Shown one piece after another: positions 1 to 64,000 of a DNA stretch of 64,000 nucleotides. Made by a program: the position numbers and the translations under genes. Under the pieces are notes generated by a model. It did no database searches. It was given only the letters and a program-made list of their open reading frames with translations, and was not told where the DNA came from. Positions within the stretch are counted from its first letter, which is position 1. Each line of letters starts with the position of its first letter. This DNA is from Chthoniobacterales bacterium (lineage in GTDB: Bacteria; Verrucomicrobiota; Verrucomicrobiia; Chthoniobacterales; UBA10450). The DNA is taken from contig DASXEB010000016.1 in assembly GCA_036490335.1 (NCBI GenBank), positions 70,489 to 134,488 of the forward strand, given 5' to 3'.

Positions 1-132
1 ATTTCCGTCCTCCCGATCACGGGCGTGCCGCTGCCGCTGATCAGTTACAGCGGATCGTTCGCCTTGATGGTGATGTTCGGTCTCGGAATCGTGAACAGCG
101 TTTGGGTCCATCGCAAGGCGAGACTGGTTTGA
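1..132 (+). CDS. SEDS-family protein (FtsW/RodA), C-terminal fragment entering from the left edge
   Basis: Frame-1 translation ISVLPITGVPLPLISYSGSFALMVMFGLGIVNSVWVHRKARLV* resembles the conserved C-terminal segment of FtsW/RodA. Stop TGA at 130-132. Confidence 0.7.
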   Translation: MSVLPITGVPLPLISYSGSFALMVMFGLGIVNSVWVHRKARLV

Positions 133-222
133 TTTGCTCTCCGCTCTCGAAGTGTTTGCGTTGAATTACGGGCCACTCTGCGATTTGTCTCGCTCGATTT
201 TCTCTCCATATTGCCCGTCCCG

Positions 223-741
223 ATGACAATTTTGATCAACTCGTTGCTCGTTCTCGAGGCCGTCGTCGCGGTCCTCATGATGTTCGTCATTCTCATGCAA
301 CGGCCGAAAAGCGAAGGCCTCGGCGCGGCTTTTGGCGGCGGAGTGACGGAGAATATTTTCGGCGCGCAGACGACGAACGTCCTTACGACGATCACGACTT
401 GGCTGGCGAGCATTTTCTTTATTGTCGTCCTCGTGCTGTCGATTCTTTATGCGCACCGTGGCGCCAGTCATTCCGCCGTTCGCCAGGAGTTGATGAAAAC
501 TTCCGCAACCGGGAACGCCGCGACGCCCGCGCCTTCCGGCGTCCAACGTTTGCCTCCGAAAGTCGCCGCGCAAAAAGCCGCCGCTGACGCCAAGGCTCAT
601 CTCAACCCCGTGCCAAAAGGCGCGGCGAGCCCGGGTGCCGCGGCCTCGCCTGTTTCGCCGGCCGACGCGGCAGTCGGCGTAATCCCGATGAACGCGCCGG
701 CCGCGCCTTCGGCCTCCGCCGTTCCGTCCGCGACACCCTGA
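223..741 (+). CDS. secG: Preprotein translocase subunit SecG with a long Ala/Pro-rich C-terminal tail
   Basis: MTILINSLLVLEAVVAVLMMFVILMQRPKSEGLGAAFGGG... is the typical SecG TM1 plus glycine-rich loop plus TM2. The ORF track starts at TTG 211; ATG 223 fits SecG N-termini better. Confidence 0.8.
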   Translation: MTILINSLLVLEAVVAVLMMFVILMQRPKSEGLGAAFGGGVTENIFGAQTTNVLTTITTWLASIFFIVVLVLSILYAHRGASHSAVRQELMKTSATGNAATPAPSGVQRLPPKVAAQKAAADAKAHLNPVPKGAASPGAAASPVSPADAAVGVIPMNAPAAPSASAVPSATP

Positions 742-875
742 CGAATCCGGTCTTACGCTGCCTAACGAGTAAAGGACTCAGCGTAATCGTTTAAAGGCGG
801 CGTCATTCCGTCCGGGCAAGCGCGTCGTTAAATTTCGCTGGCGCTCATCGCGATTCGGCTGTGGATTAACGAACG

Positions 876-1415
876 ATGAAACGCGCGCTCGTCTGCCTGC
901 TCGGGGTTTTTTCTTTCAGCCTCCCTCTCGTCGCGCAGAGCGACCTGCAAACCATCACCTCCGACCAATTGCAAACGACCGGAGAAGTTGATGCCTTCCC
1001 CGCGCTCAGCCTTTATCGCCCGGATCTTTTCAGCAGCGCGAACGGATCGCTCTTGCTGCACGACCTGCCGGTGCTCGTCCTGCTCGACGGCCGGCGCCTT
1101 TCGATTTCGCAGGATAATCGTTTCGACGTCGCATCCTTTTTCTCAGTCGGCTTTCTCAGCGCGGTCTCGGTGCAAACTGATGTCTCGCCGATGTACGGGA
1201 CCGATGCGCTCGGCGGAATCGTCAACCTTCAGACCAATCGCACTTACAGCGGAGGCCAGGCAGGTGTCTTTTACGGCGGATCGGGAGGCAAAATCGGTGG
1301 CCAGGACTTTAGTAGTTACATCATTGGCAGTGTCGGCACCGATAGATTTCAGATCACCGCGGGCGCGGCTTATGAGAAAGGCAGCGGCGGTCTCAGCTTC
1401 CGCGTGAATCATTAA
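876..1415 (+). CDS. Signal-peptide protein with a TonB-dependent-receptor plug-like domain only (no barrel)
   Basis: N-terminal signal peptide. Plug-like segments: LLDGRRL, then VSVQTDVSPMYGTDALGGIVNLQT. At 179 aa it is far too short for a full receptor. Confidence 0.5.
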   Translation: MKRALVCLLGVFSFSLPLVAQSDLQTITSDQLQTTGEVDAFPALSLYRPDLFSSANGSLLLHDLPVLVLLDGRRLSISQDNRFDVASFFSVGFLSAVSVQTDVSPMYGTDALGGIVNLQTNRTYSGGQAGVFYGGSGGKIGGQDFSSYIIGSVGTDRFQITAGAAYEKGSGGLSFRVNH

Positions 1416-1457
1416 TCTTGTTGATCGGCGAGACCCTCCGGACGCCGACTCTTCGAG

Positions 1458-2648
1458 CTAACAAAACGCCGGAATGCCGGTGATCTGTTGGCCGAGAATG
1501 AGAAGGTGCACGTCTTGCGTTCCTTCGTAAGTCTTCACGCTTTCGAGATTGCACATGTGCCGGAAGCACTCATGCGAATCCAGGATTCCGTTGCCCCCAA
1601 GTATGTCTCTCGTCGCACGCGCGACGTCGAGCGCCATCTCGACATTATTCATCTTCGCCATCGAGATATGATAATGTTTCAACTCACCGGCATCCTTCAA
1701 TTGAGCCAGACGAAAGACGAGTAACTGCGCCTTCGTGATCTCGGTGAGCATGCGCGCGAGTTTCGCCTGGATGAGTTGGAAACTCGCGAGCGGCCGGCTG
1801 AATTGCTCGCGCCTCAGAGAATATTCGCGCGCTTCTTCGTAGCACGCTTCCGCGGCGCCGATCGCGCCCCAGGCAATGCCGTAGCGCGCGTGATTCAGAC
1901 ATTCGAGCGCCGATCTCAGCCCTGTCGTCTCGGGAAGCAGCGCCACGTTGGGCAACTCGCAATCGTTGAATTCCAACTCAGCCGTCAAAGCCGCACGAAG
2001 AGATAACTTGCCCTCGATAACTCTCGCGACAAAACCTGGCGTTCCTTTTTCAACCAGAAATCCCCTGATCGCATTCGCGCCCTCGTCGCTAACTCCGGAA
2101 TCATTTTCGAGTCTCGCCCAGACAATCGCGACATCGGCCACGCTGCCATTGCCGATCCATTTTTTCCGACCACTTAGCCGATAGCCATCGGTCACTTTGC
2201 GCGCGCGGCATTGTAAGCCCGCGGGATTCGAACCAAAATCAGGCTCCGTCAGCGCGAAGCATCCGAGCTTCGCACCTTTCGCCATCGCCGGCAGCCAGCG
2301 CGTTTTTTGCTCGTCAGATCCGAAGAGATAAATCGCCATCATCGCGAGCGAGCCCTGCACCGAAGCAAAGGTCCGCAGCCCGCTGTCGCCTCGCTCCAGT
2401 TCCTGCATCATTAATCCGTTCGCGACGGCTCCGAGGCCGCGGCATCCATAACCCTTGATCCCAGGTCCGAAGACTCCGAGCTCGCCTAACTCTCCCACTA
2501 ACTCGAAAGGAAAGGTGCCGTCGCGATAATGTTGCGCGACGATCGGTCGAAAGCGCGCCGAGACCCATTCGCGGACGTGATTGCGAATTCCGATCTCTTC
2601 CTTCGTGAAACAGTCAGCCAGTCGGCAAAAGTCGGGGCTATCAGACAT
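1458..2648 (-). CDS. gcdH: Glutaryl-CoA dehydrogenase-type acyl-CoA dehydrogenase
   Basis: 396 aa. Family-typical segments: GCFALTEPDFGSNPAGL, RYGIAWGAIGAAEAC, and C-terminal NLESVKTYEGTQDVHLLILGQQITGIPAF. Confidence 0.7.
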   Translation of the reverse strand: MSDSPDFCRLADCFTKEEIGIRNHVREWVSARFRPIVAQHYRDGTFPFELVGELGELGVFGPGIKGYGCRGLGAVANGLMMQELERGDSGLRTFASVQGSLAMMAIYLFGSDEQKTRWLPAMAKGAKLGCFALTEPDFGSNPAGLQCRARKVTDGYRLSGRKKWIGNGSVADVAIVWARLENDSGVSDEGANAIRGFLVEKGTPGFVARVIEGKLSLRAALTAELEFNDCELPNVALLPETTGLRSALECLNHARYGIAWGAIGAAEACYEEAREYSLRREQFSRPLASFQLIQAKLARMLTEITKAQLLVFRLAQLKDAGELKHYHISMAKMNNVEMALDVARATRDILGGNGILDSHECFRHMCNLESVKTYEGTQDVHLLILGQQITGIPAFC

Positions 2649-2731
2649 AGAGTTATCCTGCGAGCGGCAAGTTTTGCGAACAGAACTCCTATAACTCTAA
2701 TAGTCCTCGCCAACCGATAACTGCTCCAGGG

Positions 2732-2815
2732 TGCCGGCGGAGGGGATCGAACCCACACACCCTTGCGAGTACTGGATTTTGAGTCCAGCGCGTCTGCCAG
2801 TTCCGCCACGCCGGC
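2732..2815 (-). tRNA. tRNA-Leu (anticodon CAA), long variable arm
   Basis: Reverse complement reads GCCGGCGTGGCGGAACTGGCAGACGCGCTGGACTCAAAATCCAG...GGGTTCGATCCCCTCCGCCGGCA. Acceptor stem is GCCGGCG/CGCCGGC, anticodon loop CTCAAAA, T-arm GGTTCGATCC. CCA is not encoded. Confidence 0.9.
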
Positions 2816-2827
2816 ATTTCGAGCGGA

Positions 2828-3385
2828 TCAGAAACTACGAAGATCATCATCCGCGCGCAAGCCGCGCGGCGGGCCGAGGACCTCCCGCAGGACGACTGCC
2901 AGCCTGACGTTTTCAGGACGACGCAAGATTTCGCCTAACGAACTCCGCGCGGGCGCCAACGCCGACTCCGCTTTCCGGACGAAGGGCGCGGAGACGGCCG
3001 ACGGAGCGAGAACGATCGGTGACGGAAAAGATGGCGGCGGCGGAGTTATCACACTTACCGGCGGCATCGCGACAAGCACCGGCTCCGGCGGGGGAACAGT
3101 CGTCAGCGGAGGCAATGGTTGCTGCCACTTTTCGCCGCGACTGCGATTTCTCACCGCGGGTCGTGCCGGCGCTCGCCGAACCGGCGGCGCAGTTCCGGGT
3201 GGCGCGCCGATCGCTTCCAAGAACCGCCGTACTTGCTCGGCATCGTTTGGCGGCGGCTCGGCAGCCTTAGTCTCGTTAGGCAAAGCAGCCGGAGGCTTCT
3301 CTTTTGCGCGCCGATCTCGCTTCGTCAGCCATTTAAAGACTGCGACGATGCCAACAAGAATAAGAACGAGAACGTTATCGTGCAT
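2828..3385 (-). CDS. Hypothetical proline-rich protein with one N-terminal TM helix, downstream of floA
   Basis: 185-aa ORF in the same orientation, 18 nt after floA. N-terminal hydrophobic helix followed by low-complexity P/A-rich sequence. No family recognised. Confidence 0.45.
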   Translation of the reverse strand: MHDNVLVLILVGIVAVFKWLTKRDRRAKEKPPAALPNETKAAEPPPNDAEQVRRFLEAIGAPPGTAPPVRRAPARPAVRNRSRGEKWQQPLPPLTTVPPPEPVLVAMPPVSVITPPPPSFPSPIVLAPSAVSAPFVRKAESALAPARSSLGEILRRPENVRLAVVLREVLGPPRGLRADDDLRSF

Positions 3386-3402
3386 CGGCCGGCCGCCCTG
3401 GA

Positions 3403-4416
3403 TCAGGTCGCCTCACTCGTCGGCTTATCGCCCGCAATCGATTCGCGCATCGTCGTGTCCGCCTGAACATTTTTCATCCGCACATAATCCATGATTCCGA
3501 GGTTGCCGGAACGAAATGCGTCCGCCATCGCCTGCGGCACCTGCGCTTCGGCCTCAACCACTTTCGCGCGCATCTCCTGAGTCTTTGCGCGCATCTCCTG
3601 CTCGACCGCGACCGCCGCCGCGCGCCGCACTTCCGCCTTCGCCTGCGCGACGCGCTTATCCGCATCGGCCTGCTCGGTCTGCAATTTCGCCCCGATGTTA
3701 TCGCCGATATCGACGTCGGCGATGTCAATCGAAAGAATCTCAAACGCCGTCCCGCTATCGAGTCCTTTGTGCAGGACGAGCTTCGAAATGCGATCCGGAT
3801 TCTCGAGCACATCCTTGTAAGTGTCGGCCGAGCCAATCGACGTCACGATCCCCTCGCCCACCCGCGCGATGATCGTCTCCTCGGTCGCACCGCCGACAAA
3901 CCGATCGAGATGCGAGCGCACGGTCACTCGCGCCTTCACTTTCACACCGATCCCGTCCTTGGCCACGCCGTCGATCGTCGTGCGATTCATCGCCGCGCTC
4001 GGCACGTCGATAATTTTTGGATTAATGCTCGTGCGCACCGCCTCGAGCACCGTTTTGCCCGTACCTTTGGTCGCGAGGTCGATCGCACACGCGCGATTGA
4101 AATCGAGCGAAATGCCCGCCTTGTCCGCGGCGATGAGCGCGAGGATGACGTGACTGACATCACCGCCCGCGAGGTAATGCGCCTCCAGCGGATCGCTCGG
4201 AATATCGATGCCCGCTTTTACTGCCGTGATGCGATTGTCGACAATCAATCCGACCGGCACTTTGCGCAGCCGCATCCCGACCATTTTGCCGATGGTCACG
4301 GGCGCGTTCGCGATCCGCGCGCGCAGCCAGAGCCCGAAAAAATTGAAGAGCACGATCGCGAAAATCAGCGCGAGGACCGCGATGACTCCGACGAAAATAA
4401 AATAGAGCGAATCCAT
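3403..4416 (-). CDS. floA: Flotillin-like protein FloA (UPF0365/YqfA family)
   Basis: N-terminal TM helix, then [27 protein letters not shown]...[10 protein letters not shown]...[11 protein letters not shown], and a coiled-coil A/E/R-rich C-terminus. Characteristic of FloA. Confidence 0.85.
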
Positions 4417-4541
4417 GCGATAAAGTTACGAGAGCCGGCGAAAAGCGGAAGCGTTATTTGCGCGCGCGAAGCGATTCGTTAGGCGACAAAATCGCGCGCA
4501 GAATTTTTTCCTCATCGATAACCGGGTTAATTTCTTCAAGG

Positions 4542-5552
4542 ATGAAATTTTACTCGCTCCTCGACCTCGCGCCGATCATCGAAGGCGGCGACGCCGCGCT
4601 CGCCTTTCGCAACGCGCTCGACCTCGCCCAACAGGCCGAAGGCTGGGGCTACCATCGCTACTGGCTCGCCGAACATCACAACATGCCGGGCATCGCCAGT
4701 GCCGCGACTTCGGTCGTCATCGGCCACATCGCCGGAGGGACCAAAACGATTCGCGTCGGCGCCGGCGGCGTGATGCTGCCAAACCACGCGCCGCTCGCGA
4801 TCGCGGAACAATTCGGAACCCTGGCCGCGCTTTTTCCCGGCCGGATCGATCTCGGTTTGGGACGCGCGCCGGGTAGCGATCAAATTACCGCGCGCGCGTT
4901 GCGACGAAATCTCGGGAGCGACGGCGACACGTTTCCGCACGACCTGATCGAGTTGCAATCTTACTTCGAACCGGCGCGGCGCGACCAGGTTTTGCAGGCG
5001 GTCCCGGGCGCCGGGCTCGACGTGCCGATTTATTTGTTAGGCTCGAGCGATTTTAGCGCGCGCCTCGCCGCCGAACTCGGTTTGCCTTTCGCCTTCGCCT
5101 CGCATTTTGCGCCGGATTATCTCGAAGTCGCGCTGCGCATTTATCGCCAAAATTTCCAACCGTCCGTCCATCTCGCGGCGCCGCACGCGATGATCGGCGT
5201 CGGGATTTTCGCCGCCGAAACGGACGAGAAAGCGCAGCGGCTTTTCACTTCGTCGCAGTTGCAGTTTCTCAATCTCATCCGCGGTCATCCGAGCGCGCTG
5301 CCGCCGCCGGTCGAAAGCATGGAAGGTCGCTGGAGTGCCGCCGAAAAAGCCGCGGTCGCGCAGCGGACACGATGCTCCGCCGTCGGCTCACCGACGACGG
5401 TGCGGCGACGCATCGCAGAATTACTCGAAATCACTCGCGCCGACGAAATCATCGCGACGGCGCAAATTTTTTCCCACCCCGACCGGCTCCACTCCTTTGA
5501 GCTCGCGGCGGAAGCGCTTCGAGAGTTCGTTAGGCAGGAAGACTTGGCCTAA
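4542..5552 (+). CDS. LLM-class (luciferase-like) flavin-dependent oxidoreductase
   Basis: [12 protein letters not shown]...[62 protein letters not shown] at 4542 is chosen over the upstream in-frame start. Confidence 0.8.
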
Positions 5553-5557
5553 CGAAC
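5525..5557. terminator. Hairpin made of two inverted copies of the genome word, between convergent genes
   Basis: GTTCGTTAGGC (5525-5535), an 11-nt loop, then GCCTAACGAAC (5547-5557): a perfect 11-bp stem. The right arm contains the TAA stop (5550-5552) of the LLM gene. The NYN gene stop is at 5563. Confidence 0.55.
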
Positions 5558-5562
5558 AGTCC

Positions 5563-6384
5563 CTACTCGAGCGGATGAACGATGTAGGTGCCGACCTGCT
5601 TGTCCCGCTCAAGCTTCAACAGTCCGCGCTCTTCCGCCTCGAGAAGCAAATCATTGAAAGCTTTGAAGCCGTGCGCGCGCTCGTTAAAACCGGGCGACTG
5701 CCGTTTCATCGCCTGTTTGATGAGCGAACCGTGGATTTGATAATCTTCGCCGCGCTCGGAGCGGAGGGCGTCGAGCGTTTTCGCGAGCAACTCAAGCGCT
5801 TCGCCCTGTGGCGGCGGAGGCGGCGGCGCGTCATCCGACTTTGCCGCCCGCGAAATCCTTGACTCGTTAGGCAATTTCGCCGCGGCGCGCGATTGCCGCG
5901 CCGATTCGCCGCGCGCGAGGTCGTCGTAATAAATAAATTCGTCGCAATTGGCGATGAAGAGATCGGAGGTCGATTGTTTCACGCCGACGCCGATGACGGT
6001 TTTGTCGTTCTCGCGCAGCTTGCTCACGAGCGGCGAAAAATCGGAATCGCCGCTGATGATGACGAAAGTGTCGACGTGACTTTTCGTGTAACAAAGGTCG
6101 AGCGCGTCTACGACCATGCGAATGTCGGCGGAATTTTTTCCCGATTGGCGAACGTGCGGGATCTCGATCAACTCGAAGGCGGCTTCATGCAGCCCACGCT
6201 TGAAAGTTTTGTAACGCTCAAAATCGCAGTACGCTTTTTTCACCACGATGTGACCTTTGAGCAGCAAACGCTCGAGCACTTTGCGCACATCGAAGGCCGG
6301 GAATTTCGCGTCGTGCGCGCCGAGCGCGATGTTTTCGAGATCGAGGAAGACGGCCATGATCGCGTCGGATTCGTTCGCACTCAT
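5563..6384 (-). CDS. NYN (LabA-like) ribonuclease-fold domain protein with a C-terminal OST-HTH/LOTUS-like domain
   Basis: VFLDLENI...KAYCDF...HVRQSGKNSADIRMVVDALDL...DTFVIISGDSDFSPLVSKLRENDKTVIGVG is the NYN/LabA signature. The C-terminal ~70 aa look OST-HTH-like. Confidence 0.7.
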   Translation of the reverse strand: MSANESDAIMAVFLDLENIALGAHDAKFPAFDVRKVLERLLLKGHIVVKKAYCDFERYKTFKRGLHEAAFELIEIPHVRQSGKNSADIRMVVDALDLCYTKSHVDTFVIISGDSDFSPLVSKLRENDKTVIGVGVKQSTSDLFIANCDEFIYYDDLARGESARQSRAAAKLPNESRISRAAKSDDAPPPPPPQGEALELLAKTLDALRSERGEDYQIHGSLIKQAMKRQSPGFNERAHGFKAFNDLLLEAEERGLLKLERDKQVGTYIVHPLE

Positions 6385-6446
6385 CGGCTCGATTTAAGGG
6401 ACGCCGCAGCGCGGCGGCAAGACTTTCCGCGCGGCTGCGGAGTTCG

Positions 6447-7685
6447 TTAGGCGCGACCCCAGATCATGGCGACGCTTGTCGTGAGGCTTCCGCCCATGTT
6501 GAAGGTGAGAAATTTTTTTGCGCCTTCGATTTGGCGCGCGTTGGCCTGGTTCGTCAGTTGCTGGTGCGCTTCGTAAACCTGACGCACCCCGGTCGCGCCG
6601 ACCGGATGTCCGTCGCCAATCAAACCGCCGCCGACGTTGACCGGAATCTCCCAACCGATTTTCCCGCTCACATGTTCGCCGCGCACTTGCGGCAACGCGG
6701 TCGCGCCGCTTTTCGCCAGTTCCGCGCCTTTGCCCGGTTCGGCGAGGCCGAGAATTTCGTAGGCGACGATTTCGGTGATGGAAAAACAATCGTGCACTTC
6801 GACGCCATGCATGTCGCGCGGTTTCAGATTTGCCATCGCAAAAGCTTTCTCGGCCGATTTGCGAGCGGTCGAAAAAGTCGGCGCGTCCTTTTTTTCCAGC
6901 GCGAGATAATCGGTCGCGCTGCCAAAACCGAGCAGTTGCGGCAGGGTCGATTTATCACGGCCGATGCGATCGAGATATTTTCCCGAGACGAGCACAAGCG
7001 CGGCAGAGCCATCGGTGATCTGCGAACAATCGGAAACGCGCAGCGGCGGCGCGACGCTCGGATTTTTTTCCGACATCTGCGAGGCGTCGTCGTAGGTCAG
7101 GTTGGCGTCGCGCATTTGCGCGAGCGGATTGAGCCGTGCGTGCGCGTAGTTCTTGTAAGCGACGGCAGCAAGGTCGTTAGGCGTGGCGCCGTATTTCTCG
7201 ATGTAAATCTGCGCGATGCGCCCGAACAATTTCGGGAACATGAAGTCGCCGTATTCCGGTTTCTCGATGTGATAATCGGCCGCTGCGCCGAGCACGTCAG
7301 AGCCGTCGAGCGACGACATCGTTTTCTGCTGTTCCGCGCCCACGACGAGCACCGCGTCGTGAAAGCCGCCCATGATCCATTGCGCGCCGAGGAGCACGGA
7401 AAGCGCGCCGGATGCGCAAGCCGCCTCGGTGTGCATCGTGGGAATGCCGTGCAGCTTTTCGTCGATCTCCGGGATGAAGGCGCCGAGATGGAGCTGCTTC
7501 GTGAATTGCCCGGCGTTGAAATTACCGACCGCTGCGGCCTCGATCTCGCCGGCGTCGATCTTCGCGTCCGCGAGCGCCGCGCGGCCCGCTTCCTTGATCA
7601 GGTCGCGAATGGTTTTGCCTTCCTTGCGGAGGTTGCGCTTAAAGTCAGTTCGGCCACCGCCGAGGATGTAAACGGGTTCGTTCAT
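6447..7685 (-). CDS. Thiolase-family protein (SCP-x / non-specific lipid-transfer-type thiolase)
   Basis: 412 aa. Has a thiolase-like active-site region HTEAACASGALSV and a C-terminal GGGLIGDGHPVGATGVRQ. Confidence 0.75.
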   Translation of the reverse strand: MNEPVYILGGGRTDFKRNLRKEGKTIRDLIKEAGRAALADAKIDAGEIEAAAVGNFNAGQFTKQLHLGAFIPEIDEKLHGIPTMHTEAACASGALSVLLGAQWIMGGFHDAVLVVGAEQQKTMSSLDGSDVLGAAADYHIEKPEYGDFMFPKLFGRIAQIYIEKYGATPNDLAAVAYKNYAHARLNPLAQMRDANLTYDDASQMSEKNPSVAPPLRVSDCSQITDGSAALVLVSGKYLDRIGRDKSTLPQLLGFGSATDYLALEKKDAPTFSTARKSAEKAFAMANLKPRDMHGVEVHDCFSITEIVAYEILGLAEPGKGAELAKSGATALPQVRGEHVSGKIGWEIPVNVGGGLIGDGHPVGATGVRQVYEAHQQLTNQANARQIEGAKKFLTFNMGGSLTTSVAMIWGRA

Positions 7686-7882
7686 AGAGTGCGAGCAAGC
7701 TAAGCCAGCACGCTCGAACTGTCATCCCGAGTGCTTTTGCGGATCGATGAGTTCATGCAAAGTTGCAGAGTCGATGACGCACGATCGACCTTCGCCACAA
7801 AATGCTTTTGTAGGATGGGGATTCGGGCGTAGAAATGGGGAACTGATCGATAGATCATTAATTCTTTAATGGAGCCCGAACA

Positions 7883-9373
7883 ATGATACAGCCACAACCC
7901 TACGTCCCGACCGCACGCGAGCAGAAGTTTCTCGAGGGCGTCGAAGAAGGCCGCTATGAGCGGGAAATTATTAGTGGGCTCGCCCCCTTCTTCAACGAGA
8001 AGGCTCCGGCGGACATGCTCAGCTTCTACTCCCCGGACGAGGTGACAAGGCTGAAGGCGCTCAAGGGCACCGATCGTGACGTTGAAGCCCGGATGCCCGT
8101 GAAGATCACGCGCCATTACTACGAGCTGGCCAGGACCAGCGCCGCGATTCAGCGCATCGTCAAGGCGGACCCCGGCGAGACGATGGATCTTGCGGGCGCG
8201 GAGGACCCCGGCAACCAGATGGACTACAGCCCCGTCGAGGGCCTGCTGCACAAGTACGAGATGGGACTCATGTACGTCATTTCGACCTGCTCGGCACATT
8301 GCCGCTTCTGTTACCGCGAAGAATTGATCGCCCGTAAGCAGATCAAGCGGCAGGACGGCACCATCGCGAAGAAAGGTCTCGCGTTGATCCCCGACATCAT
8401 CCCTTACATCAAGGCGCACAACGCGGCCGTCGCGGCCAACGGCGGTGTGCATCCCGAAAGCGGACGCGAGAAGCTGCGCGAGATCCTGATGTCGGGCGGC
8501 GACGCGATGGTGCTGAGCAATTCAAAGATCGCGGCCTGGCTCGCCGCGCTGGCCGAAGCCGGCGTCGAGTCGATCCGCATCGGCACCAAGGACATGGCGT
8601 TCTATCCCCAGCGCTTCGACCGCACCTTCCTCTCGATGCTCGATCGGTTCCACGAGACCTGGCCGCAGGTCGGCTTGCATATGATGCTGCACTTCGAGCA
8701 CCCGGACGAGTTCCTGGCTAAGGATGCGGAAGGAAACTACGTCGAGGATGCGCAGGGCTTTAAGCAGTGGGTCCCCGCGACGGGCGAAGGGATGCGGGGC
8801 CTGGCCTCGCGTGGTTGGCTCACCGTGCAGAACCAGGCGCCGATCATGAGGGGCATCAACGATGACCCGGACGCTCTCCGCATTCTGCAACGCGAGTTCA
8901 AGCGCGCCGGCGGCGAGAACCACTACTTCTTCTGCGGGCGCGACATCGTCGCCTACAAGGCATTCAACGTCCCGATCGAGACCGCGTGGAATATTCTCAA
9001 CGAGTCGCAAAAAGGGCTGTCGGGCGTCGAGGCGCACGCGCGCCTTTCCATCACCCATTACAAAGGGAAGACCGAAGTTTCAGCGGTCACCAACGAGGCG
9101 ATACCGGGACTCGCGGGCAGCGAGAATGGCGTCTTGATCTTCAAGATTCTTCGGAACGCCGGCAGCGCTCCGGACCGCGGCAAGGTCTGCATCGTCGGCC
9201 GCAACCCCGAGGCGCTCTGGTTCGACGACTACGAGGACCGCGTTCTGTTCGACGAGGCCGGCTTGTATCACTACGCGCGGGTTTCGAAATCCGGACAGGC
9301 GCCGGGTCACGCCACGGCTGCCGGACAGGCGCCGAGTCTCGGCGCTCTTCAAGCCGCTCTTGTCGCCGGGTGA
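7883..9373 (+). CDS. KamA-family radical SAM aminomutase (lysine-2,3-aminomutase-like), 496 aa
   Basis: CSAHCRFCYRE is a CxxxCxxC cluster in KamA-like context (MYVISTCSAHCRFCYREELI). GGAG lies 9 nt upstream of the ATG. It is longer than classical KamA, and substrate is not assignable by eye. Confidence 0.75.
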   Translation: MIQPQPYVPTAREQKFLEGVEEGRYEREIISGLAPFFNEKAPADMLSFYSPDEVTRLKALKGTDRDVEARMPVKITRHYYELARTSAAIQRIVKADPGETMDLAGAEDPGNQMDYSPVEGLLHKYEMGLMYVISTCSAHCRFCYREELIARKQIKRQDGTIAKKGLALIPDIIPYIKAHNAAVAANGGVHPESGREKLREILMSGGDAMVLSNSKIAAWLAALAEAGVESIRIGTKDMAFYPQRFDRTFLSMLDRFHETWPQVGLHMMLHFEHPDEFLAKDAEGNYVEDAQGFKQWVPATGEGMRGLASRGWLTVQNQAPIMRGINDDPDALRILQREFKRAGGENHYFFCGRDIVAYKAFNVPIETAWNILNESQKGLSGVEAHARLSITHYKGKTEVSAVTNEAIPGLAGSENGVLIFKILRNAGSAPDRGKVCIVGRNPEALWFDDYEDRVLFDEAGLYHYARVSKSGQAPGHATAAGQAPSLGALQAALVAG

Positions 9374-10083
9374 TGATCGACAAGCGGGTCGCGAGCGCGG
9401 CTGAGGCTGTCTCGGACATCTTCGACGGCGCAACCATCATGATCGGCGGTTTCGGCGAAGCGGGCAGTCCCGTCGAGCTCATCCACGCGCTGATCGACCA
9501 AGGCGCCACGAATCTGACGACGATCAGCAACAACACCGGCAGCGGCCAGGTCGGCCTCGCGGCGCTGCTCCAAGCGGGCCGCGTTTCCAAGGTCGTTTGT
9601 TCGTTTCCGCGCACCGCCAACTCGACCGTCTTCCCCGAGCTCTACCGAAGCGGGCGCACGAAATTGGAATTGGTTCCCCAAGGAACGCTCGCGGAGCGCA
9701 TCCGCGCTGGCGGAGCTGGAATCCCGGCGTTCTACACGCCGTCCGCGGTGGGAACGCCGCTGGCGGAAGGCAAGGAATGCCGGGAATTTGGCGACAGAAA
9801 GTATCTGCTTGAGCACGGCCTCCGCGCGGACTTCTCGCTCATCAAAGGGCGGGTCGCCGACACCCACGGCAACATCCTCTACAATAAAACGGCGCGAAAC
9901 TTCGCCCCGCTGATGGCGATGGCGGCCAAGGTCACGATCGTCCAAGTCGCCGAGATCGTCGAGCCCGGCCAGCTGGACCCCGAGTCGATCGTCACGCCCG
10001 GCATCTTCGTGGATCGCGTCGTCGCCATCGCCAACCCGGCCCACGAATCGGAACTCGTCGAAACGGGAGCGTCCTACCCATGA
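9373..10083 (+). CDS. 3-oxoacid CoA-transferase subunit A
   Basis: MIDKRVASAAEAVSDIFDGATIMIGGFGEAGSPVELIHALIDQG...ISNN is a typical ScoA/AtoD N-terminus. The ATG overlaps the KamA stop (TGATG). Confidence 0.85.
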   Translation: MIDKRVASAAEAVSDIFDGATIMIGGFGEAGSPVELIHALIDQGATNLTTISNNTGSGQVGLAALLQAGRVSKVVCSFPRTANSTVFPELYRSGRTKLELVPQGTLAERIRAGGAGIPAFYTPSAVGTPLAEGKECREFGDRKYLLEHGLRADFSLIKGRVADTHGNILYNKTARNFAPLMAMAAKVTIVQVAEIVEPGQLDPESIVTPGIFVDRVVAIANPAHESELVETGASYP

Positions 10084-10736
10084 CGAAGCCGCCGGTGATC
10101 GGGCGAACGCGCGAGGAGATGGCGCAGCGTCTGGCGCAGGACATTCCCGACGGCTCCTATGTGAATCTGGGCATTGGCATTCCGGAGCTGGTCACCAGGT
10201 TCGTGCCGGCGGGCCGCTCGCTGATCTATCACACAGAAAATGGCCTGCTCGGCATGGGCCCCGCGCCCAAGCCCGGCGAAGGCGATCCCGAGCTGCTCAA
10301 TGCGGGCAAACAGCGCGTGACGGCGTTGCCGGGCGCCGCGTATTTTCATCACGCGGACAGCTTCGCTATGATCCGCGGCGGCCACCTGGATCTTTGCGTG
10401 CTCGGCGCGCTCCAGGTCGCGCAGAATGGCGATCTGGCCAACTGGTCCACGGGCGAGCCCGACGCCATCCCCGCAGTCGGCGGCGCCATGGACCTGGTCG
10501 CGGGAGTAAAATCGATCTTCGTCATCACCCAGCATTGCACCAGGGAAGGCGAGGCGAAACTCGTGCAAAAGTGCACCTTTCCGCTGACGGGATTGGCCGT
10601 CGTGAACCGCATCTACACCGATCTCGCCGTGATCGAAGTCACGCCGGACGGATTTCGACTCGTCGAACTGAGCCCAGGCATCAATTTCAATTTCGTGCAG
10701 GAGCGCACCGGTGCGCCTCTGCTTCAAACTAATTAG
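10080..10736 (+). CDS. 3-oxoacid CoA-transferase subunit B
   Basis: Contains EEMAQRLAQDIPDGSYVNLGIGIP and HTENGLLGMGP. ATGA overlap with subunit A. Confidence 0.85.
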   Translation: MTKPPVIGRTREEMAQRLAQDIPDGSYVNLGIGIPELVTRFVPAGRSLIYHTENGLLGMGPAPKPGEGDPELLNAGKQRVTALPGAAYFHHADSFAMIRGGHLDLCVLGALQVAQNGDLANWSTGEPDAIPAVGGAMDLVAGVKSIFVITQHCTREGEAKLVQKCTFPLTGLAVVNRIYTDLAVIEVTPDGFRLVELSPGINFNFVQERTGAPLLQTN

Positions 10737-10744
10737 GAAGGAAG

Positions 10745-11145
10745 AATTAAGATTTAAGAAGGTGGCCACAGGAGATCCGGGGAAAGATTTGCGTAAACGA
10801 ACGATGAGCTTTGCCCTTCGTATTGTTCGGATGTTTTCGGCTCTGCCGAAAACGACTGGGGCACAGATACTTGGCAAGCAGGTGCTCCGTTCCGGGACGT
10901 CGGTGGGAGCAAATTATCGGGAGGCTTTCCGAGCGCGCAGTAAGCCGGAGTTCATCTCGAAGTGCGGCGACTGTTTGAAGGAAGTCGAAGAAACCGCTTA
11001 CTGGCTCGAGCTGCTTGTTGATGCAGAATTTGTCATTCCGGAAAAGCTGGCGCATCTGCAGCGGGAATGCGACGAGCTGACGGCGATCTTCGTTTCGATC
11101 ATCAAGAGTTCGAGGCGCAATACGACCACTTCTTAAATCTTAATT
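10745..11145. repeat. 17-bp perfect inverted repeat flanking the four-helix-bundle gene
   Basis: AATTAAGATTTAAGAAG at 10745-10761 is the exact reverse complement of CTTCTTAAATCTTAATT at 11129-11145. Both flanks are strikingly AT-rich compared with their surroundings. Confidence 0.8.
10804..11136 (+). CDS. Four-helix-bundle protein (23S rRNA intervening-sequence protein family)
   Basis: MSFALRIVRMFSALPKTTGAQILGKQVLRSGTSVGANYREAFRARSKPEFISKCGDCLKEVEETAYWLELL carries the family hallmarks: QLxRSxxSIGANxxEA, and KxxxxxKExxETxYWLxL. Confidence 0.8.
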   Translation: MSFALRIVRMFSALPKTTGAQILGKQVLRSGTSVGANYREAFRARSKPEFISKCGDCLKEVEETAYWLELLVDAEFVIPEKLAHLQRECDELTAIFVSIIKSSRRNTTTS

Positions 11146-11162
11146 TTTAATTCTTAATTCTG

Positions 11163-12479
11163 ATGCAAACCGACCTCTCACGCAGCGCCGCCCTCTACGA
11201 GCGGGCCCTCAAAGTCCTTCCCGGCGGCGTCAGCCGCAACGCGATCCTGCGGGCGAGTCACCCGACCTACGTCGAGTGCGGCAAAGGTTGCCGCGTGACC
11301 GACCTCGAGGGCGTCACGCGCATCGACTTCTCCAACAACATGGCGTCCCTGATCCACGGCCACGCCTGCCCCGAGATCATCCAGGCGGTGACGGAGCAGA
11401 TGAACCGCGGCACCGCGTTCATGATGGGCACCGAGATCGAGGTGCGCTATGCCGAGCACTTGTGCAGCCGCAACCGCTCGTTCGCGAAAATGCGTTTCAT
11501 GAACTCAGGCACCGAGGCGATCATGGTCGCGCTGAAGGCGGCCCGCGCATTTACCGGGCGGCCGAAGATCGCCAAGGCCGAGGGCGCCTACCACGGTGTC
11601 TACGACTACGCCGAGGTGAGCCAGGGTTCCACGCCGGCGACCTGGGGCGGCATCGACCATCCGGTTAGCGTTCCGCTGGTGCACGGGACCCCCGAGTCCG
11701 CGCTCAAGGACGTCGTTGTGTTTCCGTTCAACGACACCGAGCGCACGCTGGCGATCCTGGACGAGCACGCCAAAGATCTTGCGTGCGTCTTGATCGATCT
11801 GATGCCGCACCGCGTCGGCTTGTGTCCGGCAGATGTCGAGTTCGTCGCCGCGCTGCGCGAGTGGTCCGCGCGCCACGGGGTCCTGTTGGTGTTCGATGAA
11901 GTCATCACGTTCCGGGCCGAGCACGCCGGCTTGCAAGCGCGCTACGGCGTCACGCCCGACATGACCGCGCTGGGCAAGATCATCGGCGGTGGATTTCCCA
12001 TTGGCGCCGTCGCCGGCCGAGCCGAAGTCATGGATGTGCTCAACCCGCAGTCGCCCCGCTACGTGTTCCCGCACTCCGGCACATTCACGGCCAACCCGAT
12101 CAGCATGACCGCGGGCATGGCGGCGATGCTGAAGTTCGACCAACCCGCGGTGGCGCGCCTAAACGCGCTGACCGATCGGGCCAGGAACGGCATCGAAGGC
12201 GCGATCCGTGCGACGGGCGCGCCCGCGAGCGTCACCGGGGCGGGCTCGATGTTCCTGGTGCACATGAAGCAGACGCCGCCACGAAATTACCGCGATGCCT
12301 ACCCGACGCCCGACGAGTCGCGCCGACTCAAGGCGTTGCTCGAACATCTCCACAACGAAGGTTGCAGCATCATCAGCACGGGGACGTGCGTGTTCTCCAC
12401 GCCGATGACCGAAGCGGAGATCGACACGCTGGTAGGGGCGTTCAAGTCCGGCTTTGCCAAGCTGGCTTCGATTGGCTGA
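11163..12479 (+). CDS. Class-III (glutamate-1-semialdehyde-aminomutase-like) PLP aminotransferase
   Basis: LPGGVSRN, FMNSGTEAIMVALKAARAFTGR, LVFDEVITFR, ALGKIIGGGFPIGA (PLP lysine region). Confidence 0.8.
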   Translation: MQTDLSRSAALYERALKVLPGGVSRNAILRASHPTYVECGKGCRVTDLEGVTRIDFSNNMASLIHGHACPEIIQAVTEQMNRGTAFMMGTEIEVRYAEHLCSRNRSFAKMRFMNSGTEAIMVALKAARAFTGRPKIAKAEGAYHGVYDYAEVSQGSTPATWGGIDHPVSVPLVHGTPESALKDVVVFPFNDTERTLAILDEHAKDLACVLIDLMPHRVGLCPADVEFVAALREWSARHGVLLVFDEVITFRAEHAGLQARYGVTPDMTALGKIIGGGFPIGAVAGRAEVMDVLNPQSPRYVFPHSGTFTANPISMTAGMAAMLKFDQPAVARLNALTDRARNGIEGAIRATGAPASVTGAGSMFLVHMKQTPPRNYRDAYPTPDESRRLKALLEHLHNEGCSIISTGTCVFSTPMTEAEIDTLVGAFKSGFAKLASIG

Positions 12480-12560
12480 GCGAGCGAAAGGACGGATCGA
12501 TTCGGGCGGGTGGGATGCGTTGCAGATCATAAGAAAAAGTTTCGCCTACCGACGGGAGGC

Positions 12561-12585
12561 GCCCCCCCGGCAGGGGGCTTGTTTG
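12561..12585 (+). terminator. Possible intrinsic terminator after the aminotransferase gene
   Basis: GCCCCC (12561-12566), loop CCGGCA, GGGGGC (12573-12578), followed by TTGTTTG. Confidence 0.4.
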
Positions 12586-12623
12586 CGATCGACACGGACT
12601 GCACGACCGTGCAGGCTTTGCAA

Positions 12624-13730
12624 ATGCCTACACAGTTGACGATCATCGATTTGTTCTGCGGCGTTGGCGGATTCAGCTTAGGCGCAGCACAAGCGGGTTT
12701 CCGGCCGTTGGTCGGTATCGATATCGATCCTGATCTAATTTCCGGATATGGTTTAAACTTCCCTTCGGCGCGTGCAGTGGAGGCCGACATCTCGGAATTA
12801 GACGCTCCCGCATGGGAAGAGATTCTGCGGGGCAATCAGCCTCTGGGAATCATCGGCGGACCGCCGTGTCAGGGCTTCAGCCGGATCGGGAAACGCGAGA
12901 AGAATGATGCGCGCAACCGGCTAGTCGGATCGTTTATCAAACAGGTCTGTTCGTTGCGTCCAGCGTTCTTTGTCATGGAAAATGTCGAAGGGCTTCTGGA
13001 TTCAGACTTCGAGGAGATGCTTGAGCTCGCTCTCCGTCGAGCGCGAGATCACTATGAGCTAATAGGACCGATTCAATTAAACGCATGCGACGCTGGAGTC
13101 CCCACCGATCGCCGTCGTGTAATCGTGGTAGGATATGATTCGGCAAGAGTTGGAAGGTTGGTCCCAACCGATTTTGCGATCAAGAGTCGCAGTAAAGTGA
13201 CCGTGCGCGATGCCATCGAAGATCTTCCCGCTCCGAATGAAGATGATGATGGCGACTTTGCTTGGTCCCGGTATTCGTCAGGAGTGAGTCTAGGAACTTA
13301 TGCACGGACGATGAGGGGGTCACTGCCGCGCGGCGTGGGTTGGGAGGCGTCCCTGAAGCGAAGAGAGTCGGAGGTATCCGGATTGCAAAAGACGATTCAC
13401 ACGTGGGAGGTTGTAGAGCGATTCGACCGGGTCGCCGCTGGGAAAACCGATTCGATTAGCCGGTATCCTCGCCTTTCGTGGGATGGCCGCTGCCCAACGT
13501 TGCGCGCTGGAACCGGATCGGAACGCGGATCGTTCCAAGCAGCTCGTCCAATCCATCCGGAAGAGCCTCGGGTTATCACGGTGCGAGAAGCCGCCAGACT
13601 CCAGGGATTCCCGGACGCCTTCGTGTTCCATCCGACGAAATGGCACAGCTTCAGAATGATCGGCAACAGCGTGTCGCCTCCGGTCGCGCGGAAAGTGATG
13701 GCAGTTATTCGAGGGAAGATTAAGAAGTAG
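12624..13730 (+). CDS. dcm: DNA (cytosine-5)-methyltransferase
   Basis: Motif I DLFCGVGGFSLG, motif IV GGPPCQGFS (catalytic Cys), motif VI FFVMENVEGL, RLQGFPDAF, and motif X GNSVSPPVA. Confidence 0.9.
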   Translation: MPTQLTIIDLFCGVGGFSLGAAQAGFRPLVGIDIDPDLISGYGLNFPSARAVEADISELDAPAWEEILRGNQPLGIIGGPPCQGFSRIGKREKNDARNRLVGSFIKQVCSLRPAFFVMENVEGLLDSDFEEMLELALRRARDHYELIGPIQLNACDAGVPTDRRRVIVVGYDSARVGRLVPTDFAIKSRSKVTVRDAIEDLPAPNEDDDGDFAWSRYSSGVSLGTYARTMRGSLPRGVGWEASLKRRESEVSGLQKTIHTWEVVERFDRVAAGKTDSISRYPRLSWDGRCPTLRAGTGSERGSFQAARPIHPEEPRVITVREAARLQGFPDAFVFHPTKWHSFRMIGNSVSPPVARKVMAVIRGKIKK

Positions 13731-13740
13731 CGGAGACCAG

Positions 13741-15420
13741 ATGGCCAAGGGAGTCGAACGCAGGCAGGCGGACACCAGTCCGACCAAGGAAGTGGTCGTC
13801 CAAAGTCTCACGAAGGACGCGACGACACAGGCGTGTCTTTTCGATTTGGTTGACAACGCGATTGACGGGGCTCGTGAAGTGATCGAAGCGGGCGGCGGCA
13901 AAACCAAGACGAAGCCAATCGACCTGCCTTCATCCTACAAAGGTTACAAAGTCGATCTGCGGGTAAGCGGTTCCGAGGTTCGGGTCGAAGACAATGCTTC
14001 TGGTATATCGGCTGATGATTTGGAGAAGTCCGTCCTACGATTCGGTCAGCGGGCCGGACGTCCGCACGGCATTGGCTTTTATGGCGTGGGGCTGAACCGC
14101 GCTCTCTTCAAACTCGGTCGAACGGTCAAAATCGATACCGATGACGGCAAGTCGCATTCTCTAATTGGGTTCGATGTCGATGATTACCTGAAGGAGGCGA
14201 CTACGTGGGAGCGTCCTTTCGACGTGACCGCTTCAACCGGCAAGCGAGGAACGACGATCACGTTGACCAATCCGGCACCCGAAATCTCACGCGAACTTGC
14301 AGGTTCGGACGAGATCCTTCGGCGCGATCTGGGCCGACGCTATCATCGTTTTTTGCAGAAGGGACTGAAGATTCTTTTCCAAGGAAAACCTGTCGAGCCT
14401 CTCTATATCCCGCTCCGTGGAAACTCACCTTTCCCGAGGCTCCACAAATCATACCGCAGTGGAGACAACGTTTGGATTCATATCGAAGCAGGCGAGCATC
14501 GCGATCACCTGTTCCCTGCCGAGATGGCCGAGGGAAGCGCGAACCCGCCGGAACTGACTCGGGATTTCGGCTGGTCCGTGCTGTGCAACGACCGTGAGAT
14601 TGTGGAGGCCGACCGGACGGATAAAACCGGCTGGGAGCACACGTGGCACCCTGAGTACAATGGCTTCGTCGGCCGGGTTCATTTTGTAAGTTCCGCCCCT
14701 GATCTGCTGCCTTGGAACACTTCGAAAACCGATGTGGACCGAAATAACGCTGCCTACCAACGCGCTCTGGAAGACATGCAGGCATTTGCGGCGAAATGGC
14801 GCCAATACACTCGCGCCGCGAAAACTGCGAAACGGAAGGGACTGCTGCTGCCCGTTCCCGGACCGCGCAAAGGAGTTGAGAGTGCGCCGAGCGCCAAGTC
14901 AAATTCACGGCGCCCAAAGGCGAAGATGCGACAGCATAGTCGGTGGCTCTTGCCCGCCGACATCGACGAGGGGAAATGCAGTGGAAAGTTGCTCGAACTT
15001 GTCGGGGAAGGTAAGTCTATCGACGCCTTCGAGAACCGATACACTGGGTTGGCGCTGATGCGCATATTGTTCGAGGTGGCCAGTGTTCATTTCTTAAAAC
15101 GAGCCAAGCTTCTCGAACCCTGTAGAGCGTGGTGCATCGCAAAAGAGGAGGCGGCTCGGGCGAAAGCCTATAGCGCTGACCACAAGAAAAGATACGTGCC
15201 CGCCCTCTCAATTCTCTTGGATTACTTCACGGCACACTGGGAACCGACCTTCGGGCCCGCAGCAGGAGCCTATCTCGAACCGAGCTTCAACAAATTCAAG
15301 CAATTCAAGTCGGATATGGACAGCGCTGTGCATCATCCATTCAACGAGATCAACGCTATTCGCGCGATTGAGATGCGCGACTCGTGCATTCCGATCTTGC
15401 GGCACTTGCTCGAAACCTAA
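13741..15420 (+). CDS. GHKL (Bergerat-fold, MORC/MutL-like) ATPase with an unassigned ~200-aa C-terminal domain
   Basis: N-box FDLVDNAIDGA (aa 34-44), G1 box VEDNASGIS (aa 82-90), G2 box GIGFYGVGLNRALFKLG (aa 110-126). No nuclease motif seen. Sits between dcm and vsr with 10-nt and 5-nt gaps. Confidence 0.7.
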   Translation: MAKGVERRQADTSPTKEVVVQSLTKDATTQACLFDLVDNAIDGAREVIEAGGGKTKTKPIDLPSSYKGYKVDLRVSGSEVRVEDNASGISADDLEKSVLRFGQRAGRPHGIGFYGVGLNRALFKLGRTVKIDTDDGKSHSLIGFDVDDYLKEATTWERPFDVTASTGKRGTTITLTNPAPEISRELAGSDEILRRDLGRRYHRFLQKGLKILFQGKPVEPLYIPLRGNSPFPRLHKSYRSGDNVWIHIEAGEHRDHLFPAEMAEGSANPPELTRDFGWSVLCNDREIVEADRTDKTGWEHTWHPEYNGFVGRVHFVSSAPDLLPWNTSKTDVDRNNAAYQRALEDMQAFAAKWRQYTRAAKTAKRKGLLLPVPGPRKGVESAPSAKSNSRRPKAKMRQHSRWLLPADIDEGKCSGKLLELVGEGKSIDAFENRYTGLALMRILFEVASVHFLKRAKLLEPCRAWCIAKEEAARAKAYSADHKKRYVPALSILLDYFTAHWEPTFGPAAGAYLEPSFNKFKQFKSDMDSAVHHPFNEINAIRAIEMRDSCIPILRHLLET

Positions 15421-15425
15421 AGAGC

Positions 15426-15848
15426 ATGACGGATCACGTGTCCGTATTGCATCGGAGCGCGATCATGCGCTCTGTTGGATCAAAAAATACCGGTCCTGAA
15501 ATTCTTGTCCGCCGCGCTGCTCATTCTCTTGGGTTGCGATTCCGTTTGCATCGAAAATCGCTGCCGGGCACGCCCGACATAGTATTTCCTAAGTCCAAGA
15601 CGGCAATCTTTGTGCACGGCTGCTTCTGGCACCGCCATTCGAAATGTCGAAAGGCGACCACGCCACGATCAAGAGTCGAGTTTTGGAACGCTAAATTCGA
15701 CCGAAACGTGGCCCGAGATGCGGAGTCTCAGTCCTTGCTGCGCAAGCTTGGCTGGAAGGTAATTGTCGTTTGGCAGTGCGAGGTCCCGACAAAGGAGGCT
15801 GCGGAGAAGATTTTGAAGCGCGTCTTCTTCAGTCGCAGAGGGTCATGA
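15426..15848 (+). CDS. vsr: Very-short-patch repair endonuclease
   Basis: RSAIMRSVGSKNTGPEILVRRAAHSLGLRFRLH...LPGTPDIVFPKSKTAIFVHGCFWHRH...FWNAKFDRNVARD is canonical Vsr. Confidence 0.9.
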   Translation: MTDHVSVLHRSAIMRSVGSKNTGPEILVRRAAHSLGLRFRLHRKSLPGTPDIVFPKSKTAIFVHGCFWHRHSKCRKATTPRSRVEFWNAKFDRNVARDAESQSLLRKLGWKVIVVWQCEVPTKEAAEKILKRVFFSRRGS

Positions 15849-15919
15849 AGTTTCTGAAATCAATCTTTATCGCTATATCGCACTGACTCGACTTGCTTCA
15901 AACCCTCTGCCTCTGTTCA

Positions 15920-16033
15920 TCGAACGATCTGACAGTCAGGCTCACTTCCAAAACTCACTCCCGTTCGAAGACCGTCGCCAAGCCTTGTCCTACCCCGACG
16001 CAGAGCGACGCCATGCCGCGCGAGGCGTCGGTG
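15920..16033 (-). pseudogene. Orphan copy of the 3' end of the thiolase gene plus 35 bp of its downstream flank (att-like repeat, copy A)
   Basis: About 94% identical (6 substitutions and 1 indel by eye) to 17778-17890. Encodes ...ASLCVGVGQGLATVFERE* like the true thiolase C-terminus. ORF 15955..16242 in the track is this fragment fused to unrelated sequence. Confidence 0.75.
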
Positions 16034-16228
16034 TCCAGCGAATCCCAACAGTGGGATCGGTAGCGTAGAAAGACGCACTTGCGTCGATTTTCGGACGTAA
16101 ACTTCTCTGTATATGATAGTAAGCGCACTTGAGTCGCGAATAAACTGCTCTCAAAACGCTGTTGCCAATAACGGCAGGACATCAGGTGAGATTGCAGAAT
16201 CAAATTTCTAAATTGAAATCTCTCTTGG

Positions 16229-16362
16229 GAATATTGAAACATGCCTTTTCAATATTGAACGCCAGCGAATCAATATTGCTTTCGGTGCTCTGATTATTTA
16301 CCGGTGATCTTGCGGTAACTGCTAGCCACTTGTCGTATTCGACTTTTCGTACGGCAATATTG
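16229..16362. promoter_or_regulatory. Array of four (C/G)AATATTG palindromic boxes upstream of ORF 16426
   Basis: GAATATTG at 16229-16236; CAATATTG at 16250-16257, 16271-16278 and 16355-16362. The first three are spaced exactly 21 bp apart, in an AT-rich region. Confidence 0.5.
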
Positions 16363-16425
16363 GCGGAAGGCGTGGCAAGAAAGCTGCTTTAATTCTCGGC
16401 AGCAGATTAACCGAAAGGAAATTAT

Positions 16426-16821
16426 ATGGCTCGTAAACCAATGAGAGTTGAAATCCCGAAGAACCCCGATGACTGCATTACGCTCGCCGGAAAGGTGATC
16501 GCCAAGCATGTCGCCGACGGCGCAACCAGTCCGATTACCGGTCTGGGCATGGCCGACATGGCGGTCAAAAACACCACCGCCGACGCGCAAAACAAGCAAT
16601 CGAAAGACCTCGCCCGTCAGTCGCAGCTCTGCACGGAGAATCGCGATATCGCGTTGGGCAAGGACACTTCGAAAGAAGGCACGGTGCGCTTCTACCTGAA
16701 CTCGGTGCGCGACACCTTGCTCGGCAAATATCGCGGCAATCCCAGCCAATTAGGCGATTGGGGTTTTGACGTCATGACGACGCCCAAACCTCCGAAGGCG
16801 AAGAAAACGCCATCGGCGTAA
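16426..16821 (+). CDS. Hypothetical protein (131 aa), no family recognised
   Basis: ATG start with GAAAGGAAA 6 nt upstream. Sole long ORF in the AT-rich cargo segment on this strand. K/P-rich tail. Confidence 0.45.
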   Translation: MARKPMRVEIPKNPDDCITLAGKVIAKHVADGATSPITGLGMADMAVKNTTADAQNKQSKDLARQSQLCTENRDIALGKDTSKEGTVRFYLNSVRDTLLGKYRGNPSQLGDWGFDVMTTPKPPKAKKTPSA

Positions 16822-16932
16822 TCGTTACGCGTTTGCCCGTCGTGGCTCGCGTCCGGTGAAATCCCGGCCAAGCGGGCGACGCGCAACACGAATGGTCTGC
16901 GAGGCAGCAATTATTCTCCGCGTAATGCGCGG

Positions 16933-17739
16933 CTAAACTGTCAATGCCGAATCTTCTCTTCTGCGGGACGGTAAGTAATCGCGCAGCAAATCTGTAACCC
17001 GCTGTTTAGTTTCGCGTGTCGCGCCGGGGTGGGTTACCACGCGACGAACAATTTTCCGCAATTTGATCGGAATATGTCGGCACAGATCTTCCGAGGCAAT
17101 ACTTTCGTCCTCGCGCGGGACTCGCAACATACGGTATTCACGCTCAATCCTACAGCTGGCCGGCTTGTAGAAGAATAGGCTCGTGTGCGTGAACTCGGTT
17201 CGGGGAAAATCTAATGACGCATACTTCACTCCGTACTTCATGATTTCTTCTGGCACAAAACGCCGTAGTGCCTTCGCGGACGTGGCGATCACCACGCTGT
17301 TCGGTGTCTTCGTATATCCCCGCCACATCTCCCAACATTCGCGTGTCCCGCGATTCCAGCATGAAATGAACATTACTTGTCTGATTGTCTCTTGGGATTC
17401 CTTCCAATTCTCAGGTCTCTTGACCGGGTAGAGTTTCTGAAATGCCTCCTCCGACTTCGACATCGTCTCCGTGTTACCCGGTGACTCGCGGCCCTCAAAC
17501 GGTTCATCAAACTGGTCGGCCCTCGCAAAGTAGATTGTCGACCTCTTGAGCATGTCTTCGAACTTCCAAAGCTCCATGTATCGCCAGAGCGTCTCGTGAT
17601 CGGCAACCACCTCATACGGCCAATCCTCACTAAAAACGGGCGCTACCGGCCCGACGATTTCACCAGTGTAGCGATTATACATGACGCGCCCAAGCGGGCG
17701 CGGCGGACTTGCAGCGCTTGCTCTTTTACTCGGCAGCAT
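16933..17739 (-). CDS. DUF2971-like protein
   Basis: YFARADQFDEPFEG resembles the conserved (F/Y)xxxxxxFxDPxE motif I recall for DUF2971. The true start may be the internal MYNRYTG. Confidence 0.5.
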   Translation of the reverse strand: MLPSKRASAASPPRPLGRVMYNRYTGEIVGPVAPVFSEDWPYEVVADHETLWRYMELWKFEDMLKRSTIYFARADQFDEPFEGRESPGNTETMSKSEEAFQKLYPVKRPENWKESQETIRQVMFISCWNRGTRECWEMWRGYTKTPNSVVIATSAKALRRFVPEEIMKYGVKYASLDFPRTEFTHTSLFFYKPASCRIEREYRMLRVPREDESIASEDLCRHIPIKLRKIVRRVVTHPGATRETKQRVTDLLRDYLPSRRREDSALTV

Positions 17740-17811
17740 ACTTGCGCGAAAGGGTGCGTTGGAGAGGCGCTGGGCGCTCGAACGATCTGACAGTCAGGCC
17801 CACTTCCAAAC

Positions 17812-19017
<1,206 letters not shown>

Positions 19018-19068
19018 CTAGATTTGATCGCGTCGCTGCATGAGCAATGTAATAGGGCGCGACGCTCG

Positions 19069-20469
19069 TTAGGCCGACTTGTGCACCGCGTCCTGCTTGC
19101 GCGGATCAGTCAACTCGATGATGACGCTGACTGATTTTTGGTTGAAACCCTTGAAGCCGCCTTTGCGTTGCAGGTTTTCAAGGTGACTTCCGATCGCCCC
19201 TTCGCGGGCGAATTTCTGCGCCTGCTCCTCGGTCAGGAGTCCTCTGGAAGTCAGCCGGGTGATCCGCTCTGGCCGCACGGCCCAGCGCTCGCCCTGGGTG
19301 AAAGCCTGCTTGAGGAAAGGAAAATCGGAAAACGGCGCCATCGTCTTGATGTGGGCCGCGGCGAGCTGCTCGCGCAGGAGCTGGTAATCAAAACGGCACT
19401 CCAGGTGATGCATCCCCGCATCGAGAAAACTCTCGCCATGCAGTCCAACCCAAAGCCCCACCGTGCGCAGTATTTTCTCCTCCGGCGAGAGCGGTTCTCT
19501 CGAGAAATCGATCCCCGTCTCGTCGGAGAAAAGATCGACGTCGTTGAAGATCGTGATCCCTTCGATCGGTTGCTCGACAATCTGCGCGCCCCAGCCCGCC
19601 TGCGCCCCGGCGTAGTAACGCTCACGCCGATGGAAGCCGAGCATGTCCCAGGCTTTCATAAGATCGACGAAATGTTTTCGCGACGAACGAAAGGTGTGGT
19701 GATCGTGATTCGCCCAGCCCAAACCTAACGAGTCTTGCCGGCGCTTCTGCTCGATCGCGGCGCGATTGCGCTTCTGCCAGAAAGCGCGCTCTTCTTCAAA
19801 GACGAGATGACAGGCGAGATCGCGGCCGACGAGATCGATCACATCCTGCAACCGCTCGAGTGAGTAAGCGTAACCCTTCACATCGCGGTCCCAGCGGCGG
19901 CGGCGCGTCTGCCAAATCTCGCGCGCGGCGAGGAATTTCTTCAGGTCGACCGGTTGCGAGATATAACCGCGATAGCCGCGGCGCTCGATCGCGTAAAAAG
20001 CCGCGTCGTTCTCCTCAAACGCGAGCAGCTTCCGAAACCGCGAGTAAGGCTCGCCCTCGATCTCGTTCGTGATCCCATGGAGCGCGGCAAATTCCGCGAC
20101 AAACTCCGGCCGGATCGCGAGCGCGCTCGGATGTTTCGCTGCTTTCGCGCCGAGCAACACCCGCGGCAGCATCGCCTCGGGATGCCAGAGCGCCGTCAGC
20201 CCACGGTTGTTTTCGCCTAACGGATCTTCCGTGAAACCCACTTCGCGAAAAGCCGCTTCGTCGTCCGGCGAGACCACGACGTGATCGACCCAATCGAGAA
20301 AGAGCGTGCCCGTCTCGGCGCGCATCCGTTCCGAGAGAATCCGCGCGAAACTATTCTGCTCGAGAAACGCGTCGATGCGCGCGAGCAGAAGATTTTCCGC
20401 CTCATAACAAAGCGGCCAGTTAAATTGATTCTCCGCCTCTTTCGGCGCTTCGAGAGTCGTCGTGCTCAT
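19069..20469 (-). CDS. Conserved hypothetical protein; possibly a divergent DUF1338/HglS-like (VOC-fold) metalloenzyme
   Basis: 466 aa from ATG 20469 (TTG 20475 in the track). DHVVV, NHDHHTFR and GAQIVEQ loosely recall the His/His/Glu metal-site motifs of DUF1338 (DHxAxR, HINHLTPR, GEIEQR). Sits in an operon with lat and the ALDH7-type gene. The function call is tentative. Confidence 0.4.
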   Translation of the reverse strand: MSTTTLEAPKEAENQFNWPLCYEAENLLLARIDAFLEQNSFARILSERMRAETGTLFLDWVDHVVVSPDDEAAFREVGFTEDPLGENNRGLTALWHPEAMLPRVLLGAKAAKHPSALAIRPEFVAEFAALHGITNEIEGEPYSRFRKLLAFEENDAAFYAIERRGYRGYISQPVDLKKFLAAREIWQTRRRRWDRDVKGYAYSLERLQDVIDLVGRDLACHLVFEEERAFWQKRNRAAIEQKRRQDSLGLGWANHDHHTFRSSRKHFVDLMKAWDMLGFHRRERYYAGAQAGWGAQIVEQPIEGITIFNDVDLFSDETGIDFSREPLSPEEKILRTVGLWVGLHGESFLDAGMHHLECRFDYQLLREQLAAAHIKTMAPFSDFPFLKQAFTQGERWAVRPERITRLTSRGLLTEEQAQKFAREGAIGSHLENLQRKGGFKGFNQKSVSVIIELTDPRKQDAVHKSA

Positions 20470-20518
20470 GGGCAAAAGTTAGTCGAGACTGGCCGGTCGT
20501 CATCCGCATCGCGGATCG

Positions 20519-22066
20519 TTAGGCCGTCGAGCTGCCTTCGTCGACGCTGCCAAACTGAATCCCCTGCGCAAGCGGCAGCTCGGTGGAAAAATTGATCGTG
20601 TTCGTCTGCCGCCGCATGTAGCTCTTCCACGAATCGCTCCCGCTTTCGCGGCCGCCGCCGGTGTTTTTTTCGCCGCCGAATGCGCCGCCAATTTCCGCGC
20701 CGCTCGTCCCGGCGTTCACATTTGCGATCCCGCAATCGCTCCCGACTGCGCTGACAAATTTCTCCGCCTCGCGCATGTCGTTGGTGAAAATCGACGAGCT
20801 CAGACCTTGCGAAACGTTGTTATGCATCGCGAGCGCTTCGTCGAAATCGCGATAGGTCATGAGATAAAGCAACGGACCGAAAGTCTCGTGCTGCACAATT
20901 TTGAAATCCGCGCGCGCGCGCGCAAGGCACGGTCTCATATAACAACCGCCGGAAAACTTTTCGCCGTCAAGCTTCTCGCCGCCGTAAAGAATTTCGCCAC
21001 CTTCTTCTTTCAGCCTAACGATGGAATTTTCGACGTTATCCACCGCGCACGGATCGATCAGCGGACCCATCAACGTTTCGCGCTCGAGCGGATTTCCGAT
21101 CCGCACATTTCTGTAGAGACGGCCTAACGAATCCTCGATTTCCTCCGCGACCGACTCGTGCATGATCACGCGTCGCGTCGAGGTGCAGCGCTGTCCCGCC
21201 GTCCCAACTGCGCCGAAAAAAATCGCACTCGTCGCCATTTTCAAATCGGCGGTCGGCGTGACGAGGAGCGCGTTGTTACCACCGAGCTCCATGATCGTGC
21301 GACCGAGCCGGCCATGCACCGTTTTCGCGACATTGAAACCCATGCGCGTCGATCCAGTCGCGGAAACAAGCGGAACGCGCGAGTCCGCGGCAAGCCGTTG
21401 GCCTAACGATGGTCCGTCGCCGATGATCAAACCGAAAATTGCCGGATCCGCTCCGGTCTCGCGACAGACGCGCGCGGCGATTTTCGTCACCGCGATCGCG
21501 GTCAGCGGCGTTTTTTCGGAAGGCTTCCAAACCGTCGCGTCACCGCAGACGGCCGCGAGCGCCGCGTTCCACGACCAGACCGCGACCGGAAAATTAAAGG
21601 CAGAAATGACGCCGACGATGCCTAACGGATGCCACTGTTCCATCAGCCGATGATTCGGGCGCTCCGACTGAATTGTTAGGCCGTAAAGCATCCGCGATTG
21701 GCCGACGGCGAAGTCGCAAATGTCGATCATCTCCTGCACTTCGCCTTCGCCCTCGGCGATGATTTTGCCGGCTTCGAGCGAGACGAGCATGCCGAGTTCG
21801 CGTTTGTTTTCGCGCAATGCGTTGCCGAGTTGCCTAACGGTTTCGCCGCGCACCGGCGCGGGCACGGTGCGCCATTTTAGAAACGCTTCCTGCGCCCTAA
21901 CGATGACTTTTTCGTAGTCGTCAGGCGACGCGGTGCGGACTTTGCCTAACGACTTACCGTCAATCGGCGAAAATTTCTCGATCGTCGCGTCGCCGCCCGC
22001 CCACTCGCCGGAAAAGGCGCCATCGTTCGTCTCGGCGAGGCCGAGTTTCTGCAAAAGGTTGGTCAT
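20519..22066 (-). CDS. amaB: ALDH7-type aldehyde dehydrogenase (alpha-aminoadipic semialdehyde / piperideine-6-carboxylate dehydrogenase)
   Basis: PAPVRGETVRQLGNALRENKRELGMLVSLEAGKIIAEGEGEVQEMIDICDFAVGQSRMLYG closely parallels the ALDH7A1/antiquitin segment. 515 aa. Confidence 0.8.
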   Translation of the reverse strand: MTNLLQKLGLAETNDGAFSGEWAGGDATIEKFSPIDGKSLGKVRTASPDDYEKVIVRAQEAFLKWRTVPAPVRGETVRQLGNALRENKRELGMLVSLEAGKIIAEGEGEVQEMIDICDFAVGQSRMLYGLTIQSERPNHRLMEQWHPLGIVGVISAFNFPVAVWSWNAALAAVCGDATVWKPSEKTPLTAIAVTKIAARVCRETGADPAIFGLIIGDGPSLGQRLAADSRVPLVSATGSTRMGFNVAKTVHGRLGRTIMELGGNNALLVTPTADLKMATSAIFFGAVGTAGQRCTSTRRVIMHESVAEEIEDSLGRLYRNVRIGNPLERETLMGPLIDPCAVDNVENSIVRLKEEGGEILYGGEKLDGEKFSGGCYMRPCLARARADFKIVQHETFGPLLYLMTYRDFDEALAMHNNVSQGLSSSIFTNDMREAEKFVSAVGSDCGIANVNAGTSGAEIGGAFGGEKNTGGGRESGSDSWKSYMRRQTNTINFSTELPLAQGIQFGSVDEGSSTA

Positions 22067-22070
22067 GCGC

Positions 22071-23459
22071 CTAACGAACGCGCATCTGCTCGCATTGCTC
22101 GCGCAGCAGATCGGTCGCCTCGTCCACGACTTCCTTCGAAATGTCGAGCGCGGGACGAAAACGAATCGAGCGTTCGCCGGAACGCAGAGTGAAAACGCCG
22201 CGACTGAACGCGCCTTTCCAGAATTCTTCGCGCGTCGCCGCGTCCGGCAAATCGAAGGCGAGGAAGAGACCGCGACCGCGCACGGCCGTGATCATCGGCT
22301 CATCATTTTGCAGTTCGAGCAGCCGCTCGAGAAAATGCGCGCCGACGACGCGCGCGTTCTCGACCAGGTTTTCCTGCTCGATGATTTCGAGGAAGTGCGT
22401 CGAGCGCACCATGTCGGTAAAATTCGCGCCCCAGGTTGAATTGATCCGACTCGTTAGGCGAAAAACATTCTCCTTCACTTCGTCGAGTCGCGGTCCGGCC
22501 ATGACGCCGCAGACCTGCGCTTTTTTTCCGAACGACATCAGATCGGGCAGGACGTCGAAATGCTGGCAGCACCAGTTTCTCCCCGTCGCGCACATGCCGG
22601 TTTGCACTTCGTCGAAAATGAGGAGCATTTCGTTTTCGTCGCAGATGCGGCGGAGTGTTTGCAGCCATTCGCCGCGGAAATGATTGTCGCCGCCTTCGCC
22701 CTGGATCGGCTCGATCAGGATCGCGGCGATGTCGTGACCGCGTTCCCTAACGAACTCCATGATTTCCGCTTCGCATTTTTGCTCGCGCGCGACGACCCCG
22801 TCTTCACGCTCTTTTTTGCCTAACGAAAAGTCGATGCTCGGCGTGGAGACGCGCGGCCAGTCGAACTTGGCGAACAAATCGGTCTTGCGCGGATCGGTGT
22901 TCGTCAGGCTCATGGTGTAGCCGCTGCGCCCGTGGAAGGCATGGCGGAAATGGAGAACCTGCGTGCCGCGTTCGCCGCGGCCGGCCGCGAGATTTTTGCG
23001 CACCTTCCAATCCATCGCGGCCTTGAGCGTGTTCTCCACCGCGAGCGCGCCGCCATCGATAAAAAGCATCCGTTCGAGCGGCGGAAGGCCGACGACGCGC
23101 CAAAACGTTTCGACAAAACGCGCGTAACCTTCCGAGTAAACGTCGGAGTTCGCGATTTTGATTTTGGCCGCGCGGAGCAGATCCGCTTTCACCTCCGGCC
23201 GTTCGAAATGCGGATGATTAAACCCGACCGGATTCGAGCCGAAAAATCCGTAGAGATCGATCAGGCGCTGATCGTGCGCGGCATCGTAAAGATAGGAGCC
23301 TTTGCTTTTTTCGAGATCGATCACGATCCGAAAACCGTCGAGCAACACGTGCTCGGCGATCGTGTCGAGGACGCGAGATTTCGTTTCGGTTTTTGGTTTC
23401 TTGCTCGAACTGACGCGAGTCGCAGGTCGCGCGGCAGTGAGCGTGGAAGACGCGCTCAT
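22071..23459 (-). CDS. lat: L-lysine 6-transaminase (lysine epsilon-aminotransferase)
   Basis: HVLLDGFRIVIDLEKSKGSYLYDAAHDQRLIDLYGFFGSNPVGFNHP parallels the Lat N-terminal region. Class-III aminotransferase core with FDEVQTGMCATG. The stop lies 4 nt before the ALDH start. Confidence 0.75.
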   Translation of the reverse strand: MSASSTLTAARPATRVSSSKKPKTETKSRVLDTIAEHVLLDGFRIVIDLEKSKGSYLYDAAHDQRLIDLYGFFGSNPVGFNHPHFERPEVKADLLRAAKIKIANSDVYSEGYARFVETFWRVVGLPPLERMLFIDGGALAVENTLKAAMDWKVRKNLAAGRGERGTQVLHFRHAFHGRSGYTMSLTNTDPRKTDLFAKFDWPRVSTPSIDFSLGKKEREDGVVAREQKCEAEIMEFVRERGHDIAAILIEPIQGEGGDNHFRGEWLQTLRRICDENEMLLIFDEVQTGMCATGRNWCCQHFDVLPDLMSFGKKAQVCGVMAGPRLDEVKENVFRLTSRINSTWGANFTDMVRSTHFLEIIEQENLVENARVVGAHFLERLLELQNDEPMITAVRGRGLFLAFDLPDAATREEFWKGAFSRGVFTLRSGERSIRFRPALDISKEVVDEATDLLREQCEQMRVR

Positions 23460-23520
23460 CTGCCCAGAGTAGCCGCCGGGCGCGATTTGGTCAATCGGTC
23501 GTCGTTAGGCGCGGCGGCGG

Positions 23521-25443
23521 CTAGACAATGCCTTCGCGCAGTTGCGAATGTTTTCCCGCGAGCAATTCCTGCGTGAGATCGTAGCCGGCGCGATCGGCGT
23601 TTTCGGAAACGCCGGCGAGATGATTGTTGATCCGCATCTTCGCCGAGCGACAAAAGTAAGTCGTTAGGCTGAGAATCTCCGCCGCCGGTTCGCCGCTGTC
23701 GATTTTGTGCTGCGCGAATGAACAGGTCGCGCTCATTGCGAAAAGCTCGGTTGCGATTCCAACGAAACGCGAGAGCAACAACTGCTCGCGATCGAGCTTC
23801 GGGCCGAAGCGGGTCATGGCGTGGAATAATCCGCGAGCCAGTTTTTTGCTCGCGCCCGCCGCGTAACGCACATGCGGCCGCAGATCGGCGTGCAATTTTT
23901 CGAGGTCGCCGGTGGTCGCGAGCGCCCACTGTTTCGGATACCAGCTCGCGTAAAATTTGCCCGAATTCACGGCCGCTTTCGCGCGATCCGCCATCGGCAA
24001 CTGCGTGTTGAAAATCGCGCCGCCGACTTTGAGATGCGGGTCGAGCGCCTCGCGCGCGATGAAGAGGCGCATGATCTCGCTCGAGCCTTCGAAGATCATG
24101 TTGATGCGGCAATCGCGCAGGAATCGCTCGACCGGAATGCCCGGCTCTCCACGGCCTTCGAGCGACGCGGCCGTTTCGTAACCGCGCCCGCCGCGCACCT
24201 GCATCGCTTCATCGGCGATGCGCCAGGTCGCTTCTGTCGCCCACATTTTGCACATCGCCGTCTCGATGCGCAGATCGCCGGCCTTGCGATCGACGAGCGC
24301 ACTGGTCAAAAACGTGATCGCTTCCATCGCAAAAACATTTCCCGCCATCTCGGCGATCTTGCCCGCGATCGCGTAATGCTGCCCGATCGGCACGCCCCAT
24401 TGCACGCGTTCGCCCGCCCATTTGCGGCAGATTTCGAGGAGGCGCTTCGACAAACCGACGCACGCGGCCGGGATCGTTAGGCGACCGGTGTTCAGAGTCG
24501 TTAGGGCAACTTTCAAACCCTGGCCTTCCTTCGCGATCATGTTCTCGCGCGGCACGCGCACATTCGTGAATTTCACGATCCCGTTGTAAAGCGCGCGCAG
24601 TCCCATGAAATGGCAGCGATACGTGATCTCGAGCCCGGGCGTGTCGACCTCGACGACGAAGGCGGTGATTTGTTTGCGCTCTTTGCCGTTGACGATTTTC
24701 GGCCGCGTTTTCGCCATCACGACGAGCACGCCGGCTTTGATTAGATTGGTGCACCAAAGTTTTTCGCCGTTCATGATGAAGGCGGAGCCGTCTTCGGTCG
24801 GCTTCGCTTCCAGGCTCATGTTTGCCGGATCGGAGCCGGCGTTCCATTCCGTCAATGCGAACGCGGAAATTTCGTGGCGCGCGACGCGCGGGAGATATTT
24901 CGTCTTTTGTTCATCAGTTCCGAACAACAGAAGTGGTTGCGGCACGCCGATCGATTGATGCGCGGAAACGAGCGCAGTCAGGTTCGCGTCCCAACTGCCG
25001 AGCAACATCGCGGCGCGTCCGTAATTCACCTGCGACAATCCAAGCCCGCCGTACTGCGTCGGGATTTTCACCCCAAACGCGCCCATCGCGAAAAGGTCTT
25101 CGATGTTCTTGCGCGGGATTTCGCCGCTGCGATCGATCTCGTCGGCATCGACATTTTTCTCCAGATACTCGCGCAGCTCTTTCAGAAAGGGATCGCCTTT
25201 CGCGCGGTCTTCGTCGCTCTGCGCCGGATAGGGAAAAATGCGATCGAAGTTGAATTTCCCGATGAAAAGATTGCTCGCGAAACTGCCGCGCTCGTCGAGC
25301 GGATCGCGCGAACTTTCCGCGAGCTCGAGCGCGGCAGCTTTGCCGGCGGACATCTTCGACGTGTCGATGACGGACTGCGCGGCCGGTTTCGCGCTCGTCT
25401 CTTCGGCAATTTGTTTTTCAGGTGCTTCGAGCGGTGACTTCAT
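23521..25443 (-). CDS. Long (about 640 aa) acyl-CoA dehydrogenase
   Basis: Acyl-CoA dehydrogenase core: FALTEWNAGSDPANM, RGGRGYETA, IFEGSSEIMRLFIAREAL, plus a C-terminal extension. Start chosen at ATG 25443 (a 26-nt overlap with the upstream gene). ATG 25353 is the alternative. Confidence 0.75.
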   Translation of the reverse strand: MKSPLEAPEKQIAEETSAKPAAQSVIDTSKMSAGKAAALELAESSRDPLDERGSFASNLFIGKFNFDRIFPYPAQSDEDRAKGDPFLKELREYLEKNVDADEIDRSGEIPRKNIEDLFAMGAFGVKIPTQYGGLGLSQVNYGRAAMLLGSWDANLTALVSAHQSIGVPQPLLLFGTDEQKTKYLPRVARHEISAFALTEWNAGSDPANMSLEAKPTEDGSAFIMNGEKLWCTNLIKAGVLVVMAKTRPKIVNGKERKQITAFVVEVDTPGLEITYRCHFMGLRALYNGIVKFTNVRVPRENMIAKEGQGLKVALTTLNTGRLTIPAACVGLSKRLLEICRKWAGERVQWGVPIGQHYAIAGKIAEMAGNVFAMEAITFLTSALVDRKAGDLRIETAMCKMWATEATWRIADEAMQVRGGRGYETAASLEGRGEPGIPVERFLRDCRINMIFEGSSEIMRLFIAREALDPHLKVGGAIFNTQLPMADRAKAAVNSGKFYASWYPKQWALATTGDLEKLHADLRPHVRYAAGASKKLARGLFHAMTRFGPKLDREQLLLSRFVGIATELFAMSATCSFAQHKIDSGEPAAEILSLTTYFCRSAKMRINNHLAGVSENADRAGYDLTQELLAGKHSQLREGIV

Positions 25444-27493
25444 AAAATGACGTGCCCTTTTTCGCGTGCTCGCGGAGCAGAGCGCACGGCTTGAACTTCT
25501 CGTTTTCTTCGGCCAGCCGATCCATCTCTTCAACCAATTTCGTTAGGCCAAAATGATCCGCAAACCGGAGCGGCCCGCCGCGCAAAGGCGCGAAACCGGT
25601 CCCGAGAATCATCCCGTAATCGGCGTCCTCCGGCGCGGCGATGACGTTTTCTTCGAGGCAACGCACCGCTTCGTTGACCATGAGAAAAACGAGACGATGC
25701 GCGAGCTCTTCGCCGCTTTTCGTTAGGCCGGTTGCAGTTTTTTTCGAGCGCCACGATTCGATCGATTCGTTAGGCGTTTGCGTCTTGCCTTCGTATTTGT
25801 AAAAACCGCTGCCGGTTTTGCGGCCGAGCATTTTCGCTTCGCGCATCTTCAGCAGAATCGTCGGCGTGCGCGCGCGTGCGCCTAACGATTTTTCGAGCGT
25901 GGCCGCGATGTCGTTCGTAATGTCGACGCCAATTTCATCGATCAAACGCAGCGGGCCCATTGGCATTCCCCAATTCACGAGCGCCTCGTCGATCTGTTTC
26001 CCGTCGACGCCGTTTTCAAACATCTCCGCGGCGTCGAGCAAATATGGAAACAGGACGCGATTGACGAGAAAGCCCGGCTCGTCCCGGACAACAACCGGCA
26101 GCTTCCCGATCTGCCGCGCGAAAGCGAGCGCGCGTTCTTTTGTGTCGTCGGAGGTTTGTTCGCCAATCACGACCTCGATCAATTTCATTCGGCTGACCGG
26201 ATTGAAAAAATGCAGTCCAATGACGCGCTGCGGGTGTTTCGTTTCCGCGGCGAGTGCGCTAATTGAAAGCGCGGACGTGTTCGTGGCGAGAATGTCGGTG
26301 TCGTCGATTTTCGTGTCGAGGTCGCGGAAAATTTCCTTTTTGATTTCCATTTTTTCCGAGGCGGCTTCGATCACGATTTGCACGTCGCGCATCGGGCCGG
26401 GATTGGCCGAGCAAACGATGCGCGCGCGGCCTTCCTTCGCTTTTTCCTCGGAGATCAAGCCGCGCTTGACCGCGTCGCCGTAAATTTTTTCGACATTCGC
26501 GAGACCTTTGCCGAGCACCTCGCTGCTCACGTCCCGCAAAATTACCGAGACGCCGCGCGCGCTCAGCCATTGCGCGATGCCGGAGCCCATCACGCCCGCG
26601 CCGATGACCGCGGCGTGCGCCATCTTTTCGTTAGGCGCTTTTGCGCCTCCTTTTTTGAATTTTTCGGCGAGGAAAAAATTGCGAATCAGGTTGCGGGTCG
26701 ATTCCGTTTCGCCGAGCGCGACGATCGCGTCGAGTTCGCGGCCTAACGAATCGTCGATCGAACTCGTCAGGCTGCGGTTGATAATCTCCGCGGCCCGCGC
26801 CGGCGCGGGATTTTGGCTGCGCGGCGCTTCGATCGGTTTTTCGAGAGAGCGCGCTTCGATTTTGCGTTTGCCTAACGATATTTTTTGTCGCGCGGCCTCG
26901 AGCAGCTTTTCGTTAGGCACAACTTCATCGACAAGGTCGAGATTCAAAGCTTCCTGCGCGGGATAAAGTTTGCCTTTGAGAATCACTTCGCCGGCAATTT
27001 TCGCGCCGAGCAAACGCGGCAGCCGCGTCGCGCCGCCCCACGCGGGCACGAGACCAAGCGTCGTCTCGGGCAAACCTATCCGCGTCGCGGGCGCGTCGGA
27101 CGCGACGCGATAATCGCAGGCGAGCGCAATTTCGTAGCCGCCGCCCGCGCACGCGCCGTGGATCGCGGCGACGGTCGGAATCGTTAGGCCGGCGAGGCGA
27201 TTGAAAATGCGCTGGCCTTCCGCGATGAACGCGCGCAGCTCGCCGTTCTGCGCCTGACGCAACAAAGTTTGCAGATCGGCGCCGGCGATGAAGATCGATT
27301 TCTTCGCGGACGCGACGATGAAGCCCTTAAGCGCGGAGTCTTTTTCAATCGCGGCGAGGTGCGCATCGAGCTCACGCAGCGCGTCGGCGTCGAAAATATT
27401 CGCGCCGGAATTCGGCCGGTCGAAGGTGAGAATGCAAAGGCCGTTGTCGTCCGTTTCGCGCCGGATCAAAGGCGCCGCGGCTGGTGAAGTCAT
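25418..27493 (-). CDS. Fused enoyl-CoA hydratase / 3-hydroxyacyl-CoA dehydrogenase (FadB/FadJ-like)
   Basis: N-terminal crotonase fold (FIAGADL...AAIHGACAGGGYEIALACD). Central Rossmann motif AVIGAGVMGSGIAQ. 691 aa. Confidence 0.85.
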   Translation of the reverse strand: MTSPAAAPLIRRETDDNGLCILTFDRPNSGANIFDADALRELDAHLAAIEKDSALKGFIVASAKKSIFIAGADLQTLLRQAQNGELRAFIAEGQRIFNRLAGLTIPTVAAIHGACAGGGYEIALACDYRVASDAPATRIGLPETTLGLVPAWGGATRLPRLLGAKIAGEVILKGKLYPAQEALNLDLVDEVVPNEKLLEAARQKISLGKRKIEARSLEKPIEAPRSQNPAPARAAEIINRSLTSSIDDSLGRELDAIVALGETESTRNLIRNFFLAEKFKKGGAKAPNEKMAHAAVIGAGVMGSGIAQWLSARGVSVILRDVSSEVLGKGLANVEKIYGDAVKRGLISEEKAKEGRARIVCSANPGPMRDVQIVIEAASEKMEIKKEIFRDLDTKIDDTDILATNTSALSISALAAETKHPQRVIGLHFFNPVSRMKLIEVVIGEQTSDDTKERALAFARQIGKLPVVVRDEPGFLVNRVLFPYLLDAAEMFENGVDGKQIDEALVNWGMPMGPLRLIDEIGVDITNDIAATLEKSLGARARTPTILLKMREAKMLGRKTGSGFYKYEGKTQTPNESIESWRSKKTATGLTKSGEELAHRLVFLMVNEAVRCLEENVIAAPEDADYGMILGTGFAPLRGGPLRFADHFGLTKLVEEMDRLAEENEKFKPCALLREHAKKGTSFYEVTARST

Positions 27494-27596
27494 CTGTTTT
27501 AACTAGACCGCTTTCCCGAAAAATCCAAGCCATTGCGTCCCGCGAGGGGCGATGTTACAAGCACGGGGTCTTCCGCGGTCGCGTCTTTGCCTAACA

Positions 27597-28997
27597 ATGG
27601 TCGGCAGGATTTTACAACCGGAAATCAAGAGCCTGATCGACGCGCGCAACTTCACCGCGCTGCGCGAACTTTTTCGCGAAATGCCGCGCGCGGACGTCGC
27701 GGAAATCATCCTCGATGTGGCGGAAGACGAGCGGGTGATTATTTTCCGGCTGCTCCCGACGGCGCTGGCGGCGGACGTTTTCGAATATCTCGACGTCGAG
27801 TCGCAACAGCAGCTCCTGCACGGGATGGCGCACGAGCAGGTGGTCGCGATTTTGAACGAGATGTCGCCGGACGATCGCACGGCGCTGCTCGAGGAAATGC
27901 CGAGCGCGGCGGCGCGGCAACTGATTCAATTGCTCACGCCGGAGGAACGCAAGATCGCGCAGGCGCTGCTCGGTTATCCGGAGGGAAGTGTCGGCCGTTT
28001 GATGACGCCGGATTTCATCGCGGTAAACGAGGACTGGACGGTGCAGCAGGTGCTCGATTACGTGCGCGAACACGGGCAGGACCGCGAGACGCTGAACTTC
28101 ATTTACGTCGTCGATGACAAGGGAAAACTGATCGACGACTTGCGCATGCGGGAGTTTTTGCTCCGGCCCCTGACGACGCACGTGCGCGACATCATGGACC
28201 GCAGTTTTGTCCATCTGACCTGCCACGAAAAACAGGAGGACGCGCTCAATATTTTTCGCAAATACGATCGCGCGGCGCTGCCGGTGGTCGATTCCGCGGG
28301 CGTGCTCGTCGGCATCGTGACGGTCGACGACATGCTCGACGTCGCCGAGGCGGAAGCGACCGAGGACATCCAAAAACTCGGCGGCATGGAGGCGCTCGAC
28401 GAGCCGTACAACACGATCCCGATGCATCGGATGATCAAAAAGCGCGCGGGCTGGCTGATCCTTTTGTTCCTCTCGGAAATGTTCACTTCCAATGCGATGG
28501 CGCACTTCGAGGACGAGATCGCGAAGGCGGTCGTGCTCGCTCTTTTTGTGCCGCTGATGATTTCGAGCGGCGGCAATTCCGGCTCGCAGGCGACCACGCT
28601 TGTCATCCGCGCGATGGCGCTCGGCGAAGTGCGGCTGCGCGATTGGTGGCGGGTGGCGGGAAAAGAAATTACCGCCGGCGCGTTGCTCGGCGCGATTTTG
28701 GGCGTGGTTGGATTTTTCCGAATCCTGCTCTGGCAGGAACTTTCAGGCGTGTTTCCGCACAGCTTTTTCCAGCACTACCAAAATCCTTACTTGTTAGGCA
28801 GCACAATCTTCTTCGCGCTTTTCGGCATCGTGACCTGGGGAACGCTGATTGGCTCGATGCTGCCGTTCATTCTTCGGCGGCTCGGACTTGATCCGGCGAC
28901 TTCGTCGGCGCCCTTCGTCGCAACGCTCGTCGACGTGACTGGGATCTTTATTTATTTCAGCGTCGCCGCGGTTTTGTTGCGCGGCGCGATGTTGTGA
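27597..28997 (+). CDS. mgtE: Magnesium transporter MgtE
   Basis: N-domain, then tandem CBS region, then TM domain with PLMISSGGNSGSQATTLVIRA and PFVATLVDVTGIFIYF. Confidence 0.9.
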   Translation: MVGRILQPEIKSLIDARNFTALRELFREMPRADVAEIILDVAEDERVIIFRLLPTALAADVFEYLDVESQQQLLHGMAHEQVVAILNEMSPDDRTALLEEMPSAAARQLIQLLTPEERKIAQALLGYPEGSVGRLMTPDFIAVNEDWTVQQVLDYVREHGQDRETLNFIYVVDDKGKLIDDLRMREFLLRPLTTHVRDIMDRSFVHLTCHEKQEDALNIFRKYDRAALPVVDSAGVLVGIVTVDDMLDVAEAEATEDIQKLGGMEALDEPYNTIPMHRMIKKRAGWLILLFLSEMFTSNAMAHFEDEIAKAVVLALFVPLMISSGGNSGSQATTLVIRAMALGEVRLRDWWRVAGKEITAGALLGAILGVVGFFRILLWQELSGVFPHSFFQHYQNPYLLGSTIFFALFGIVTWGTLIGSMLPFILRRLGLDPATSSAPFVATLVDVTGIFIYFSVAAVLLRGAML

Positions 28998-29001
28998 CTC
29001 G

Positions 29002-30060
29002 TTAGGCGAAAACGGCCGCCTCGTTCTCGATCGCAACCCATTCGTTGCGCGCGCGCGAATCGGCCACCGCCTGCACGACGCGCATGTAACGCACGCCATC
29101 CTCGAAATCCGGATGCGGCTGGACACGGCCGCGCGATTTCACCGCGGCGATGAAATCATCCTCGACATGCCAGTTCGTCTCGAGATCGGGCGTCAGCTCG
29201 ACGGCCGAAAGCGCGCGGTCGCCGATCTTGCCGGCGTGGACGAGATCGGCGCCGAAATCATAAGTGAGCGTGCCGAGATCGCCGTAAACTTCCAGCCGAT
29301 CGGCCGGCGCCTGCGCGTCGATGCCGCTGAATTCGAGCACGCCTTCCATGCCGTTCGCGAACGCGCACAAAACCGTCAGCACGTCGGGAATGAGCACGTC
29401 GTAATTCTGCCGCGACGGCTGGACAATTTTGCCGCGCGCATAAACGCCGCTGATGTCGCCAAACCAATGCTGCAAAACTTCAACATAAATCCCGAGCGTC
29501 AGCGTGTTCAATCCGCTGATCTCGATCCGTTGCCGCCAATGCGCGGGCGCGTCGGGATCGAGAAAGAGGCTGTTCAAACTTTGCAGCCGCAGATGATGCG
29601 GCCGGCCGAGAATTTTTTCGGCGAGCAATTTTTGCACGAGCAGATCGCCGCGCATGCCGTGCGGCGGCGGACAAAGCATCGTGACGAGCGCGGGAAAACG
29701 CCGCGCGGCCGCGAGCATTTCCTCGGCTTCGACCAGGTCCATCGCCATCCGCGCCTGGCAAAAAACATGTTTGCCCGCTTCGAGCGCGGAGACGGTCACG
29801 GCCGAATGCATATAAGGCGGCGTGCCGATCCAGACGATGTCGAGATCCGGCAGCCCGAGCAGCTCCGCCCAGTTTTGCATCGGGATCGCGCGCGGCACAT
29901 TTTCGCGGCAAAACTTGTCCGCGCTTTCGTAGCTGGAATTGGAAACCGCGACGATCTCGACGTCGGGATTTTGCTGCAAGGCCGGCAGATGCCGCCGCCT
30001 CACGATCTCGCCCGCGCCGACGATCCCGACGCGAAGTTTTTGATTATTTTTCTGGCTCAT
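29002..30060 (-). CDS. Gfo/Idh/MocA-family oxidoreductase
   Basis: LRVGIVGAGEIVRRRHLPAL Rossmann N-terminus; HVFCQARMAM. Confidence 0.8.
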   Translation of the reverse strand: MSQKNNQKLRVGIVGAGEIVRRRHLPALQQNPDVEIVAVSNSSYESADKFCRENVPRAIPMQNWAELLGLPDLDIVWIGTPPYMHSAVTVSALEAGKHVFCQARMAMDLVEAEEMLAAARRFPALVTMLCPPPHGMRGDLLVQKLLAEKILGRPHHLRLQSLNSLFLDPDAPAHWRQRIEISGLNTLTLGIYVEVLQHWFGDISGVYARGKIVQPSRQNYDVLIPDVLTVLCAFANGMEGVLEFSGIDAQAPADRLEVYGDLGTLTYDFGADLVHAGKIGDRALSAVELTPDLETNWHVEDDFIAAVKSRGRVQPHPDFEDGVRYMRVVQAVADSRARNEWVAIENEAAVFA

Positions 30061-30175
30061 AAAGATTGGCCGACGCGCGCGAGCCTATTTTGACCACGGT
30101 TTGCCCCTCCTGTTCAAGAAACTCTTGACCGCGCTCCCGACCGACGGCAGCTTACGCGCTCTTCGCACCCGGCTT

Positions 30176-30445
30176 ATGTCAAAAGTTTGCGCCATCACAG
30201 GATCGAAACCATCACGCGGCAGTGTGATTCATCGCCGCGGCATGGCGAAGAAAAAAGGCGGCGTCGGCCGGCACGTGACGAAAAATGTGCCGCGAACTTT
30301 TCAGCCAAATCTGCGCGAACAGCGCGTCTGGGTGCCGGAGTTGGAAAAATTCGTGCGCGTGAAATTAACCGCGCGCGGCCTCAAGACGATCAACAAAAAC
30401 GGCGCCTACGCGACGTTGAAAAAAGCCGGATTAATCCCCGCCTGA
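30176..30445 (+). CDS. rpmB: 50S ribosomal protein L28
   Basis: MSKVCAITGSKPSRGSVIHRRGMAKKKGGVGRHVTKNVPRTFQPNL... Confidence 0.9.
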   Translation: MSKVCAITGSKPSRGSVIHRRGMAKKKGGVGRHVTKNVPRTFQPNLREQRVWVPELEKFVRVKLTARGLKTINKNGAYATLKKAGLIPA

Positions 30446-31951
30446 TTGCGGAGGCAAATCGGTCGGCGGCAAAGGTGAAACCGGATCGGCCGGCGCCGAT
30501 TCCGCGACCACGGCCGACTCGTTAGGCGTTTGAATCGCGGGTTGGTCGGGCTCGATTTTCGCGGACTCGTTAGGCAAGTTCTCTGGCCTACTTTGCGCGC
30601 CCGTTTTTGGCGACGGCGACGGCGTTTTGCTTCGCACCAGATCGAGTGTGCCGTCGTTGAACTCGATGACGTAGCCCTCGCGGATCAGCCAGTGCACGTC
30701 GGACGCGAGCGCGAGCCTCTCCTTTGAAGGTTCCTCGGCGACGCCGTTTCCTTCTTTCGTCGGGAGCAATTTTTCGAGCAGTTGTTTGCGATTAATGCCC
30801 GACGTTTCCCTGATCGCGCGCAGGATCGCGGCAAGGCTCGGCGAAACCGAACCCGCGCCGAGCCCGAACCCGCGCGGCCGCACCGAGGCGACGAAAAGCA
30901 TCGATTTGCGATGCCGAAAAAGATGCAGCCCGTTGGCCGGAAACGCAGCGATCAACTCCTGCATCATTTTCATCGGCGCGCGAATCTCCTGCGACCACAC
31001 CGCCTCGATCGCGCCGCCGAGCGCGCGGTCCGCCAGCCGCCGACTGGCGACGCCGTCGAGCTTGACCTCGCTGCTTTCGCGCACCAGACCCGGCAGATAA
31101 TTTTGCCGGAAATGGCGCTCCGCTTCGGCGACATTTTGAAAGATGAGCGGCGGCTCTTCTTTCAGGGTCGTGAAGGTGACGACGTTGCGCGCATCTTCTT
31201 TCCAGCGCTCGACGATTTCCAGATCGTTCACGATCTCGATCTGGCGCTGATAATCGGAAAAACTCATCCGCCGGCTGAAGCGTTGCTCGTAAAGCGTCCG
31301 CAACTTTTGCTGATACGCGTGATGATTCGTCGGGCCAAGGAGCGTGCCGCTCAGCCGATCGCGCGCGACACTGGCGAAATTGCCTTTGATCGGCTCGCTC
31401 TGCACGACTTCGACGCGGTAAAAATTTTCCTTTTCGTCCGCGAACGCGTCTTGCTCGAGCCGGCGACGATCGCTCGCAACCGCTCCATTTTCGCCGAGCT
31501 GAAAAAGCGGGCCGCTCTCGCCTTGCAATTGCACATCGTAGCGTTCCGGCTTTTCCAAAAACATCCGCGCGAGAAAAAAAACCGAGTAAGCGACATGGCC
31601 CTCCTTGATCTGGCGCAGGACATTTTCGAGCGCGCGCGCTTCGGGTTTGAAACGCACCTCGACCTTCGGCAGCGGCGCGAATTTTTCTTCCGTCGACGTC
31701 GCGCGCGCAGGCGGACGCGGTTCGCGCGCACGCGTCTGTTCGCGCGGGCCGCGGCGTTGTTGCGGCGGCTTGCGACCGGCTGGTCGCGGGCCACGATCGC
31801 GCCGCTCGCCGCGGTCACGATGCGGGCGATCGTGGACGCTCGCTTCTTCGCCCGCGAAATCGGCGTAACGATTCTCGTTAGGCGATTCTGTCGCCCAAGC
31901 CGGCAGCATTTTCAGGTCGAAAAGATCGGCAGCCGGATCTTGCTCGGACAT
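30431..31951 (-). CDS. Hypothetical protein with an Arg-rich low-complexity N-terminal region
   Basis: 506 aa from ATG 31951. No family recognised. Its 3' end overlaps rpmB convergently by 15 nt. Divergent from acpP. Confidence 0.5.
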   Translation of the reverse strand: MSEQDPAADLFDLKMLPAWATESPNENRYADFAGEEASVHDRPHRDRGERRDRGPRPAGRKPPQQRRGPREQTRAREPRPPARATSTEEKFAPLPKVEVRFKPEARALENVLRQIKEGHVAYSVFFLARMFLEKPERYDVQLQGESGPLFQLGENGAVASDRRRLEQDAFADEKENFYRVEVVQSEPIKGNFASVARDRLSGTLLGPTNHHAYQQKLRTLYEQRFSRRMSFSDYQRQIEIVNDLEIVERWKEDARNVVTFTTLKEEPPLIFQNVAEAERHFRQNYLPGLVRESSEVKLDGVASRRLADRALGGAIEAVWSQEIRAPMKMMQELIAAFPANGLHLFRHRKSMLFVASVRPRGFGLGAGSVSPSLAAILRAIRETSGINRKQLLEKLLPTKEGNGVAEEPSKERLALASDVHWLIREGYVIEFNDGTLDLVRSKTPSPSPKTGAQSRPENLPNESAKIEPDQPAIQTPNESAVVAESAPADPVSPLPPTDLPPQSGGD

Positions 31952-32117
31952 CTCGTTCTTTACCGTGCGGAGAGGCGGATGTAAAATCGCCGGCCCGCAG
32001 AAAAATGACGCCGCGGCGCGAAAAAAATTGACAAGCAACGCGATTATTTTAGTTGCCAACTGGAGTGGTCGCCTTTAAGGCGTCACCCACAGCAACCCAA
32101 TCAGGAGTTAAATTTTT

Positions 32118-32369
32118 ATGGCGGACAAACCGATCGAAGAAAAAGTGAAAGAGATCATCGTCGAGCAACTCGGCGTGAATCCCGAACAGGTCACGCCAAA
32201 TGCTTCGTTCATTGAAGATCTCGGCGCCGATTCGCTCGACATCGTCGAGCTGGTGATGGCTTTTGAGGAGGAATTCTCGGTCGAAGTGCCCGACGAAGAC
32301 GCGGAGAAATTGCAGACCGTCGGCGACGTCGTGAAATACATCGAGGACAAGTCGCAGAACAAGGAATAG
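32118..32369 (+). CDS. acpP: Acyl carrier protein
   Basis: [22 protein letters not shown] contains the phosphopantetheine-attachment DSLD motif. AGGAG lies 11 nt upstream. Confidence 0.95.
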
Positions 32370-32417
32370 CGACTTTTTCCCGCGGCTGCGCGCGGCTTCA
32401 TTGTTTTATCTGACAGG

Positions 32418-32444
32418 AAACACGGCTGCGGCCGTGTTTTTTGT
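32418..32444 (+). terminator. Intrinsic terminator after acpP
   Basis: AAACACGGC (32418-32426), loop TGCG, GCCGTGTTT (32431-32439), running into a T-tract. Confidence 0.7.
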
Positions 32445-32486
32445 TGGCGCGGGTTGCAGTCGCCAACTCGCGAGAGAAAATAGCGC

Positions 32487-33623
32487 GTGAATCTCGTCTG
32501 GCTGAATCGCCCGATCTTCGATCTCGGCAGCCACCACATCTCGATCCTCGGCATTGCCGCGTTCGTCGGGCTCTTCGCCTTCGGCATTATCGTCGCGCGC
32601 TTCGTCCAAAGCGGACTCGTTAGGCGATTTCTCGGCCGCTTAAAACTCGACAGCAATCTGGCCGCGATTGTGACCACGATTCTGAGCGCGGTCGCGCTCG
32701 TTTTTTTCACCGTCGCCGCGATCAACGGCCTCGGCGTTCCGCTCGAATGGAGTGCGCCGCTGCCCGGCGTGCCGATCAGCCTGCTGCAAATTTTTCTGCT
32801 CGTCGGCCTGCTCTTTTTCGTCTTCTGGATTTCGTCGCGGACGAAACGTTTTCTCTTCAATCGCTTCCTCGTCCACAGCGGCCTCGATCGCTCGCTCCAG
32901 TACGCGATCTCGCAAATCGTCTCCAACGTCGTCCTCGTCGTCGGCATTTTCATCGTCCTGCAAAACACCGGTATTCATCTCGAGGCGCTGACCGTTTTTG
33001 CCGGCGCGGTCGGCGTCGGGATCGGTTTTGGATTGCAGAATATCACGAGCAATTTCATCAGCGGCCTCGTCATTCTGGCCGAACGCCCGATCGCAATCGG
33101 CGACCGCGTCGAGGTCGCGGGCGTGACCGGGCAGGTGCAAAAAATTCGCGCGCGCAGCACGGTCGTCGTGACGAACGACAACATCGCCACGATCATTCCG
33201 AACCAGAAATTCATCGACTCGCCGGTGACGAACTGGACCTGGGGCGACCCGAAAGTGCGCTTCCGCATTCCAATCGGCGTCGCCTACGGCAGCGATGTCG
33301 AACTCGTTAGGCAAAAACTAATCGAGGCCGCGCAGCAGGATCCGCACACCTTGAAAGACCCGGCGCCGAGCGTTTTTTTTGTCGGCTTCGGCGACAGCAC
33401 GCTCAACTTCGAGCTCGTCGCGTGGAGCGATGAGATGAGTCACCGCCCGCGCCGTTATCGGAGCGATCTGAATTTCGCGATCGAGAAAAAATGCCGCGAA
33501 TCCAGGATCGAGATTGCCTTTCCGCAACGCGACATCAATATCCGCAGTGGCGTGCTCAAAGTGGAGTCGGTCGCCCCCGAGCGCGCCGAGCCTTCGGCGG
33601 AGGAACGCATGCCCGCGGGTTGA
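32487..33623 (+). CDS. Mechanosensitive ion channel (MscS family)
   Basis: TM helices followed by LAERPIAIGDRVEVAGVTGQVQKIRARSTVVVTNDNIATIIPNQKFIDSPVTNWT. GTG start. Confidence 0.85.
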   Translation: MNLVWLNRPIFDLGSHHISILGIAAFVGLFAFGIIVARFVQSGLVRRFLGRLKLDSNLAAIVTTILSAVALVFFTVAAINGLGVPLEWSAPLPGVPISLLQIFLLVGLLFFVFWISSRTKRFLFNRFLVHSGLDRSLQYAISQIVSNVVLVVGIFIVLQNTGIHLEALTVFAGAVGVGIGFGLQNITSNFISGLVILAERPIAIGDRVEVAGVTGQVQKIRARSTVVVTNDNIATIIPNQKFIDSPVTNWTWGDPKVRFRIPIGVAYGSDVELVRQKLIEAAQQDPHTLKDPAPSVFFVGFGDSTLNFELVAWSDEMSHRPRRYRSDLNFAIEKKCRESRIEIAFPQRDINIRSGVLKVESVAPERAEPSAEERMPAG

Positions 33624-33718
33624 AAAATCGCCCGTTTTGGTTACTTGGTTAAGCTATTCACAGTCTGGCTTCTTTCCACTCTTGCGAACCTCAGCGACGC
33701 GATTTCTCCGGCGGCACG

Positions 33719-34864
33719 TTGCGGGTGCCGCAGGGTCGCGCCACGATTGTGCGGCAGGCGGAATTGCAAAGTTGTCCCGCCTGGCGCGCCGCCTTCGCCG
33801 ACCGCTGCAAGGACCATCGCTTTTACGAATTGATCAGCGCCACTCTCGAGAATGATTTCGAATATTTTTTCCTCGTCCTCGAAGATGATTCCGGACGGGT
33901 GCGCGCGATTCAGCCGCTCTTTTTCGTTAGGCAAAATCTGACCGAAGGCGTCGCCGGCCGGATGCGCAGCGCGGTCGACGGCATTCGCCGAAAATTTCCG
34001 CGTTTTCTAACCCTGCGCACGCTCATGGTCGGCTGCGCGGCGGGCGAAAGTCATCTCGGCGCCTGCCGCGAAGAGGACGCCGAGTGGGTCGCGGAAGCGT
34101 TGCATTCTTGCCTGAAAGAATTTGCGCGCCAGTCGCACGCATCGCTCGTCGTGCTGAAGGATTTTCCGGCGCGCTATCGCGAGTCGCTCCGCAGTTTTTC
34201 GAACAACGGCTACACCCGCATCCCAAGCATGCCGATGACGCGGCTCTCGCTCCGCCATCGCGATTTCGAGGAATATCTCGGCTCGTTAGGCAAGGCGACG
34301 CGCAAAAATCTGCGCCGCAAATTTCGCCAGAGCGAGCGGCGCGCGCCCATCACGTTTGAAGTCCTCTCCGACATCACGCCGTTGATCGACGAAATTTATC
34401 CGCTCTACCTCCAGGTGCACGAGCGCTCGAAGCTGCATTTCGAAAAATTGACCCCGGAATATTTTTGCCGGGTCGGCCGCGAGATGCCGGAACGCGCGCG
34501 CTTTTTCGTCTGGCGGCAGGAGGGTCGCGCGATCGCGTTCAGCCTTTGCCTTGTCCACGACGACACGATCTACGACGATTATCTCGGGCTCGATTATGGC
34601 GTCGCCTTCGATCTCAATCTTTACTTTTACACGCTGCGCGACGTCATCAGTTGGTCGCTCGCGCAAGGCTTGCGTTTTTATTGCAGCAGTCCGCTCAATT
34701 ACGATCCCAAACTGCATCTCGGTTGCGAGCTCGTGCCGCTCGATCTTTACGTCATGCACACCGGCACACTCGTGAATCCGATTTTTCGCCGCGCGCTCCG
34801 TTTTCTTCAGCCGACGAAACACGATCCGGTCCTGCGAAAATTCCCGAACGCGCACGAGCTCTGA
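33719..34864 (+). CDS. GNAT-superfamily acyltransferase, Acetyltransf_6 (CelD/FemAB-like) type, paralog 1
   Basis: FEEYLGSLGKATRKNLRRKFRQSE...FEVL...YPLYLQVHERS...FFVWRQEGRAIAFSLCL...YLGLDY. Architecture recalled from the family. Start (TTG 33719) is uncertain. Confidence 0.55.
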   Translation: MRVPQGRATIVRQAELQSCPAWRAAFADRCKDHRFYELISATLENDFEYFFLVLEDDSGRVRAIQPLFFVRQNLTEGVAGRMRSAVDGIRRKFPRFLTLRTLMVGCAAGESHLGACREEDAEWVAEALHSCLKEFARQSHASLVVLKDFPARYRESLRSFSNNGYTRIPSMPMTRLSLRHRDFEEYLGSLGKATRKNLRRKFRQSERRAPITFEVLSDITPLIDEIYPLYLQVHERSKLHFEKLTPEYFCRVGREMPERARFFVWRQEGRAIAFSLCLVHDDTIYDDYLGLDYGVAFDLNLYFYTLRDVISWSLAQGLRFYCSSPLNYDPKLHLGCELVPLDLYVMHTGTLVNPIFRRALRFLQPTKHDPVLRKFPNAHEL

Positions 34865-36069
34865 TGCAGTCGCTGGCGGACGCATCCGCGCTGCGAATCG
34901 GGCCGGCGCCGCTTCACGTTTTCGCTTTGCGCGAAGGCGCGTCGAAGATTTTCGCGCGCGCCGCTGATGTCGATCCGGAGCTGTGGGAGCAAACTTTCAG
35001 CGGACAGCCAAAAGATTTTTCCTACTACGAGCTGCTCGAGCGCACGATGTCGCGCGGCTATCTCTATCGTTATCTGGTTCTGTTTTCGCCTAACGACGAA
35101 CCTTTCGCGCTCCAGCCGCTCGTCATCGTCGATCAGGATTTGACCATCGCTTTCGCGCCGCACTGGCGTCGCGCGATCGCCGCGCTACGGCGATTTTTCC
35201 CCCGCTTTTTGTGCGCTCGAATTTTGCTGGCCGGTTGTCTTGTCGGCGATGGCCGATTCGGCGTCAGAAAAGATTTTCATCGCCGCAAAGCGACGAGCCT
35301 TTTGGCCGAAGCGCTCTTCGCCTGCACGCGCGCCGAAGATATTTCGCTCGTCACGATCAAGGATTTTTCCGCGCTCGAACGCAGCGAAATGCAACCGCTG
35401 CGTGACGCCGGCTTCACGCGCATCGATGGATTTCCGCCGCTCCATCTCGAGCTCAACTTCGCCAGTTTCGACGATCACCTCCGCAAACACGCGAGCAAAA
35501 TCACCCGCAAAGGTCTGCGCCGAAAATTCCGCACCGCCGCTGCCGCGAAGCCGCCGATCACACTCGAAGTCCTCGCGGATTGCCGCGCGGTGATCGACGA
35601 AATTTATCCGCTTTATCTCGCAGTCGCGCGGCGCAGCGAGATTCAATTCGAAATTTTCAGCCGCAAATATTTCCTCGATGCCAGCGTGGCGATGCCGGAA
35701 CGCAGCCGTTTTTTTGTTTGGCGGCAGGGCGGCAAAGTGATCGCCTTTTCCTTTTGCATGATCTGCGGCGACACGATTTTCGACAATGACATCGGGCTCG
35801 ATTACGCGGTCGCGCATCAGCTTCATCTTTACGACCTCAGCTTCCGCGACATCGTCGACTGGGCGCTCGACCACGGCTGTCGTCACTACCGAACCTCGCC
35901 GTTCAATTACGAATCAAAACTGCGTCTTCGTCTTCAGCTCGAGCCGGTCGATCTTTTCGTCCGACATAGTTCCGTTCTCGTGAACTTTGCGCTGAAAAAA
36001 CTCGCGCCCTTTTTTGCGCCCGCGCGCTCCGATCCTGCGCTGCGCCGCCATTTTTCCGGGACGTCGTGA
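34864..36069 (+). CDS. GNAT-superfamily acyltransferase, Acetyltransf_6 type, paralog 2
   Basis: Collinear with paralog 1 (FDDHLRKHASKITRKGLRRKFR...LEVL...YPLYLAVARRS...FFVWRQGGKVIAFSFCM...DIGLDY). The ATG overlaps the upstream stop (TGATG). Confidence 0.55.
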   Translation: MQSLADASALRIGPAPLHVFALREGASKIFARAADVDPELWEQTFSGQPKDFSYYELLERTMSRGYLYRYLVLFSPNDEPFALQPLVIVDQDLTIAFAPHWRRAIAALRRFFPRFLCARILLAGCLVGDGRFGVRKDFHRRKATSLLAEALFACTRAEDISLVTIKDFSALERSEMQPLRDAGFTRIDGFPPLHLELNFASFDDHLRKHASKITRKGLRRKFRTAAAAKPPITLEVLADCRAVIDEIYPLYLAVARRSEIQFEIFSRKYFLDASVAMPERSRFFVWRQGGKVIAFSFCMICGDTIFDNDIGLDYAVAHQLHLYDLSFRDIVDWALDHGCRHYRTSPFNYESKLRLRLQLEPVDLFVRHSSVLVNFALKKLAPFFAPARSDPALRRHFSGTS

Positions 36070-36473
36070 TCGTTTTCGTTCGGCGCTGGTTTTTGAATCC
36101 GTGGACTCAGCTCGCGATTTGCGTTCTGCTCGCGACCACGGCGGAAATTTTTCTCAAACTCGGCGCGCGCCAGACCGCGAATCCCGCCAGCGCGTGGTCG
36201 TGGACGGGTCTGACCGGCTTGCGTTCGCATTGGGTCTGGTGGGGAATTCTCGCCTCAGTCGTGAGCCTGTTTAACTGGCTCGCGACCCTGCGAAAACTTC
36301 CCCTGACGATCGCCTTTCCGGTCGGCAACGTCGTCCACATCCTCGTCCCGTTGAGCTGCTGGATTTTTCTCGGCGAAGCTATTTTGCCGCTGCGCTGGTG
36401 CGGCATCGCGCTCGTTCTCCTCGGGCTGATGATCGTGGCGCAGCCGGCCGCGACACTGGAGGAGCGGATGTGA
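36066..36473 (+). CDS. Small 4-TM DMT/SMR-like membrane protein (ArnE/ArnF-like), subunit 1
   Basis: 135 aa, four hydrophobic helices. GTGA overlap with the upstream gene. Confidence 0.55.
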   Translation: MIVFVRRWFLNPWTQLAICVLLATTAEIFLKLGARQTANPASAWSWTGLTGLRSHWVWWGILASVVSLFNWLATLRKLPLTIAFPVGNVVHILVPLSCWIFLGEAILPLRWCGIALVLLGLMIVAQPAATLEERM

Positions 36474-36814
36474 CGTTGTTCGCTGCGCTCCTCATTTTTG
36501 TCACCGTCAGTTGTTTCGTGGCCGGACAGATTTTGCTCAAACGCGCGATGGACATCATCGCGCAACCGACCTCCTCGCGGCTCCACGCGACGCTCGTTTT
36601 CACGAGCGCGATCGTCGTCTTCGCGATGAATTTTTTCATCAACATCGGGCTGCTCCAGCGCTTCGATCTCAGTTATTTTTTTCCTTTCCAGGGCTTGAGC
36701 GTCGTCATCATCGCGTTTGCCGGCGCGTTCATCCTGCACGAAAAAGTGAGCCTTCGCCTAACGATCGGCTCGATCGTGATCAGCCTCGGCGTCATTCTCG
36801 TTTCGATCAGTTAA
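36470..36814 (+). CDS. Small 4-TM DMT/SMR-like membrane protein, subunit 2
   Basis: 114 aa from GTG 36470 (ATGTGA overlap). Hydrophobic profile mirrors subunit 1. Confidence 0.45.
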   Translation: MTLFAALLIFVTVSCFVAGQILLKRAMDIIAQPTSSRLHATLVFTSAIVVFAMNFFINIGLLQRFDLSYFFPFQGLSVVIIAFAGAFILHEKVSLRLTIGSIVISLGVILVSIS

Positions 36815-37645
36815 GGCCGGGAGCAGAGCGCGCAGCGCGGCCAGATTCGCCGCCCGCATCTGCGCGGGATCGCGCGCCGGAAGTTTCGGATGGTCCATTT
36901 GCGAAGCGAAACGCTGTTTGTGTCGCGCGTAAACCGCCCGGGACCACGCGCCGCAGATATCGCCCGCAACAATGTGCGCATTTTTGCCTAACGACTCGAC
37001 GGCCCAGACCAGATCGCCTAACGAAAAGCAGCCGTTCTCCCAGTTCGTCGCCGATTCTTCCGCGCGCAGACAATCGAGATCGATCGTGACGTAAACCGAC
37101 ACGCTCTGAAGTTGCCTAACGAAAAGCTGAAACTGTTCGCGCCAGTCCTCGCGCAGGATCGCGCCGCGCCGCGCGCGATCGTTTGTGCTGCGGTTGTCCG
37201 CCCAAGGATGGACTTCGAGCCGGCCGGCACGCTCGGCGCGATTGTTCCCGAAAATTCGCGCAGGCCACCAGCATTCGAAATTTCCGCAGCCCCACACGCT
37301 CACTTTTTCGATGGCCGGCAATTCGAGCGCGCGATTGACCCAGCTTCCGCAGCCCCAGCGCGGCGGGCGAATGTCCCAGTCGGGATGATTGTCGAAGGAG
37401 ACGACGTTCGTTAGGCGTTGCTGTCGCCGGCGAATGAAGAGCGCGCTCAGATGATGAAAATCGCCCGAGCCGAAAACCAGAAATGGCGGCAGATTTTCGC
37501 CTAACGAAAGGTCGAAGCTCTCGATCTCGCGCGCCGGCGCGGAAAAGCGCAGCCGCGGTCCCCATTCGCGCAGGTCGCGTGTCGGGAGATCGATTTCCCC
37601 CGGCCAGGCGTCGTCGAAATTCAAGTGCAGGACTTCGGCCGCCAT
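36758..37645 (-). CDS. Arginase/ureohydrolase-fold family protein (divergent)
   Basis: GSGDFHHLS, FDNHPDW, VTIDLDCL and GDICGA occupy the positions of the arginase-family metal-binding motifs. Its 3' end overlaps the convergent gene by 57 nt. Confidence 0.5.
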   Translation of the reverse strand: MAAEVLHLNFDDAWPGEIDLPTRDLREWGPRLRFSAPAREIESFDLSLGENLPPFLVFGSGDFHHLSALFIRRRQQRLTNVVSFDNHPDWDIRPPRWGCGSWVNRALELPAIEKVSVWGCGNFECWWPARIFGNNRAERAGRLEVHPWADNRSTNDRARRGAILREDWREQFQLFVRQLQSVSVYVTIDLDCLRAEESATNWENGCFSLGDLVWAVESLGKNAHIVAGDICGAWSRAVYARHKQRFASQMDHPKLPARDPAQMRAANLAALRALLPALTDRNENDAEADHDRADR

Positions 37646-37699
37646 TTAAGATGAAGCGCGAGACGCGCGCGGTCTCGTCGGCGAACGATCAGAAAGACG

Positions 37700-38170
37700 A
37701 TGGCGAAAAAAGCACCGAATCACACGGCGACGCCGAAGGGTGAGCATTCGTTTTTTTGCCGGGTGCAGGATGCTTTTCGCGTCATCGCGCACAAAAGCTC
37801 GAGCGTGCTCGGGACGGCGTGGGCGTTCATAGTCGCGGTCGCGGTCATTGTGGTTTGGGCCGCGACCGGTCGCCTTTTTCATTACTCCGACACCTGGCAG
37901 TTGATCATCAATACGGGCACGACCATCGTCACGTTCCTGATGGTTTTTCTGATTCAAAATACGCAGAACCGCGAGTCGCGCGCGGTCCAGCTCAAGCTCG
38001 ACGAATTGATCCGGAGCATGCGCGGGGCGCGGAATAAATTAATGGACCTCGAAGCGCTGACCGATGAGGACCTCGACGATTTTGAAAAAGAATTTCGCCG
38101 TTTGCGCAAACGCGCCGAGCAGACCGCGGAGACCGTCACGCAGATGAGCAAGGGCGCGAAGTCACGTTGA
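37700..38170 (+). CDS. Low-affinity iron permease family protein
   Basis: WQLIINTGTTIVTFLMVFLIQNTQNRESRAVQLKLDELIR is the family signature as I recall it. Confidence 0.65.
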   Translation: MAKKAPNHTATPKGEHSFFCRVQDAFRVIAHKSSSVLGTAWAFIVAVAVIVVWAATGRLFHYSDTWQLIINTGTTIVTFLMVFLIQNTQNRESRAVQLKLDELIRSMRGARNKLMDLEALTDEDLDDFEKEFRRLRKRAEQTAETVTQMSKGAKSR

Positions 38171-38827
38171 GGCGCGCGCTTCGCCGCGGCGGATAAAGCG
38201 CGGGCCGGACGGGCAGAGCGCGAGCACTTCGCAATTCGGGCAATCGGGTTTGCGCGCGAAGCAGCGGCGGCGTCCGTGCCAGATGAGCCAGTGGCTCCAG
38301 TTCGTCCAGTCCGCGCGCGGGATCAGTTTCATTAGATCGGTTTCGATTTTTTCGGCCTCGGTGCTTTTCGTTAGGCCGAGACGGAGCGACAAGCGCGTGA
38401 CGTGCGTATCGACGACGATGCCTTCGTCTTTATGAAAGGCGTTCCCGAGAACAACGTTCGCCGTTTTCCGTCCGACGCCGGGGAGCGCGTGCAGCTCAGT
38501 CATCGTTTGCGGAACTTCGCCGTGATGTTTTTCGACGATCGTCGCCGCGGCCGCGCGAATGCTTTTGGCTTTGTTACGAAAGAAACCGGTCGATTGAATT
38601 TCCTTTTCCAGTTCGTTAGGCGAAGCGGCCGCGAAATCCCTGGCCGACTTGTAATGCTTGAAAAGCGCGGGCGTGACCATGTTGACGCGCTTGTCGGTGC
38701 ATTGCGCGGACAGAATGGTCGCGACGAGCAACTGCAGCGGCGTTTTGAAATTCAGCTCGCAATGCGCGTCGGGATAAATTTTGGGGAAGGCTTGAACCAG
38801 CTTGGCCGCGCGTTCCTTGCGAGTCAT
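38162..38827 (-). CDS. nth: Endonuclease III
   Basis: HhH-GPD region LPGVGRKTANVVLGNAF...VDTHV. C-terminal 4Fe-4S motif CFARKPDCPNCEVLALC. Confidence 0.9.
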   Translation of the reverse strand: MTRKERAAKLVQAFPKIYPDAHCELNFKTPLQLLVATILSAQCTDKRVNMVTPALFKHYKSARDFAAASPNELEKEIQSTGFFRNKAKSIRAAAATIVEKHHGEVPQTMTELHALPGVGRKTANVVLGNAFHKDEGIVVDTHVTRLSLRLGLTKSTEAEKIETDLMKLIPRADWTNWSHWLIWHGRRRCFARKPDCPNCEVLALCPSGPRFIRRGEARAST

Positions 38828-38829
38828 TT

Positions 38830-38865
38830 GCCTAACGAATTCATCCTGTCGCCGACTCGTTAGGC
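38830..38865 (-). terminator. Hairpin of two inverted genome words immediately 3' of hflX
   Basis: GCCTAACGA (38830-38838), an 18-nt loop, TCGTTAGGC (38857-38865). The hflX stop is at 38867-38869 and the nth start codon at 38825-38827. Confidence 0.5.
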
Positions 38866-38866
38866 G

Positions 38867-40135
38867 TCAGGCCAGAAACGGCGCCAGCTTCGGCTCGAGC
38901 TGCGGCGGGACGTGCGCGACAACCTCGGCAAAATCACCTTCGTAGTGCAGTTCGAGCACATGCCCGACGCGATGAATCTCCGCGAGCAACGCGCCTTCAC
39001 CCGCGGGCACGCGATAACGCGCGCGCAATCGCCAGGTGCTGAGCGCGTGTTGCAGGGCCTCGACCAGTTCGTCGAGTTGCTCGCCGGTTTGGGCTGAAAT
39101 TGCGACACTGCCCGGAAATTTTTCGCGATAGATCTGCACGAGCTCACGATTTTCAAGCAGATCGATTTTATTGAAAATCGTCAGCGTTTGTTTGCCGTAG
39201 GCGCCGAGCTCCTTGATCACGGTCTCGACCGCTTCCATCTGTTCGTCGACGCGCGGATGACTCAAATCGACGACGTGAATGAGCAGGTCGGCTTCGACCA
39301 CTTCCTCGAGCGTGGCCTTGAACGACTCGATCAAAGTGTGCGGCAGGTTGCGCAGGAAACCAACCGTGTCGGTCAGCAGCATCCTTTGTTTGTTAGGCAA
39401 AATAAAACTGCGCGTCGTCGGGTCGAGCGTCGCGAAAAGCTTGTCTTCCGCGAGCACGCCGGCGCCGGTGAGAAGATTGAGCAGGGTCGATTTGCCCGCG
39501 TTTGTGTAGCCGACGACGGCCGCGACCGGCCACTGGTTTCGCTTCCGACCCTGGCGCTGAATCGCACGATGTTTGCGCACTTCCTCGAGGTCGCGCTCGA
39601 GCCGCGCGATCCGTTCCTGGACGCGACGGCGATCGACTTCAAGCTGCGTTTCGCCCGGGCCGCGCGTACCGATGCCGCCGGTTTGCCGTGAAAGATGGGT
39701 CCACATTCTCGTCAGGCGCGGGAGCAGATATTGCAGCTGCGCGAGCTCGATCTGCAGCCGGCCTTCGCGGCTGCGCGCGCGTTGCGCGAAGATGTCGAGG
39801 ATGAGCTGGGTGCGATCGAGAACTTTTCTTGCAAACAAATTTTCAAGGTTGCGGCCTTGCGCAGGCGAAAGCTCGTTGTCGAAAATCACCGACGTGACCT
39901 GCTGATTTTGGAACGATTGCCTGATCAATTCCGCTTTGCCTTTGCCGATGTAAAAGGGCGCGGTCGGCTTCGATAATTTTTGCGTGACGGTGTCGACGAC
40001 GTGCGCGCCGGCGGAATTCGCGAGCTCGGCCAGCTCGTCAAGCGAGTCGCGCAAATCCCATTTCGACACGCCCTGTTTTTCGAGGCCGATGAGGAGCGCG
40101 CGCTCCTGTTTGCGCTGCGGCTGAGTGAATATCAT
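38867..40135 (-). CDS. hflX: GTPase HflX
   Basis: HflX N-domain, then G-domain VVGYTNAGKSTLLN and DTVGF. Confidence 0.9.
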   Translation of the reverse strand: MIFTQPQRKQERALLIGLEKQGVSKWDLRDSLDELAELANSAGAHVVDTVTQKLSKPTAPFYIGKGKAELIRQSFQNQQVTSVIFDNELSPAQGRNLENLFARKVLDRTQLILDIFAQRARSREGRLQIELAQLQYLLPRLTRMWTHLSRQTGGIGTRGPGETQLEVDRRRVQERIARLERDLEEVRKHRAIQRQGRKRNQWPVAAVVGYTNAGKSTLLNLLTGAGVLAEDKLFATLDPTTRSFILPNKQRMLLTDTVGFLRNLPHTLIESFKATLEEVVEADLLIHVVDLSHPRVDEQMEAVETVIKELGAYGKQTLTIFNKIDLLENRELVQIYREKFPGSVAISAQTGEQLDELVEALQHALSTWRLRARYRVPAGEGALLAEIHRVGHVLELHYEGDFAEVVAHVPPQLEPKLAPFLA

Positions 40136-41094
40136 TCAGCGGGGGCAAAAAAGCGTTCGGCTTTTTGCAGGATCCAATCGACGGCTGCGGCGTGGTCCTT
40201 CAAGCGAGATAAATTCAGCGGCTCAAAAATACTTTGGCGGCGAAACCAGGTCAACTGTCTTTTGGCGTAACGCCGCGTCGCCTGCTGAATCGCGGCGATG
40301 CATTCGGGCTCGCTGATTTCGTTTTGCAACAAGGCTCGGATGGTCGTTAGGCCGATGGTTTTCGCCGCGGTCGCGCTCGCGTTTTTGAGCGCAGCAACTT
40401 CGGCCATAACGCCGTCGCGAAAGATTTCTTCCACGCGACGATCGATGCGCGCGCAGAGCTCTTCGCGATCGCGGTAAACAAAAACGCCGTGTGCGGCCGA
40501 TGGATTTTCGTTCCATTGCGCGCGCTGGCCGGAAGCCGGCGAGTTGGTTTGCGTGGCGATTTCCAACGCCCTGACGAGTCGCCGTTTGTTTTTGCGGTCG
40601 ATCGTTTGCGCGCCTAACGAATCGACGGCGAGCAGGCGCTCGTTTAATTCCGCGAGCGAGAGCGCGTTCAATTCGGCGCGCAGTCCGGCGTCGATTGGCG
40701 GCAACGGCGCGAGACCGTGCGTCAGCGCCTTGATGTAGAGTCCGCTCCCGCCAACGACCAGCGCACGTTTTCCGCACTGCGTGATCTCCGCGACTGCGTT
40801 CAACGCCAGCGCGCGAAATTTTGCGGCGCTCATCTCTTCGCTCGCTGAAAGCGTTGCGATCAAATGATGCGGCGCCTGACGCAAAATCGACTCGTTAGGC
40901 TGCGCCGTCAGCAACGAAAGGCCACGGTAAACCTGAAATGCGTCCGCGCTGATAATCTCGGCGCCGCATCGCCGCGCGACTTCGGCGGCGAGATCCGATT
41001 TTCCGCTCGCGGTCGGACCGACGATGTAGAAAACATTTTTCGCCGGCGCGCTGGCGGAATCTTCAGAAATTTCCGGATCGCCGTTCGCGGCCAT
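40132..41094 (-). CDS. miaA: tRNA dimethylallyltransferase
   Basis: IVGPTASGKSDLA P-loop, then YRGLSLLTAQP. ATGA overlap with hflX. Confidence 0.9.
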   Translation of the reverse strand: MAANGDPEISEDSASAPAKNVFYIVGPTASGKSDLAAEVARRCGAEIISADAFQVYRGLSLLTAQPNESILRQAPHHLIATLSASEEMSAAKFRALALNAVAEITQCGKRALVVGGSGLYIKALTHGLAPLPPIDAGLRAELNALSLAELNERLLAVDSLGAQTIDRKNKRRLVRALEIATQTNSPASGQRAQWNENPSAAHGVFVYRDREELCARIDRRVEEIFRDGVMAEVAALKNASATAAKTIGLTTIRALLQNEISEPECIAAIQQATRRYAKRQLTWFRRQSIFEPLNLSRLKDHAAAVDWILQKAERFFAPAE

Positions 41095-41159
41095 AAAAAG
41101 AAACCGGGAGACGAGCAGCGACGGCCGCCCAATCTCCCGGTTGAATTCGCTGAGACTGA

Positions 41160-41684
41160 CTAATCGCGCGGATGAGTATCCGATTTCGCGCCGCTCACGA
41201 CCAGTTTGCGGCCGAGGAATTCCTTGTCGTGCAATTCCGCGACGGCGCGTTTCGCTTCGTCGATCGATTGCATTTGCACAAAGGCGAAACCTTTCGAGCG
41301 CTGGTTGTGTTTGTAGGTCACGATCTCCGCGTTCTGCACTTGTCCGACGCCATTGAACAATTCGAAGAGGTCGCTTTCACTCGCGTCGAAGGAAAGGTTG
41401 CCGACGTAAAGCCGCGGCGTCGTCACGCCGACCGACTCGACGCGGCGCACCGGTTGGGGCCGCGGGGAGGGCGCGCCGTTGCGTGATGAGCCATTACGCT
41501 GCGAAGGCGCGGAAGTGCGCTTCGGTGTACCGTTGGCGCCGCCAAAAAAGGCGGTGATTTTCTGCCAAAGGCTCTTTTTTGCGGGAGCCTGCGAAGGCGC
41601 GCGACTGTCGCGCGTTTCGTACCGCCTGCGGGGTCCACTCCGGCGCGGACGCCGCGAGTTTCTCCCTGGGGATTGAGATTTCAT
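41160..41684 (-). CDS. RRM-domain RNA-binding protein with an Arg-rich N-terminal extension
   Basis: RLYVGNLSF (RNP2) and KGFAFVQM (RNP1). Confidence 0.8.
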   Translation of the reverse strand: MKSQSPGRNSRRPRRSGPRRRYETRDSRAPSQAPAKKSLWQKITAFFGGANGTPKRTSAPSQRNGSSRNGAPSPRPQPVRRVESVGVTTPRLYVGNLSFDASESDLFELFNGVGQVQNAEIVTYKHNQRSKGFAFVQMQSIDEAKRAVAELHDKEFLGRKLVVSGAKSDTHPRD

Positions 41685-42020
41685 AAGGATTGTTATTATT
41701 GACCGAATGTAGTTGCGGGCGAAGCGCATCAAGCGATGCACAGTCCACGGCGCGCTGACCCCGCAGGGTCGGGATCAGCTCAAGAGCATTCTGCGCGGCC
41801 GGAAGGAACTTCGCCTCCTCGGGCCGGAAAATTCGGACGGGCCGAAGCCTGTCCGCACGCGATGTCGGTAGTGGCGGCAAGTCGGTCGAATTGGACGTCG
41901 TTGCCTGCATGGTTTTGAACCGAACAACCGCGGGAAGGAGGCACAAGCCTCAATCTCCCGGCATGTGAATAACTATTCTGAAGCGGGGCGCAGCGCAAGA
42001 GCGAATGCAGCCCGCGGAAT

Positions 42021-42977
42021 TTACGCAGGCGTTTCCCGCTGCCGGCGAAACCAGGCGATGAAACGCGGCAGGCCGACTGCGAGCGGCGTTTCCGGATGGT
42101 AGCCGAGCAACCGTTTCGCCTTGGAAATCTCGGCGCAGGTGAGCGGGACATCGCCGGGTTGCTCCGGGAGATGATTGATTTTCGCTTTCCGGCCGAGCGC
42201 GGATTCGATCGCGGCGATCAATTCCCGGAGCTCGATCGTTTGATTTTCGCCGAGATTAAAAATGTCGAACAACGCGCGGTCGTAGCCTAACGATGCCGTC
42301 ACGCCTTGAATAATGTCGTCGATATAAGTGTAGTCGCGCCGCGTCGTGCCGTCGCCGAATTGATCGATCGGTTTCCCGCTCCAGATGCGGCGGGTGAATT
42401 TGTGAATCGCAAGATCGGGTCGCTGCCGCGGACCGTAAACGGTGAAGAAACGCAGCGCGACGATCCGCATCTGATAAAGATGCGAGTAGGTCGAGCAAAG
42501 AAATTCGCCGGCGATTTTGCTCGCGGCGTAGGGGCTGATCGTTTGCGTGAGATGCAAATCTTCCGAAAACGGCACGGTCTTCGAAATTCCGTAAACCGAC
42601 GAACTCGACGCGAAAATAAAACGCCCGACTCCGCTCTTCCGCGCGGCTTCGAGAAGATGCAGCGTGCCGTTGACGTTCGTCTCGTAATACAGTTCCGGCT
42701 GACTGATCGACGGCCGCACTCCGGCGCGCGCCGCGAGATGGATGATGACGTCGAATTTCGCCGAGTCGCAGACGCGCGCGACGGCCGCGGCATCGCGCAG
42801 GTCGACTTCGTGAAGCGCGATCTCTTTCGCGACCGCGGCGAGATTGTCGCGCTTGATTTGCGGAGAATAAAAATCATTGAAGTCGTCGAGAACCGCGACT
42901 TCGTGGCCGAGCGTGAGGAGTTTCTCGACCAGATGCGAGCCAATAAATCCGGCGCCGCCCGTGACGAGAATCCTCAT
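42021..42977 (-). CDS. NAD-dependent epimerase/dehydratase (UDP-glucuronate 4-epimerase-like SDR)
   Basis: MRILVTGGAGFIGSHL; YAASKIAGE catalytic YxxxK. Confidence 0.8.
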   Translation of the reverse strand: MRILVTGGAGFIGSHLVEKLLTLGHEVAVLDDFNDFYSPQIKRDNLAAVAKEIALHEVDLRDAAAVARVCDSAKFDVIIHLAARAGVRPSISQPELYYETNVNGTLHLLEAARKSGVGRFIFASSSSVYGISKTVPFSEDLHLTQTISPYAASKIAGEFLCSTYSHLYQMRIVALRFFTVYGPRQRPDLAIHKFTRRIWSGKPIDQFGDGTTRRDYTYIDDIIQGVTASLGYDRALFDIFNLGENQTIELRELIAAIESALGRKAKINHLPEQPGDVPLTCAEISKAKRLLGYHPETPLAVGLPRFIAWFRRQRETPA

Positions 42978-43000
42978 TGCGCGAGATTAGAGATGGAGTG

Positions 43001-43729
43001 ATGACCGGGCAAGGAGAAGTCGTGCGAACGCCTAACGAAAAGCGGACGGGAGTATTTTTCTGGCTGCTCGCTTTTGTATTCTTGCTCTTCGGCCTCGCGA
43101 TCGACCTGAGCTGGAGACTCGGTCCGGAGCTTTTGAGCGGTCGGCCTTTTGATCCGTCCCTCGAGCTGACTTCGCCAATCGAGCTGGCCTCGCTGCCGAC
43201 CGCGACGCGCTTTGATTTTCCGATTGGCAGCGAGCATGGCGCGATGGCTTACAACGCGCAGCCCTTTACGCAAAACAATCATCTCGGCGACGATCTCAAC
43301 GGGATCGGCGGCGAAAACAGCGATCTCGGCGATCCGATTTACGCGATCGCCGACGGCAGGGTTTTACTCGCGCGTGACGGCGGCCCAGGCTGGGGAAATG
43401 TCGTGATCATTCTGCACGCCTATCGCGAAGGGGGTGCGCGAAAATATGTGCAATCCTATTACGCGCACATGCAGGCCATACTCGTTAGGCCGGGCGAGCT
43501 CGTCAGGCGCGGCGAGGAAATTGCGACGGTCGGAACCGGCAACGGTCGCTATCTCGCCCATCTCCATTTTGAGATGCGTGAATTCATCACGCCGTTCATC
43601 GGGCCGGGTTATCGCAAGGATACGCGGGGCTGGATCAATCCGAGCGAATTCATTCGCGCCCATCGCGGCGCGCCCGATGCGGAGATCGGCCGGGTCGAGG
43701 GCCCCGGCCGATCAGTTAGCCCTCCGTAA
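43001..43729 (+). CDS. M23-family metallopeptidase
   Basis: HLGDDLNG (HxxxD), AIADGRV, AHLHFEM (HxH). N-terminal TM helix. GGAG upstream of ATG 43001. Confidence 0.8.
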   Translation: MTGQGEVVRTPNEKRTGVFFWLLAFVFLLFGLAIDLSWRLGPELLSGRPFDPSLELTSPIELASLPTATRFDFPIGSEHGAMAYNAQPFTQNNHLGDDLNGIGGENSDLGDPIYAIADGRVLLARDGGPGWGNVVIILHAYREGGARKYVQSYYAHMQAILVRPGELVRRGEEIATVGTGNGRYLAHLHFEMREFITPFIGPGYRKDTRGWINPSEFIRAHRGAPDAEIGRVEGPGRSVSPP

Positions 43730-43732
43730 TTT

Positions 43733-44845
43733 CTAGCACATGCGCATCGCCGCATCCGCGTTCACGGCAAGGGTGTTCAAGGTGTCAAGGAATTCCTGCG
43801 ACTGACCTTGGAATAGGTTCGAGTTCGTGAGCGCCGTCGCGGCTGCGATCGCTCCCGCGGGTTGTGTTTGCACCGGCCGAATGACAGAGCAAAACGGCAA
43901 AGGTTTCTCGAAGAACATGCATGGCTGCGGCATGATCAGGTTATCCTGCCGCAGCGGATCGCCGTCGAACGATCCGATGTCGGGAAAGGTCACGCCCGGC
44001 ACCGAGACCGCCGGAATGCTGCCGGCTTTATCGTGCCAGAGAGTGAAGTGCACGATTTCCGCGCCTCCGATGCTCGGCAGGATTTGCAGCAGGTCCGCGC
44101 TCGACGCTTTCGGAATGAACGACGCGTAGAGACTCGTGCCGCCTTGCTCGATCGTGCCGAAGTGAAACGCGGCCGCGTTTGCGATCGCCTGGATTTCGTC
44201 CGAGCCGTTCGCGAAATCCATCGGCGGAATCGCCGGGAAATTGACGATCTGGATGAATTGCGGATAGACCGCGCCGAAATCAGGATTCGTCCGGCTACGG
44301 TAACGAATCCACCAGCTCGTATCCACCGTCAGATTCATGAGATTCGTTAGGCGACCTTTTTGCTTCGCGCCCGTCGCCTGGCTGCTCGGCAAGTTGCGAA
44401 ACGCATCGAGGTTGACGGGCGTCGCGCCGATCGCGGTCAGATACGCGTTGAGAAATTTCGCATGACTCGCTTCGTCGTCCGTGTTGTCATGAATGTACTG
44501 ATTCATGTCGTCGTCGATGACGGCGAGGGCGGCGCCATAAGCCGGGTTATGCAAGGCCAGTTCGGTGTATTGTTCCCACAAATCCTGCTCGATTAACTCG
44601 GCGGCGGCCGCGAATTGCAGGATCGCAATATCGCCGTCGGTGGGACTTGATTGACGGCGAACGCCGGCGAATGCCTCGCTGCGCGAAGTAAGAAGAGCGG
44701 CGGCCGGACTGAGCATGGCCGCGCCCAAGCCGAGCCCGCGCAAAAACGAACGACGACCGACATGCCGGGACGGCGGAGGCGGCGAATTTAGAAAATCAGT
44801 TGGCTCCGAAGAGTTAGCTGACGATGATGAATCTGTTAGTTGCAT
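43733..44845 (-). CDS. Tat-exported ferritin-like domain protein
   Basis: Twin-arginine signal GRRSFLRGLGLGAAM. Then AAAELIEQDLWEQY and DDEASHAKFLNAYL, ferritin-like metal-site helices. Confidence 0.6.
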   Translation of the reverse strand: MQLTDSSSSANSSEPTDFLNSPPPPSRHVGRRSFLRGLGLGAAMLSPAAALLTSRSEAFAGVRRQSSPTDGDIAILQFAAAAELIEQDLWEQYTELALHNPAYGAALAVIDDDMNQYIHDNTDDEASHAKFLNAYLTAIGATPVNLDAFRNLPSSQATGAKQKGRLTNLMNLTVDTSWWIRYRSRTNPDFGAVYPQFIQIVNFPAIPPMDFANGSDEIQAIANAAAFHFGTIEQGGTSLYASFIPKASSADLLQILPSIGGAEIVHFTLWHDKAGSIPAVSVPGVTFPDIGSFDGDPLRQDNLIMPQPCMFFEKPLPFCSVIRPVQTQPAGAIAAATALTNSNLFQGQSQEFLDTLNTLAVNADAAMRMC

Positions 44846-44945
44846 TTTGTAACTCCTTTATTTGTTAGGTTGATGACTCTGTGACATGACCTTTGTGGTC
44901 GAAGCCAGAGTTTGACCCACGCGCGCAGCCCGCAACGCGCCCTTT

Positions 44946-45001
44946 GTAACAGCGTTGTTACTCCACTAGCCGTCCGCACGGCGGAGTAACAACCTTGTTA
45001 C
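44946..45001. promoter_or_regulatory. Two copies of the palindrome GTAACA-N4-TGTTAC, 40 bp apart
   Basis: GTAACAgcgtTGTTAC at 44946-44961 and GTAACAacctTGTTAC at 44986-45001. They lie 100-155 bp upstream of the ferritin-like gene and just 3' of alkA. Halves of the two sites can also pair as an 11-bp stem (GTTGTTACTCC/GGAGTAACAAC). Confidence 0.4.
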
Positions 45002-45038
45002 TAACTCCGCCTCTTTCGCCGCCTTGCGCGGCGGCTCG

Positions 45039-45677
45039 TTAGGCACCCGGCAGCTCGAGCGCGCGCCAGAAATACCAGGCCGCAACCGAGCGATAAGGCC
45101 GCCAGCGCTCGCCGATCGCTTCCAGCTCCTTCGCGCTTGGGAGAGTTTTCCGGCGAAAAGTTTTCGCATAACCCTTGCGCACTCCGAGATCGTCCGCCGG
45201 CCAGATATCGAGCCTCTCCATGTGAAAGAGCAACAACATCTGCACCGTCCAGCGCCCGATCCCGCGCACACTCGTGAGTCGCGCGATGATTTCGTCGTCG
45301 CTCATTCGAGCTAGGACCGCGCGCGTCGGCACCGTGCGATCGAGTGTTTTCGCGGCGAGATCTTTTAACGCTGCGGTCTTGTTCCGCGACAAACCGGCGG
45401 CGCGAAAAGTTTCGTCCGGCGTGGCGAGGATCAATTCCGGTGAAAACCATTTTCGCCGCGGGTAAATCGCGCGCACACGCCCAAGGATGGTGGACGCAGC
45501 TTTCCCGCTCAACTGCTGGTAAACAATGGAGCGTGCCAGCGCGTCGAGCGGCCTAACGAGTCTAACTCCCGCAATACGAAAAGGGCCAACCTGCGCGATG
45601 ATCGCGGCGAACGCGGGGTCGCGCGAGCCGAGGTGGTGTTCGGGCCGAAGATTTTTTGACGAAGGCGGCTGGGACAT
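45039..45677 (-). CDS. DNA-3-methyladenine glycosylase II (AlkA-like, HhH-GPD)
   Basis: LTSVRGIGRWTVQMLLLFHMERLDIWPADDLGVRKGY. Confidence 0.8.
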   Translation of the reverse strand: MSQPPSSKNLRPEHHLGSRDPAFAAIIAQVGPFRIAGVRLVRPLDALARSIVYQQLSGKAASTILGRVRAIYPRRKWFSPELILATPDETFRAAGLSRNKTAALKDLAAKTLDRTVPTRAVLARMSDDEIIARLTSVRGIGRWTVQMLLLFHMERLDIWPADDLGVRKGYAKTFRRKTLPSAKELEAIGERWRPYRSVAAWYFWRALELPGA

Positions 45678-45763
45678 GACCAAAAATCTCCGGTCTGCTT
45701 TCAGCGCGCAATCAAAATTCAGCCGGAACTCTCGACCGCCGGCGTCGCCGGAATTCCGACCCG

Positions 45764-46168
45764 TCAGGCAGCGATCGAGTGAGTGCTGGCGAGCACTTCG
45801 ATCGCGTGCCGCAGCTCATCGACATCGAAGGGCTTGGCGAGCATGAGATCGACTTGCAGCTGTTCGTACGCGTGCGTGTTTTCCTGATTCAAATGCGCGG
45901 AAAGGACCGCGATTTTCCCGCCAAATCCGCGCCTGCGCAGTTGTCGCACCAGTTCAAGCCCGCTCATCTTCGGCATGATGTGGTCGGTGATGACGAGATC
46001 GAACGGTCGCGCGGCGGCGGCGATTTTTTCCAACGCTTCGGCACCGTTGTTCGCGGTCGAGACATGGCAACAGGGTCCGCAGAGCACGAGCGCGAGCAAT
46101 TGCGCGACGGCGGACTCATCTTCGACGGCGAGAATTCGCGTGCTGTTTTTGACGTCGTGCTTTTGCAT
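45764..46168 (-). CDS. Single-domain response regulator (receiver only)
   Basis: ILAVEDE...DLVITDHIMPKMSGLELVRQLR...AVLSAH. Confidence 0.8.
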   Translation of the reverse strand: MQKHDVKNSTRILAVEDESAVAQLLALVLCGPCCHVSTANNGAEALEKIAAAARPFDLVITDHIMPKMSGLELVRQLRRRGFGGKIAVLSAHLNQENTHAYEQLQVDLMLAKPFDVDELRHAIEVLASTHSIAA

Positions 46169-46287
46169 TCCGCATGACTGCTAAGCAAGAGTCAAGCCGC
46201 GCCGCCGGCGGAGGGGAAAAAAACTGCGGCCCGCCGTCAGCTAATCGACGACGAGCCGCAAATCAGGATTCTTCCAGTGGCGAAAAA

Positions 46288-46677
46288 TTACTGGCCGTAG
46301 GCGAAATCGTGGATCGATTGCACCTTTTCCGACCGGACTTCGCCTAACGACTCGTTGATCGAGAAGTTGCGCACGCCCCCGTTGGGCGCAGTTTTCACCT
46401 GCAGTTGCAACATGTCGATATTGAGGCCGCCGGTGTATTGGCCGATCAGCGGAACGTAGCCCGAGATTGGCGGCGCCTCGGAGCGAAACCAGACGAGCGT
46501 GGTGTCGCCGTGGACTTCGCTCTGACGCGTGTCCGGCGGTCCGAACATTTGCATGAGGTTGGTCTCGGTCGTCACGCCCGGCTGAATCGTCCGCACTTTC
46601 GCCTGGGTGATGTCGTACGATGTGCAACTCGTTAGGCAGGCCGCGAGGCCGAGAGCAAGAAAGATTGTGGTTTTCAT
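46288..46677 (-). CDS. Lipoprotein, unknown function
   Basis: MKTTIFLALGLAACLTSC contains a lipobox. Confidence 0.55.
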   Translation of the reverse strand: MKTTIFLALGLAACLTSCTSYDITQAKVRTIQPGVTTETNLMQMFGPPDTRQSEVHGDTTLVWFRSEAPPISGYVPLIGQYTGGLNIDMLQLQVKTAPNGGVRNFSINESLGEVRSEKVQSIHDFAYGQ

Positions 46678-46840
46678 TTTTCGAATTACAAGAAATGTCA
46701 CTGCCATCAACTTTGCGCACAAACGCCAGAAAAGTTCAATGGTTAACAAAGAACGGTCCAATTTTCGCGGAAGTCAGCCTCCGGCCCGGTCAAGATTTTT
46801 CTGGTTGAGCGAAACGTTTGAGCACTATTCTGCTCCAGCT

Positions 46841-47679
46841 ATGACACCGAAACCCATCTCCCAGTTTCGCGCGATCGAACTCTTTCACGCGCTCCACGCG
46901 ACCGGCTGTTTCGTAATTCCGAACCCGTGGGACATCGGCACCGCGATTTACCTCGAGCGCGTCGGCTTCAAAGCGCTCGCGACGACCTCGGCCGGATTTG
47001 CTTTTGCGCGCGGACGCGCGGATGGCGCGGTGCCGCGCGACGAAATGCTCGCGCACATCCGCGAGATCGCCGCGGCCGTCACGCTGCCGGTGAATGCGGA
47101 TTTCGGACCAGGCTTTGGCGATAATCCGGAGGAAGTCGCGACCAGTGTCGCGCTCTGCGTCGCCGCCGGAGTCGCGGGATTGTCGATTGAAGACGCTCCC
47201 GGCGCCGACCGGCCTCTTTTTGAAAAAGAGACCGCAGTTAAAGATTGCGCGCCGCGCGCCGCGTGATCGATCAGTCGGGGCGCCCCGTGCTTTTGACTGG
47301 ACGATGCGAAGCCTTTCTCGTTGGGCATCCCGATCCTTTGCCGACTGTGCTCGCGCGCCTGTCCGCTTACGCCGAAGCCGGCGCCGATTGTCTTTATGCT
47401 CCCGGCGTGACCGAACCGCGCGAAATTTCCGCGATCGTCCGCGAGGTCGCGCCGCGTCCGATCAATGTGCTTGTCTCTGGTTTTAATTCCGATCTTTCGG
47501 TCGCCCAGCTCGCCGACCTCGGCGTGCGGCGCATCTCGGTCGGTTCCGGGCTGGCTCTCGCGGCCTGGGGCGCGATGACTCGCGCGGCTCGCGAAATTTC
47601 TGACAAAGGAACGTTTGGCGGATTAACCGGCGGAGCGCGTTCCGCAAAGTTGAACGAATTATTTTGGGAGGAAACCTGA
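46841..47679 (+). pseudogene. Isocitrate lyase/PEP mutase-family gene (2-methylisocitrate lyase / carboxyvinyl-carboxyphosphonate phosphorylmutase-like) split by a frameshift
   Basis: N-half ends at 47266 (..PNPWDIGTA..TSAGFAF..NADFGPGFG..LSIED). C-half continues in another frame (..LTGRCEAF..RLSAYAEAGADCLYAPG). Adding one A to the AAA run at 47240-47242 restores ...ETAVKRLRAARRVIDQSG... Confidence 0.7.
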
Positions 47680-47707
47680 GTTAGCCTTATACTCGTTAGG
47701 CAAGAAC

Positions 47708-48393
47708 TCAGAGCCGAAAAACGGTCGCACCTGCCCGAAGTTCGCGCGGGGCCGCGTCGCGCTGAAACAACCTCGCGCCGTTTGTTCCGCCAAGCCGGCC
47801 TTCGCCTCTCTCGAGCCGCAGCCAGGCGCCTTCGCGCAAACCGATCACGGGGGTTTCGTTCTCCTCGAGAAACTGAAGGATTCGCTCTTCGCGCGTCTCA
47901 CCCATGTGCGTGGAATTTGGATCAGGATCGAGATAGTGGGGATTGATCTGCATCGGGATCAAAACGAGGGCGGCTCGACGATCGGCATGTCGTTTGTCGT
48001 GCAAATTGTCGGGCAGGCGAGATTCGAACCCGCACTCGATCCGAGATACGCGGCCCCCGCTTCCACGCGATCGCGGAGGATGCCTAACAAATCCAGGTCA
48101 TACATCGTCTTGAGAAGCCGAAAGGTGTTCCCCCCGCCGACGAAGACCGCCTCCGCCTTTTCGATCGCGGCGGCCGGCGAAGAAGCTTCATGAATTGCTT
48201 CGACCTTGTAACCCATCCGGCCGAGCCGTTCTTCGACGCGCGCGAAATAGCTCGCCCGATCAGCGAGCGCATAGGGAAAAAAGAGAACGCGTTTCGTGTC
48301 GCCGAAAAACTCGTGAATGACTTCTTCGGCGTAATCGAGAGAGTTGCTGCCGCTGACGCTGGAGCTGCTCAGGAGAAGGATCCGTTTGTGCAA
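47708..48393 (-). pseudogene. pepE: Dipeptidase E (peptidase S51) split by a frameshift
   Basis: N-half ...VFVGGGNTFRLL...YLGSSAGSNLACPTICTTNDMPIVEPPSF* stops at 47959. The other frame continues ALVLIPMQINPHY...THMGETREERI. Both halves are collinear with E. coli PepE as I recall it. Confidence 0.7.
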
Positions 48394-48446
48394 GCTCGCG
48401 TTGGAAGGTGACGCCTAGTTTGTCTTTGACACGAGTCCTTTACTCG

Positions 48447-50123
48447 TTAGGTAAAAGAGACGATCGCCGGAAAAGGCGCCGACGCAATCGCCGCCTCCAG
48501 CACGCGAATATCGACCGGCTTGGTCAGGTGCGCGCAAAAGCCGCAGGCGCGGCTGCGCGCGACGTCAGCATCCATCCCATAACCGCTCAACGCGATGCCC
48601 GGCATGCCCTGGGTGCGATGTAACTCCGCCATTAACTCATAGCCGTCGCCATCAGGAAGGCCAAGATCGGAAATCAAAAGGTCGCAGTTACCCGCGGCAG
48701 CCCGCGCGCGCGCCGCTTCGCTCGTCGCGACCGCGACAACCACATGTCCGCGACGCTGCAATAACTGGGCTAATGTCACGCGGGTTTGTTCGTGGTCTTC
48801 AACCAGCAGGATGTGTCGGTTCTGTTGCGGAGTCAGCGTCGCCTCGCCGGTATGCGGCGGTGTGTCGGTTGCGTTCGCGGCTTTTTCCAAGGGTAACTCA
48901 ATGCGAAAAGTTGCGCCCTGGCCGCGGCCTTTACTCTCGGCGAGGATCCTGCCGTTTTGTAACTCGACGAGCCGGCGAGTGATCGCAAGGCCGAGACCGA
49001 CTCCGCCAAAGCGATGGCCGTACTCATTATCTTCCTGGATAAAAGCATCGAAGACGCGCCCGAGCATTTCCGGGTCGATACCGACACCGGTGTCACTGAC
49101 TTCAACTTCAAATATCTCTTCGGTCTGGCGCGAGTTACTCGTTCGCACACTTACCGAACCACCAGCGGGAGTAAACTTGACCGCGTTCTTGAGCACGTTC
49201 CAAAAAATCTGCTGCAAACGGACGGCGTCTGCCTTGATCGTATGCTGCGGGGCGGCGAGCTCGAGAGTTACCTGGATTTTTTGCTCTTCAATGTCGCTGC
49301 GAAGAATGTCGTAGGCATGTCGAAGCGCGGCGTGAGCGTCGATCGGTCGAAAGTCGAGACGCAATTTACCGCCGGTGATGCGAGTGATGTCGAGTAAGTC
49401 ATCGACCAGCCGCGCCTGAAGCGCAATGCCTTTGGCGATGACATTAATGTCGTCGCGCACGCGCGCCGGCAGAGTCTTGTCTTCGGCGAGCGACGTCGCA
49501 AGGAGCAAGGCGGGATTGAGCGGCGTTCGTAACTCATGAGATAGCGCGGCGAGAAAGTCATCCTTCGCGCGCGTGGCCGCTTCGGCGCGGCTTTTCGCGG
49601 CTTCGGCACTCAAGCGCGCGGCTTCGGCAGTTTCGAAAAGCGCGCGGATCTGAGTGGCGCTTTCGCGCAGAGCGGCATTGGCCTGCTCTAGCTTCGCGGT
49701 CCGCTCGGCGACCTTTTGTTGTAACTCGAGCGCGTGTTGCGATTGCTGCAATGCATATCGAATCGAACGTTCGAGCGCGCCGGCATCGATCTCGCCTTTG
49801 ACGAGATAATCGGCGGCGCCGGCTTCGAGCGCCTGCAAGGCGAGATCGCGATCGCCTTCGCCCGTGAGCAGGATGACCGGCGCCTTGCAACCGCGCTCAA
49901 GGGCTTCGCGTAAGAGGAGCAGGCCATCTTTTTTGCCGAGCCGATAGTCAAGCAAACAGGCATCATGTTCGCATCGACTTATACTCGTTAGGCCAGATTC
50001 GAAATCTTTCGCCCATTCCACCTGGACCTTGCTGCCCGGAATTTCCGCGAGCAATTCCTTCGTCAAGACATAGTCGTCGGGATCGTCCTCGATCAGGAGC
50101 ACCCGCAACTGGCTCTTATCCAT
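48447..50123 (-). CDS. Hybrid sensor histidine kinase (REC, coiled coil, HisKA, HATPase, REC)
   Basis: N-terminal receiver VLLIEDDPDD...LLDYRL. H-box FLAALSHELRTPLN. G-boxes VSDTGVGI and GGVGLGLAI. C-terminal receiver ILLVEDHE...LLISDLGLPDGDG. Confidence 0.85.
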   Translation of the reverse strand: MDKSQLRVLLIEDDPDDYVLTKELLAEIPGSKVQVEWAKDFESGLTSISRCEHDACLLDYRLGKKDGLLLLREALERGCKAPVILLTGEGDRDLALQALEAGAADYLVKGEIDAGALERSIRYALQQSQHALELQQKVAERTAKLEQANAALRESATQIRALFETAEAARLSAEAAKSRAEAATRAKDDFLAALSHELRTPLNPALLLATSLAEDKTLPARVRDDINVIAKGIALQARLVDDLLDITRITGGKLRLDFRPIDAHAALRHAYDILRSDIEEQKIQVTLELAAPQHTIKADAVRLQQIFWNVLKNAVKFTPAGGSVSVRTSNSRQTEEIFEVEVSDTGVGIDPEMLGRVFDAFIQEDNEYGHRFGGVGLGLAITRRLVELQNGRILAESKGRGQGATFRIELPLEKAANATDTPPHTGEATLTPQQNRHILLVEDHEQTRVTLAQLLQRRGHVVVAVATSEAARARAAAGNCDLLISDLGLPDGDGYELMAELHRTQGMPGIALSGYGMDADVARSRACGFCAHLTKPVDIRVLEAAIASAPFPAIVSFT

Positions 50124-50601
50124 GCTCGCCTCCGTTTTCGCCCGGCAGGGCCACGATCTCGAGCCAGTATTTGCCGAGCACTTTCACCACTTCTGCCATC
50201 GCGGCGAAAGTGACCGGCTTTGTAATGTAGGAGGCGGCCGACAAGTCATAGGTGCGATAGATATCCTCTTCCGCTTTCGAAGTGGTGAGGATGACTACGC
50301 GGATGTTTTTCAAGCCAGGATCGGCTTTGATCTCCTTGAGCGCTTCGCGGCCGTCCTTCTTCGGCATGTTTAAGTCGAGAAGGATAAGGCCCGGGCGCGG
50401 TGAGGTCGCCGGGTCTTCGTACTTGCCGCGGCGTTTCAGGTAATCGAGTAACTCCACGCCATCCTCGACGAAGCGCAGGTCGTTGACGAGGCGGCTTTCC
50501 TCGAATGCTTCCTTTGTCATGAGACGATCATCCGCGTCGTCATCCGCCATCAGGATTGTAATTGGCTTGCCTTGTATTTCCATTCGTTCGGTTCCTTTCA
50601 T
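50116..50601 (-). CDS. Response regulator (receiver only)
   Basis: ILMADDDADD...LILLDLNMPKKDG...VILTTS. ATGA overlap with the upstream kinase and an 8-nt overlap with the downstream kinase. Confidence 0.8.
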   Translation of the reverse strand: MKGTERMEIQGKPITILMADDDADDRLMTKEAFEESRLVNDLRFVEDGVELLDYLKRRGKYEDPATSPRPGLILLDLNMPKKDGREALKEIKADPGLKNIRVVILTTSKAEEDIYRTYDLSAASYITKPVTFAAMAEVVKVLGKYWLEIVALPGENGGEHG

Positions 50602-52055
50602 GTTTGTCTTATTGGTAGGGTAACAAAAAATGTCGCGCCTTCGCCTGGCGCGCTGCGGGCAGTGATGCTGCCATGATGTCTTTCGACGATTTTACGACAT
50701 ATAGCCAGTCCCATGCCGGTGCCTTCGTATTCCTGACGGCCATGGAGGCGCTGAAAAAGCTCGAAAATGCGATCGAGATAAATCTCTTCGAAGCCGATTC
50801 CGTTATCACGCACGGCCAGCTCACAACGCGGGATTTCGCCGTTGCCCTCGAGCGGCGGAAGCAGGCGGCTTTTCAATTCGATCACCGGCGACTCGTTAGG
50901 CCGGCGGAATTTCAAACCGTTGCCGATCAGATTTTGTAACAGTTGCCGCATCTGCATCGGATCGGCTTCGAGCTCCGGCAAGGCGCCGACCTCGACGCGC
51001 GCGCCGGTTTCTTCAATCCTGTCTTCGAGATCTGAGACGACTTCCGCCGCGGTCGCGGAAAGATCGACCCTGGCAAAAGGCTGGGCCTTGCTCGTGACGC
51101 GCGAAAAAGTCAGCAGCGCATCGATCAGACTGCGCATGCGCGTCGCCGACGACTGCATGCGCGCGAGATAATCGCGGCCTTGTTCGCCGAGAACCGAAGA
51201 ACTGCGCGTCTGCAACCGGTCGCCGAAAGCCTGGATTTTGCGCAACGGTTCCTGCAAATCGTGCGAAGCGACGGAGGCGAACTGCTCAAGCTCGCGATTA
51301 CTGCGTTCGAGCGCTTCGTTTGTCGCGGAAAGATCGGCGGTGCGTTGCTCGACGCGCTTTTCCAGCTCGGCGTTGGCGCGGTTGAGCGCTTCCGCGCCGC
51401 GGCGACGGGTCGCAAGCTCGCGCGCCGTGAGCCAGTAAGCCGCCACCACCATGCCGACGCCTAACAATGTCGTGAGGTATTGGGTCATCAATGCCATCCG
51501 ATAACTCGCGTGCGATTCCGCGTCGCGGACTCGCAAGAGCCGCAACTCTTCATTCCGCATCTCGGCGAGCAACGACGAGATCGCTTCCATTTTCAGCCGG
51601 CCGCGACCTGCCTGCACAAAGGCGCGACCACCTTCAATGCCTTGTGCGTCGCGCATCGCGACGCCCTGCCGCAACAACGTCAGCCGGTCGGCGACTAGCG
51701 GCTCGAGTCGCGCGATCCTTTCCGTTTGCGACTGATTATCGATCGTCAACGATCGCACGGTTTGCACATCGCGCGCGACCGCGTCGGCCGCCGCGTGGTA
51801 AGGCTCGAGATAAGTCGGGTCCCCGGTTAGAAGATAGCTGCGCTGACTTGTCTCCGCACTCGCAAGCGCGGCAAGGATGTCGCGCAATTCATCGAGGACT
51901 TGCTGAGTGTGAATCACCAAGCCGTCATTATGAGAAATGCGATGGATATTATTCGACGCGACCCAGCCACTGCCGATCAAGACGATGATGGCGAGGGTAA
52001 AAAAAAGGGTCGCGAATGTGCCGACCGACTGCTTTGTCTCCCGTTTTTCCTCCAT
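50598..52055 (-). CDS. CHASE3-domain sensor histidine kinase
   Basis: TM helix, then a CHASE3-like region (TQQVLDELRDILAALASAETSQRSYLLTGDPTYLEPY), a second TM helix, H-box FASVASHDLQEPLRKI, and G-boxes DNGIGF and GTGMGLAI. Start taken at ATG 52055. Confidence 0.8.
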   Translation of the reverse strand: MEEKRETKQSVGTFATLFFTLAIIVLIGSGWVASNNIHRISHNDGLVIHTQQVLDELRDILAALASAETSQRSYLLTGDPTYLEPYHAAADAVARDVQTVRSLTIDNQSQTERIARLEPLVADRLTLLRQGVAMRDAQGIEGGRAFVQAGRGRLKMEAISSLLAEMRNEELRLLRVRDAESHASYRMALMTQYLTTLLGVGMVVAAYWLTARELATRRRGAEALNRANAELEKRVEQRTADLSATNEALERSNRELEQFASVASHDLQEPLRKIQAFGDRLQTRSSSVLGEQGRDYLARMQSSATRMRSLIDALLTFSRVTSKAQPFARVDLSATAAEVVSDLEDRIEETGARVEVGALPELEADPMQMRQLLQNLIGNGLKFRRPNESPVIELKSRLLPPLEGNGEIPRCELAVRDNGIGFEEIYLDRIFELFQRLHGRQEYEGTGMGLAICRKIVERHHGSITARSAPGEGATFFVTLPIRQT

Positions 52056-52328
52056 GCGCGATCCGTTTCGACGGCAACAATCTTCCGGCCCGGTCGATCC
52101 GCAAGAGCAGGCGCGCGAAATAAACGAAGGCCGGCAGGTCGACGAACAACCTGATCTTCGCAAATGGATTCGTTAGGCAGGCTGATCTCGCTCGCGACTA
52201 ACGAACAAAAGACGAGCGGGAAACGCATCAGGTCTTCATCGATTCACCATCCGCCTTTCGCCTAACAAAAATAAGATTGGCAACACGCCGCGCCGCCTTG
52301 TAACCTCCGCCGAAACACCATTACACCT

Positions 52329-53552
52329 ATGTTTGATACAGGAACTACCGGCTTCATGCTCCTCGCCACCAGCCTCGTCATGTTAATGACTCCGGGCCTC
52401 GCTTTCTTCTACGGAGGATTGGCCGGGCGGCGAAACATTCTCGGCATCATGATCCAGAGCTTCGTCTCGATGGGTATCACGACCATCCTCTGGTTCATCT
52501 GCGGTTACTCGCTTTGTTTCAGCGGCAACGCGCTCGGCGGACTGATCGGCAATCTCGACAAGGCTTTCATGCACGGTGTGACTCTCAATTCGCCCTTTCC
52601 CGGCAATCATAAGTTACCCGAGTTCGTTTTCATGGCTTATCAAATGATGTTCGCCATCATAACTCCGGCCCTGATTACCGGCGCCTTTATCAATCGAGTT
52701 ACCTTTAAGGCCTATCTCTGCTTTCTCGTCCTTTGGCAGTTACTCGTCTACTATCCCTTCGTCCACATGGTCTGGGGCGGAGGCCTGCTTGCGCAGCTCG
52801 GCGTCCTCGATTTCGCCGGCGGCATCGTCGTTCACGCCATCGCGGGCTTCGCGGCGCTCGCTTCCGTCTTCTATGTCGGGCAACGCCGCGATCGCGAGTC
52901 GCCGCCAAATAGCATTCCACTTATAGCTATCGGCACCGGCTTACTCTGGTTTGGCTGGTACGGCTTTAATGCCGGGAGCGAGCTGGATGTCAACGCCATC
53001 ACCGGCCTTGCCTTTCTTAACACCGATGTCGCCGCCTCCTTTGCCGCGATTACCTGGATGGTGATCGAATGGAGCGCGCAACGACGTCCGAAATTTGTCG
53101 GGCTTCTGACCGGCGCGGTCGCGGGGCTCGCCACCATCACTCCGGCGGCCGGCTATGTCTCACTGCCATCGGCGGCAATCATCGGCATCGCGGCCGGAGC
53201 GATCTGCTATCTCGCGGTGCATTTGAAAAACAAACTCGGCTGGGACGACGCGCTCGACGTCTGGGGAGTGCATGGCGTCGGCGGAGCGCTCGGCGTGATT
53301 TTACTCGGCGTCTTTGCCAGCAGGGCGGTCAATGCGGCCGGCGCGAATGGGCTGCTTGCGGGAGGAAGTCACTTCTTCATTCTGCAATGCGCGGCGGTGA
53401 TCGGGGCATCGATTTACGCCTTCGTTTTTACCTACGTCATGCTCGCGATCATCAATATTTTCACGACCGTAAAAGTCTCCGAAGCTGATGAAGACCTGGG
53501 TCTCGATGCCTCGCTCCACGGCGAACAAGCGTATGATACCGGCGTCCTCTGA
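52329..53552 (+). CDS. amt: Ammonium transporter
   Basis: LMTPGLAFFYGG, DFAGGIVVHAIAGFAAL, VHGVGGALGVILLGVFA. Confidence 0.9.
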   Translation: MFDTGTTGFMLLATSLVMLMTPGLAFFYGGLAGRRNILGIMIQSFVSMGITTILWFICGYSLCFSGNALGGLIGNLDKAFMHGVTLNSPFPGNHKLPEFVFMAYQMMFAIITPALITGAFINRVTFKAYLCFLVLWQLLVYYPFVHMVWGGGLLAQLGVLDFAGGIVVHAIAGFAALASVFYVGQRRDRESPPNSIPLIAIGTGLLWFGWYGFNAGSELDVNAITGLAFLNTDVAASFAAITWMVIEWSAQRRPKFVGLLTGAVAGLATITPAAGYVSLPSAAIIGIAAGAICYLAVHLKNKLGWDDALDVWGVHGVGGALGVILLGVFASRAVNAAGANGLLAGGSHFFILQCAAVIGASIYAFVFTYVMLAIINIFTTVKVSEADEDLGLDASLHGEQAYDTGVL

Positions 53553-53574
53553 GTTATACTCGTTAGGCCAAACC

Positions 53575-53898
53575 ATGAGTGAAGTCATCGTCATCGTCGC
53601 CTATCTTCCGAAAAGCGGGAAGAACGCCGAAGTCTTGGACCTCGTCCGCAACCGCGTCCCGACCTTGAAGACGGAAGGGCTTGTCACCGATCGCGAACCA
53701 GTCATCATGCGGGCGCGCGATGGCGCAATTATCGAAGTCTCTGAGTGGAAATCGCGGGCTGCGATCGAAGCCGCGCATCAAAACCCCAGAGTCCTTGCGA
53801 TGTGGGACAAGTTCTTTGCCGTTTGCGACTGCGTGCCGCTCAATACCATCGCGGAAACGCGCGATATGTTTGCCGGCTTCGAGCCTTTGCCAAGCTGA
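53575..53898 (+). CDS. ABM (antibiotic-biosynthesis-monooxygenase-like, ferredoxin-fold) domain protein
   Basis: 107 aa. VIVIVAYLPKSGK...IIEVSEWKSRAAIEAAHQNPRV fits the ABM pattern. Confidence 0.5.
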   Translation: MSEVIVIVAYLPKSGKNAEVLDLVRNRVPTLKTEGLVTDREPVIMRARDGAIIEVSEWKSRAAIEAAHQNPRVLAMWDKFFAVCDCVPLNTIAETRDMFAGFEPLPS

Positions 53899-54003
53899 CC
53901 CTGACCGCTGCTTTTCCGCCTAACGATCATAAGACTCGGCGCTCTCCGAGCTTTTCCACCCGGAGAGCCGCGGCCAGTCTTTTACTCGTTAGGCCAATCG
54001 GCC

Positions 54004-56172
54004 TTAGGCGGGAATGTTTGCGATCTTTTCTCGATCCCAATTCCGATGTTGCGCGATCGCTTTGATGAAGCGCGCCGAGACCTTCTTCGCGTCGCTCTTC
54101 CCATCGGCAAAAACGGCGGGATCGCTTTTGACCGACTTATCATCGAGCGGAATCGCGGAAGCGCGCAATAGCTTTACGCCTTCGCCGGTAGCTGCGATCG
54201 CCTTGCAATGTTTGTAGGTCTCGTTGACGAAGTGCAGAGCGCGTTCGTCTTTCGCCAGGCTGGCCGCGCTCTTCGCGCCGCCCGGAATATACGTGGCGTC
54301 GAAAAGCACTGAGGCTGCGTTGAGCAGACTCATATCGACTTTCACCGCGGCGCCTTTGGCGCTCTTCACGCTGCCGCCACGCGGGCCGATGATCTTCACC
54401 ATCGCTCCTTCACTCGTTAGGGCTTTTTTCATCGTGTTCAGGTCGTTGTCATCGACGCCGCCAGCGACGAGAAAGGCAATCTTTCGCGTGCGAATCGTGT
54501 TCTTCACCGTGTTCGCCATGCTGAGCGCGGGGGACTTATTGTAAGTGTTTTTCATCGGCTTGGATTCCGTCTCTTTGCCGGCATCGGCACCGACGGCCCG
54601 GTTGGTCCGACCTTCAACCGAGCTGGGAACATCGAGGCCGAGACCTTCCGCGATGCCGCTGGCGAGACGCTTGTCCACTTTATTCAGCATGCCGAGCATG
54701 CGCTCGACGATCGCCGGCCGAGTGACATTCCCGAGCTCAAAGGTGAGCGCGTTGATGATGTGCTGCCGTTCGTAAGGCGCCATGCTGTTAAAGAAGAGCG
54801 CGGCCTGGCTGAAGTGGTCGAAGAATTTTGCCGTCTTCCCGCGCACTTTCGCGCCTTGCAGTTTCTCCATGTAACTAACGAATCCGCCCGCGTTTTCCCT
54901 GGCCTCCATCGGACAGCCGCTGCTGATCGTGTTCGGAAAATAACTCGTCTCGCCGCGATTGACGATCTGCTGCATATGACCATCGCGTTGGTTATTGTGC
55001 ATCGGACACGTCGGACGATTGATTGGAATCTGCGCGAAGTTAGGACCACCGAGCCGGGTCAGTTGCGTGTCGGTGTACGAAAAGAGCCGGCCTTGCAGGA
55101 GCGGGTCGTCGCTAAAGTCGATGCCACTGACCAAGTGGCCCGGATGAAAAGCTACCTGTTCCGTTTCCGCAAAGTAGTTATCAGGATTGCGATTGAGAAC
55201 CAGCTTGCCTAACGGTGTCACCGGCACGATTTCCTCGGGAATGATCTTGGTCGGGTCGAGCAAATCGAAATCGAACTTATGCTCGTCCTTTTCCTCCACG
55301 ATCTGAACGCCGAATTCCCATTCTGGAAAATCGCCCGTCTCGATCGCGTCCCATAAGTCGCGCCGATGGAAATCCGGATCGTTCCCGGAAATTTTCTGCG
55401 CTTCATCCCACAGCACCGAATGCATCCCGAGCTTCGGCTTGAAATGAAACTTCACGAAGCGCGACTTACCCGCCTTGTTGATGAAGCGGAACGTGTGAAT
55501 GCCGAAACCTTCCATCATGCGCAGGCTCCGCGGAATCGCGCGATCCGACATCACCCACATGAGCATGTGAAATGTCTCGGGCGTGAGCGAAATGAAATCG
55601 TAAAAGGTGTCGTGCGCCGAAGCGGCCTGCGGGATTTCGTTATGCGGCTCCGGTTTTACGGCGTGGATGAGATCGGGAAACTTGATCGCGTCCTGAATAA
55701 AGAAGACGGGAATGTTGTTGCCGACCATGTCGAAGATACCTTCGTCGGTATAAAACTTGATCGCGAAACCGCGCACGTCGCGCGCTAGATCGCTCGAGCC
55801 GCGCGAGCCCGCGACGGTCGAGAAACGGAGAAAGACCGGAGTCTTGCGCGACGGATCATTCAGGAAACCCGCTTTCGTCAGGTCGGGCACAGCTTTGTAA
55901 CATTGGAAGTAACCGTGCGCCGCCACGCCGCGCGCATGCACGGCGCGCTCCGGGATCCGTTCGTGATCGAAATGCGTGATCTTTTCCCGCATGAGAAAAT
56001 CTTCGAGCAGGGAAGGACCGCGTTCGCCGGCTTTGAGCGTGTTGTTCGTGTCGTTGATCGGCACGCCCTGATTCGAGGTCAGCGTCGTTGCGTCCATTTC
56101 GGAAATGTCCGGCGCCAGCTCCTTGATTTTTCCTGTCTCGCTATCGGTTCTTTTCGTTTTGATTTTCGGCAT
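54004..56172 (-). CDS. katE: Large-subunit catalase (HPII type)
   Basis: [47 protein letters not shown], plus a C-terminal flavodoxin-like/DJ-1 domain. 722 aa. Confidence 0.95.
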
Positions 56173-56228
56173 AAGATCCCTTTTCGAATTTTTCGCTTCT
56201 CTCGGCTCGCAAATTAGCGATATCCGTG

Positions 56229-56276
56229 ATAGGTGAGAAAGACGTTCTTTCTATTCAATCGATAGGCACTGCCTAT
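56229..56276. promoter_or_regulatory. OxyR-type operator (ATAG/CTAT elements) in the katE-oxyR divergent region
   Basis: CTAT (56251-54), N7, ATAG (56262-65), N7, CTAT (56273-76) matches three of the four elements of the classical ATAG-N7-CTAT-N7-ATAG-N7-CTAT layout. A further ATAG lies at 56229-32. The site overlaps the oxyR start codon. Confidence 0.5.
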
Positions 56277-57159
56277 GGAAATCCATCAGCTTCGCTACTT
56301 CCTTGCTGTCGCCCTAGCCGGCAATTTCAGCCGCGCGGCCGAAGCCTGTCACGTCGCCCAGCCGTCCCTGAGCCAGCAGATCCTGAAACTGGAAGGCGAG
56401 CTCGGCGAACGTCTCTTCGAAAGAAAAGCGCGCCACGTTTCACTGACCGCCGCGGGCGAACTTTTCCGCGGGCGCGCGGCTCGCGTCATCGCCGAGCTGC
56501 ACGAAGCGCGGCGCGAAGTGCGCGACTCGTCCGGCGAACCGCGCGGCCAAGTCGGCCTCTCCGCCCTGCCGACGATCGCGCCTTATCTTTTGCCGAAAAT
56601 CATTCGCGGTTTTTCGCGGCGCTGTCCCGCGGTCGCGACGATCGTGCACGAAGAAACAACCGACCGCGCCTTGCGCGCGCTCGAGCAGCACGAGATCGAC
56701 CTTGCGCTCGTTAGCCTGCCGATCGCGTCGCCGCGCGTGCGGGTGCGTGCGCTTTTCAGCGAGGAGCTTTTGCTCGCGCTTCCGAAACGGCATCCGCTTT
56801 TGCGGAAACGGAAACTTGCCGGCGCCGATCTGGCGCGAGAGAAATTTATTTTCATGGCCGAAACGCACTGCCTTGGCGCGCAAAGCCTGCAATTTTGCTA
56901 CGCGAAAGGTTTCACTCCGCAGATCAGTTGCCGGAGCGCGCAGATGGAAACCGTGCAGGCGCTGGTCGCGACCGGGGTTGGCATTTCCATGGTCCCGGCA
57001 ATGGCGCGGCAGCGTTCGGCGCGGGTCAGTTATCGTTCGTTAGGCAAACCGAAGCCGACGCGAACGATTGCCTTGATCTGGGACAAGCACCGCCAGCTTT
57101 CCCGCGCCGCGATCGAGCTGCGCGATTTTATTCAAACACTCGCGGCCGACTGCGACTAA
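56275..57159 (+). CDS. oxyR: LysR-family regulator, OxyR-like
   Basis: LRYFLAVALAGNFSRAAEACHVAQPSLSQQILKLE is the HTH. ETHCLGAQSLQFC aligns with the OxyR redox cysteines (HCL...FC). Divergent from katE. Confidence 0.75.
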   Translation: MEIHQLRYFLAVALAGNFSRAAEACHVAQPSLSQQILKLEGELGERLFERKARHVSLTAAGELFRGRAARVIAELHEARREVRDSSGEPRGQVGLSALPTIAPYLLPKIIRGFSRRCPAVATIVHEETTDRALRALEQHEIDLALVSLPIASPRVRVRALFSEELLLALPKRHPLLRKRKLAGADLAREKFIFMAETHCLGAQSLQFCYAKGFTPQISCRSAQMETVQALVATGVGISMVPAMARQRSARVSYRSLGKPKPTRTIALIWDKHRQLSRAAIELRDFIQTLAADCD

Positions 57160-57187
57160 CGAACAAAGAACCGAGCGCTCGTTAGTC
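57154..57187 (+). terminator. Hairpin from inverted variant genome words after oxyR
   Basis: GACTAACGA (57154-57162, includes the TAA stop at 57157-59), a 16-nt loop, TCGTTAGTC (57179-57187). Confidence 0.45.
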
Positions 57188-57237
57188 TGATTGACTTTGC
57201 GCCCTGCTCGTACGTAAAGTGCTTCGCTTGTCCAATT

Positions 57238-58092
57238 ATGCGCGCCATCTGGAAAGGCAGTATCAGCTTCGGTCTCGTTTACATTCCGGTCGCGGTTTAC
57301 CCGGCGACTCGCGAGGAGAAACTCAGCTTCCGGCAACTGCGCCGGACCGATCTTAGCCCGATCAAATACAAGAAGGTCGCCGAGGCCGACCAGGAAGAAG
57401 TCAGCGCCGATCAAATCGTCAAAGGCTTCGAGTACGAGCGCGGGCGTTACATTGTTTTAAAGGAGGAAGATTTCGAGAAAGTCCGGATCGAATCGACGCA
57501 CTCGATCGACATCACCGATTTCGTCCAGCTCGAGCAGGTCGATCCGAAATTTTTCTACAAGCCTTACTTTCTCGAGCCGCAAAAGGGCGGCGAAAAAGCT
57601 TACGCGCTTTTGCACAAGGCGCTCGCGGGGACGGGCAAAATTGGCGTCGCAAAAGTTGTGATCAGCAATCGCGAACACCTTGCCTCGGTCAAGCCGGACG
57701 GACTGTTTCTCGTCCTCGAGCTGATGCATTTCGCGAGCGAAATTCTCAGTCCGTCGGAGCTAAGCCGCGGCGTCACCGGCGAAATCAACGACAGGGAATT
57801 GAAGATGGCGCAAACCCTGATCGAGAGCATGTCGGTGCCGTGGGAGCCGGAGAAATATCGCGACGAGTATCGCGACGCGGTCATGGAAATGATCGAACTC
57901 AAAGCCAATCACAAGGAATCGGCCGCGCCGCCAGTTGCCGCGACTCGCGCGACCAATGTCGTCGATCTCGTGAAAGTTTTGCAGGAAAGCCTGGCGCGCA
58001 ACCAATCGGTGAAGACGAAGAGCAACGGGACGCGTGCCAGCCGCTCGACTTCGTCGCTCGTGAAGCGCAACAAGCGCCGGATCGCCGCCTAA
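57238..58092 (+). CDS. ku: Ku protein (bacterial NHEJ)
   Basis: MRAIWKGSISFGLVYIPVAVYPATRE...FRQL... is a canonical bacterial Ku N-terminus, with a basic C-terminal tail. Confidence 0.9.
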   Translation: MRAIWKGSISFGLVYIPVAVYPATREEKLSFRQLRRTDLSPIKYKKVAEADQEEVSADQIVKGFEYERGRYIVLKEEDFEKVRIESTHSIDITDFVQLEQVDPKFFYKPYFLEPQKGGEKAYALLHKALAGTGKIGVAKVVISNREHLASVKPDGLFLVLELMHFASEILSPSELSRGVTGEINDRELKMAQTLIESMSVPWEPEKYRDEYRDAVMEMIELKANHKESAAPPVAATRATNVVDLVKVLQESLARNQSVKTKSNGTRASRSTSSLVKRNKRRIAA

Positions 58093-58218
58093 CGAGCAAA
58101 GAACCCCAGTTCCCTAACGAGCAAAAGACTCGAACATCGCGTGGGATCGCGCCGACGCGCGATAAGCGGCGCCTCGCAATATCTTTGCCAAACGCGAGGG
58201 ATTCCCTAGAATGCGGCC

Positions 58219-60318
58219 ATGATCGCAACACGACCGTTACTGATTCTGCTCTCGTTAGGCTGCGGCCTCGGCACGCTTTGCGCCGATGAAGGGATGTGGC
58301 TTTTCAATAATCCGCCGACAAAACAGCTCGAGCAAAAATATCAGTTCGATCCCACGCCGCAATGGCTCGATCACCTTCAGAAATCGAGCGTCCGCTTCAA
58401 TAACGGCGGGAGCGGCTCGTTCATCTCGAGCGACGGCCTTGTCATCACGAATCATCACGTCGGCGCCGACACCCTGCAGAAGTTGAGCAGCTCCGAGCAC
58501 AACTATTTGCGCGAAGGTTTCTACGCCAAGACGCAAGCCGAAGAGCAGCGCGCGCTCGACCTCGAACTGAATCTTCTCGAGTCGACCGAGGATGTCACGC
58601 AGCGAGTCAATGCCGCGATCAAACCAAACATGGATCCGGCGGCGGCGCTCGCCGCGCGTCGTTCGGTCATCGCGCAAATCGAGAAGGAATCGAAAGACAA
58701 GACCGGTCTGCGCAGCAACGTCGTCACTCTCTATGAGGGTGGTTCCTACCAATTGTATCGTTACAAGCGATACACGGATGTTCGGCTTGTTTTCGCGCCT
58801 GAGCAGCAGGCGGCGTTTTACGGCGGCGACCCGGACAACTTCGAGTATCCGCGCTTCGATCTCGATATCTGTCTCTTTCGCGTTTACGAAAACGGCAAAC
58901 CGGCGCACATCGATAATTTTCTCAAATTTAATCCCGCCGGCGCGAAGGAAGGCGACCTGGTTTTCGTCAGCGGAAATCCCGGGCGCACCGATCGCGAGCT
59001 GACCACCTTCGAGCTCGCCGACGCACGTGACCGCGCGATTCCCCAGCGGCTCAATCTCCTCTTCCGCCGCGAAGTTGCTCTAACGAACTTTAGCGAGCGC
59101 TCCTTGGAAAACGCGCGCCGCGCTCGCGACGAACTCTTCGGGGTGCAGAACAGTCGCAAGGCGCTCAAGGGAATGCTCGCCGGTCTGCTCGATCCGGAAA
59201 TTTTCGGAAAGCTCCAAACCAACGAACAAAAGCTGCGCGCGGAAATGAAAGAACGCGGGGGCAAGGACGCGATTTCAAGGTCCGCTCTCAGCGCCTACGA
59301 TAAAATCAAGACTGCGCAGACGGCGATCATCAAGAACGCGCCGATGTATGACTACTATGAAGGCCGCGGCGAATTCGCGCGCGGATTTTTCAGCGATCTT
59401 TTCACCGACGCGCGCATCCTCGTGCGCAATGCCGAGGAAAAAACGAAACCGAACGGCGGGCGGCTGCCGGCTTATCGCGAAAGTTCGCGCGACTCGCTCG
59501 AGCTGAAACTTTTTTCCGCCGAGCCGATTTATGATGATCTCGAAGAGCTGGAGTTGACCGATTCGCTGACCGATCTGGCGACGCGCTTCGGCGCCGAGGA
59601 CGCGCTCGTGAAAAAAGTTCTCGCCGGCAAATCGCCGCACGATCGCGCGGTTGAATTAGTCACCGGGACGAAACTCAAGGACGTGGATTTTCGCAAGAAA
59701 CTTTACGCCGGCGACAGCGCCGCGCTCAAAGCGGCGAACGATCCGATGATCGAGCTCGCGATGTTGATCGACCCGACCGCGCGCGCCGCCCGCAAGGTTT
59801 TCGAGACGAACGACGAGACCAAACAACAGGCTTACGCGCAGATCGCGAAGGCCCGTTTCGCGATCGAAGGCGCGAACGATTATCCCGATGCGACCTTCAC
59901 TCTGCGCCTCGCCTACGGAACGGTGCGCGGCTATGAGGAAAATGGAAAACAGATTCCGGCGTTCACGAATTTCTCCGGCCTTTACCAGCGCTCGGCCGAG
60001 CATGACGATAAGCCGCCGTTCGACCTCCCAACGCGGTGGGTGCAACGTAAAGACTCACTCTCGTTAGGCACAAACTTCGACTTCGTTTGCGACGCCGACA
60101 TCATCGGCGGCAACAGCGGCAGCCCGGTCGTCAACCGAGAGGGCGAATTTGTCGGCATCATTTTTGACGGCAACATCCAGTCGCTCGTGCTCGATTATGT
60201 TTACGAGGACAAACAGGCGCGCGCCGTCTCGGTCGATTCCGCCGCCATCCTGACCGCGCTGCGCCAGGTTTATCAGGCCGACGCGCTCGCCGATGAAATC
60301 GAAGGGAAAACGCATTGA
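58219..60318 (+). CDS. S46-family dipeptidyl-peptidase
   Basis: Signal peptide, then DEGMWLF; ITNHHVG (His); IGGNSGSPVVN (Ser). Confidence 0.85.
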   Translation: MIATRPLLILLSLGCGLGTLCADEGMWLFNNPPTKQLEQKYQFDPTPQWLDHLQKSSVRFNNGGSGSFISSDGLVITNHHVGADTLQKLSSSEHNYLREGFYAKTQAEEQRALDLELNLLESTEDVTQRVNAAIKPNMDPAAALAARRSVIAQIEKESKDKTGLRSNVVTLYEGGSYQLYRYKRYTDVRLVFAPEQQAAFYGGDPDNFEYPRFDLDICLFRVYENGKPAHIDNFLKFNPAGAKEGDLVFVSGNPGRTDRELTTFELADARDRAIPQRLNLLFRREVALTNFSERSLENARRARDELFGVQNSRKALKGMLAGLLDPEIFGKLQTNEQKLRAEMKERGGKDAISRSALSAYDKIKTAQTAIIKNAPMYDYYEGRGEFARGFFSDLFTDARILVRNAEEKTKPNGGRLPAYRESSRDSLELKLFSAEPIYDDLEELELTDSLTDLATRFGAEDALVKKVLAGKSPHDRAVELVTGTKLKDVDFRKKLYAGDSAALKAANDPMIELAMLIDPTARAARKVFETNDETKQQAYAQIAKARFAIEGANDYPDATFTLRLAYGTVRGYEENGKQIPAFTNFSGLYQRSAEHDDKPPFDLPTRWVQRKDSLSLGTNFDFVCDADIIGGNSGSPVVNREGEFVGIIFDGNIQSLVLDYVYEDKQARAVSVDSAAILTALRQVYQADALADEIEGKTH

Positions 60319-60354
60319 CCACCGCGCGCGCCCGCGCCGAAGATTAGGCAGCGC

Positions 60355-60440
60355 GCCGATGTGGCGAAATGGCAGACGCAACGGACTTAAAATCCGTTGG
60401 GCTTTAACGGCCCGTGCCGGTTCGAGTCCGGCCATCGGCA
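60355..60440 (+). tRNA. tRNA-Leu (anticodon TAA), long variable arm
   Basis: GCCGATGTGGCGAAATGGCAGACGCAACGGACTTAAAATCCGTTGGGCTTTAACGGCCCGTGCCGGTTCGAGTCCGGCCATCGGCA. Acceptor stem GCCGATG/CATCGGC, anticodon loop CTTAAAA, T-arm GCCGGTTCGAGTCCGGC. Confidence 0.9.
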
Positions 60441-60470
60441 GACTTCCCTAACGATCGATTTGCCTAACGA

Positions 60471-60848
60471 ATGAAGGAGAACGAGCGCATGCGCCGGCTC
60501 GGGATCGAGCGTCGCGATCTCGAGGAAATTTTTACGCGCGCGAGCGGCCCCGGCGGTCAAAACGTCAACAAGGTGGCGACCGCAGTCACACTTCGGCACG
60601 GGCCGACCGGCATCAGTGTGACGGCGCAGGATTCGCGATCGCAATCGCAAAATCGGGCGCTCGCGCTCGAACGTTTGCTCGACGCGGTCGAGCGACGCGA
60701 AGAAACTGCGCGCGCGCGCAAACGCGCAACTGCGGCGAAGGAACGCCGTCGAAAATCTCCGCGCCCGCCGCGATTGAAGAGAAAAATTCTGGAGACAAAA
60801 CGAAAGCGATCGGAGTTGAAAAAACTTCGCGCAAAACCAGCCGACTGA
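60471..60848 (+). CDS. arfB: GGQ-motif peptidyl-tRNA hydrolase domain protein (ArfB/YaeJ-like ribosome rescue factor)
   Basis: [15 protein letters not shown] with a basic K/R-rich C-terminal tail. 125 aa. Confidence 0.75.
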
Positions 60849-60858
60849 GTTATCCCTC

Positions 60859-61914
60859 GTGAACGACGAAGTTCGACTCGGCGTCATCGGCGCCGGCTGG
60901 CCGGGACAACAACACGCGAGGGCGATTTGCGCGATCGCAGGCGCGCGCTTGCAAGCGCTGGCCGAGTCTAACGAAACGCGAGTAGCGGAATTTCGCGCGC
61001 TCTTTCAGCCGGAACAAGTTTATTCCGACTACGAATCATTGTTAGGCGACGACAAGATCGACGGAGTCATCATTTGTTTGCCGAATCATCTGCATTTCCC
61101 GGCGGCACTCGCGGCTTTGCGCGCAGGCAAGCATGTGCTTTGCGAGAAGCCTCCGACACTGAATGGCGCCGAGATGCGCATTCTCCAGACAGAGGCGAAA
61201 CAACAAGGTCGGATTTATTTTTTCAGCCGACAATTTCGTTTCGCACCGGCGATGCGCCTCGCGCGCGAGATCGTGGCGCACGGCGAGCTCGGCAAAATTT
61301 ATTTTGCCGAAGCCGTCTGGGTGCGCTCGCGCGGAATCCCATCGGGCATTGGCGGCTGGTTCACGGAAAAAAAACGCTCGGGCGGCGGCGCGCTTATCGA
61401 CATCGGCATTCACGCGCTCGACTCGGCCTGGTATTTGATGGGAACGCCGCGGCCGATTTCGGTCACGGCCGCGGTCTTTCGCAATTTTCCGCAGCTCGTG
61501 ACGTCACCGGTCTTCGACGTCGAAGACGCGGCCTTCGCCTTCATCCGTTTTGAGAATGACGCGGTCGTCCAACTCAAGACATCGTGGGCCGGGAATCTCA
61601 CCGATGAAATTCCGCAGGGCCTGGTCTTCGGCCGCGAGCTGAATAACTGCACCGTTTATGGAAGTCGCGCGACGATCAGGTTGAAACCGTTGACGCTTTT
61701 TCGCGACGACGACGGCAAGCTCGTTGACCAGGAACTGATTCCCGCTACGACCGAAAATCCGTTCGAGCTACAGATGAGAAATTTCGTCGAGTCGATCCGT
61801 GGCAGCGCCGCGCCAGTCAACAGCGCGGAACAGGCGCTTTACCTGATGGAAATGCTCGACGCGATTTACGTTTCAAGCAGCAACGGCCGCGAAGTGCCGA
61901 TCGCGCGCGCCTGA
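60859..61914 (+). CDS. Gfo/Idh/MocA-family oxidoreductase
   Basis: VRLGVIGAGWPGQQHARA; HVLCEKP. GTG start. Confidence 0.8.
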   Translation: MNDEVRLGVIGAGWPGQQHARAICAIAGARLQALAESNETRVAEFRALFQPEQVYSDYESLLGDDKIDGVIICLPNHLHFPAALAALRAGKHVLCEKPPTLNGAEMRILQTEAKQQGRIYFFSRQFRFAPAMRLAREIVAHGELGKIYFAEAVWVRSRGIPSGIGGWFTEKKRSGGGALIDIGIHALDSAWYLMGTPRPISVTAAVFRNFPQLVTSPVFDVEDAAFAFIRFENDAVVQLKTSWAGNLTDEIPQGLVFGRELNNCTVYGSRATIRLKPLTLFRDDDGKLVDQELIPATTENPFELQMRNFVESIRGSAAPVNSAEQALYLMEMLDAIYVSSSNGREVPIARA

Positions 61915-61982
61915 AAAAAGTCGCCTTCGCATCCATCCACGGGGCGGATTTGTCGCGAATCGGCATTGTAGTATCCAACCAT

Positions 61983-62162
61983 ATGAAAAAGCTATCCTTG
62001 TTAGTTCTGGTGATCCCGCTTTGTGGAATGCTGCTTGCGTCCTGCACCACAGTGGTGAAAGAGCCGGCCGCGTCGACAACAACGACGACGACAGATTCCG
62101 CAGTCACGCGCACGCCGACTCAGACGAGCACGACCGTGACCCGGCAAAGTACCGGTAACTAG
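61983..62162 (+). CDS. Small Thr-rich lipoprotein
   Basis: MKKLSLLVLVIPLCGMLLASC contains a lipobox, followed by a T/S-rich tail. 59 aa. Confidence 0.45.
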   Translation: MKKLSLLVLVIPLCGMLLASCTTVVKEPAASTTTTTTDSAVTRTPTQTSTTVTRQSTGN

Positions 62163-62233
62163 TCCACTTAGACTCGTTAGGCAAAAAGGGAGGCCTGCGT
62201 TTTCCTTTCGCAGCGGATCGGGCTCGCGCGGCC

Positions 62234-64000
62234 TTAGACGGTCGCTTCTTCGGTCGCTTCGCTTTCCTGGCTGACGACCGGCGCAATCGCCTGGAGCTTT
62301 TCGCCGCTCTTCAGGTTCATCAGTTTTACGCCCATCGTGTTTCGGCCGACGGCGCGGATTTCCGCGACGCGGGTTCGAACCATCTGACCTTTGGTTGTGA
62401 TAAGCATGAGCTCATCCGCCTCAGTCACCGTCAGCGCGCCCACGACGCGACCAGTTTTATCGCCGGTCTTCATCGTGATGATGCCTTTGCCGCCGCGTTT
62501 CTGCCGTCGATAAGCGTCGAAAGCAGTGCGTTTCCCAATCCCGTTTTCGCCCGCGACAAGCAGCATGGAATCGTTATTCACGAGCGAGATCGCGACGATG
62601 TGATCGCCTTTGTCGGGACGAATCCCCCAAACGCCCACCGTGTTTCGCCCCTGATCGCGCAGCTGGTCTTCATGGAAACGCAGACTCATTCCCTCCCGCG
62701 TTATGAGCACGATCTCGTTATCGCCGTTTGTCAGCACCGCATCGATCAGACAATCGTCCTCCTCAATCTGGATCGCGATAATGCCGCCTTTGCGCACGTT
62801 GCCGAAACTGCCGAGGTTCGATTTCTTCACGATGCCCGACCGCGTCGCAAAGACGATGTGCTGATTTTCGTCCCATGTCTCATCGACCTGGTTTGCGCCG
62901 GTCCCACTGCTCTTCGATTGGATGCGAATGGTCGCGGCGATTTTCTCGCCCGCGCGCAACTCGAGCAGGTTGGCAATTGAACGCCCTTTCGAGGAGCGGC
63001 TCATCTCCGGTATCTCGTAGACTTTCTCGACATAAGTCCGGCCGGACTCGGTGAAAAACATCAGATAGTCATGAGTCGTGGCGGTAAAAAGATGCTGCAC
63101 GAAATCGCCTTCATCCTCCTGGGTCGCGCCCTCGCGCGTCGTCATGCCGATAACTCCCTTGCCCCCGCGCCGCTGCGCGCGAAAAGCACTCACCGCCGTC
63201 CGCTTGATAAAGCCGCCATGAGTTATACTGATGATGCAACCTTCATTCGCGATCAGATCTTCCATGTTGATCTCACCTTCGTCGGGAACGAGCTGAGTCA
63301 GTCGCGGGCCGGCGTATTTTTGTTGAATCTCACGCAGCTCCTTCTTGATGATCTCGAAAACGCGCACTTCCTTCGCGAGAATATCGCGCAAATCCTTTAT
63401 CGTATCGATTAGGGTCTTATATTCGTTAGTTATCTTGTCGCGCTCAAGACCGGTCAGTTGATAAAGGCGAAGATCGAGGATTTGATTGGCCTGATGTTCG
63501 CTAAAGGCATAGCGACCTTCCGTCAGTCGCGCTTCACTGCGAATAAGAACGCCAATCTGCTCGACTTGGCGGCGGGAAAACTCGAAGGCAAGTAACTTTA
63601 CGCGCGCTTCCTCGCGATTCGCGGAGCCGCGAATGATACGGATGAACTCATCGAGGTTAGCCAGAGCGATAAGATAACCTTCGAGAGTCTCAGCGCGTTC
63701 CTCGGCCTTGCGTAACTCGAAACGAGTGCGGCGAAGGACGACTTCGCGGCGGTGTTCGATAAACGCCTGGTTCGCTGCTTTAAGCGGCAATAGCTTCGGT
63801 TTGCCATGATCGATTGCGAGCATGTTGACCGCGAACGATGACTCCATCGCGGTATGCTTGTAGAGATTGTTGATGACAACCTTGGGCAGTGCGTCCCTCT
63901 TCAACTCGATAACTACTCGCGTGTTCTCATCCGACTCATCTCGGATCGCGGTGATGTCACTTAGGACCTTCTCATTGACTAATTCGGCGATGCGCTCGAC
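62234..64000 (-). CDS. gyrA: DNA gyrase subunit A, C-terminal two-thirds (continues past the right edge)
   Basis: VVINNLYKHTAMESSFAVNMLAI, coiled-coil tower, and repeated beta-pinwheel blades (GGKG motifs). The frame is open to position 64000. Confidence 0.95.
   Translation of the reverse strand, partial: VERIAELVNEKVLSDITAIRDESDENTRVVIELKRDALPKVVINNLYKHTAMESSFAVNMLAIDHGKPKLLPLKAANQAFIEHRREVVLRRTRFELRKAEERAETLEGYLIALANLDEFIRIIRGSANREEARVKLLAFEFSRRQVEQIGVLIRSEARLTEGRYAFSEHQANQILDLRLYQLTGLERDKITNEYKTLIDTIKDLRDILAKEVRVFEIIKKELREIQQKYAGPRLTQLVPDEGEINMEDLIANEGCIISITHGGFIKRTAVSAFRAQRRGGKGVIGMTTREGATQEDEGDFVQHLFTATTHDYLMFFTESGRTYVEKVYEIPEMSRSSKGRSIANLLELRAGEKIAATIRIQSKSSGTGANQVDETWDENQHIVFATRSGIVKKSNLGSFGNVRKGGIIAIQIEEDDCLIDAVLTNGDNEIVLITREGMSLRFHEDQLRDQGRNTVGVWGIRPDKGDHIVAISLVNNDSMLLVAGENGIGKRTAFDAYRRQKRGGKGIITMKTGDKTGRVVGALTVTEADELMLITTKGQMVRTRVAEIRAVGRNTMGVKLMNLKSGEKLQAIAPVVSQESEATEEATV

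Follow-up and report, generated by a model that had tools for sequence, protein, structure and literature searches.

A dispersed, hyper-abundant 9-mer as a candidate DNA-uptake word in soil Chthoniobacterales

According to the literature, uptake signals have so far been reported only in Neisseriaceae and Pasteurellaceae. The DUS of Neisseriaceae, GCCGTCTGAA with its dialects, is read by the minor pilin ComP, and the USS of Pasteurellaceae is either AAGTGCGGT or ACAAGCGGT. A large share of these uptake words is located in terminators in both families, and the tripeptides that they encode in Haemophilus and Neisseria are roughly doubled in frequency (PMC2817400). Cyanobacteria possess a highly iterated palindrome, HIP1 (GCGATCGC), whose positive effect on transformation depends on methylation and on homology and may arise during recombination (bioRxiv 10.1101/2024.09.10.611283).

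The present analysis concerns a 64,000-nucleotide stretch of DNA (the window) from an uncultured soil Chthoniobacterales bacterium (Verrucomicrobiota), in which the 9-mer TCGTTAGGC (reverse complement GCCTAACGA), here termed W1, is scattered throughout most of the sequence. Such a footprint has so far been known only for the uptake signals of Neisseria and Haemophilus, so W1 may point to sequence-specific uptake of DNA by a dominant soil lineage. No published description of a W1-like word was found in the literature searched, which agrees with an earlier note on this DNA that knew of no uptake sequence with this word.

Abundance, placement and coding effects of W1

W1 was present in 73 exact copies in the window (46 on the + strand and 27 on the - strand, spanning 760-62182) and ranked first among all its 9-mers, whereas dinucleotide-preserving shuffles of the window yielded a mean of 0.31 copies and a maximum of 3, an excess over expectation of more than 200-fold. 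The earlier note had counted 46 and 31 copies of the 8-mers CGTTAGGC and GCCTAACG by hand, figures that proved exact on recount, and its proposal of a 9-mer core with a leading T was borne out by the T found directly 5' of 73 of these 77 copies. Its estimate that about a quarter of copies take a longer form holds for the 11-mer ACTCGTTAGGC (19 copies, 26%) but not for the 12-mer GACTCGTTAGGC (11 copies, 15%).

Copies on the + strand start at 3273, 4476, 5527, 5864, 6444, 7174, 19066, 20516, 22451, 23502, 23661, 24474, 25540, 25720, 25767, 26628, 26910, 27181, 28999, 30519, 30567, 31875, 32617, 33304, 33924, 34283, 37408, 38368, 38613, 38857, 40344, 40892, 43482, 44344, 45036, 46629, 47693, 49985, 50893, 52170, 53560, 53986, 57037, 58252, 60061 and 62174, and those on the - strand, read as GCCTAACGA on the + strand, at 760, 2933, 5547, 21013, 21122, 21401, 21944, 22069, 22818, 25880, 26741, 26870, 35088, 36756, 36986, 37016, 37114, 37499, 38830, 40612, 42285, 43030, 45551, 46342, 53918, 58087 and 60462. 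Density outside 7183-19065 was 1.40 per kb, matching the one copy per 0.7 kb noted previously, and spacing was random (coefficient of variation 0.91) with no regular period. By location, the copies divide into 52 within coding sequence, 8-9 that provide a stop codon and 13 between genes, so that 82% touch coding sequence; per kb, W1 is nevertheless 2.5-fold denser between genes (3.1 vs 1.25). The occurrence in intergenic DNA and in both orientations described earlier was therefore reproduced. Comparison of the window copies revealed no conserved flanking sequence around the bare 9-mer, so W1 is not a MITE or REP element, as the earlier note had also held for MITEs.

Inverted pairs of W1 exist in the window but are rare, with two perfect and one imperfect pair among the 73 copies, and the earlier description of W1 as terminator-forming applies to these two or three cases only. 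One perfect pair, TCGTTAGGC-N11-GCCTAACGA at 5527..5555, forms a predicted hairpin ending gene 4458-5552 (+), whose TAA stop is supplied by the second arm. The other, in the reverse arrangement GCCTAACGA-N18-TCGTTAGGC, occupies 38830..38865 in the 39 bases that separate genes 38162-38827 (-) and 38867-40135 (-). The imperfect pair (52170..52204; exact copy at 52170, one-mismatch partner at 52196) lies downstream of a histidine-kinase gene, 50598-52055 (-).

Codon usage was insufficient to account for W1, as previously proposed: shuffling synonymous codons within each gene gave 1.35 +/- 1.1 copies (maximum 5) in comparison to the 52 observed in coding sequence. Relative to transcription the two orientations were nearly equal (~27-28 sense, 33 antisense) and all four stop-free frames were occupied, which places the signal at the level of DNA and not of RNA or protein. 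The resulting translations (S-L-G, x-V-R-x, x-L-T-x and x-P-N-E/D) match those reported earlier from varied frames. Of 68 peptide sites that can be spelled with W1, 52 (76%) carry it, including 18 of 20 SLG sites and all 13 PN[D/E] sites, and this saturation is reached regardless of the rare codons (TTA, CTA, AGG, CCT) that W1 needs. The word has also reshaped the proteome: SLG tripeptides numbered 20 against 6.9 +/- 2.4 expected and PN[D/E] peptides 13 against 2.9 +/- 1.7, a 3- to 4.5-fold enrichment, and the reversed control peptides showed none.

In the remaining two frames W1 provides stop codons, and 9 of the 50 genes end in this way. Copies on the + strand supply TAA to the thiolase-like gene 6447-7685 (-) at 6444..6452, gene 19069-20475 (-) at 19066..19074, the ALDH gene 20519-22066 (-) at 20516..20524, the GFO/IDH/MocA gene 29002-30060 (-) at 28999..29007 and the HhH-GPD gene 45039-45677 (-) at 45036..45044. 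Copies on the - strand provide TAG to the aminotransferase gene 22071-23459 (-) at 22069..22077 and to gene 36758-37645 (-) at 36756..36764, and TAA to the Ku gene 57238-58092 (+) at 58087..58095. Gene 36758-37645 has no Pfam match and holds five W1 copies besides its stop copy. The FadB-like gene (25418..27493, -) contains nine copies in three different frames, a count on which both analyses agree, and the ALDH gene contains four internal copies plus its own stop; the sixth copy once assigned to it is the stop of the next gene.

W1-free imports and turnover among sister species

The 11.9-kb stretch 7183..19065 contains no W1 copy where 16.6 were expected (P = 6e-8), the first copy past it being the stop codon at 19066, and none of its nine synonymously compatible peptide sites uses W1 (Fisher p = 1.3e-5). 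GC3 is atypical in this stretch, which comprises a methylase-Vsr cassette and metabolic genes. Its high-GC3 part (0.78-0.87; 7883..12479, +) encodes, by Pfam assignment, a 496-aa protein, CoA-transferase A and B, a 23S-rRNA-IVP-type protein and a class III aminotransferase. Identity to sister species L215 at four-fold sites is 0.83-0.95 here in comparison to 0.51-0.67 in flanking core genes, indicating that these genes have been exchanged recently between species. The adjoining low-GC3 cassette (0.59-0.63; 12510..15848, +) consists of an m5C DNA methyltransferase (12510-13730, +), a GHKL/HATPase_c_3 protein (13741-15420, +) and a Vsr mismatch endonuclease (15384-15848, +). Additionally, a thiolase gene at 17812..19017 (-; GC3 0.85) lacks W1 and is 96% identical in nucleotide sequence to its L216 orthologue in a sister species. 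The earlier observation that W1 is missing from foreign DNA was thus upheld.

In about 35 sister species W1 likewise ranks first among 9-mers, and dozens carry it at a density near one copy per kb. The word was recovered from assemblies made independently (JGI, Logan, NCBI and ENA) and declines across the clade with increasing GyrB distance. The sister lineage of L055 and L074 has replaced it with an unrelated dispersed word, W2 (AAGATCGACA), which contains GATC and TCGA, both typical methylation sites.

Conservation in sister genomes was accompanied by turnover through point substitution. Across nine orthologous genes from three to four species, 28 W1 sites were compared, of which 18 were species-specific and 10 common to species, and one-mismatch intermediates were present among the orthologous sites. 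Some gains were synonymous (RLTI, LVRQ) and others changed the protein (VPQE to VPNE, SLA/SLQ to SLG, IKKL to IVRL). W1 prevails over codon preference and, at some positions, over the amino acid itself. Shared copies were identical at 9 of 9 bases, while the surrounding four-fold sites were saturated (0.51-0.67 identity). At the nine sites of the FadB-like gene, three sister species have W1 at one, two and three sites, respectively. In gyrB, 55 of 80 species write one SLG site as TCGTTAGGC, and W1-free species encode this peptide with TCGCTCGGC.

Explanations for the maintenance of W1

We favour, with middling confidence and by analogy to DUS and USS, the interpretation that W1 acts as a DNA uptake enhancing sequence, a 'self' word particular to this lineage and spread by molecular drive. 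A surface-exposed receptor would preferentially bind double-stranded DNA bearing W1; by analogy, candidates are a ComEA-like protein in the periplasm and a minor pilin belonging to a retractile type IVa pilus. Captured fragments would then be pulled in; ComEC would convert them to single strands, DprA would load RecA onto them, and recombination would place them in the chromosome. Mutations that create or improve W1 would be over-represented among incoming alleles, and the word would spread by point substitution wherever tolerated. Both biased uptake as the driving force and the identity of the receptor are what we infer from this analogy. The earlier note had proposed the same type of word, and all testable sequence-level predictions of that proposal held, but its terminator component was weak and the competence machinery appeared only in fragments. 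In sister species with W1 or W2, PilT/PilU-family type IVa pilus ATPases exceeded the curated cut-off, a DprA homologue was present on one W1-rich metagenome contig, and ComEC and evidence of recombination have been described in related soil Verrucomicrobia populations (PMC7305173). ComEC is non-discriminating, since related populations without W1 carry it too. No competence genes were found within the 80 kb of this genome that were examined, nor were ComEC, ComEA, PilQ or pilins detected with E. coli queries in ~1.9 Mb of related DNA.

The same sequence-level features would also follow from any other strong force on a DNA word. One such force, which we regard as unlikely though deserving attention, is selection or biased repair or recombination inside the cell, after or independent of uptake and with no surface recognition, for example through a signal that depends on methylation or a hotspot of recombination or repair that has no polarity. 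The W1 footprint fits an intracellular force equally well, and the methylation sites in W2 are in keeping with it. HIP1 offers a precedent, at least as outlined in PMC5861425 and PMC4390886, being likewise hyper-abundant, found in all frames and of unsettled function for decades, and its effect on transformation possibly falls at the recombination step (bioRxiv 10.1101/2024.09.10.611283). However, W1 is non-palindromic and lacks the palindromic core common to all HIP variants, no methyltransferase was linked to it, and the window's only methylase-Vsr pair belongs to the imported cassette, which is free of W1. Vsr-type repair, moreover, recognizes a context of about 5 bases and not a 9-mer.

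Alternatively, W1 could form an array of binding sites for a chromosome-organising or repair protein, which we consider improbable; this might be a segregation factor or nucleoid-associated protein, or else a translocase or helicase-nuclease that reads W1 as a signal similar to Chi or KOPS. The mildly uneven strand ratio of the window (46:27; binomial p = 0.03) and that of sister loci oriented on gyrB (165:107) lean this way, but the bias relative to gyrB is reversed between this genome and the sister loci. A check for strand skew in fragments of 22-64 kb, where GC skew is weak, showed W1 orientation to be independent of it (169 on the G-rich and 176 on the C-rich strand). Chi and KOPS sites are some 4-12 kb apart, show a polarity of 75-90% and exceed expectation only a few-fold, in contrast to the density, excess and irregular spacing of W1, and we know of no nucleoid protein that employs thousands of exact 9-mers. 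Slightly less probable still is a self-marker for a nuclease or defence system that protects or marks resident DNA or modulates incoming single-stranded DNA, modelled on Neisseria, where the nuclease Ssn cuts ssDNA site-specifically at NTS repeats. That repeat and nuclease modulate transformation and the nuclease family is widespread, at least in the outline given in PMC11893778. Imported DNA without W1 agrees with such a role, but no candidate nuclease was seen within the window, and a viral-contig scan returned a single plausible W1-bearing virus and therefore no sign of phage mimicry. NTS-type repeats are also longer, palindromic and intergenic, unlike a 9-mer located mostly inside genes. 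A passive by-product of codon usage, a repeated protein motif, a mobile element or assembly artefacts has, beyond its prior, only the commonness of the SLG tripeptide in its favour; we consider it refuted, and hence exceedingly improbable, by the synonymous-codon null, the rare codons, the use of four frames and both orientations, the unconserved flanks and the independent assemblies.

Comparison with known systems

Chi, KOPS and architecture-imparting sequences are, like W1, short, over-represented and non-palindromic words, in their case read by DNA-processing enzymes, but Chi and KOPS follow replication with a strong strand polarity and are far rarer and only modestly enriched, in comparison to the >200-fold excess of W1 and its lack of a GC-skew link. 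HIP1 shares with W1 its hyper-abundance in the 8-9-mer class, occupancy of all frames, clade specificity with variants in some lineages, a possible link to transformation and a function not established; it differs in being palindromic and in having cognate orphan methyltransferases.

W1 differs from USS in flanks that are neither AT-rich nor otherwise conserved when species are compared, and in its need for rare codons, where USS frames follow preferred ones (PMC2817400). Sequence features common to both include a 9-base core used in both orientations, a mainly intragenic location (65% of H. influenzae USS are in genes; PMC2817400), enrichment of the encoded tripeptides, absence from genes without homologues in relatives, and two unrelated-looking word types within one taxon.

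From DUS, W1 is set apart by an unrelated sequence, its phylum, the 82% of copies touching coding sequence vs ~35% in N. meningitidis (PMC2817400), its rarity in terminator-type inverted pairs, and a second word in the sister lineage that is unrelated, where DUS dialects differ by one base. DUS also has its receptor ComP, for which no W1 counterpart was identified. In its other properties W1 resembles DUS: both are non-palindromic words of the 9-12-base class at about one copy per kb, occur in both orientations in coding and intergenic DNA, are depleted in imported elements, are common to related species with lineage-specific variation, and shift the frequencies of the peptides that they encode.

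Abundance and gene context of the word

The 9-base word TCGTTAGGC (W1; reverse complement GCCTAACGA) was the commonest 9-mer of the window, where 73 exact copies (46 on the forward and 27 on the reverse strand) spanned positions 760-62182, in comparison to a mean of 0.31 and a maximum of 3 copies in 100 dinucleotide-preserving shuffles of the window. This corresponded to a density of 1.4 per kb (73 copies in 52 kb) and an excess of >200-fold, and a recount returned exactly the 46 and 31 copies of its 8-mer that the earlier note had counted by hand. Expectations were taken from dinucleotide, order-3 Markov and codon-shuffle nulls; an order-5 Markov null, under which 51 copies were expected, was discarded because it had been trained on W1 itself within the 64-kb sample. 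One-mismatch variants numbered 43 in the window, approximately twice the order-3 Markov expectation, and clustered at positions 1, 2, 5 and 9 of the word, with position 3 never varying. The 73 copies were randomly spaced (coefficient of variation 0.91), and no periodicity or regular spacing was found among them. The word had also been described as terminator-forming, a weak claim given that perfect inverted pairs were found only at 5527/5547 and 38830/38857, with a single imperfect pair in addition, among all window copies.

REP- and MITE-type repeats share a longer conserved unit, usually have internal dyad symmetry and are confined to intergenic DNA. Information content directly outside the nine bases of W1 was ≤0.3 bit in the window, and flanks were wholly unconserved in 331 W1 copies from sister species, indicating that W1 stands on its own as a bare word and is not embedded in a MITE or REP element. 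The earlier exclusion of a MITE was borne out both by this lack of flank conservation and by the 82% of copies that touched coding sequence.

Genes were taken from the JGI calls for the contig together with Pfam-checked ORFs, a set that supplanted an ORF-based model found to be wrong at 23.5-25.5, 34.9-36.1, 46.3-47.3 and 53.5 kb and that altered the counts slightly. Coding sequence contained 52 W1 copies, in comparison to 1.35 ± 1.1 (maximum 5) when synonymous codons were shuffled within each gene; the excess therefore survives the codon-aware null that had been proposed as a check, and codon usage does not explain W1. All four open frames were used, in both orientations as had been claimed, with 18 sense copies encoding S-L-G, 8 sense copies encoding x-V-R-x, 13 antisense copies encoding x-L-T-x and 13 antisense copies encoding x-P-N-D/E. 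The other two frames contain stops (TAG forward, TAA reverse), and W1 supplied the stop codon in 9 of the 50 genes outside the W1-free stretch at 7183-19065 (7 of 18 TAA stops and 2 of 8 TAG stops). The 13 intergenic copies represented a density of 3.1 per kb, in comparison to 1.25 per kb in coding DNA.

Spelling W1 within genes requires rare codons, as TTA accounted for 81 of approximately 1,830 leucine codons and CTA, AGG and CCT were also rare. Peptide sites in core genes that could accommodate W1 with the protein unchanged were nevertheless spelled with it in 52 of 68 cases (76%), including 18 of 20 SLG sites and all 13 PN[D/E] sites. The tripeptides themselves were enriched relative to amino-acid shuffles, SLG occurring 20 times (6.9 ± 2.4 expected) and PN[D/E] 13 times (2.9 ± 1.7 expected), and no enrichment was found for the reversed control tripeptides. 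The highest W1 density of the window was found in the reverse-strand gene 36758-37645, which encodes a 295-aa protein with no Pfam match and has a 67% identical orthologue in the fetched locus L216; five W1 copies are internal to this gene and a sixth forms its stop codon. Two tRNA genes were located at 2732-2815 (-) and 60355-60440 (+), the latter followed 22 bases downstream by a W1 copy at 60462. Two genes were apparently split, PEP_mutase (141 + 144 aa; 46841-47679) and Peptidase_S51 (81 + 144 aa; 47708-48393), and may be frameshifted pseudogenes or assembly errors.

The W1-free stretch and turnover of sites

No W1 copy was found within the 11.9 kb at 7183-19065, where 16.6 were expected (P = 6e-8), and none of the 9 W1-compatible sites in this stretch was used, in comparison to 52 of 68 elsewhere (Fisher p = 1.3e-5). 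Two kinds of genes occupied the stretch. A low-GC cassette at 12510-17739 begins with three genes of GC3 0.59-0.63, for an m5C DNA methyltransferase, a GHKL/HATPase_c_3 protein and a Vsr endonuclease, and continues with two ORFs without Pfam match, one of which (16933-17739) showed a weak match to the PADLOC candidate family PDC-S31. This cassette probably represents a module for restriction-modification or defence that entered the transferred cassette by insertion. The genes on either side, at 7883-12479 and 17812-19017, have high GC3 (0.78-0.87) in comparison to the remainder of the window (0.71 ± 0.035) and encode a 496-aa protein without Pfam match, CoA-transferase A/B, a class III aminotransferase and a thiolase.

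A single foreign insertion was considered for the entire stretch and rejected, as the metabolic genes are present and syntenic in sister species, where they are also W1-free and high in GC3. Relative to sister species these genes were 90-96% identical at the nucleotide level (96% for the thiolase) versus 75-85% for neighbouring core genes, and their four-fold sites were 0.83-0.95 identical whereas those of the flanking core genes were saturated (0.51-0.67), indicating that the metabolic genes moved between species recently. They have the appearance of a cassette that has recently been spreading among species, and the segment carrying them is also rearranged relative to the fetched locus L215. 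The claim that the word is absent from foreign DNA thus gained direct support, as the recently exchanged DNA of this stretch lacks W1.

Turnover of individual sites was followed in codon alignments of nine orthologous genes from the FadB neighbourhood of three sister species. These alignments contained 28 W1 sites, 18 species-specific and 10 shared, with 24 copies in the genome of the window versus 4, 8 and 10 in its relatives. Synonymous alternatives included RLTI, written with GCCTAACGA or with GCCTGACGA or GGCTGACCA, and LVRQ, written with TCGTTAGGC or with TGGTCCGCC; non-synonymous differences included VPQE to VPNE, SLA/SLQ to SLG, IKKL/IEKL to IVRL and ALKI to GLTI. One-mismatch intermediates (GCCTAATGA, GCCCAACGA, TTGTTAGGC and GCGTTAGGC) were found at orthologous sites, and shared copies were identical at all nine bases although neighbouring synonymous sites were saturated. 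This pattern is the expected product of a directional force on the DNA word, involving gains by point substitution, upkeep of existing copies and override of both codon preference and weakly constrained residues.

Distribution among Chthoniobacterales and competence genes

The window belongs to a 155-kb contig of JGI metagenome 3300036790 (Ga0376660_0000299), and NCBI holds a Chthoniobacterales MAG of the same organism, with protein HEY1770234.1. GyrB of the organism was 84-92% identical to that of MAGs named Chthoniobacterales, Spartobacteria or Verrucomicrobiota from soils, permafrost and similar samples, and loci of up to 22 kb around gyrB were sampled from 80 GTDB species. W1 was the top or a near-top over-represented 9-mer in approximately 35 of these species (0.2-1.1 per kb), which supplies the conservation in sister genomes that the earlier note had wished to see verified. 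Its density tracked GyrB clusters, with no copies in the gyrB loci of the most distant cluster, and the 9-mer form was identical wherever W1 abounded, the last base being the softest position. A metagenome scan recovered many further W1-rich contigs of up to 1.4 per kb. Around gyrB, sister species aligned over gyrA and gyrB only (approximately 78% nucleotide identity); the two genes are adjacent on the same strand at 14016-19159 of the fetched locus L001, running past the window end. One W1 copy in gyrB encodes a conserved SLG and reads TCGTTAGGC in 55 of the 80 species and TCGCTCGGC in W1-free species. This copy was kept even in species otherwise nearly without W1, which suggests that the word predates the clade in which it is now dense and was eroded in some lineages.

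Two sister species, L055 and L074, lacked W1 and instead contained a second, unrelated word, AAGATCGACA (W2), 16-19 times per 13-22 kb (L055:137-12541 and L074:176-22443), with a weaker presence in L068 and L073. W2 contains GATC and TCGA and was dispersed in both orientations and several frames (KID-, -VDL, LSIL, QDR-), with some positions orthologous between L055 and L074. Two further candidates, AACGTCCAACG in L061 and CGCCCAACGCC in L065, were rejected as W1 dialects after listing of their positions revealed tandem heptamer arrays, (ACGTCCA)n and (CGCCCAA)n. These arrays lie near gyrB and comprise approximately 20 units at L061:3479-3620 and approximately 12 units at L065:1407-1492; their seven-base units would shift the reading frame if located in coding sequence.

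Metagenome contigs of 68-73% GC (L103, L110, L114, L115, L116, L121, L122, L127, L130, L135, L138, L140, L147, L157, L158 and L169) shared a long near-perfect hairpin, (a/g)atgatggg-TCGTTAGGCACAC-loop-GTGTGCCTAACGA-cccatcat. As this hairpin recurs in many high-GC soil contigs otherwise without W1, it represents a different conserved element with the same 9-mer in its stem by chance; Rfam returned no match for the four such loci searched. Viral contigs were also scanned for an inverted W1 pair, with four contigs returned, three of them chance matches in viruses of 43-65% GC. The fourth, L087 (IMGVR_UViG_3300010366_000067; predicted viral, 54% GC), has four W1 copies in 4.3 kb and is the sole plausible W1-bearing virus among these matches.

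Hosts of the DNA uptake sequences of Neisseriaceae (DUS) and Pasteurellaceae (USS) are naturally competent and possess a type IV or Com pilus, a secretin, ComEA, ComEC and DprA. DNA bearing such a word is preferred in uptake or transformation and is bound by a specific receptor. No pilus or Com gene was found among the annotated genes in 80 kb of the genome of the window. Searches with tblastn of approximately 1.9 Mb of related DNA using E. coli HofQ, HofM, HofN, HofC, PpdD, YcaI (ComEC) and YbaV (ComEA), queries that may be too distant, gave no match, which leaves ComEC, ComEA and PilQ without a hit in this DNA; the only matches obtained with E. coli queries were PilT-like and DprA. The DprA homologue was located on a W1-rich metagenome contig (L174). 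Many Chthoniobacterales carry genes for PilT/PilU-family type IVa pilus retraction ATPases within a few kb of gyrB, in some species as tandem pairs (L010:16-1926, L011:1414-3675, L014:1258-2835, L074:5781-7073 and approximately 12 further loci). The NCBIfam model TIGR01420 scored 341-447 bits, in comparison to its curated cut-off of 319, both in L011, a locus with W1, and in L074, a locus with W2. A response-regulator gene adjoins the PilT/PilU genes in L011. Recombination together with ComEC homologues has been reported for soil Verrucomicrobia populations of the Angelo meadow (Crits-Christoph et al., PMC7305173). Their GC content and sample names suggest that these populations belong to the W1-free cluster, in which case ComEC occurs where W1 does not; the presence of ComEC therefore does not discriminate.

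Candidate functions and comparison with known uptake sequences

Our analysis established the W1 footprint and its dynamics. The best explanation, to which we give about an even chance, is that W1 acts as a DUS/USS-like uptake signal spread by molecular drive. Biased DNA uptake would then be the force behind the footprint, and W1 would be read by a pilus-associated or periplasmic DNA receptor. Passive explanations were excluded by the coding excess over codon-shuffled genes, the rare codons needed and the lack of conserved flanks. Words of the type of HIP1, the cyanobacterial highly iterated palindrome, are palindromic and match the site of a cognate (orphan) DNA methyltransferase, and the main rival is a HIP1-like motif acting inside the cell. 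We consider this unlikely, as W1 is non-palindromic (TCGTTAGGC, reverse complement GCCTAACGA), even in its core, and the sole methylase of the window sits in the W1-free cassette; in its favour, HIP1 itself was recently linked to transformation efficiency in a methylation-dependent manner (bioRxiv 10.1101/2024.09.10.611283). Should W1 prove to be no uptake signal, each genome would carry thousands of copies of a word that resembles HIP1 but is non-palindromic, which would pose a problem of its own.

An array of sites for a chromosome or repair protein was judged improbable, and a self-marker for a nuclease or defence system slightly more so. Chi- and KOPS-type motifs place at least 75-90% of their copies on one strand per replichore and are moderately over-represented. 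W1 differs by its 63:37 orientation and >200-fold excess in the window and by the lack of correlation with GC skew across fragments. DUS and USS have no polarity with respect to the replication strand. The test for skew proposed in the earlier note was performed on 33 fragments of 13-64 kb with at least five copies each, in which skew was weak, and divided the copies almost equally between the G-rich (169) and C-rich (176) strands; no link to GC skew emerged, and the window itself had a mildly uneven ratio of 46:27 (p = 0.03, in mixed runs). Runs of orientation in the window were as expected by chance (z = -1.3), and the bias relative to gyrB was opposite in the genome of the window and in sister loci. 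Being drawn from fragments only, these polarity data argue, not conclusively, against a Chi- or KOPS-type signal.

Returning to W1 as an uptake signal, the two unrelated words TCGTTAGGC and AAGATCGACA would imply at least two origins of self uptake within Chthoniobacterales. The broader proposition, somewhat short of an even chance in our estimation, is that sequence-specific self DNA uptake operates outside Proteobacteria in the uncultured, globally abundant soil Chthoniobacterales, has arisen at least twice in the order, employs a receptor unrelated to ComP and exerts a drive that fills approximately three-quarters of synonymous sites and rewrites amino acids. For more than 40 years, uptake signal sequences have been known only from two families of Proteobacteria whose members live in association with animals. 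They are still confined to Neisseriaceae and Pasteurellaceae in a comparative study of 2025 and a prokaryote-wide survey of 2026. Our literature search found no report of W1, of uptake sequences in Verrucomicrobia or Chthoniobacterales, or of uptake experiments with this uncultured lineage, in agreement with the earlier statement that no uptake sequence with this word had been described.

If the uptake reading is correct, W1 would provide a third independent case, from another phylum and from a soil lineage that ranks among the most abundant and in which dozens of species share the word; bias towards self DNA would then have evolved repeatedly instead of being peculiar to two families. The word would also be direct evidence, at the genome level, of natural transformability in uncultured soil Verrucomicrobia, and would explain how the recombination observed in soil populations (PMC7305173) comes about. 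In practice, donor DNA fitted with W1 could open these unculturable organisms to genetic work, and W1 could serve as a marker for recognizing foreign DNA in their MAGs, a use to which DUS has been put in Neisseriaceae (PMC7371117).

The uptake sequences of Haemophilus, Actinobacillus and Neisseria occur in thousands of copies, approximately double the frequencies of the tripeptides they encode, are absent from genes without homologues in relatives and are placed at poorly conserved residues (Findlay and Redfield, PMC2817400). The W1 footprint matches these sequences point by point. Their intergenic enrichment is shared by W1 (3.1 versus 1.25 per kb), whereas their frequent inverted-pair terminators are not. 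As with DUS and USS, W1 is a short non-palindromic word present about once per kb, far above composition- and codon-aware expectation, and occurs as a bare word in both orientations and every permissive frame. It is likewise depleted in recently acquired DNA and shared by related species, with lineage-specific variants and evolution by point substitution.

Follow-up and report, generated by a model that had tools for sequence, protein, structure and literature searches.

A laterally mobile five-gene module in soil Verrucomicrobia and Planctomycetes, proposed to drain L-2-aminoadipate into central metabolism

The β-ketoadipate steps are well-known degradation chemistry. Lysine fermentation has a classical form, which uses KamDE, Kdd, and Kce, and a variant form that employs an aminomutase, a CoA-transferase, a thiolase, and a HemL-like β-transaminase, Kat, which acts on a CoA ester (PMC3149608). 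Here we describe a five-gene module, found in a 64,000-nucleotide stretch of a Chthoniobacterales genome (the window), whose proposed CoA-transferase–thiolase logic is distinct from the classical route. It consists of a KamA-like aminomutase, CoA-transferase subunits A and B, a HemL-like class III aminotransferase, and a convergent PcaF-like thiolase. A preliminary description of the segment at 7883 to 12479 had recognized the first four genes; their positions and shared + strand are confirmed, and NCBIfam and Pfam matches bear out their families. The unit extends beyond that segment. The thiolases noted on the two sides are confirmed but differ in kind: the module includes the one at 17812 to 19017 and excludes the SCP2-type protein at 6447 to 7685.

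From these families we infer the following scheme. Adjacent lysine 6-transaminase (LAT) and piperideine-6-carboxylate (P6C) dehydrogenase would supply L-2-aminoadipate from lysine, and the radical-SAM/PLP enzyme would turn this into 3-aminoadipate by moving the amino group from C2 to C3. The HemL-like transaminase would convert 3-aminoadipate to 3-oxoadipate, a PcaIJ-type transferase would form 3-oxoadipyl-CoA with succinyl-CoA as the CoA donor, and the PcaF-like thiolase would release acetyl-CoA and succinyl-CoA, regenerating the donor. The transamination and CoA transfer may be swapped, with the transaminase acting on 3-aminoadipyl-CoA. The net predicted conversion, of 2-aminoadipate, an amino acceptor, and CoA to succinate and acetyl-CoA, would have no O2-requiring step. 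We judge this sequence, from lysine to succinyl-CoA and acetyl-CoA, to be somewhat probable, and we lean to a similar degree toward the view that the module, a self-contained and laterally mobile unit, would drain L-2-aminoadipate into central metabolism. The data establish the enzyme families, the linkage of the genes, their lateral spread, and purifying selection, whereas substrate, direction, and the order of transamination and CoA transfer are inferred. By simple chemistry, 2-aminoadipate is the α-amino acid that gives 3-oxoadipate via a 2,3-shift and β-transamination, and the PcaF-type thiolase and PcaIJ family together point to a C6 dicarboxylate. The literature that we searched yielded no paper on a 2-aminoadipate 2,3-aminomutase or on a lysine/2-aminoadipate route of this kind; counting against the scheme, 3-aminoadipate is not established as a bacterial metabolite.

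The first gene (7883 to 9373, + strand) encodes a divergent, 496-amino-acid KamA-family radical-SAM/PLP 2,3-aminomutase, assigned from NCBIfam matches, motifs, and an AF2 model, which we propose to be an L-2-aminoadipate 2,3-aminomutase. Its best NCBIfam match is the KamA family model TIGR00238 (80 bits versus a cut-off of 199), and the KamA, arginine, glutamate, and lysine 2,3-aminomutase and EpmB models all score 67 to 80 bits, far under their cut-offs; none of the characterized clades represented by NCBIfam models was matched. An EpmB-type or other noncatabolic identity had been raised earlier as a possible objection; EpmB was rejected at 66.6 bits versus a cut-off of 369. The AF2 model (pLDDT 91) has 2A5H as its top Foldseek match (E = 6.5e-17). 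The active site keeps the radical-SAM cysteines of the CxxxCxxC motif (C136/C140/C143), the SAM motif, the PLP lysine, and the α-carboxylate arginine R145, and C136/C140/C143, G205-G206-D207, and K396 do not vary among 39 family members, one of them a canonical lysine 2,3-aminomutase. An inspection of substrate-binding residues, as suggested in the preliminary description, showed that the two aspartates that hold the ε-ammonium of lysine in 2A5H, Asp293 and Asp330, are both replaced, by Arg353 and Ser/Thr. The same charge reversal occurs in glutamate 2,3-aminomutase, and 2-aminoadipate has the chain length of lysine with a terminal carboxylate. Arg353 is not clade-specific: it is present in all ~30 distant KamA-like representatives, including stand-alone homologues adjoining tRNA-synthetase or sucCD genes, and the site thus speaks against lysine without singling out 2-aminoadipate.

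The 3-oxoacid CoA-transferase is encoded by subunit A (9373 to 10083, + strand; PcaI/ScoA family, TIGR02429, 337 bits versus 128.5) and subunit B (10080 to 10736, + strand; PcaJ/ScoB family, TIGR02428, 294 bits versus 243.6). Bacillus subtilis ScoA (3CDK) is the best PDB match of subunit A. The start/stop overlaps reported earlier are present between KamA and subunit A (TGATG) and between the subunits (ATGA), but a 426-nt gap before the aminotransferase had been overlooked. It is the site of a nonpathway cassette of the four-helix-bundle (23S rRNA IVS protein) family (10737 to 11162, + strand; PF05635, TIGR02436), flanked by 31-nt inverted repeats (10731 to 10761 and 11129 to 11159). The cassette is found in only some related loci, and relatives' contigs from two runs, which lack it, join 10725 to 11165 via a 38-nt spacer.

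The aminotransferase (11163 to 12479, + strand; PF00202) is proposed to act as a 3-aminoadipate (or 3-aminoadipyl-CoA) transaminase; by analogy with Kat, it might take a CoA ester instead of the free acid. HemL models are its top matches, at 332 bits versus a cut-off of 527; a genuine HemL identity was rejected, the true HemL, on contig C22, scoring 598 bits. Its closest solved relative is an S. thermophilus transaminase, 6K8H (393 bits), which acts on β- and γ-amino acids, and further matches include the β-Phe and β-transaminases 4AO9 and 2YKU.

The fifth gene (17812 to 19017, − strand) encodes a PcaF-like degradative thiolase, which we propose to be a 3-oxoadipyl-CoA thiolase. Its top three NCBIfam matches are all 3-oxoadipyl-CoA thiolase models; the generic acetyl-CoA C-acyltransferase subfamily model scores 474 bits, named acetoacetyl-CoA thiolase models reach at most 430 bits, and its best named PDB match is the Pseudomonas putida β-ketoadipyl-CoA thiolase, 6PCA. 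Against this proposal, module thiolases of the main type fall just under the PcaF (TIGR02430) cut-off of 597 (535 to 575 bits; 569 in the window). Between the module arms lies a nonpathway Dcm methylase/GHKL ATPase/Vsr insertion (12510 to 15848, + strand; Pfam and NCBIfam matches), which most related loci lack, their aminotransferase and thiolase genes lying closer together or directly convergent. A duplicate of the thiolase 3′ end (15920 to 16033, a copy of 17778 to 17890) forms direct repeats, 94 to 97% identical, that bracket ~1.9 kb of cargo.

The module lies within genes of lysine catabolism. LAT (22071 to 23459, − strand; TIGR03251, 573 bits versus 521), which 72 of 81 genomes from the window's family carry, is accompanied by L-piperideine-6-carboxylate (aminoadipate-semialdehyde) dehydrogenase (20519 to 22066, − strand; NF050084, 786 bits versus 730), the product of which is L-2-aminoadipate. 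The substrate had been considered unreadable by eye, and the sequence alone is indeed silent, but these adjacent genes make L-2-aminoadipate the most likely candidate. The recipient's operon also encodes P0125 (19069 to 20475, − strand), an unannotated 468-amino-acid protein that had no Pfam, NCBIfam, or PDB sequence match and has >6,400 homologues, all labeled “hypothetical.” It is possibly HglS/DUF1338-like: in a low-confidence model (pLDDT 56), the N-terminal domain best matches DUF1338 structures, with a Z score of 10.5 to rice hydroxyglutarate synthase (6W1K).

In the window, as in three other genomes (G782, G300, and G475), the LAT/P6C dehydrogenase operon contains the module between P0125 and the SCP2-type thiolase-domain gene (6447 to 7685, − strand; Pfam Thiolase_C_1 and Thiolase_N). 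The latter two are adjacent in module-free relatives (G433 and G674; loci L030 and L041), and the SCP2-type gene had no counterpart in Phycisphaerales loci; it is part of an older operon of the recipient genome. Elsewhere the module is <~17 kb from the operon with other genes between (G620 and G540), a few kilobases downstream of the P6C dehydrogenase gene on the same strand (G746, locus L016), in the order LAT-P6CDH-x-P0125-KamA (L102), or in single-strand ACAD-LAT-P6CDH-KamA-CoAT arrays (L057, L079, and L082, G683). The Chthoniobacterales operon insertions come from related genomes and are not independent observations; they may reflect a single insertion, then spread by recombination. Among Chthoniobacterales, dS is 0.07 to 0.28 for the module versus ~0.7 to 1.3 for neighboring genes (0.66 to 1.26 for LAT and P6C dehydrogenase in the same genomes), which marks the module as recently acquired by lateral transfer. 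Its thiolase, 94 to 97% identical (dS 0.07 to 0.12), behaves as the other module genes do. Module dN/dS values of 0.11 to 0.32 reveal purifying selection and hence functional genes. Contigs 90 to 99% identical occur in soil metatranscriptome assemblies of at least three studies; together they cover all four + strand genes and span the KamA/CoAT_A and CoAT_B/AT junctions, although such contigs alone do not prove transcription.

The five genes stay linked in ~80 loci from two phyla (soil Verrucomicrobia and Planctomycetes), and the four genes whose co-conservation had been put forward for checking are collinear (KamA-CoAT_A-CoAT_B-AT) in every sufficiently long locus, far from a chance neighborhood. 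In ~38 Phycisphaerales loci the genes are tightly packed, overlapping by 4 nt wherever gene calls exist; the convergent thiolase partners the aminotransferase in 26 of the ~30 loci that reach far enough. Of the ~38, 33 have an RpiR-type regulator upstream, and the flanks show no other recurrent gene family; RpiR/SIS regulators are unusual in amino acid catabolism, which counts against our reading. Five Phycisphaerales genomes carry a rearranged variant in which KamA (65 to 68% identical) is divergent from RpiR-CoAT_A-CoAT_B-thiolase-AT′, where AT′ is a different HemL-like transaminase, only 33 to 35% identical. All three variant thiolases tested exceed the 3-oxoadipyl-CoA thiolase equivalog cut-off (640 to 656 bits versus 597). 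This independently arranged variant retains the five functions and, with the two-phylum synteny, supports the logic of aminomutase, β-transaminase, CoA-transferase, and thiolysis put forward in the preliminary description. In a sample of 201 Phycisphaerales genomes, an ALDH7-type P6C dehydrogenase occurs in 41/41 whose KamA orthologue is of the main type (≥70% identity) versus 90/160 others, a statistic that ignores phylogeny. Counting against our reading, no P6C dehydrogenase was found at E ≤ 1e-90 in three variant-module genomes (G875, G962, and G994), and no LAT above cut-off in five complete Phycisphaerales genomes carrying the module.

An alternative hypothesis, which we consider improbable, is that a lysine 2,3-aminomutase makes β-lysine, which passes via 6-amino-3-oxohexanoate and its CoA ester to acetyl-CoA and 4-aminobutyryl-CoA and on through GABA to succinate; a related possibility is a truncated variant lysine fermentation (KamA, AtoAD, Kat, thiolase). 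The family membership, fold, and motifs of the KamA-like protein, the lysine-catabolic neighbors, and the shared enzyme types of the variant fermentation are as expected, but the lysine-binding aspartates are gone, one of them replaced by arginine, and a canonical lysine 2,3-aminomutase-like gene with both intact is already present on contig C14 (493 bits). Moreover, a 3-oxoadipyl-CoA-type thiolase implies an acyl product bearing a carboxylate, not an ammonium, and free 6-amino-3-oxohexanoate would be expected to cyclize readily. No BKACE/Kce was detected above cut-off in this genome (92% complete) or in five carrier genomes; KamD gave no match in a genome search run without a positive control.

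The aminomutase might instead be a glutamate 2,3-aminomutase, and environmental β-glutamate use the module's role, with transamination of β-glutamate to 3-oxoglutarate and then either activation and cleavage to malonyl-CoA and acetyl-CoA or decarboxylation to acetoacetate, followed by a ScoAB-type transferase and thiolase. The basic residue in place of the aspartates, as in glutamate 2,3-aminomutase, the ScoA relative, and a dicarboxylate-type thiolase that might take 3-oxoglutaryl-CoA all suit this idea; we nevertheless regard it as doubtful, given that the glutamate model TIGR04368 scores 73 bits versus 650, no better than other subfamily models, that the thiolases match the 3-oxoadipyl-CoA model, the variant ones above its cut-off, and that the flanks have no recurrent gene for malonyl-CoA handling. 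It also leaves the repeated fusion with LAT/P6C dehydrogenase and the 41/41 co-occurrence without a reason. The same chemistry could serve another substrate (leucine/β-leucine, arginine, or 2-aminopimelate) or run in reverse, from succinyl-CoA and acetyl-CoA through 3-oxoadipate and 3-aminoadipate to 2-aminoadipate, every step being reversible in principle. Homologues 46 to 67% identical in unrelated, housekeeping-like contexts and the three variant carriers lacking P6C dehydrogenase accord with this. It is unlikely, however, in view of the C6-dicarboxylate enzyme types, the insertion into a catabolic lysine operon (co-oriented in some genomes) near acyl-CoA dehydrogenase and FadB-like genes, and thiolase condensation, which is thermodynamically uphill. 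These alternatives fit the evidence less well than 2-aminoadipate catabolism does.

If the 2-aminoadipate reading is true, the module would constitute a new route of lysine breakdown, one that feeds 2-aminoadipate into the β-ketoadipate steps.

The four genes named in the preliminary description lie on the forward strand where that description had placed them. They encode a KamA-like protein of 496 amino acids (7883-9373), whose sole model matches are weak ones to the KamA family, subunits A (9373-10083; TIGR02429, 337 bits versus a cutoff of 128.5) and B (10080-10736; TIGR02428, 294 bits versus 243.6) of a CoA-transferase, and a class III aminotransferase of the HemL-like subgroup (11163-12479; HemL model TIGR00713, 332 bits versus 527). 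TGATG and ATGA overlaps tie both CoA-transferase genes to the KamA gene and to each other, and upstream of the aminotransferase there is a 426-nt gap that was absent from the earlier account. Beyond a block encoding a Dcm methylase, a GHKL/MORC-like ATPase, and Vsr (12510-15848), a PcaF-like thiolase is encoded on the reverse strand (17812-19017; TIGR02430, 569 bits versus 597). The same strand encodes an unannotated 468-aa protein without a model match, P0125 (19069-20475), L-piperideine-6-carboxylate (P6C) dehydrogenase (P6CDH; 20519-22066; NF050084, 786 versus 730), L-lysine 6-transaminase (LAT; 22071-23459; TIGR03251, 573 versus 521), and a long acyl-CoA dehydrogenase (ACAD; 23521-25533; no model above its cutoff, the best scoring 244 versus 600). 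LAT and P6CDH, both above their equivalog cutoffs, adjoin the thiolase (20519-23459).

Orthologues of the KamA-like protein were detected in 21 of the 71 sampled genomes of the window's own Chthoniobacterales family, and sampled genomes from other families of the order had none. They were also present, at 67 to 82% identity, in 47 of 201 sampled Phycisphaerales (Planctomycetota). The module is encoded as well in Phycisphaerales bacterium ac7, a strain whose genome is deposited as complete (CP159477). Wherever a locus is long enough to judge, the genes for the KamA-like protein, both CoA-transferase subunits, and the aminotransferase remain collinear, which bears out the expectation that they would be conserved together. 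In Phycisphaerales the genes are tightly packed, and both loci with gene calls show 4-nt overlaps. A divergent RpiR-type regulator (HTH_6 plus SIS) lies upstream in 33 of about 38 Phycisphaerales loci; immediately downstream, 26 of the roughly 30 loci that extend so far have a convergent thiolase (73 to 80% identical to that at 17812-19017). No gene family besides these six recurred in the flanks of the Phycisphaerales loci, and the module is therefore self-contained; the real unit is five genes and a regulator. Five other Phycisphaerales genomes carry a rearranged variant in which the KamA gene (product 65 to 68% identical) is divergent from the order RpiR, CoA-transferase A, CoA-transferase B, thiolase, aminotransferase, and in which the aminotransferase is another HemL-like enzyme, just 33 to 35% identical. 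Because the same five functions recur here in a new arrangement and with a far more divergent transaminase, the variant is the strongest evidence that the five work jointly.

All scores of the KamA-like protein against KamA-family models were far under the cutoffs: NCBIfam comparisons gave 80.1 bits for TIGR00238 (cutoff, 199.2) and 80, 73, 68, and 67 bits for the arginine, glutamate, lysine, and EpmB models, respectively, and no Pfam model matched at an E value of <0.001. The cutoff for lysine 2,3-aminomutase was missed (TIGR03820, 67.7 bits versus 525), and the protein did not group with the EpmB/YjeK-type proteins (TIGR03821, 66.6 bits versus 369.3), a possibility raised earlier. It is a divergent branch outside the reach of the TIGR00238 model. 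In an alignment of 39 sequences, which ran from its orthologues through to a canonical lysine 2,3-aminomutase encoded on contig C14 of the same genome, the invariant residues included C136, C140, and C143 (CxxxCxxC, [4Fe-4S]), G205-G206-D207 (GGD, SAM), and K396, which matches the GGGGK lysine of the canonical enzyme (the PLP lysine, K337 of 2A5H). The AF2 model (pLDDT 91, pTM 0.88) had 2A5H as its best Foldseek match (E value, 6.5e-17; TM 0.67 on the target), and the next radical-SAM enzymes followed at 5e-5. Motifs and model together point to a genuine but divergent aminomutase.

The active site of 2A5H, the KamA of Clostridium subterminale, offers a guide to the substrate; we take Arg134 to hold the lysine alpha-carboxylate and Asp293 and Asp330 to hold the epsilon-ammonium group. 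The equivalent of Arg134 is retained in the KamA-like protein (C143-Y-R145), Arg353 aligns with Asp293, and a Ser or Thr (S389 or T391) aligns with Asp330. The module protein is like KamA in its radical-SAM/PLP fold, CxxxCxxC and GGD motifs, PLP lysine, and alpha-carboxylate arginine; unlike KamA, it is about 80 residues longer, has both lysine-binding aspartates replaced, and has other genomic partners. As judged from the aligned residues, its pocket does not appear to be a lysine site, and the Asp-to-Arg charge reversal would suit an acidic side chain. Glutamate 2,3-aminomutase presumably has the same reversal at its lysine-binding aspartates. In that enzyme (Eam of Clostridioides difficile, TIGR04368), likewise of the KamA family, a basic and a polar residue replace the aspartates, so that an acidic side chain is accepted; the key position is Arg in the module protein and, we assume, Lys in Eam. 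The module protein nevertheless differs clearly from Eam (73 bits versus a cutoff of 650), and to our knowledge Eam has no link to CoA-transferase, thiolase, or transaminase genes. We rejected a reading of the substrate from active-site residues: the Asp-to-Arg replacement is real, but the Arg is common to all of the approximately 30 distant KamA-like proteins aligned, and hence it is not specific to the module's clade and has no discriminating value inside it.

Some KamA-like homologues, 43 to 68% identical, stand alone (L018:9989-11401, L022:2816-4363, and L023:8001-9404, coordinates within each locus). They occur in a CysRS/ThrRS interval (genome G180), beside SerRS (L022), and downstream of sucCD (L023); in these three contexts we found no module partner genes and no functional clue. 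This stand-alone branch may have a housekeeping role. The canonical lysine 2,3-aminomutase-like gene on contig C14 (L020:1420-2628) encodes 402 aa, scores 493 bits against TIGR03820, and has both lysine-binding aspartates intact; its product might make beta-lysine, either for modifying EF-P or as an osmolyte.

The module aminotransferase is not the genuine HemL that the preliminary description had allowed for: at 332 bits it lies under the HemL cutoff of 527, and a separate, true HemL (598 bits) is encoded on contig C22. Its nearest solved relative is 6K8H from Sphaerobacter thermophilus (393 bits), a transaminase used on beta- and gamma-amino acids, and further matches were the beta-phenylalanine and beta-transaminases 4AO9 (Variovorax) and 2YKU (Mesorhizobium). 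All of these share the class III HemL-like subgroup with the module enzyme. The three were characterized on aromatic or aliphatic beta-amino acids, and we know of no report of 3-aminoadipate activity, or of such a module, for any of them. Kat is a HemL-like enzyme that transaminates a beta-aminoacyl-CoA (PMC3149608). Given this activity on a CoA ester, the module aminotransferase could use either a free acid or a CoA ester.

Both transferase subunits passed the PcaI/ScoA and PcaJ/ScoB family cutoffs, models that are blind to specificity for 3-oxoadipate versus acetoacetate. The top NCBIfam matches of the window thiolase were all 3-oxoadipyl-CoA thiolase models, and its 569 bits against TIGR02430 compare with an equivalog cutoff of 597; main-type Phycisphaerales thiolases scored 535 to 575, and those of the variant modules scored 640 to 656 (three of three passing). 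Its best named solved relative is the beta-ketoadipyl-CoA thiolase of P. putida (448 bits), versus at most 379 bits for acetoacetyl-CoA thiolases. By these family assignments, the lower half of the module would be the classic end of the beta-ketoadipate pathway, with which it shares a PcaIJ-family transferase, a PcaF-like thiolase, and a closed succinyl-CoA cycle. Unlike in that pathway, the source of 3-oxoadipate would be an amino acid acted on by an aminomutase and a beta-transaminase, in place of an aromatic ring that is cleaved; no ring-cleavage (pca/cat) gene was present among the recurrent neighbors of the Phycisphaerales module.

The setting of the module in Chthoniobacterales is a lysine operon. 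Two family members that lack the module (G433 and G674) have the order ACAD-LAT-P6CDH-P0125, followed directly by an SCP2-type thiolase. In the window and in three other genomes (G782, G300, and G475), the module occupies precisely this P0125-thiolase junction, which marks the thiolase at 6447-7685 as an insertion flank and not a module gene. Of the thiolases that the preliminary description had noted on both sides, the one at 17812-19017 thus belongs to the module, and the other is the flank that adjoins P0125 in G433 and G674. In G620 and G540, no more than about 17 kb separates the module from the LAT operon, and further genes intervene. Rearranged loci in other genomes retain the association: the module follows on one strand in the order ACAD-LAT-P6CDH-KamA-CoA-transferase (loci L057, L079, and L082 [G683]), has P6CDH a few kilobases upstream on the same strand (G746), or shows the order LAT-P6CDH-x-P0125-KamA (L102). 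In the Phycisphaerales sample, every one of the 41 carriers of a main-type orthologue (≥70% identity) also has P6CDH (ALDH7-type, E value of ≤1e-170), versus 90 of 160 others, counts that are uncorrected for relatedness.

Among Chthoniobacterales, the module genes are 88 to 97% identical, with dS of 0.07 to 0.28; for LAT and P6CDH in the same genome pairs, the values are 70 to 85% and 0.66 to 1.26. The dN/dS of the module genes, 0.11 to 0.32, indicates purifying selection. We conclude that the module spread laterally into a lysine operon in Chthoniobacterales, where its position may reflect a single insertion event. A 396-aa acyl-CoA dehydrogenase (1458-2648, reverse strand) is convergent to LAT-P6CDH in many genomes of the family (L028, L029, L031, L032, and L046). 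It weakly resembles glutaryl-CoA dehydrogenase (188 bits versus 470) and may be part of the conventional glutaryl-CoA branch of lysine catabolism.

The window operon also carries insertions. Between CoA-transferase B and the aminotransferase, a gene for a four-helix bundle of the 23S-IVS protein family (10737-11162) has 31-nt inverted repeats on both sides, and the site holds a 38-nt spacer instead in contigs of relatives; it behaves like a small mobile cassette within the operon. The 3' end of the thiolase gene is duplicated (15920-16033 and 17778-17890, 94 to 97% identical), each copy comprising the last approximately 25 codons and about 35 bp of downstream flank. The two copies enclose about 1.9 kb of cargo, an orphan 268-aa ORF included, and were left behind by an element that inserted at the 3' end of the gene. 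The Dcm/GHKL/Vsr block is missing from most relatives. In many Chthoniobacterales, insertions of 1 to 5 kb part the two CoA-transferase genes (e.g., L053:12195-16797 and L050:12201-15821), with cargo that is defense- or toxin-antitoxin-like: a CAP12/Pycsar-type TIR protein, a Ser/Thr kinase with TPR repeats, and a RelB antitoxin. Junctions within the operon resemble a hotspot of insertion. Numerous MAG contigs end just past the KamA gene, probably because such insertions riddle the Chthoniobacterales operon.

P0125 matched nothing in Pfam, NCBIfam, or PDB sequences and only unnamed clusters in the ESM Atlas. It belongs to a highly conserved family of more than 6,400 homologues, all named "hypothetical" and 64 to 90% identical among those listed or searched. 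These come from Chthoniobacterales/Verrucomicrobiota, and two Phycisphaerales genomes gave HMM matches as well; the position directly after P6CDH is conserved. It was present in 25 of 81 family genomes and missing from four module carriers; the family tallies take in three unpublished genomes (G564, G792, and G797), on which no individual claim rests. The N-terminal domain of a low-confidence AF2 model best matched DUF1338 structures, including rice hydroxyglutarate synthase 6W1K (3IUZ, Z 11.7; 3LHO, Z 11.1; 6W1K, Z 10.5; YdcJ, Z 7.7; generic VOC folds, 6 to 7). We speculate that P0125 may be an unrecognized enzyme of lysine catabolism; on this structural resemblance, it could be a remote relative of HglS that drains lysine-derived 2-oxoadipate in an O2-dependent reaction. 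The idea that the module replaced P0125 is not a clean either/or, because high-identity P0125 alleles often accompany the module, though four carriers lack P0125. A 461-aa ORF downstream of P6CDH in strain ac7 proved unrelated to P0125.

On chemical grounds, the alpha-amino acid that a 2,3-amino shift and beta-transamination would turn into 3-oxoadipate is 2-aminoadipate. We therefore propose that the adjoining LAT and P6CDH would supply 2-aminoadipate from lysine, that the KamA-like enzyme would shift its amino group to give 3-aminoadipate, and that the HemL-like transaminase would then form 3-oxoadipate, a CoA-ester substrate being also conceivable. The PcaIJ-type transferase would take CoA from succinyl-CoA, which PcaF-type thiolysis would regenerate; such a closed cycle is in keeping with a module that is transferred whole. 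We give about an even chance to this reading, in which the KamA-like protein is an L-2-aminoadipate 2,3-aminomutase, an undescribed radical-SAM activity; 3-aminoadipate is a genuine bacterial metabolite; and the two enzymes, aminomutase and 3-aminoadipate transaminase, form an O2-independent lysine branch into the beta-ketoadipate end steps, within a module that is common in soils and has passed between Planctomycetota and Verrucomicrobiota. Several points count against it: P6CDH is absent from three of the variant-module carriers, five complete Phycisphaerales carriers have no LAT above the cutoff, main-type thiolases fall just under the PcaF cutoff, and the operon position in Chthoniobacterales may be a single insertion. 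The P6CDH neighborhood in strain ac7 gave no hint of a P6C source there.

A route through beta-lysine would use the same enzyme types, as in the variant lysine fermentation of "Candidatus Cloacamonas acidaminovorans," which has KamA, a two-subunit CoA-transferase, the beta-transaminase Kat (HemL-like, class III), and a thiolase (PMC3149608). That fermentation, unlike the module, needs KamDE, Kdd, and Kce and runs via 3-aminobutyryl-CoA and acetoacetyl-CoA, and the module thiolase appears to be of the 3-oxoadipyl-CoA, dicarboxylate type. The active site contradicts a beta-lysine route, the genome has its separate canonical lysine 2,3-aminomutase, and Kce was found neither in this genome (92% complete) nor above the cutoff in five carrier genomes, with a positive control genome; we consider the route quite improbable. 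A profile search for KamD (PF09043) had no match, and the control genomes likewise gave none. Beta-glutamate would agree with the charge of the active site, but it leaves the lysine-operon link unexplained and fits neither the P6CDH association nor the PcaF match, so we allow it only a slim chance. Use of other amino acids, or operation of the module in the biosynthetic direction, strikes us as unlikely.

The 2-aminoadipate reading would add another kind of outlet to the one provided by HglS/DUF1338 in Pseudomonas putida and plants, which requires O2 and converts 2-oxoadipate to 2-hydroxyglutarate (PMC7286885). Both would be outlets for lysine-derived 2-aminoadipate; unlike the HglS route, the proposed path is O2 independent and would end in succinyl-CoA and acetyl-CoA. 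In the searchable literature we found no mention of an aminomutase acting on aminoadipate, of 3-aminoadipate as an intermediate in bacteria, or of any connection from 2-aminoadipate to 3-oxoadipate. All of the enzyme families are known; what would be new is how they are combined, the specificity proposed for the aminomutase, and the route itself. Bacterial lysine routes past 2-aminoadipate are reportedly still emerging, HglS (2019 to 2020) being an example.

Many studies have metagenomes with near-identical DNA, sampled from soil, rhizosphere, biocrust, and sediment. Assembled soil metatranscriptomes (four runs, from no fewer than three studies) include contigs 90 to 99% identical that cover all four genes. 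One spans the junction between KamA and CoA-transferase A (9017-9458), and others link CoA-transferase B to the aminotransferase with the IVS cassette absent; these contigs from RNA libraries document presence and bridging and do not by themselves prove transcription, strand, or level. The module is common: roughly one in four of the Phycisphaerales sampled has it, as does roughly one in three members of one Chthoniobacterales family. Characterized radical-SAM 2,3-aminomutases are a small set (lysine, glutamate, and arginine), and the proposed reading, if true, would add a substrate specificity to it, together with a new beta-transaminase; both enzymes would be relevant to pathway engineering that starts from lysine and aims at adipate or beta-amino acids. 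In the bacteria that carry the module, lysine degradation would feed the end steps of the beta-ketoadipate pathway with no need for O2, bypassing the 2-oxoadipate and glutaryl-CoA steps.

What the first reader, a model, noticed from the sequence alone, without database searches (positions are those of the whole stretch)
12624..15848. Dcm, MORC-like GHKL ATPase and Vsr: a methylation-linked module with no recognisable nuclease
Three tightly packed co-oriented genes, with gaps of 10 and 5 nt:
- a canonical C5-cytosine methyltransferase;
- a 559-aa protein whose first ~130 aa carry clear Bergerat-fold motifs (N-box FDLVDNAIDGA, G1 DNASG, G2 GIGFYGVGLN);
- a canonical Vsr nicking endonuclease.

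GHKL/MORC-type ATPases have been noted computationally in restriction-modification contexts (the paraMORC idea). To my knowledge their mechanism there has not been characterised.

No PD-(D/E)xK, HNH or other nuclease motif is visible in the module. The C-terminal ~200 aa of the ATPase (about nt 14800-15420, predicted helical, ending ...DSAVHHPFNEINAIRAIEMRD...) has no family I recognise.

The ATPase may be the restriction or effector component using a novel domain. Or it may be a methylation-sensing switch. Or the true endonuclease may have been lost, for example at the adjacent insertion scar.
Basis: partly seen in the sequence, partly recalled or inferred. Interest (0 to 1): 0.75.

Follow-up and report, generated by a model that had tools for sequence, protein, structure and literature searches.

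The report
Methylase-linked ATPase with uncharacterised effector domain
A DNA cytosine methylase is always paired with a MORC-like ATPase that carries a small, undescribed helical end domain, so the pair looks like a restriction-modification defence module whose effector has never been tested biochemically.

Summary

The ATPase has three parts: a Bergerat ATPase domain, an S5-type transducer and, after a disordered linker, a 160-aa all-helical C-terminal domain (CTD). The CTD matches no Pfam, NCBIfam or PADLOC model.

- In 32 genomes from several phyla, a ~50%-identical Dcm gene accompanies the ATPase in every locus. It lies directly upstream in 31.
- Vsr is present in only 15 of the 32 loci, at variable positions.
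- No other gene is conserved, so nothing has been lost at the nearby insertion scar.
- The CTD is rare: 108 cluster representatives among 1.84 billion proteins.
- The CTD also ends ParB-like proteins that sit next to Dam-type adenine methylases.
- Its fold is only weakly HEPN-like, and it lacks the HEPN Rx4-6H motif.

Best reading: a mobile two-gene restriction-modification-type module. The ATPase is an ATP-gated effector acting through the CTD, and Vsr is an optional repair accessory.

GHKL "restriction" genes beside Dcm and Vsr were already noted computationally (paraMORCs, R.NmeAIP, R.HgiDII). This is therefore a new variant of a known kind, and its mechanism is unproven.

The parts
12561..12578 (+). 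Terminator-like GC hairpin followed by a T-run. It ends the upstream aminotransferase unit and marks the left edge of the module.
   Evidence: GCCCCCCCGGCAGGGGGC then TTGTTTG; sequence.
12624..13730 (+). C5-cytosine DNA methyltransferase (Dcm), 368 aa. It is the modification subunit.
   Evidence: PF00145 E 6.6e-57. TIGR00675 140.8 bits, above the cut-off. PADLOC MTase_II E 8.8e-89. ~50%-identical orthologues accompany the ATPase in 32 of 32 loci. The target-recognition stretch PTLRAGTGS.KGSFQA.RP.HP is 81-92% conserved.
13741..14310 (+). ATPase gene, aa 1-190: GHKL (Bergerat-fold) ATP-binding domain. N-box DLVDNAIDGA (aa 35-44), G1 DNASG (84-88), G2 GIGFYGVGLNRA (110-121).
   Evidence: HATPase_c_3 and HATPase_c above their gathering scores. 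Motif residues invariant in 61 homologues. Foldseek E ~1e-13 to Hsp90, MORC, SMCHD1 and GyrB. The usual general-base Glu is an invariant Asp (D35).
14311..14835 (+). ATPase gene, aa 191-365: beta-rich transducer (S5-like) domain with invariant K329 in LPWNTsKTDVD. Family-specific conserved polar residues: H253, H256, E261, C282-N283-D284-R285, H303, E305.
   Evidence: AF2 model pLDDT ~90-97 in this stretch. Foldseek alignments of 400-445 columns to MORC3/4/2 ATPase modules and the GyrB 43K fragment span this domain. Conservation.
14836..14940 (+). ATPase gene, aa 366-400: end of a long helix followed by a low-complexity, disordered, basic linker.
   Evidence: pLDDT below 50 for aa 374-397. This stretch is variable in length and sequence in the alignment.
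14941..15420 (+). ATPase gene, aa 401-559 plus stop: all-helical C-terminal domain (CTD) of an undescribed family. It is the candidate effector or dimerisation domain. Conserved: L404-P405-x-D407, E410, E423-x-K425, R441, E445, N527-x3-H531, R546, R554-H555.
   Evidence: CTD-only AF2 model pLDDT 96.2. No Pfam, NCBIfam or PDB sequence match. Foldseek best hit is a HEPN protein, 2hsb, at E=1, prob 0.84. 108 representatives in 1.84 billion proteins. Homologous to the C-terminus of ParB-like proteins: hhalign prob 99.6, E 1.7e-23.
15426..15848 (+). Vsr very-short-patch-repair T:G mismatch endonuclease, 140 aa. It is an accessory gene that offsets 5mC deamination.
   Evidence: PF03852 E 1.8e-28. 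TIGR00632 137.2 bits, above the cut-off. Present in only 15 of 32 related loci, at variable position and orientation.
15920..16033 (+). Left copy of a ~114-nt direct repeat, a duplicate of the thiolase 3' end. It bounds a separate 1.86-kb insertion and is not part of the module.
   Evidence: families D1 and D2: 94-97% identical to 17778-17890.

Best explanation
This is a compact, horizontally mobile restriction-modification-type module with a two-gene core: Dcm and a GHKL-S5-CTD protein. Vsr is an optional add-on.

Proposed roles:
- Dcm marks host DNA with 5-methylcytosine at one sequence motif.
- The 559-aa protein is the 'R' or effector subunit. Like other GHKL-plus-transducer ATPases (MutL, GyrB, MORC), it is expected to work as a dimer whose N-terminal gate closes on ATP binding to clamp DNA.
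- The helical CTD, joined by a flexible basic linker, would hold the dimer together and carry the effector site. Candidate residues are E423, R441, E445, N527 and H531, which act on unmethylated invading nucleic acid.
- Vsr only repairs the T:G mismatches produced by deamination of the 5mC that Dcm makes.

Shown here:
- gene content and spacing;
- the three-domain architecture;
- intact ATP-binding motifs and the transducer lysine;
- obligatory Dcm linkage and optional Vsr;
- absence of any other conserved partner;
- reuse of the CTD by ParB-like proteins paired with adenine methylases.

Inferred, not shown:
- restriction or defence function;
- ATP-gated clamping;
- that the CTD is catalytic;
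- whether its substrate is DNA (my preference, by analogy with the active GHKL enzyme R.HgiDII) or RNA.
For: 1. Obligatory pairing. In 32 loci from Alpha-, Beta-, Gamma- and Deltaproteobacteria and Nitrospinota, plus this Verrucomicrobial window, a ~42-54%-identical Dcm accompanies the ATPase in 32 of 32. It is directly upstream and co-oriented in 31. Clustering of all flanking ORFs finds no other gene in more than 12 loci. A more distant 636-aa member is also preceded by a C5 methylase.

2. Vsr is accessory. It occurs in 15 of 32 loci: downstream on the same strand in 7, convergent in 4, upstream in 3 and further away in 1.

3. The ATPase looks competent. Motifs I-III and K329 are invariant, and the fold matches MORC, Hsp90 and GyrB ATPase-plus-transducer modules at E ~1e-13.

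4. The CTD is a module specialised for methylase partners.
- An HMM of it finds only 108 representatives in 1.84e9 proteins. Nearly all are the C-termini of ~560-640-aa GHKL proteins or of ~466-531-aa proteins without GHKL.
- The proteins without GHKL have a ParB-like N-terminus (EGNRRxxALK; profile hit to ParB 4umk, E 5e-4).
- They share the CTD at hhalign prob 99.6, E 1.7e-23.
- They sit next to a D12-class adenine methylase for 6 of the 8 distinct proteins looked up.

5. Precedent. R.HgiDII is an active Type II enzyme with an N-terminal GHKL domain and an unassigned C-terminus. Four other REBASE subfamilies share the GHKL N-terminus (PMC2441816). The NmeAI system is methylase + restriction gene + patch-repair gene (PMC3787668). 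VcSduA, a GHKL plus PD-(D/E)xK protein, needs both its ATPase and its nuclease residues for anti-phage activity (PMC12137116).

6. Behaviour typical of a toxic R gene. In L032 the ATPase ORF is split into 411 and 194 aa while dcm is intact. The family is patchy across phyla, and this copy sits in a lower-GC stretch (0.53-0.57 against ~0.60-0.64) beside an insertion hotspot.
Against: - No nuclease fold or motif is recognised anywhere in the protein.
- The CTD's only structural resemblance, to HEPN, is statistically insignificant (E=1), and the defining Rx4-6H motif is absent.
- The catalytic general base of GHKL ATPases (Glu) is an invariant Asp here, so ATP turnover may be slow. The protein could be a binder or switch rather than a motor.
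- No element that reads DNA sequence or methylation state has been identified.
- No member of the family has been tested, and the methylated motif is unknown.
- The single split ORF in L032 could be an assembly error.
Confidence: 0.55

Rival explanations
1. Methylation-gated abortive infection by an RNase. The CTD is a divergent HEPN ribonuclease, as proposed by Anantharaman et al. for paraMORC-Ymh fusions. The ATPase senses unmethylated or foreign DNA and unleashes RNA cleavage that arrests the cell, rather than cutting the invader's DNA.
For: - The best Foldseek hit of the CTD is the HEPN protein 2hsb (prob 0.84, TM 0.56 on the target). Three other HEPN structures (4nqf, 7ae6, 1jog) are in the short hit list.
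- The conserved [L/M]-N527-x3-H531 has the spacing of the common HEPN 'R-N-x3-H' motif (the comparison is from my own knowledge).
- There are sub-threshold Pfam hits to HEPN_MAE_28990, DUF4145 and HEPN_RES_NTD1.
- PMC3710099 describes Ymh-HEPN domains fused to paraMORCs in R-M neighbourhoods and predicts a PrrC-like RNase role.
Against: - The Arg of Rx4-6H is replaced by Leu or Met in every member.
- Foldseek E=1 is not significant.
- There is no hit to Hypoth_Ymh or any HEPN model at usable E-values.
- The PrrC model needs a separate primary DNase, and none is present.
- The residues conserved across both architectures include two Glu (E423, E445). That fits metal-dependent chemistry better than metal-independent HEPN chemistry.
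Confidence: 0.2
2. Nuclease-free silencing. The protein is a MORC-like ATP-dependent clamp that entraps and compacts unmethylated DNA, blocking its replication or transcription without cutting. The CTD is only a dimerisation domain.
For: - The closest solved folds include MORC2, MORC3, MORC4 and SMCHD1 ATPase modules.
- No nuclease motif is detectable.
- The invariant Asp in place of the catalytic Glu suggests a slow ATPase suited to a long-lived clamp.
- The second architecture that uses the CTD has a ParB-like domain. ParB proteins form nucleotide-gated DNA clamps (my own knowledge).
- A long basic linker joins the two halves.
Against: - A pure dimerisation domain would not need polar residues that are invariant or nearly so (E423, R441, E445, N527, H531) across two very different architectures.
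- All experimentally tested GHKL partners of defence or R-M systems found in the literature act with a nuclease (PMC2441816, PMC12137116).
- No methyl-reader domain is evident.
Confidence: 0.12
3. Repair accessory. The ATPase is a dedicated MutL-like helper that stimulates Vsr in very-short-patch repair of Dcm-induced T:G mismatches. On this reading the operon is 'methylate and repair', not defence.
For: - The gene lies between dcm and vsr.
- E. coli MutL, a GHKL ATPase, interacts with Vsr in very-short-patch repair (cited in PMC2292703).
Against: - Vsr is missing from 17 of 32 loci and has no fixed position, whereas Dcm is always there.
- The CTD is unrelated to the MutL C-terminal domain.
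- The CTD is shared with ParB-like proteins linked to adenine methylases, where deamination repair is irrelevant.
- Patchy, island-borne distribution fits selfish or defence genes.
Confidence: 0.08

Closest known systems
NmeAI-type M-R-V systems of Neisseria (M.NmeAI C5mCGG, putative R.NmeAIP, V.NmeAI)
   Same: [quoted passage not shown] R.NmeAIP has an N-terminal GHKL domain and a helical C-terminal domain (PMC2441816).
   Different: The C-terminus of R.NmeAIP matches Pfam Hypoth_Ymh, a HEPN family (PMC2441816, PMC3710099). The CTD here matches neither Ymh nor any other model. R.NmeAIP itself is only putative. I could not align the two directly because no NmeAIP sequence was available.
R.HgiDII / R.BbrUII family (NCBIfam NF050001): active Type II enzymes with a GHKL N-terminus, paired with m5C methylases
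   Same: A GHKL ATPase domain followed by a C-terminal region of unknown fold, partnered with a C5 methylase. This shows that such proteins can be real DNA endonucleases (PMC2441816, PMC5867850).
   Different: The similarity covers only the GHKL domain (aa 70-219): 16.8 bits against a family cut-off of 550. The proteins differ in length (about 659 against 559 aa), and the C-terminal domains are unrelated as far as could be tested.
paraMORC ATPases of R-M operons (Iyer, Abhiman and Aravind 2008)
   Same: GHKL plus S5 module with a family-specific C-terminal extension. Operons contain cytosine methylases and Vsr. Distribution is mobile and patchy (PMC2292703).
   Different: The described families use helicases, PD-(D/E)xK (paraMORC3), TIR (paraMORC4) or an HxH domain (paraMORC5). 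None is described with this CTD or as a strict two-gene Dcm pair. Which paraMORC number, if any, covers this family could not be tested.
VcSduA / Shedu type I-D (paraMORC3)
   Same: A single polypeptide with an N-terminal GHKL ATPase, a clamp-like middle domain and a C-terminal effector. ATPase and effector residues are both needed for phage defence (PMC12137116).
   Different: The effector there is a DUF4263 PD-(D/E)xK nuclease and no methylase is involved. Here the tail is all-helical and a Dcm is obligatory.
[not shown]
   Same: A weak GHKL-domain match (NF041932, E 1.9e-5). Both are methylase-associated defence contexts.
ParB-like + CTD proteins paired with D12 (Dam-type) methylases, found here
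   Same: The same C-terminal domain (hhalign prob 99.6) and the same two-gene logic with a DNA methylase.
   Different: The N-terminal engine is a ParB-like domain plus helix-turn-helix instead of GHKL-S5. The partner methylates adenine, not cytosine, and there is no Vsr.

Membership tests
GHKL (Bergerat-fold) ATPase superfamily | Motif I (N-box, ExxxNxxD) | tested here: met
   D35-L-V-D-N39-A-I-D42 is invariant in 61 sequences. The general-base position is Asp, not Glu.
GHKL (Bergerat-fold) ATPase superfamily | Motifs II (DxGxG) and III (GxxGxG), and a profile match above threshold | tested here: met
   D84/G88 and G112/G115/G117 are invariant. PF13589 scores 30.4 (cut-off 25) and PF02518 scores 29.4 (cut-off 26.4).
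GHKL (Bergerat-fold) ATPase superfamily | Bergerat fold | tested here: met
   AF2 model pLDDT 89. Foldseek E 7e-14 to 1e-12 against Hsp90/TRAP1, MORC3/4/2, SMCHD1 and GyrB.
MORC / paraMORC (GHKL + S5 transducer) ATPases | S5-fold transducer after the GHKL domain, with a conserved Lys that reaches the ATP site | tested here: met
   400-445 aligned columns with MORC ATPase modules and the GyrB 43K fragment. K329 is invariant in LPWNTTK. The contact of the Lys with ATP is inferred.
MORC / paraMORC (GHKL + S5 transducer) ATPases | MORC-specific signature motif that separates true MORCs from paraMORCs (Iyer 2008) | not tested
Foldseek does not rank MORC above Hsp90.
MORC / paraMORC (GHKL + S5 transducer) ATPases | Occurrence in R-M-type neighbourhoods (methylase, Vsr) | tested here: met
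   Dcm in 32 of 32 loci and Vsr in 15 of 32.
Type II restriction-modification system | Cognate DNA methyltransferase tightly linked to the candidate R gene | tested here: met
Type II restriction-modification system | R protein carries a recognised endonuclease fold (PD-(D/E)xK, HNH, GIY-YIG, PLD, half-pipe) | tested here: not met
   No such Pfam, NCBIfam or PADLOC hit. CTD Foldseek shows no nuclease fold. A P405-x-D407...E423-x-K425 string exists, but it lies in a helical, non-REase context.
Type II restriction-modification system | Sequence-specific cleavage of unmethylated DNA | not testable with these tools
   Needs biochemistry or in vivo restriction assays.
BbrUII/HgiDII family restriction enzyme (NF050001) | Full-length profile match above the curated cut-off | tested here: not met
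   16.8 bits against a cut-off of 550. Only aa 70-219 align.
[not shown]
   23.3 bits against 850. No conserved partners.
HEPN superfamily (including Ymh, PF09509) | Four-helix up-down bundle core resembling solved HEPN domains | tested here: inconclusive
   The top Foldseek hit is HEPN 2hsb, but at E=1.0 (prob 0.84, TM 0.44/0.56). 4nqf, 7ae6 and 1jog are also listed.
HEPN superfamily (including Ymh, PF09509) | Conserved Rx4-6H catalytic motif | tested here: not met
   The corresponding stretch is [L/M]-N527-x3-H531. No conserved Arg lies 5-7 residues before a conserved His.
HEPN superfamily (including Ymh, PF09509) | Profile match to a HEPN family model | tested here: not met
   No Hypoth_Ymh hit. 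There are only isolated sub-threshold hits: HEPN_MAE_28990 0.026, DUF4145 0.12, HEPN_RES_NTD1 0.074. DUF5677 and DUF6988 hit at about 1e-3 to 2e-4 in a few members.
Shedu type I-D / paraMORC3 (VcSduA-like) | C-terminal DUF4263 PD-(D/E)xK nuclease | tested here: not met
   No DUF4263 or Shedu hit in Pfam or PADLOC.
Vsr endonuclease | Profile match above the curated cut-off | tested here: met
   TIGR00632, 137.2 against 97.85, full length 1-119 of 119.

The most novel reading that the evidence does not exclude
The CTD is a new effector domain: either a new all-helical nuclease active site built from E423, R441, E445, N527 and H531, or a non-nucleolytic silencing module. Evolution has plugged it onto two unrelated nucleotide-gated DNA clamps, a GHKL ATPase and a ParB-like domain. 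Each is kept in check by its own methylase, m5C or m6A. That would define a previously unrecognised class of restriction-modification systems in which a DNA-entrapping clamp, not a classical endonuclease fold, discriminates and disables unmethylated DNA. It would also give a minimal bacterial model for how MORC-type ATPases couple to DNA methylation.
Probability: 0.25. Interest if true: 0.8.

Novelty: new variant of a known kind. Interest (0 to 1): 0.55.

Why it matters
GHKL/paraMORC 'restriction' genes have sat in REBASE and in comparative-genomics papers since 2008 without a mechanism. The C-terminal domains of the GHKL-containing enzymes were flagged then as candidates for new nuclease folds.

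This family is a favourable test case.
- It needs only two genes.
- The protein models with high confidence.
- The candidate active-site residues are few and invariant.
- The same tail occurs on a second engine (ParB-like) with a second methylase type, which gives a built-in comparison.

A demonstration of what the tail does would settle three things: how a MORC-like ATPase can be tied to DNA methylation in a minimal system, whether a new nuclease or silencing domain exists, and whether these widely annotated 'ATP-binding proteins' are defence genes. If the tail is simply a divergent HEPN RNase or a dimerisation domain, the module is an ordinary member of the paraMORC R-M class.

Tried and rejected
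1. Endonuclease lost at the insertion scar. Rejected: no further gene is conserved in 32 loci, and the scar is a separate 1.86-kb insertion.

2. Membership of MZA, HgiDII/BbrUII, Shedu or PD-Lambda-5. Only domain-level or negligible scores were found.

3. Ymh/HEPN assignment of the CTD.
- Pfam and NCBIfam scans of the CTD alone, and of 30-61 family members, gave no usable hit.
- A PDB sequence-profile search gave nothing.
- Foldseek against the PDB gave only E >= 1, and Foldseek against viral models gave nothing.

4. A hidden PD-(D/E)xK. The string P405-x-D407...E423-x-K425 fits the pattern. It lies in a strand-plus-helix segment of an all-helical domain, and D407 and K425 are not conserved in the ParB-linked relatives. 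Rejected as a classical REase core.

5. A MutL-endonuclease-like 'QHxxHRFxxE' in the transducer domain. The spacing differs from DQHAx2Ex4E, and the motif is absent from the short paralogue. Treated as coincidental.

6. Guessing the recognition site from oligonucleotide avoidance in the 64-kb window. CAGCTG (O/E 0.29), CTGCAG (0.34) and GTCGAC (0.51) are low, but counts are small and not specific. Inconclusive.

7. Plasmid and phage collections. No full-length homologue was found. The hits belong to a shorter paralogue without the CTD.

8. Literature searches found no experimental work on this family.

9. I could not obtain model coordinates, so spatial clustering of the conserved CTD residues was not checked.

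Full report
**1. The observation**

The window carries three co-oriented ORFs on the + strand:
- dcm, 12624-13730, 368 aa;
- a 559-aa ORF, 13741-15420;
- vsr, 15426-15848, 140 aa.

Reading the junctions directly gives the following. The dcm TAG is followed by a 10-nt spacer with GGAG and then the ATG of the second gene. The TAA of the second gene is followed by 5 nt and then the vsr ATG. A GC hairpin with a T-run at 12561-12578 closes the preceding aminotransferase gene, so the three genes look like one unit.

Dcm and Vsr are canonical.
- Dcm: PF00145 E 6.6e-57; TIGR00675 140.8 bits (cut-off 100.65).
- Vsr: PF03852 E 1.8e-28; TIGR00632 137.2 bits (cut-off 97.85).

The middle protein passes the gathering scores of HATPase_c_3 and HATPase_c. 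The protein is identical to an NCBI 'ATP-binding protein' from a Chthoniobacterales MAG.

**2. Anatomy of the ATPase**

An AlphaFold2 model built on the 61-sequence alignment is confident (mean pLDDT 89). It shows four segments:
- a Bergerat ATP-binding domain (aa ~1-190);
- a beta-rich second domain (aa ~191-365);
- a disordered, basic, length-variable linker (pLDDT below 50 for aa 374-397);
- an all-helical C-terminal domain, the CTD (aa ~401-559).

Foldseek against the PDB aligns 400-445 columns, that is the first two domains together. The matches are Hsp90/TRAP1, MORC3, MORC4, MORC2, SMCHD1 and the GyrB/ParE 43K fragments, at E 7e-14 to 1e-11. The protein therefore has the GHKL-plus-transducer (S5) architecture of MutL, topoisomerase and MORC ATPases.

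'MORC-like' is fair as an architectural label, although MORC is not singled out over Hsp90.

The transducer carries an invariant lysine, K329, in LPWNTTKTDVD. It sits where GyrB and MutL have the lysine that contacts the ATP gamma-phosphate. That equivalence is inferred from established knowledge of those families.

One departure deserves note. The residue four positions before the N-box Asn, a Glu general base in GyrB, MutL, Hsp90 and MORC, is an invariant Asp (D35). From memory of the GyrB E42D work this is compatible with slow hydrolysis. I mark that as recalled, not tested.

**3. The C-terminal domain**

Modelled alone, the CTD gives pLDDT 96.2 and pTM 0.90, with about seven helices. No Pfam or NCBIfam model matches it, whether scanned alone or across 30-61 family members.
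- The best signals are isolated sub-threshold hits to DUF6988 (2-5 members, best 1.9e-4) and DUF5677 (2-3 members, best 1e-3).
- In PADLOC the only signal is a negligible PD-Lambda-5_A hit over aa 370-457 (E 0.0016, 15.2 bits).
- A sequence-profile search of the PDB found nothing.
- Foldseek against the PDB found no match at E <= 1e-3.

The best Foldseek hit is the HEPN protein AF_0298 (2hsb; E=1.0, prob 0.84, TM 0.56 normalised to the target). Three more HEPN structures (4nqf, 7ae6, 1jog) are among 37 weak hits. The viral library gave nothing.

The family-wide conserved residues are L404-P405-x-D407, E410, C413, K416, E423-x-K425, Y434, R441, E445, R454, N527-x3-H531, R546, P551 and R554-H555.

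The stretch [L/M]-N-x-x-x-H-N has the spacing of the common HEPN 'R-N-x3-H' signature, but the Arg is missing in every sequence. The defining Rx4-6H motif is therefore not met. I describe the CTD as an undescribed helical domain, possibly a derived HEPN-like bundle, and not as a HEPN member.

**4. Neighbourhood census**

A scan of one genome per species (185,579 species) found 32 loci. They come from Caulobacter, Methylobacterium, Methylocystis, Henriciella, Paraburkholderia, Pandoraea, Collimonas, Gallionella, Pseudomonas, Desulfovibrio, Nitrospinota and others.

tblastn with the window's proteins and all-against-all clustering of the flanking ORFs show the following.
- A Dcm 42-54% identical to the window's is present in 32 of 32 loci. 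It is immediately upstream and co-oriented in 31. In L020 it is nearby on the other strand.
- Vsr is present in only 15 of 32 loci: directly downstream on the same strand in 7, convergent in 4, upstream of dcm in 3 and further away in 1.
- No other gene cluster occurs in more than 4 loci.

The core is thus a two-gene pair, and Vsr is an accessory that compensates for 5mC deamination. The Dcm target-recognition stretch PTLRAGTGS.KGSFQA.RP.HP is 81-92% conserved, which suggests one shared specificity.

In L032 the ATPase ORF is split (411 + 194 aa) while dcm is intact. This is the decay pattern expected of a toxic R gene, although it is a single case.

The idea that a true endonuclease was lost at the neighbouring scar is not supported. 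The scar is a ~114-nt duplication of the thiolase 3' end (15920-16033 and 17778-17890, 94-97% identical). It brackets a separate 1.86-kb insertion to the right of vsr.

**5. The CTD travels with methylases on two different engines**

An HMM of the CTD, searched against 1.84 billion cluster representatives, finds only 108 proteins at E <= 1e-3. Most are ~560-640-aa GHKL proteins with the domain at the extreme C-terminus.

A second group of ~466-531 aa has no GHKL domain. These sequences begin with a ParB-like domain (...NPR...EGNRRxxALKLL...). A profile of 14 of them hits H. pylori ParB (4umk) at E 5e-4. A helix-turn-helix region follows, and then the CTD. Profile-profile comparison of the two CTD sets gives probability 99.6% and E 1.7e-23 over 156 columns.

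Residues conserved across both architectures are the L-x-P turn, E423, R441, E445, N527 and H531.

I looked up eight distinct ParB-CTD proteins on their contigs.
- Six lie directly beside a D12-class (Dam-type) adenine methylase, often overlapping or within 10-60 nt. Two of these are on integrase-bearing elements.
- One has no methylase.
- One is at a contig end.

A distant 636-aa GHKL-CTD protein is again preceded by a C5 methylase.

The CTD is therefore a rare module found with DNA methylases on two unrelated N-terminal domains and with two kinds of methylation. That pattern fits a shared effector or assembly module better than a reader of one particular methyl mark.

**6. How it most likely works**

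*Shown.* The architecture, the intact nucleotide-binding motifs, the obligatory methylase, the optional Vsr, the absence of other partners and the reuse of the CTD.

*Inferred.*
- Obligatory linkage to a methylase, patchy phyletic spread and location in a lower-GC stretch (0.53-0.57 against ~0.60-0.64) beside an integration hotspot all mark the pair as a restriction-modification-type selfish or defence module.
- The ATPase would be the subunit that is harmful to unmethylated DNA.
- By analogy with MutL, GyrB and MORC, it should act as a dimer whose N-terminal gate closes on ATP to clamp DNA.
- The CTD, tethered by a basic linker, would provide the constitutive dimer contact and the effector site.

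I favour DNA as the target for three reasons. R.HgiDII, a GHKL protein with an unassigned C-terminus, is a genuine Type II endonuclease (PMC2441816). No separate DNase exists for a PrrC-like backup scheme. The cross-family invariants include two glutamates and a histidine, which suits metal-dependent chemistry. Confidence in the overall reading is 0.55. The DNase-versus-RNase choice is much less certain.

**7. Rivals**

- (a) A HEPN-type RNase giving methylation-gated abortive infection, as Anantharaman et al. proposed for paraMORC-Ymh fusions (PMC3710099). The weak HEPN fold signal and the NxxxH spacing support it. The missing Arg, the insignificant scores and the lack of a primary DNase count against it (0.2).
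- (b) Nuclease-free, MORC-like entrapment or compaction of unmethylated DNA, with the CTD as a dimeriser. The absence of nuclease motifs, the Asp general base and the ParB-like sibling support it. The invariant polar residues of the CTD count against it (0.12).
- (c) A MutL-like helper of Vsr. It is weakened by Vsr's absence from 17 of 32 loci and by the CTD's association with adenine methylases (0.08).

**8. Comparison with what is known**

GHKL ATPases in R-M operons with cytosine methylases and Vsr were described computationally as MORC/paraMORC families (PMC2292703).

Orlowski and Bujnicki listed five REBASE subfamilies of GHKL-containing 'REases' (PMC2441816):
- R.HgiDII, which is active and has a C-terminus of unknown fold;
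- R.VeiORF1182P, with a PD-(D/E)xK C-terminus;
- R.NmeAIP, with a Ymh C-terminus;
- R.EcoUTORF4938P;
- R.LweSORF291P.

NmeAI in Neisseria has the same methylase + restriction gene + patch-repair gene composition (PMC3787668) and methylates C5mCGG (PMC4676702).

VcSduA, a paraMORC3/Shedu protein, has been shown to need both ATPase and nuclease residues for phage defence (PMC12137116).

The present family works like these and shares their first two domains. It fails the membership tests for HgiDII/BbrUII (16.8 against 550 bits), MzaB (23.3 against 850), Shedu (no DUF4263) and HEPN/Ymh (no profile hit, no Rx4-6H).

I found no experimental or descriptive paper on this CTD or on the ParB-CTD plus Dam pairs in seven literature searches. 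The library is incomplete, and I could not check REBASE.

**9. Verdict**

The 'lost nuclease' alternative is rejected.

The module is a new variant of a known, computationally described kind: a paraMORC-type R-M-V module. What I could not find described is:
- the distinct CTD family;
- its strict two-gene pairing with Dcm;
- its reuse by ParB-like proteins with Dam-type methylases.

The mechanism remains untested. A specialist would find this interesting rather than startling. It would rise considerably if the CTD proves to be a new nuclease or silencing domain. Interest: 0.55.

Noticed in passing
window 15920-17890: A ~114-nt direct repeat (15920-16033 and 17778-17890, 94-97% identical) duplicates the 3' end of the thiolase gene (17812-19017, minus strand). 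It brackets a 1.86-kb insertion with two ORFs and no integrase. One ORF is 16426-16821 (+, 131 aa, no family). The other is 16933-17739 (-, 268 aa) and weakly matches the PADLOC candidate defence family PDC-S31 (E 6.6e-7). The locus looks like an integration hotspot carrying a second small defence-type cargo.
   Followed up: partly
window 10711-11159: A 141-aa gene of the '23S rRNA-intervening sequence protein' family (PF05635, E 3.3e-20) lies in an AT-rich patch flanked by 31-nt inverted repeats (10731-10761 and 11129-11159, 87% complementary). It sits between a CoA-transferase subunit gene and the aminotransferase gene, and looks like a small inserted cassette.
   Followed up: no
L033-L036, L039-L041, L043 (metagenome and genome contigs): There are two-gene modules made of a ~466-531-aa ParB-like + HTH + CTD protein and a D12-class (Dam-type) adenine methyltransferase. 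Some lie on integrase- or Rep-bearing elements (L041, L043). [quoted passage not shown] I found no description of them.
   Followed up: partly
L020 2875-5321; L029 1608-3919; L030 4128-6439; L046 4980-7394; L047 280-2558: A shorter GHKL paralogue (441-482 aa) has the same GHKL and transducer domains but no CTD. It is always followed by a ~320-aa Pfam Methyltransf_35 'putative O-methyltransferase' (E 1e-73 to 1e-100). The pair sits beside the Dcm-ATPase module in three genomes. It also lies inside a DISARM locus on a Microvirga plasmid, and next to a C5 methylase at the end of Pseudomonas filamentous phage PfAC20.
   Followed up: partly
L032 7953-9699: In Pseudomonas sp. 6D_7.1_Bac1 the ATPase reading frame is split into 411-aa and 194-aa ORFs, while the upstream dcm is intact. 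This could be decay of a toxic R gene or a sequencing error.
   Followed up: no
window, whole 64 kb: Palindromic hexamers CAGCTG (O/E 0.29), CTGCAG (0.34) and GTCGAC (0.51) are under-represented relative to a maximal-order Markov expectation. The numbers are too small to link any of them to this Dcm.
   Followed up: partly
window 13843-13845 (codon for D35): The GHKL general-base position, Glu in GyrB, MutL, Hsp90 and MORC, is an invariant Asp in all 61 homologues and also in the short paralogue. This suggests a deliberately slow ATPase in this clade.
   Followed up: partly
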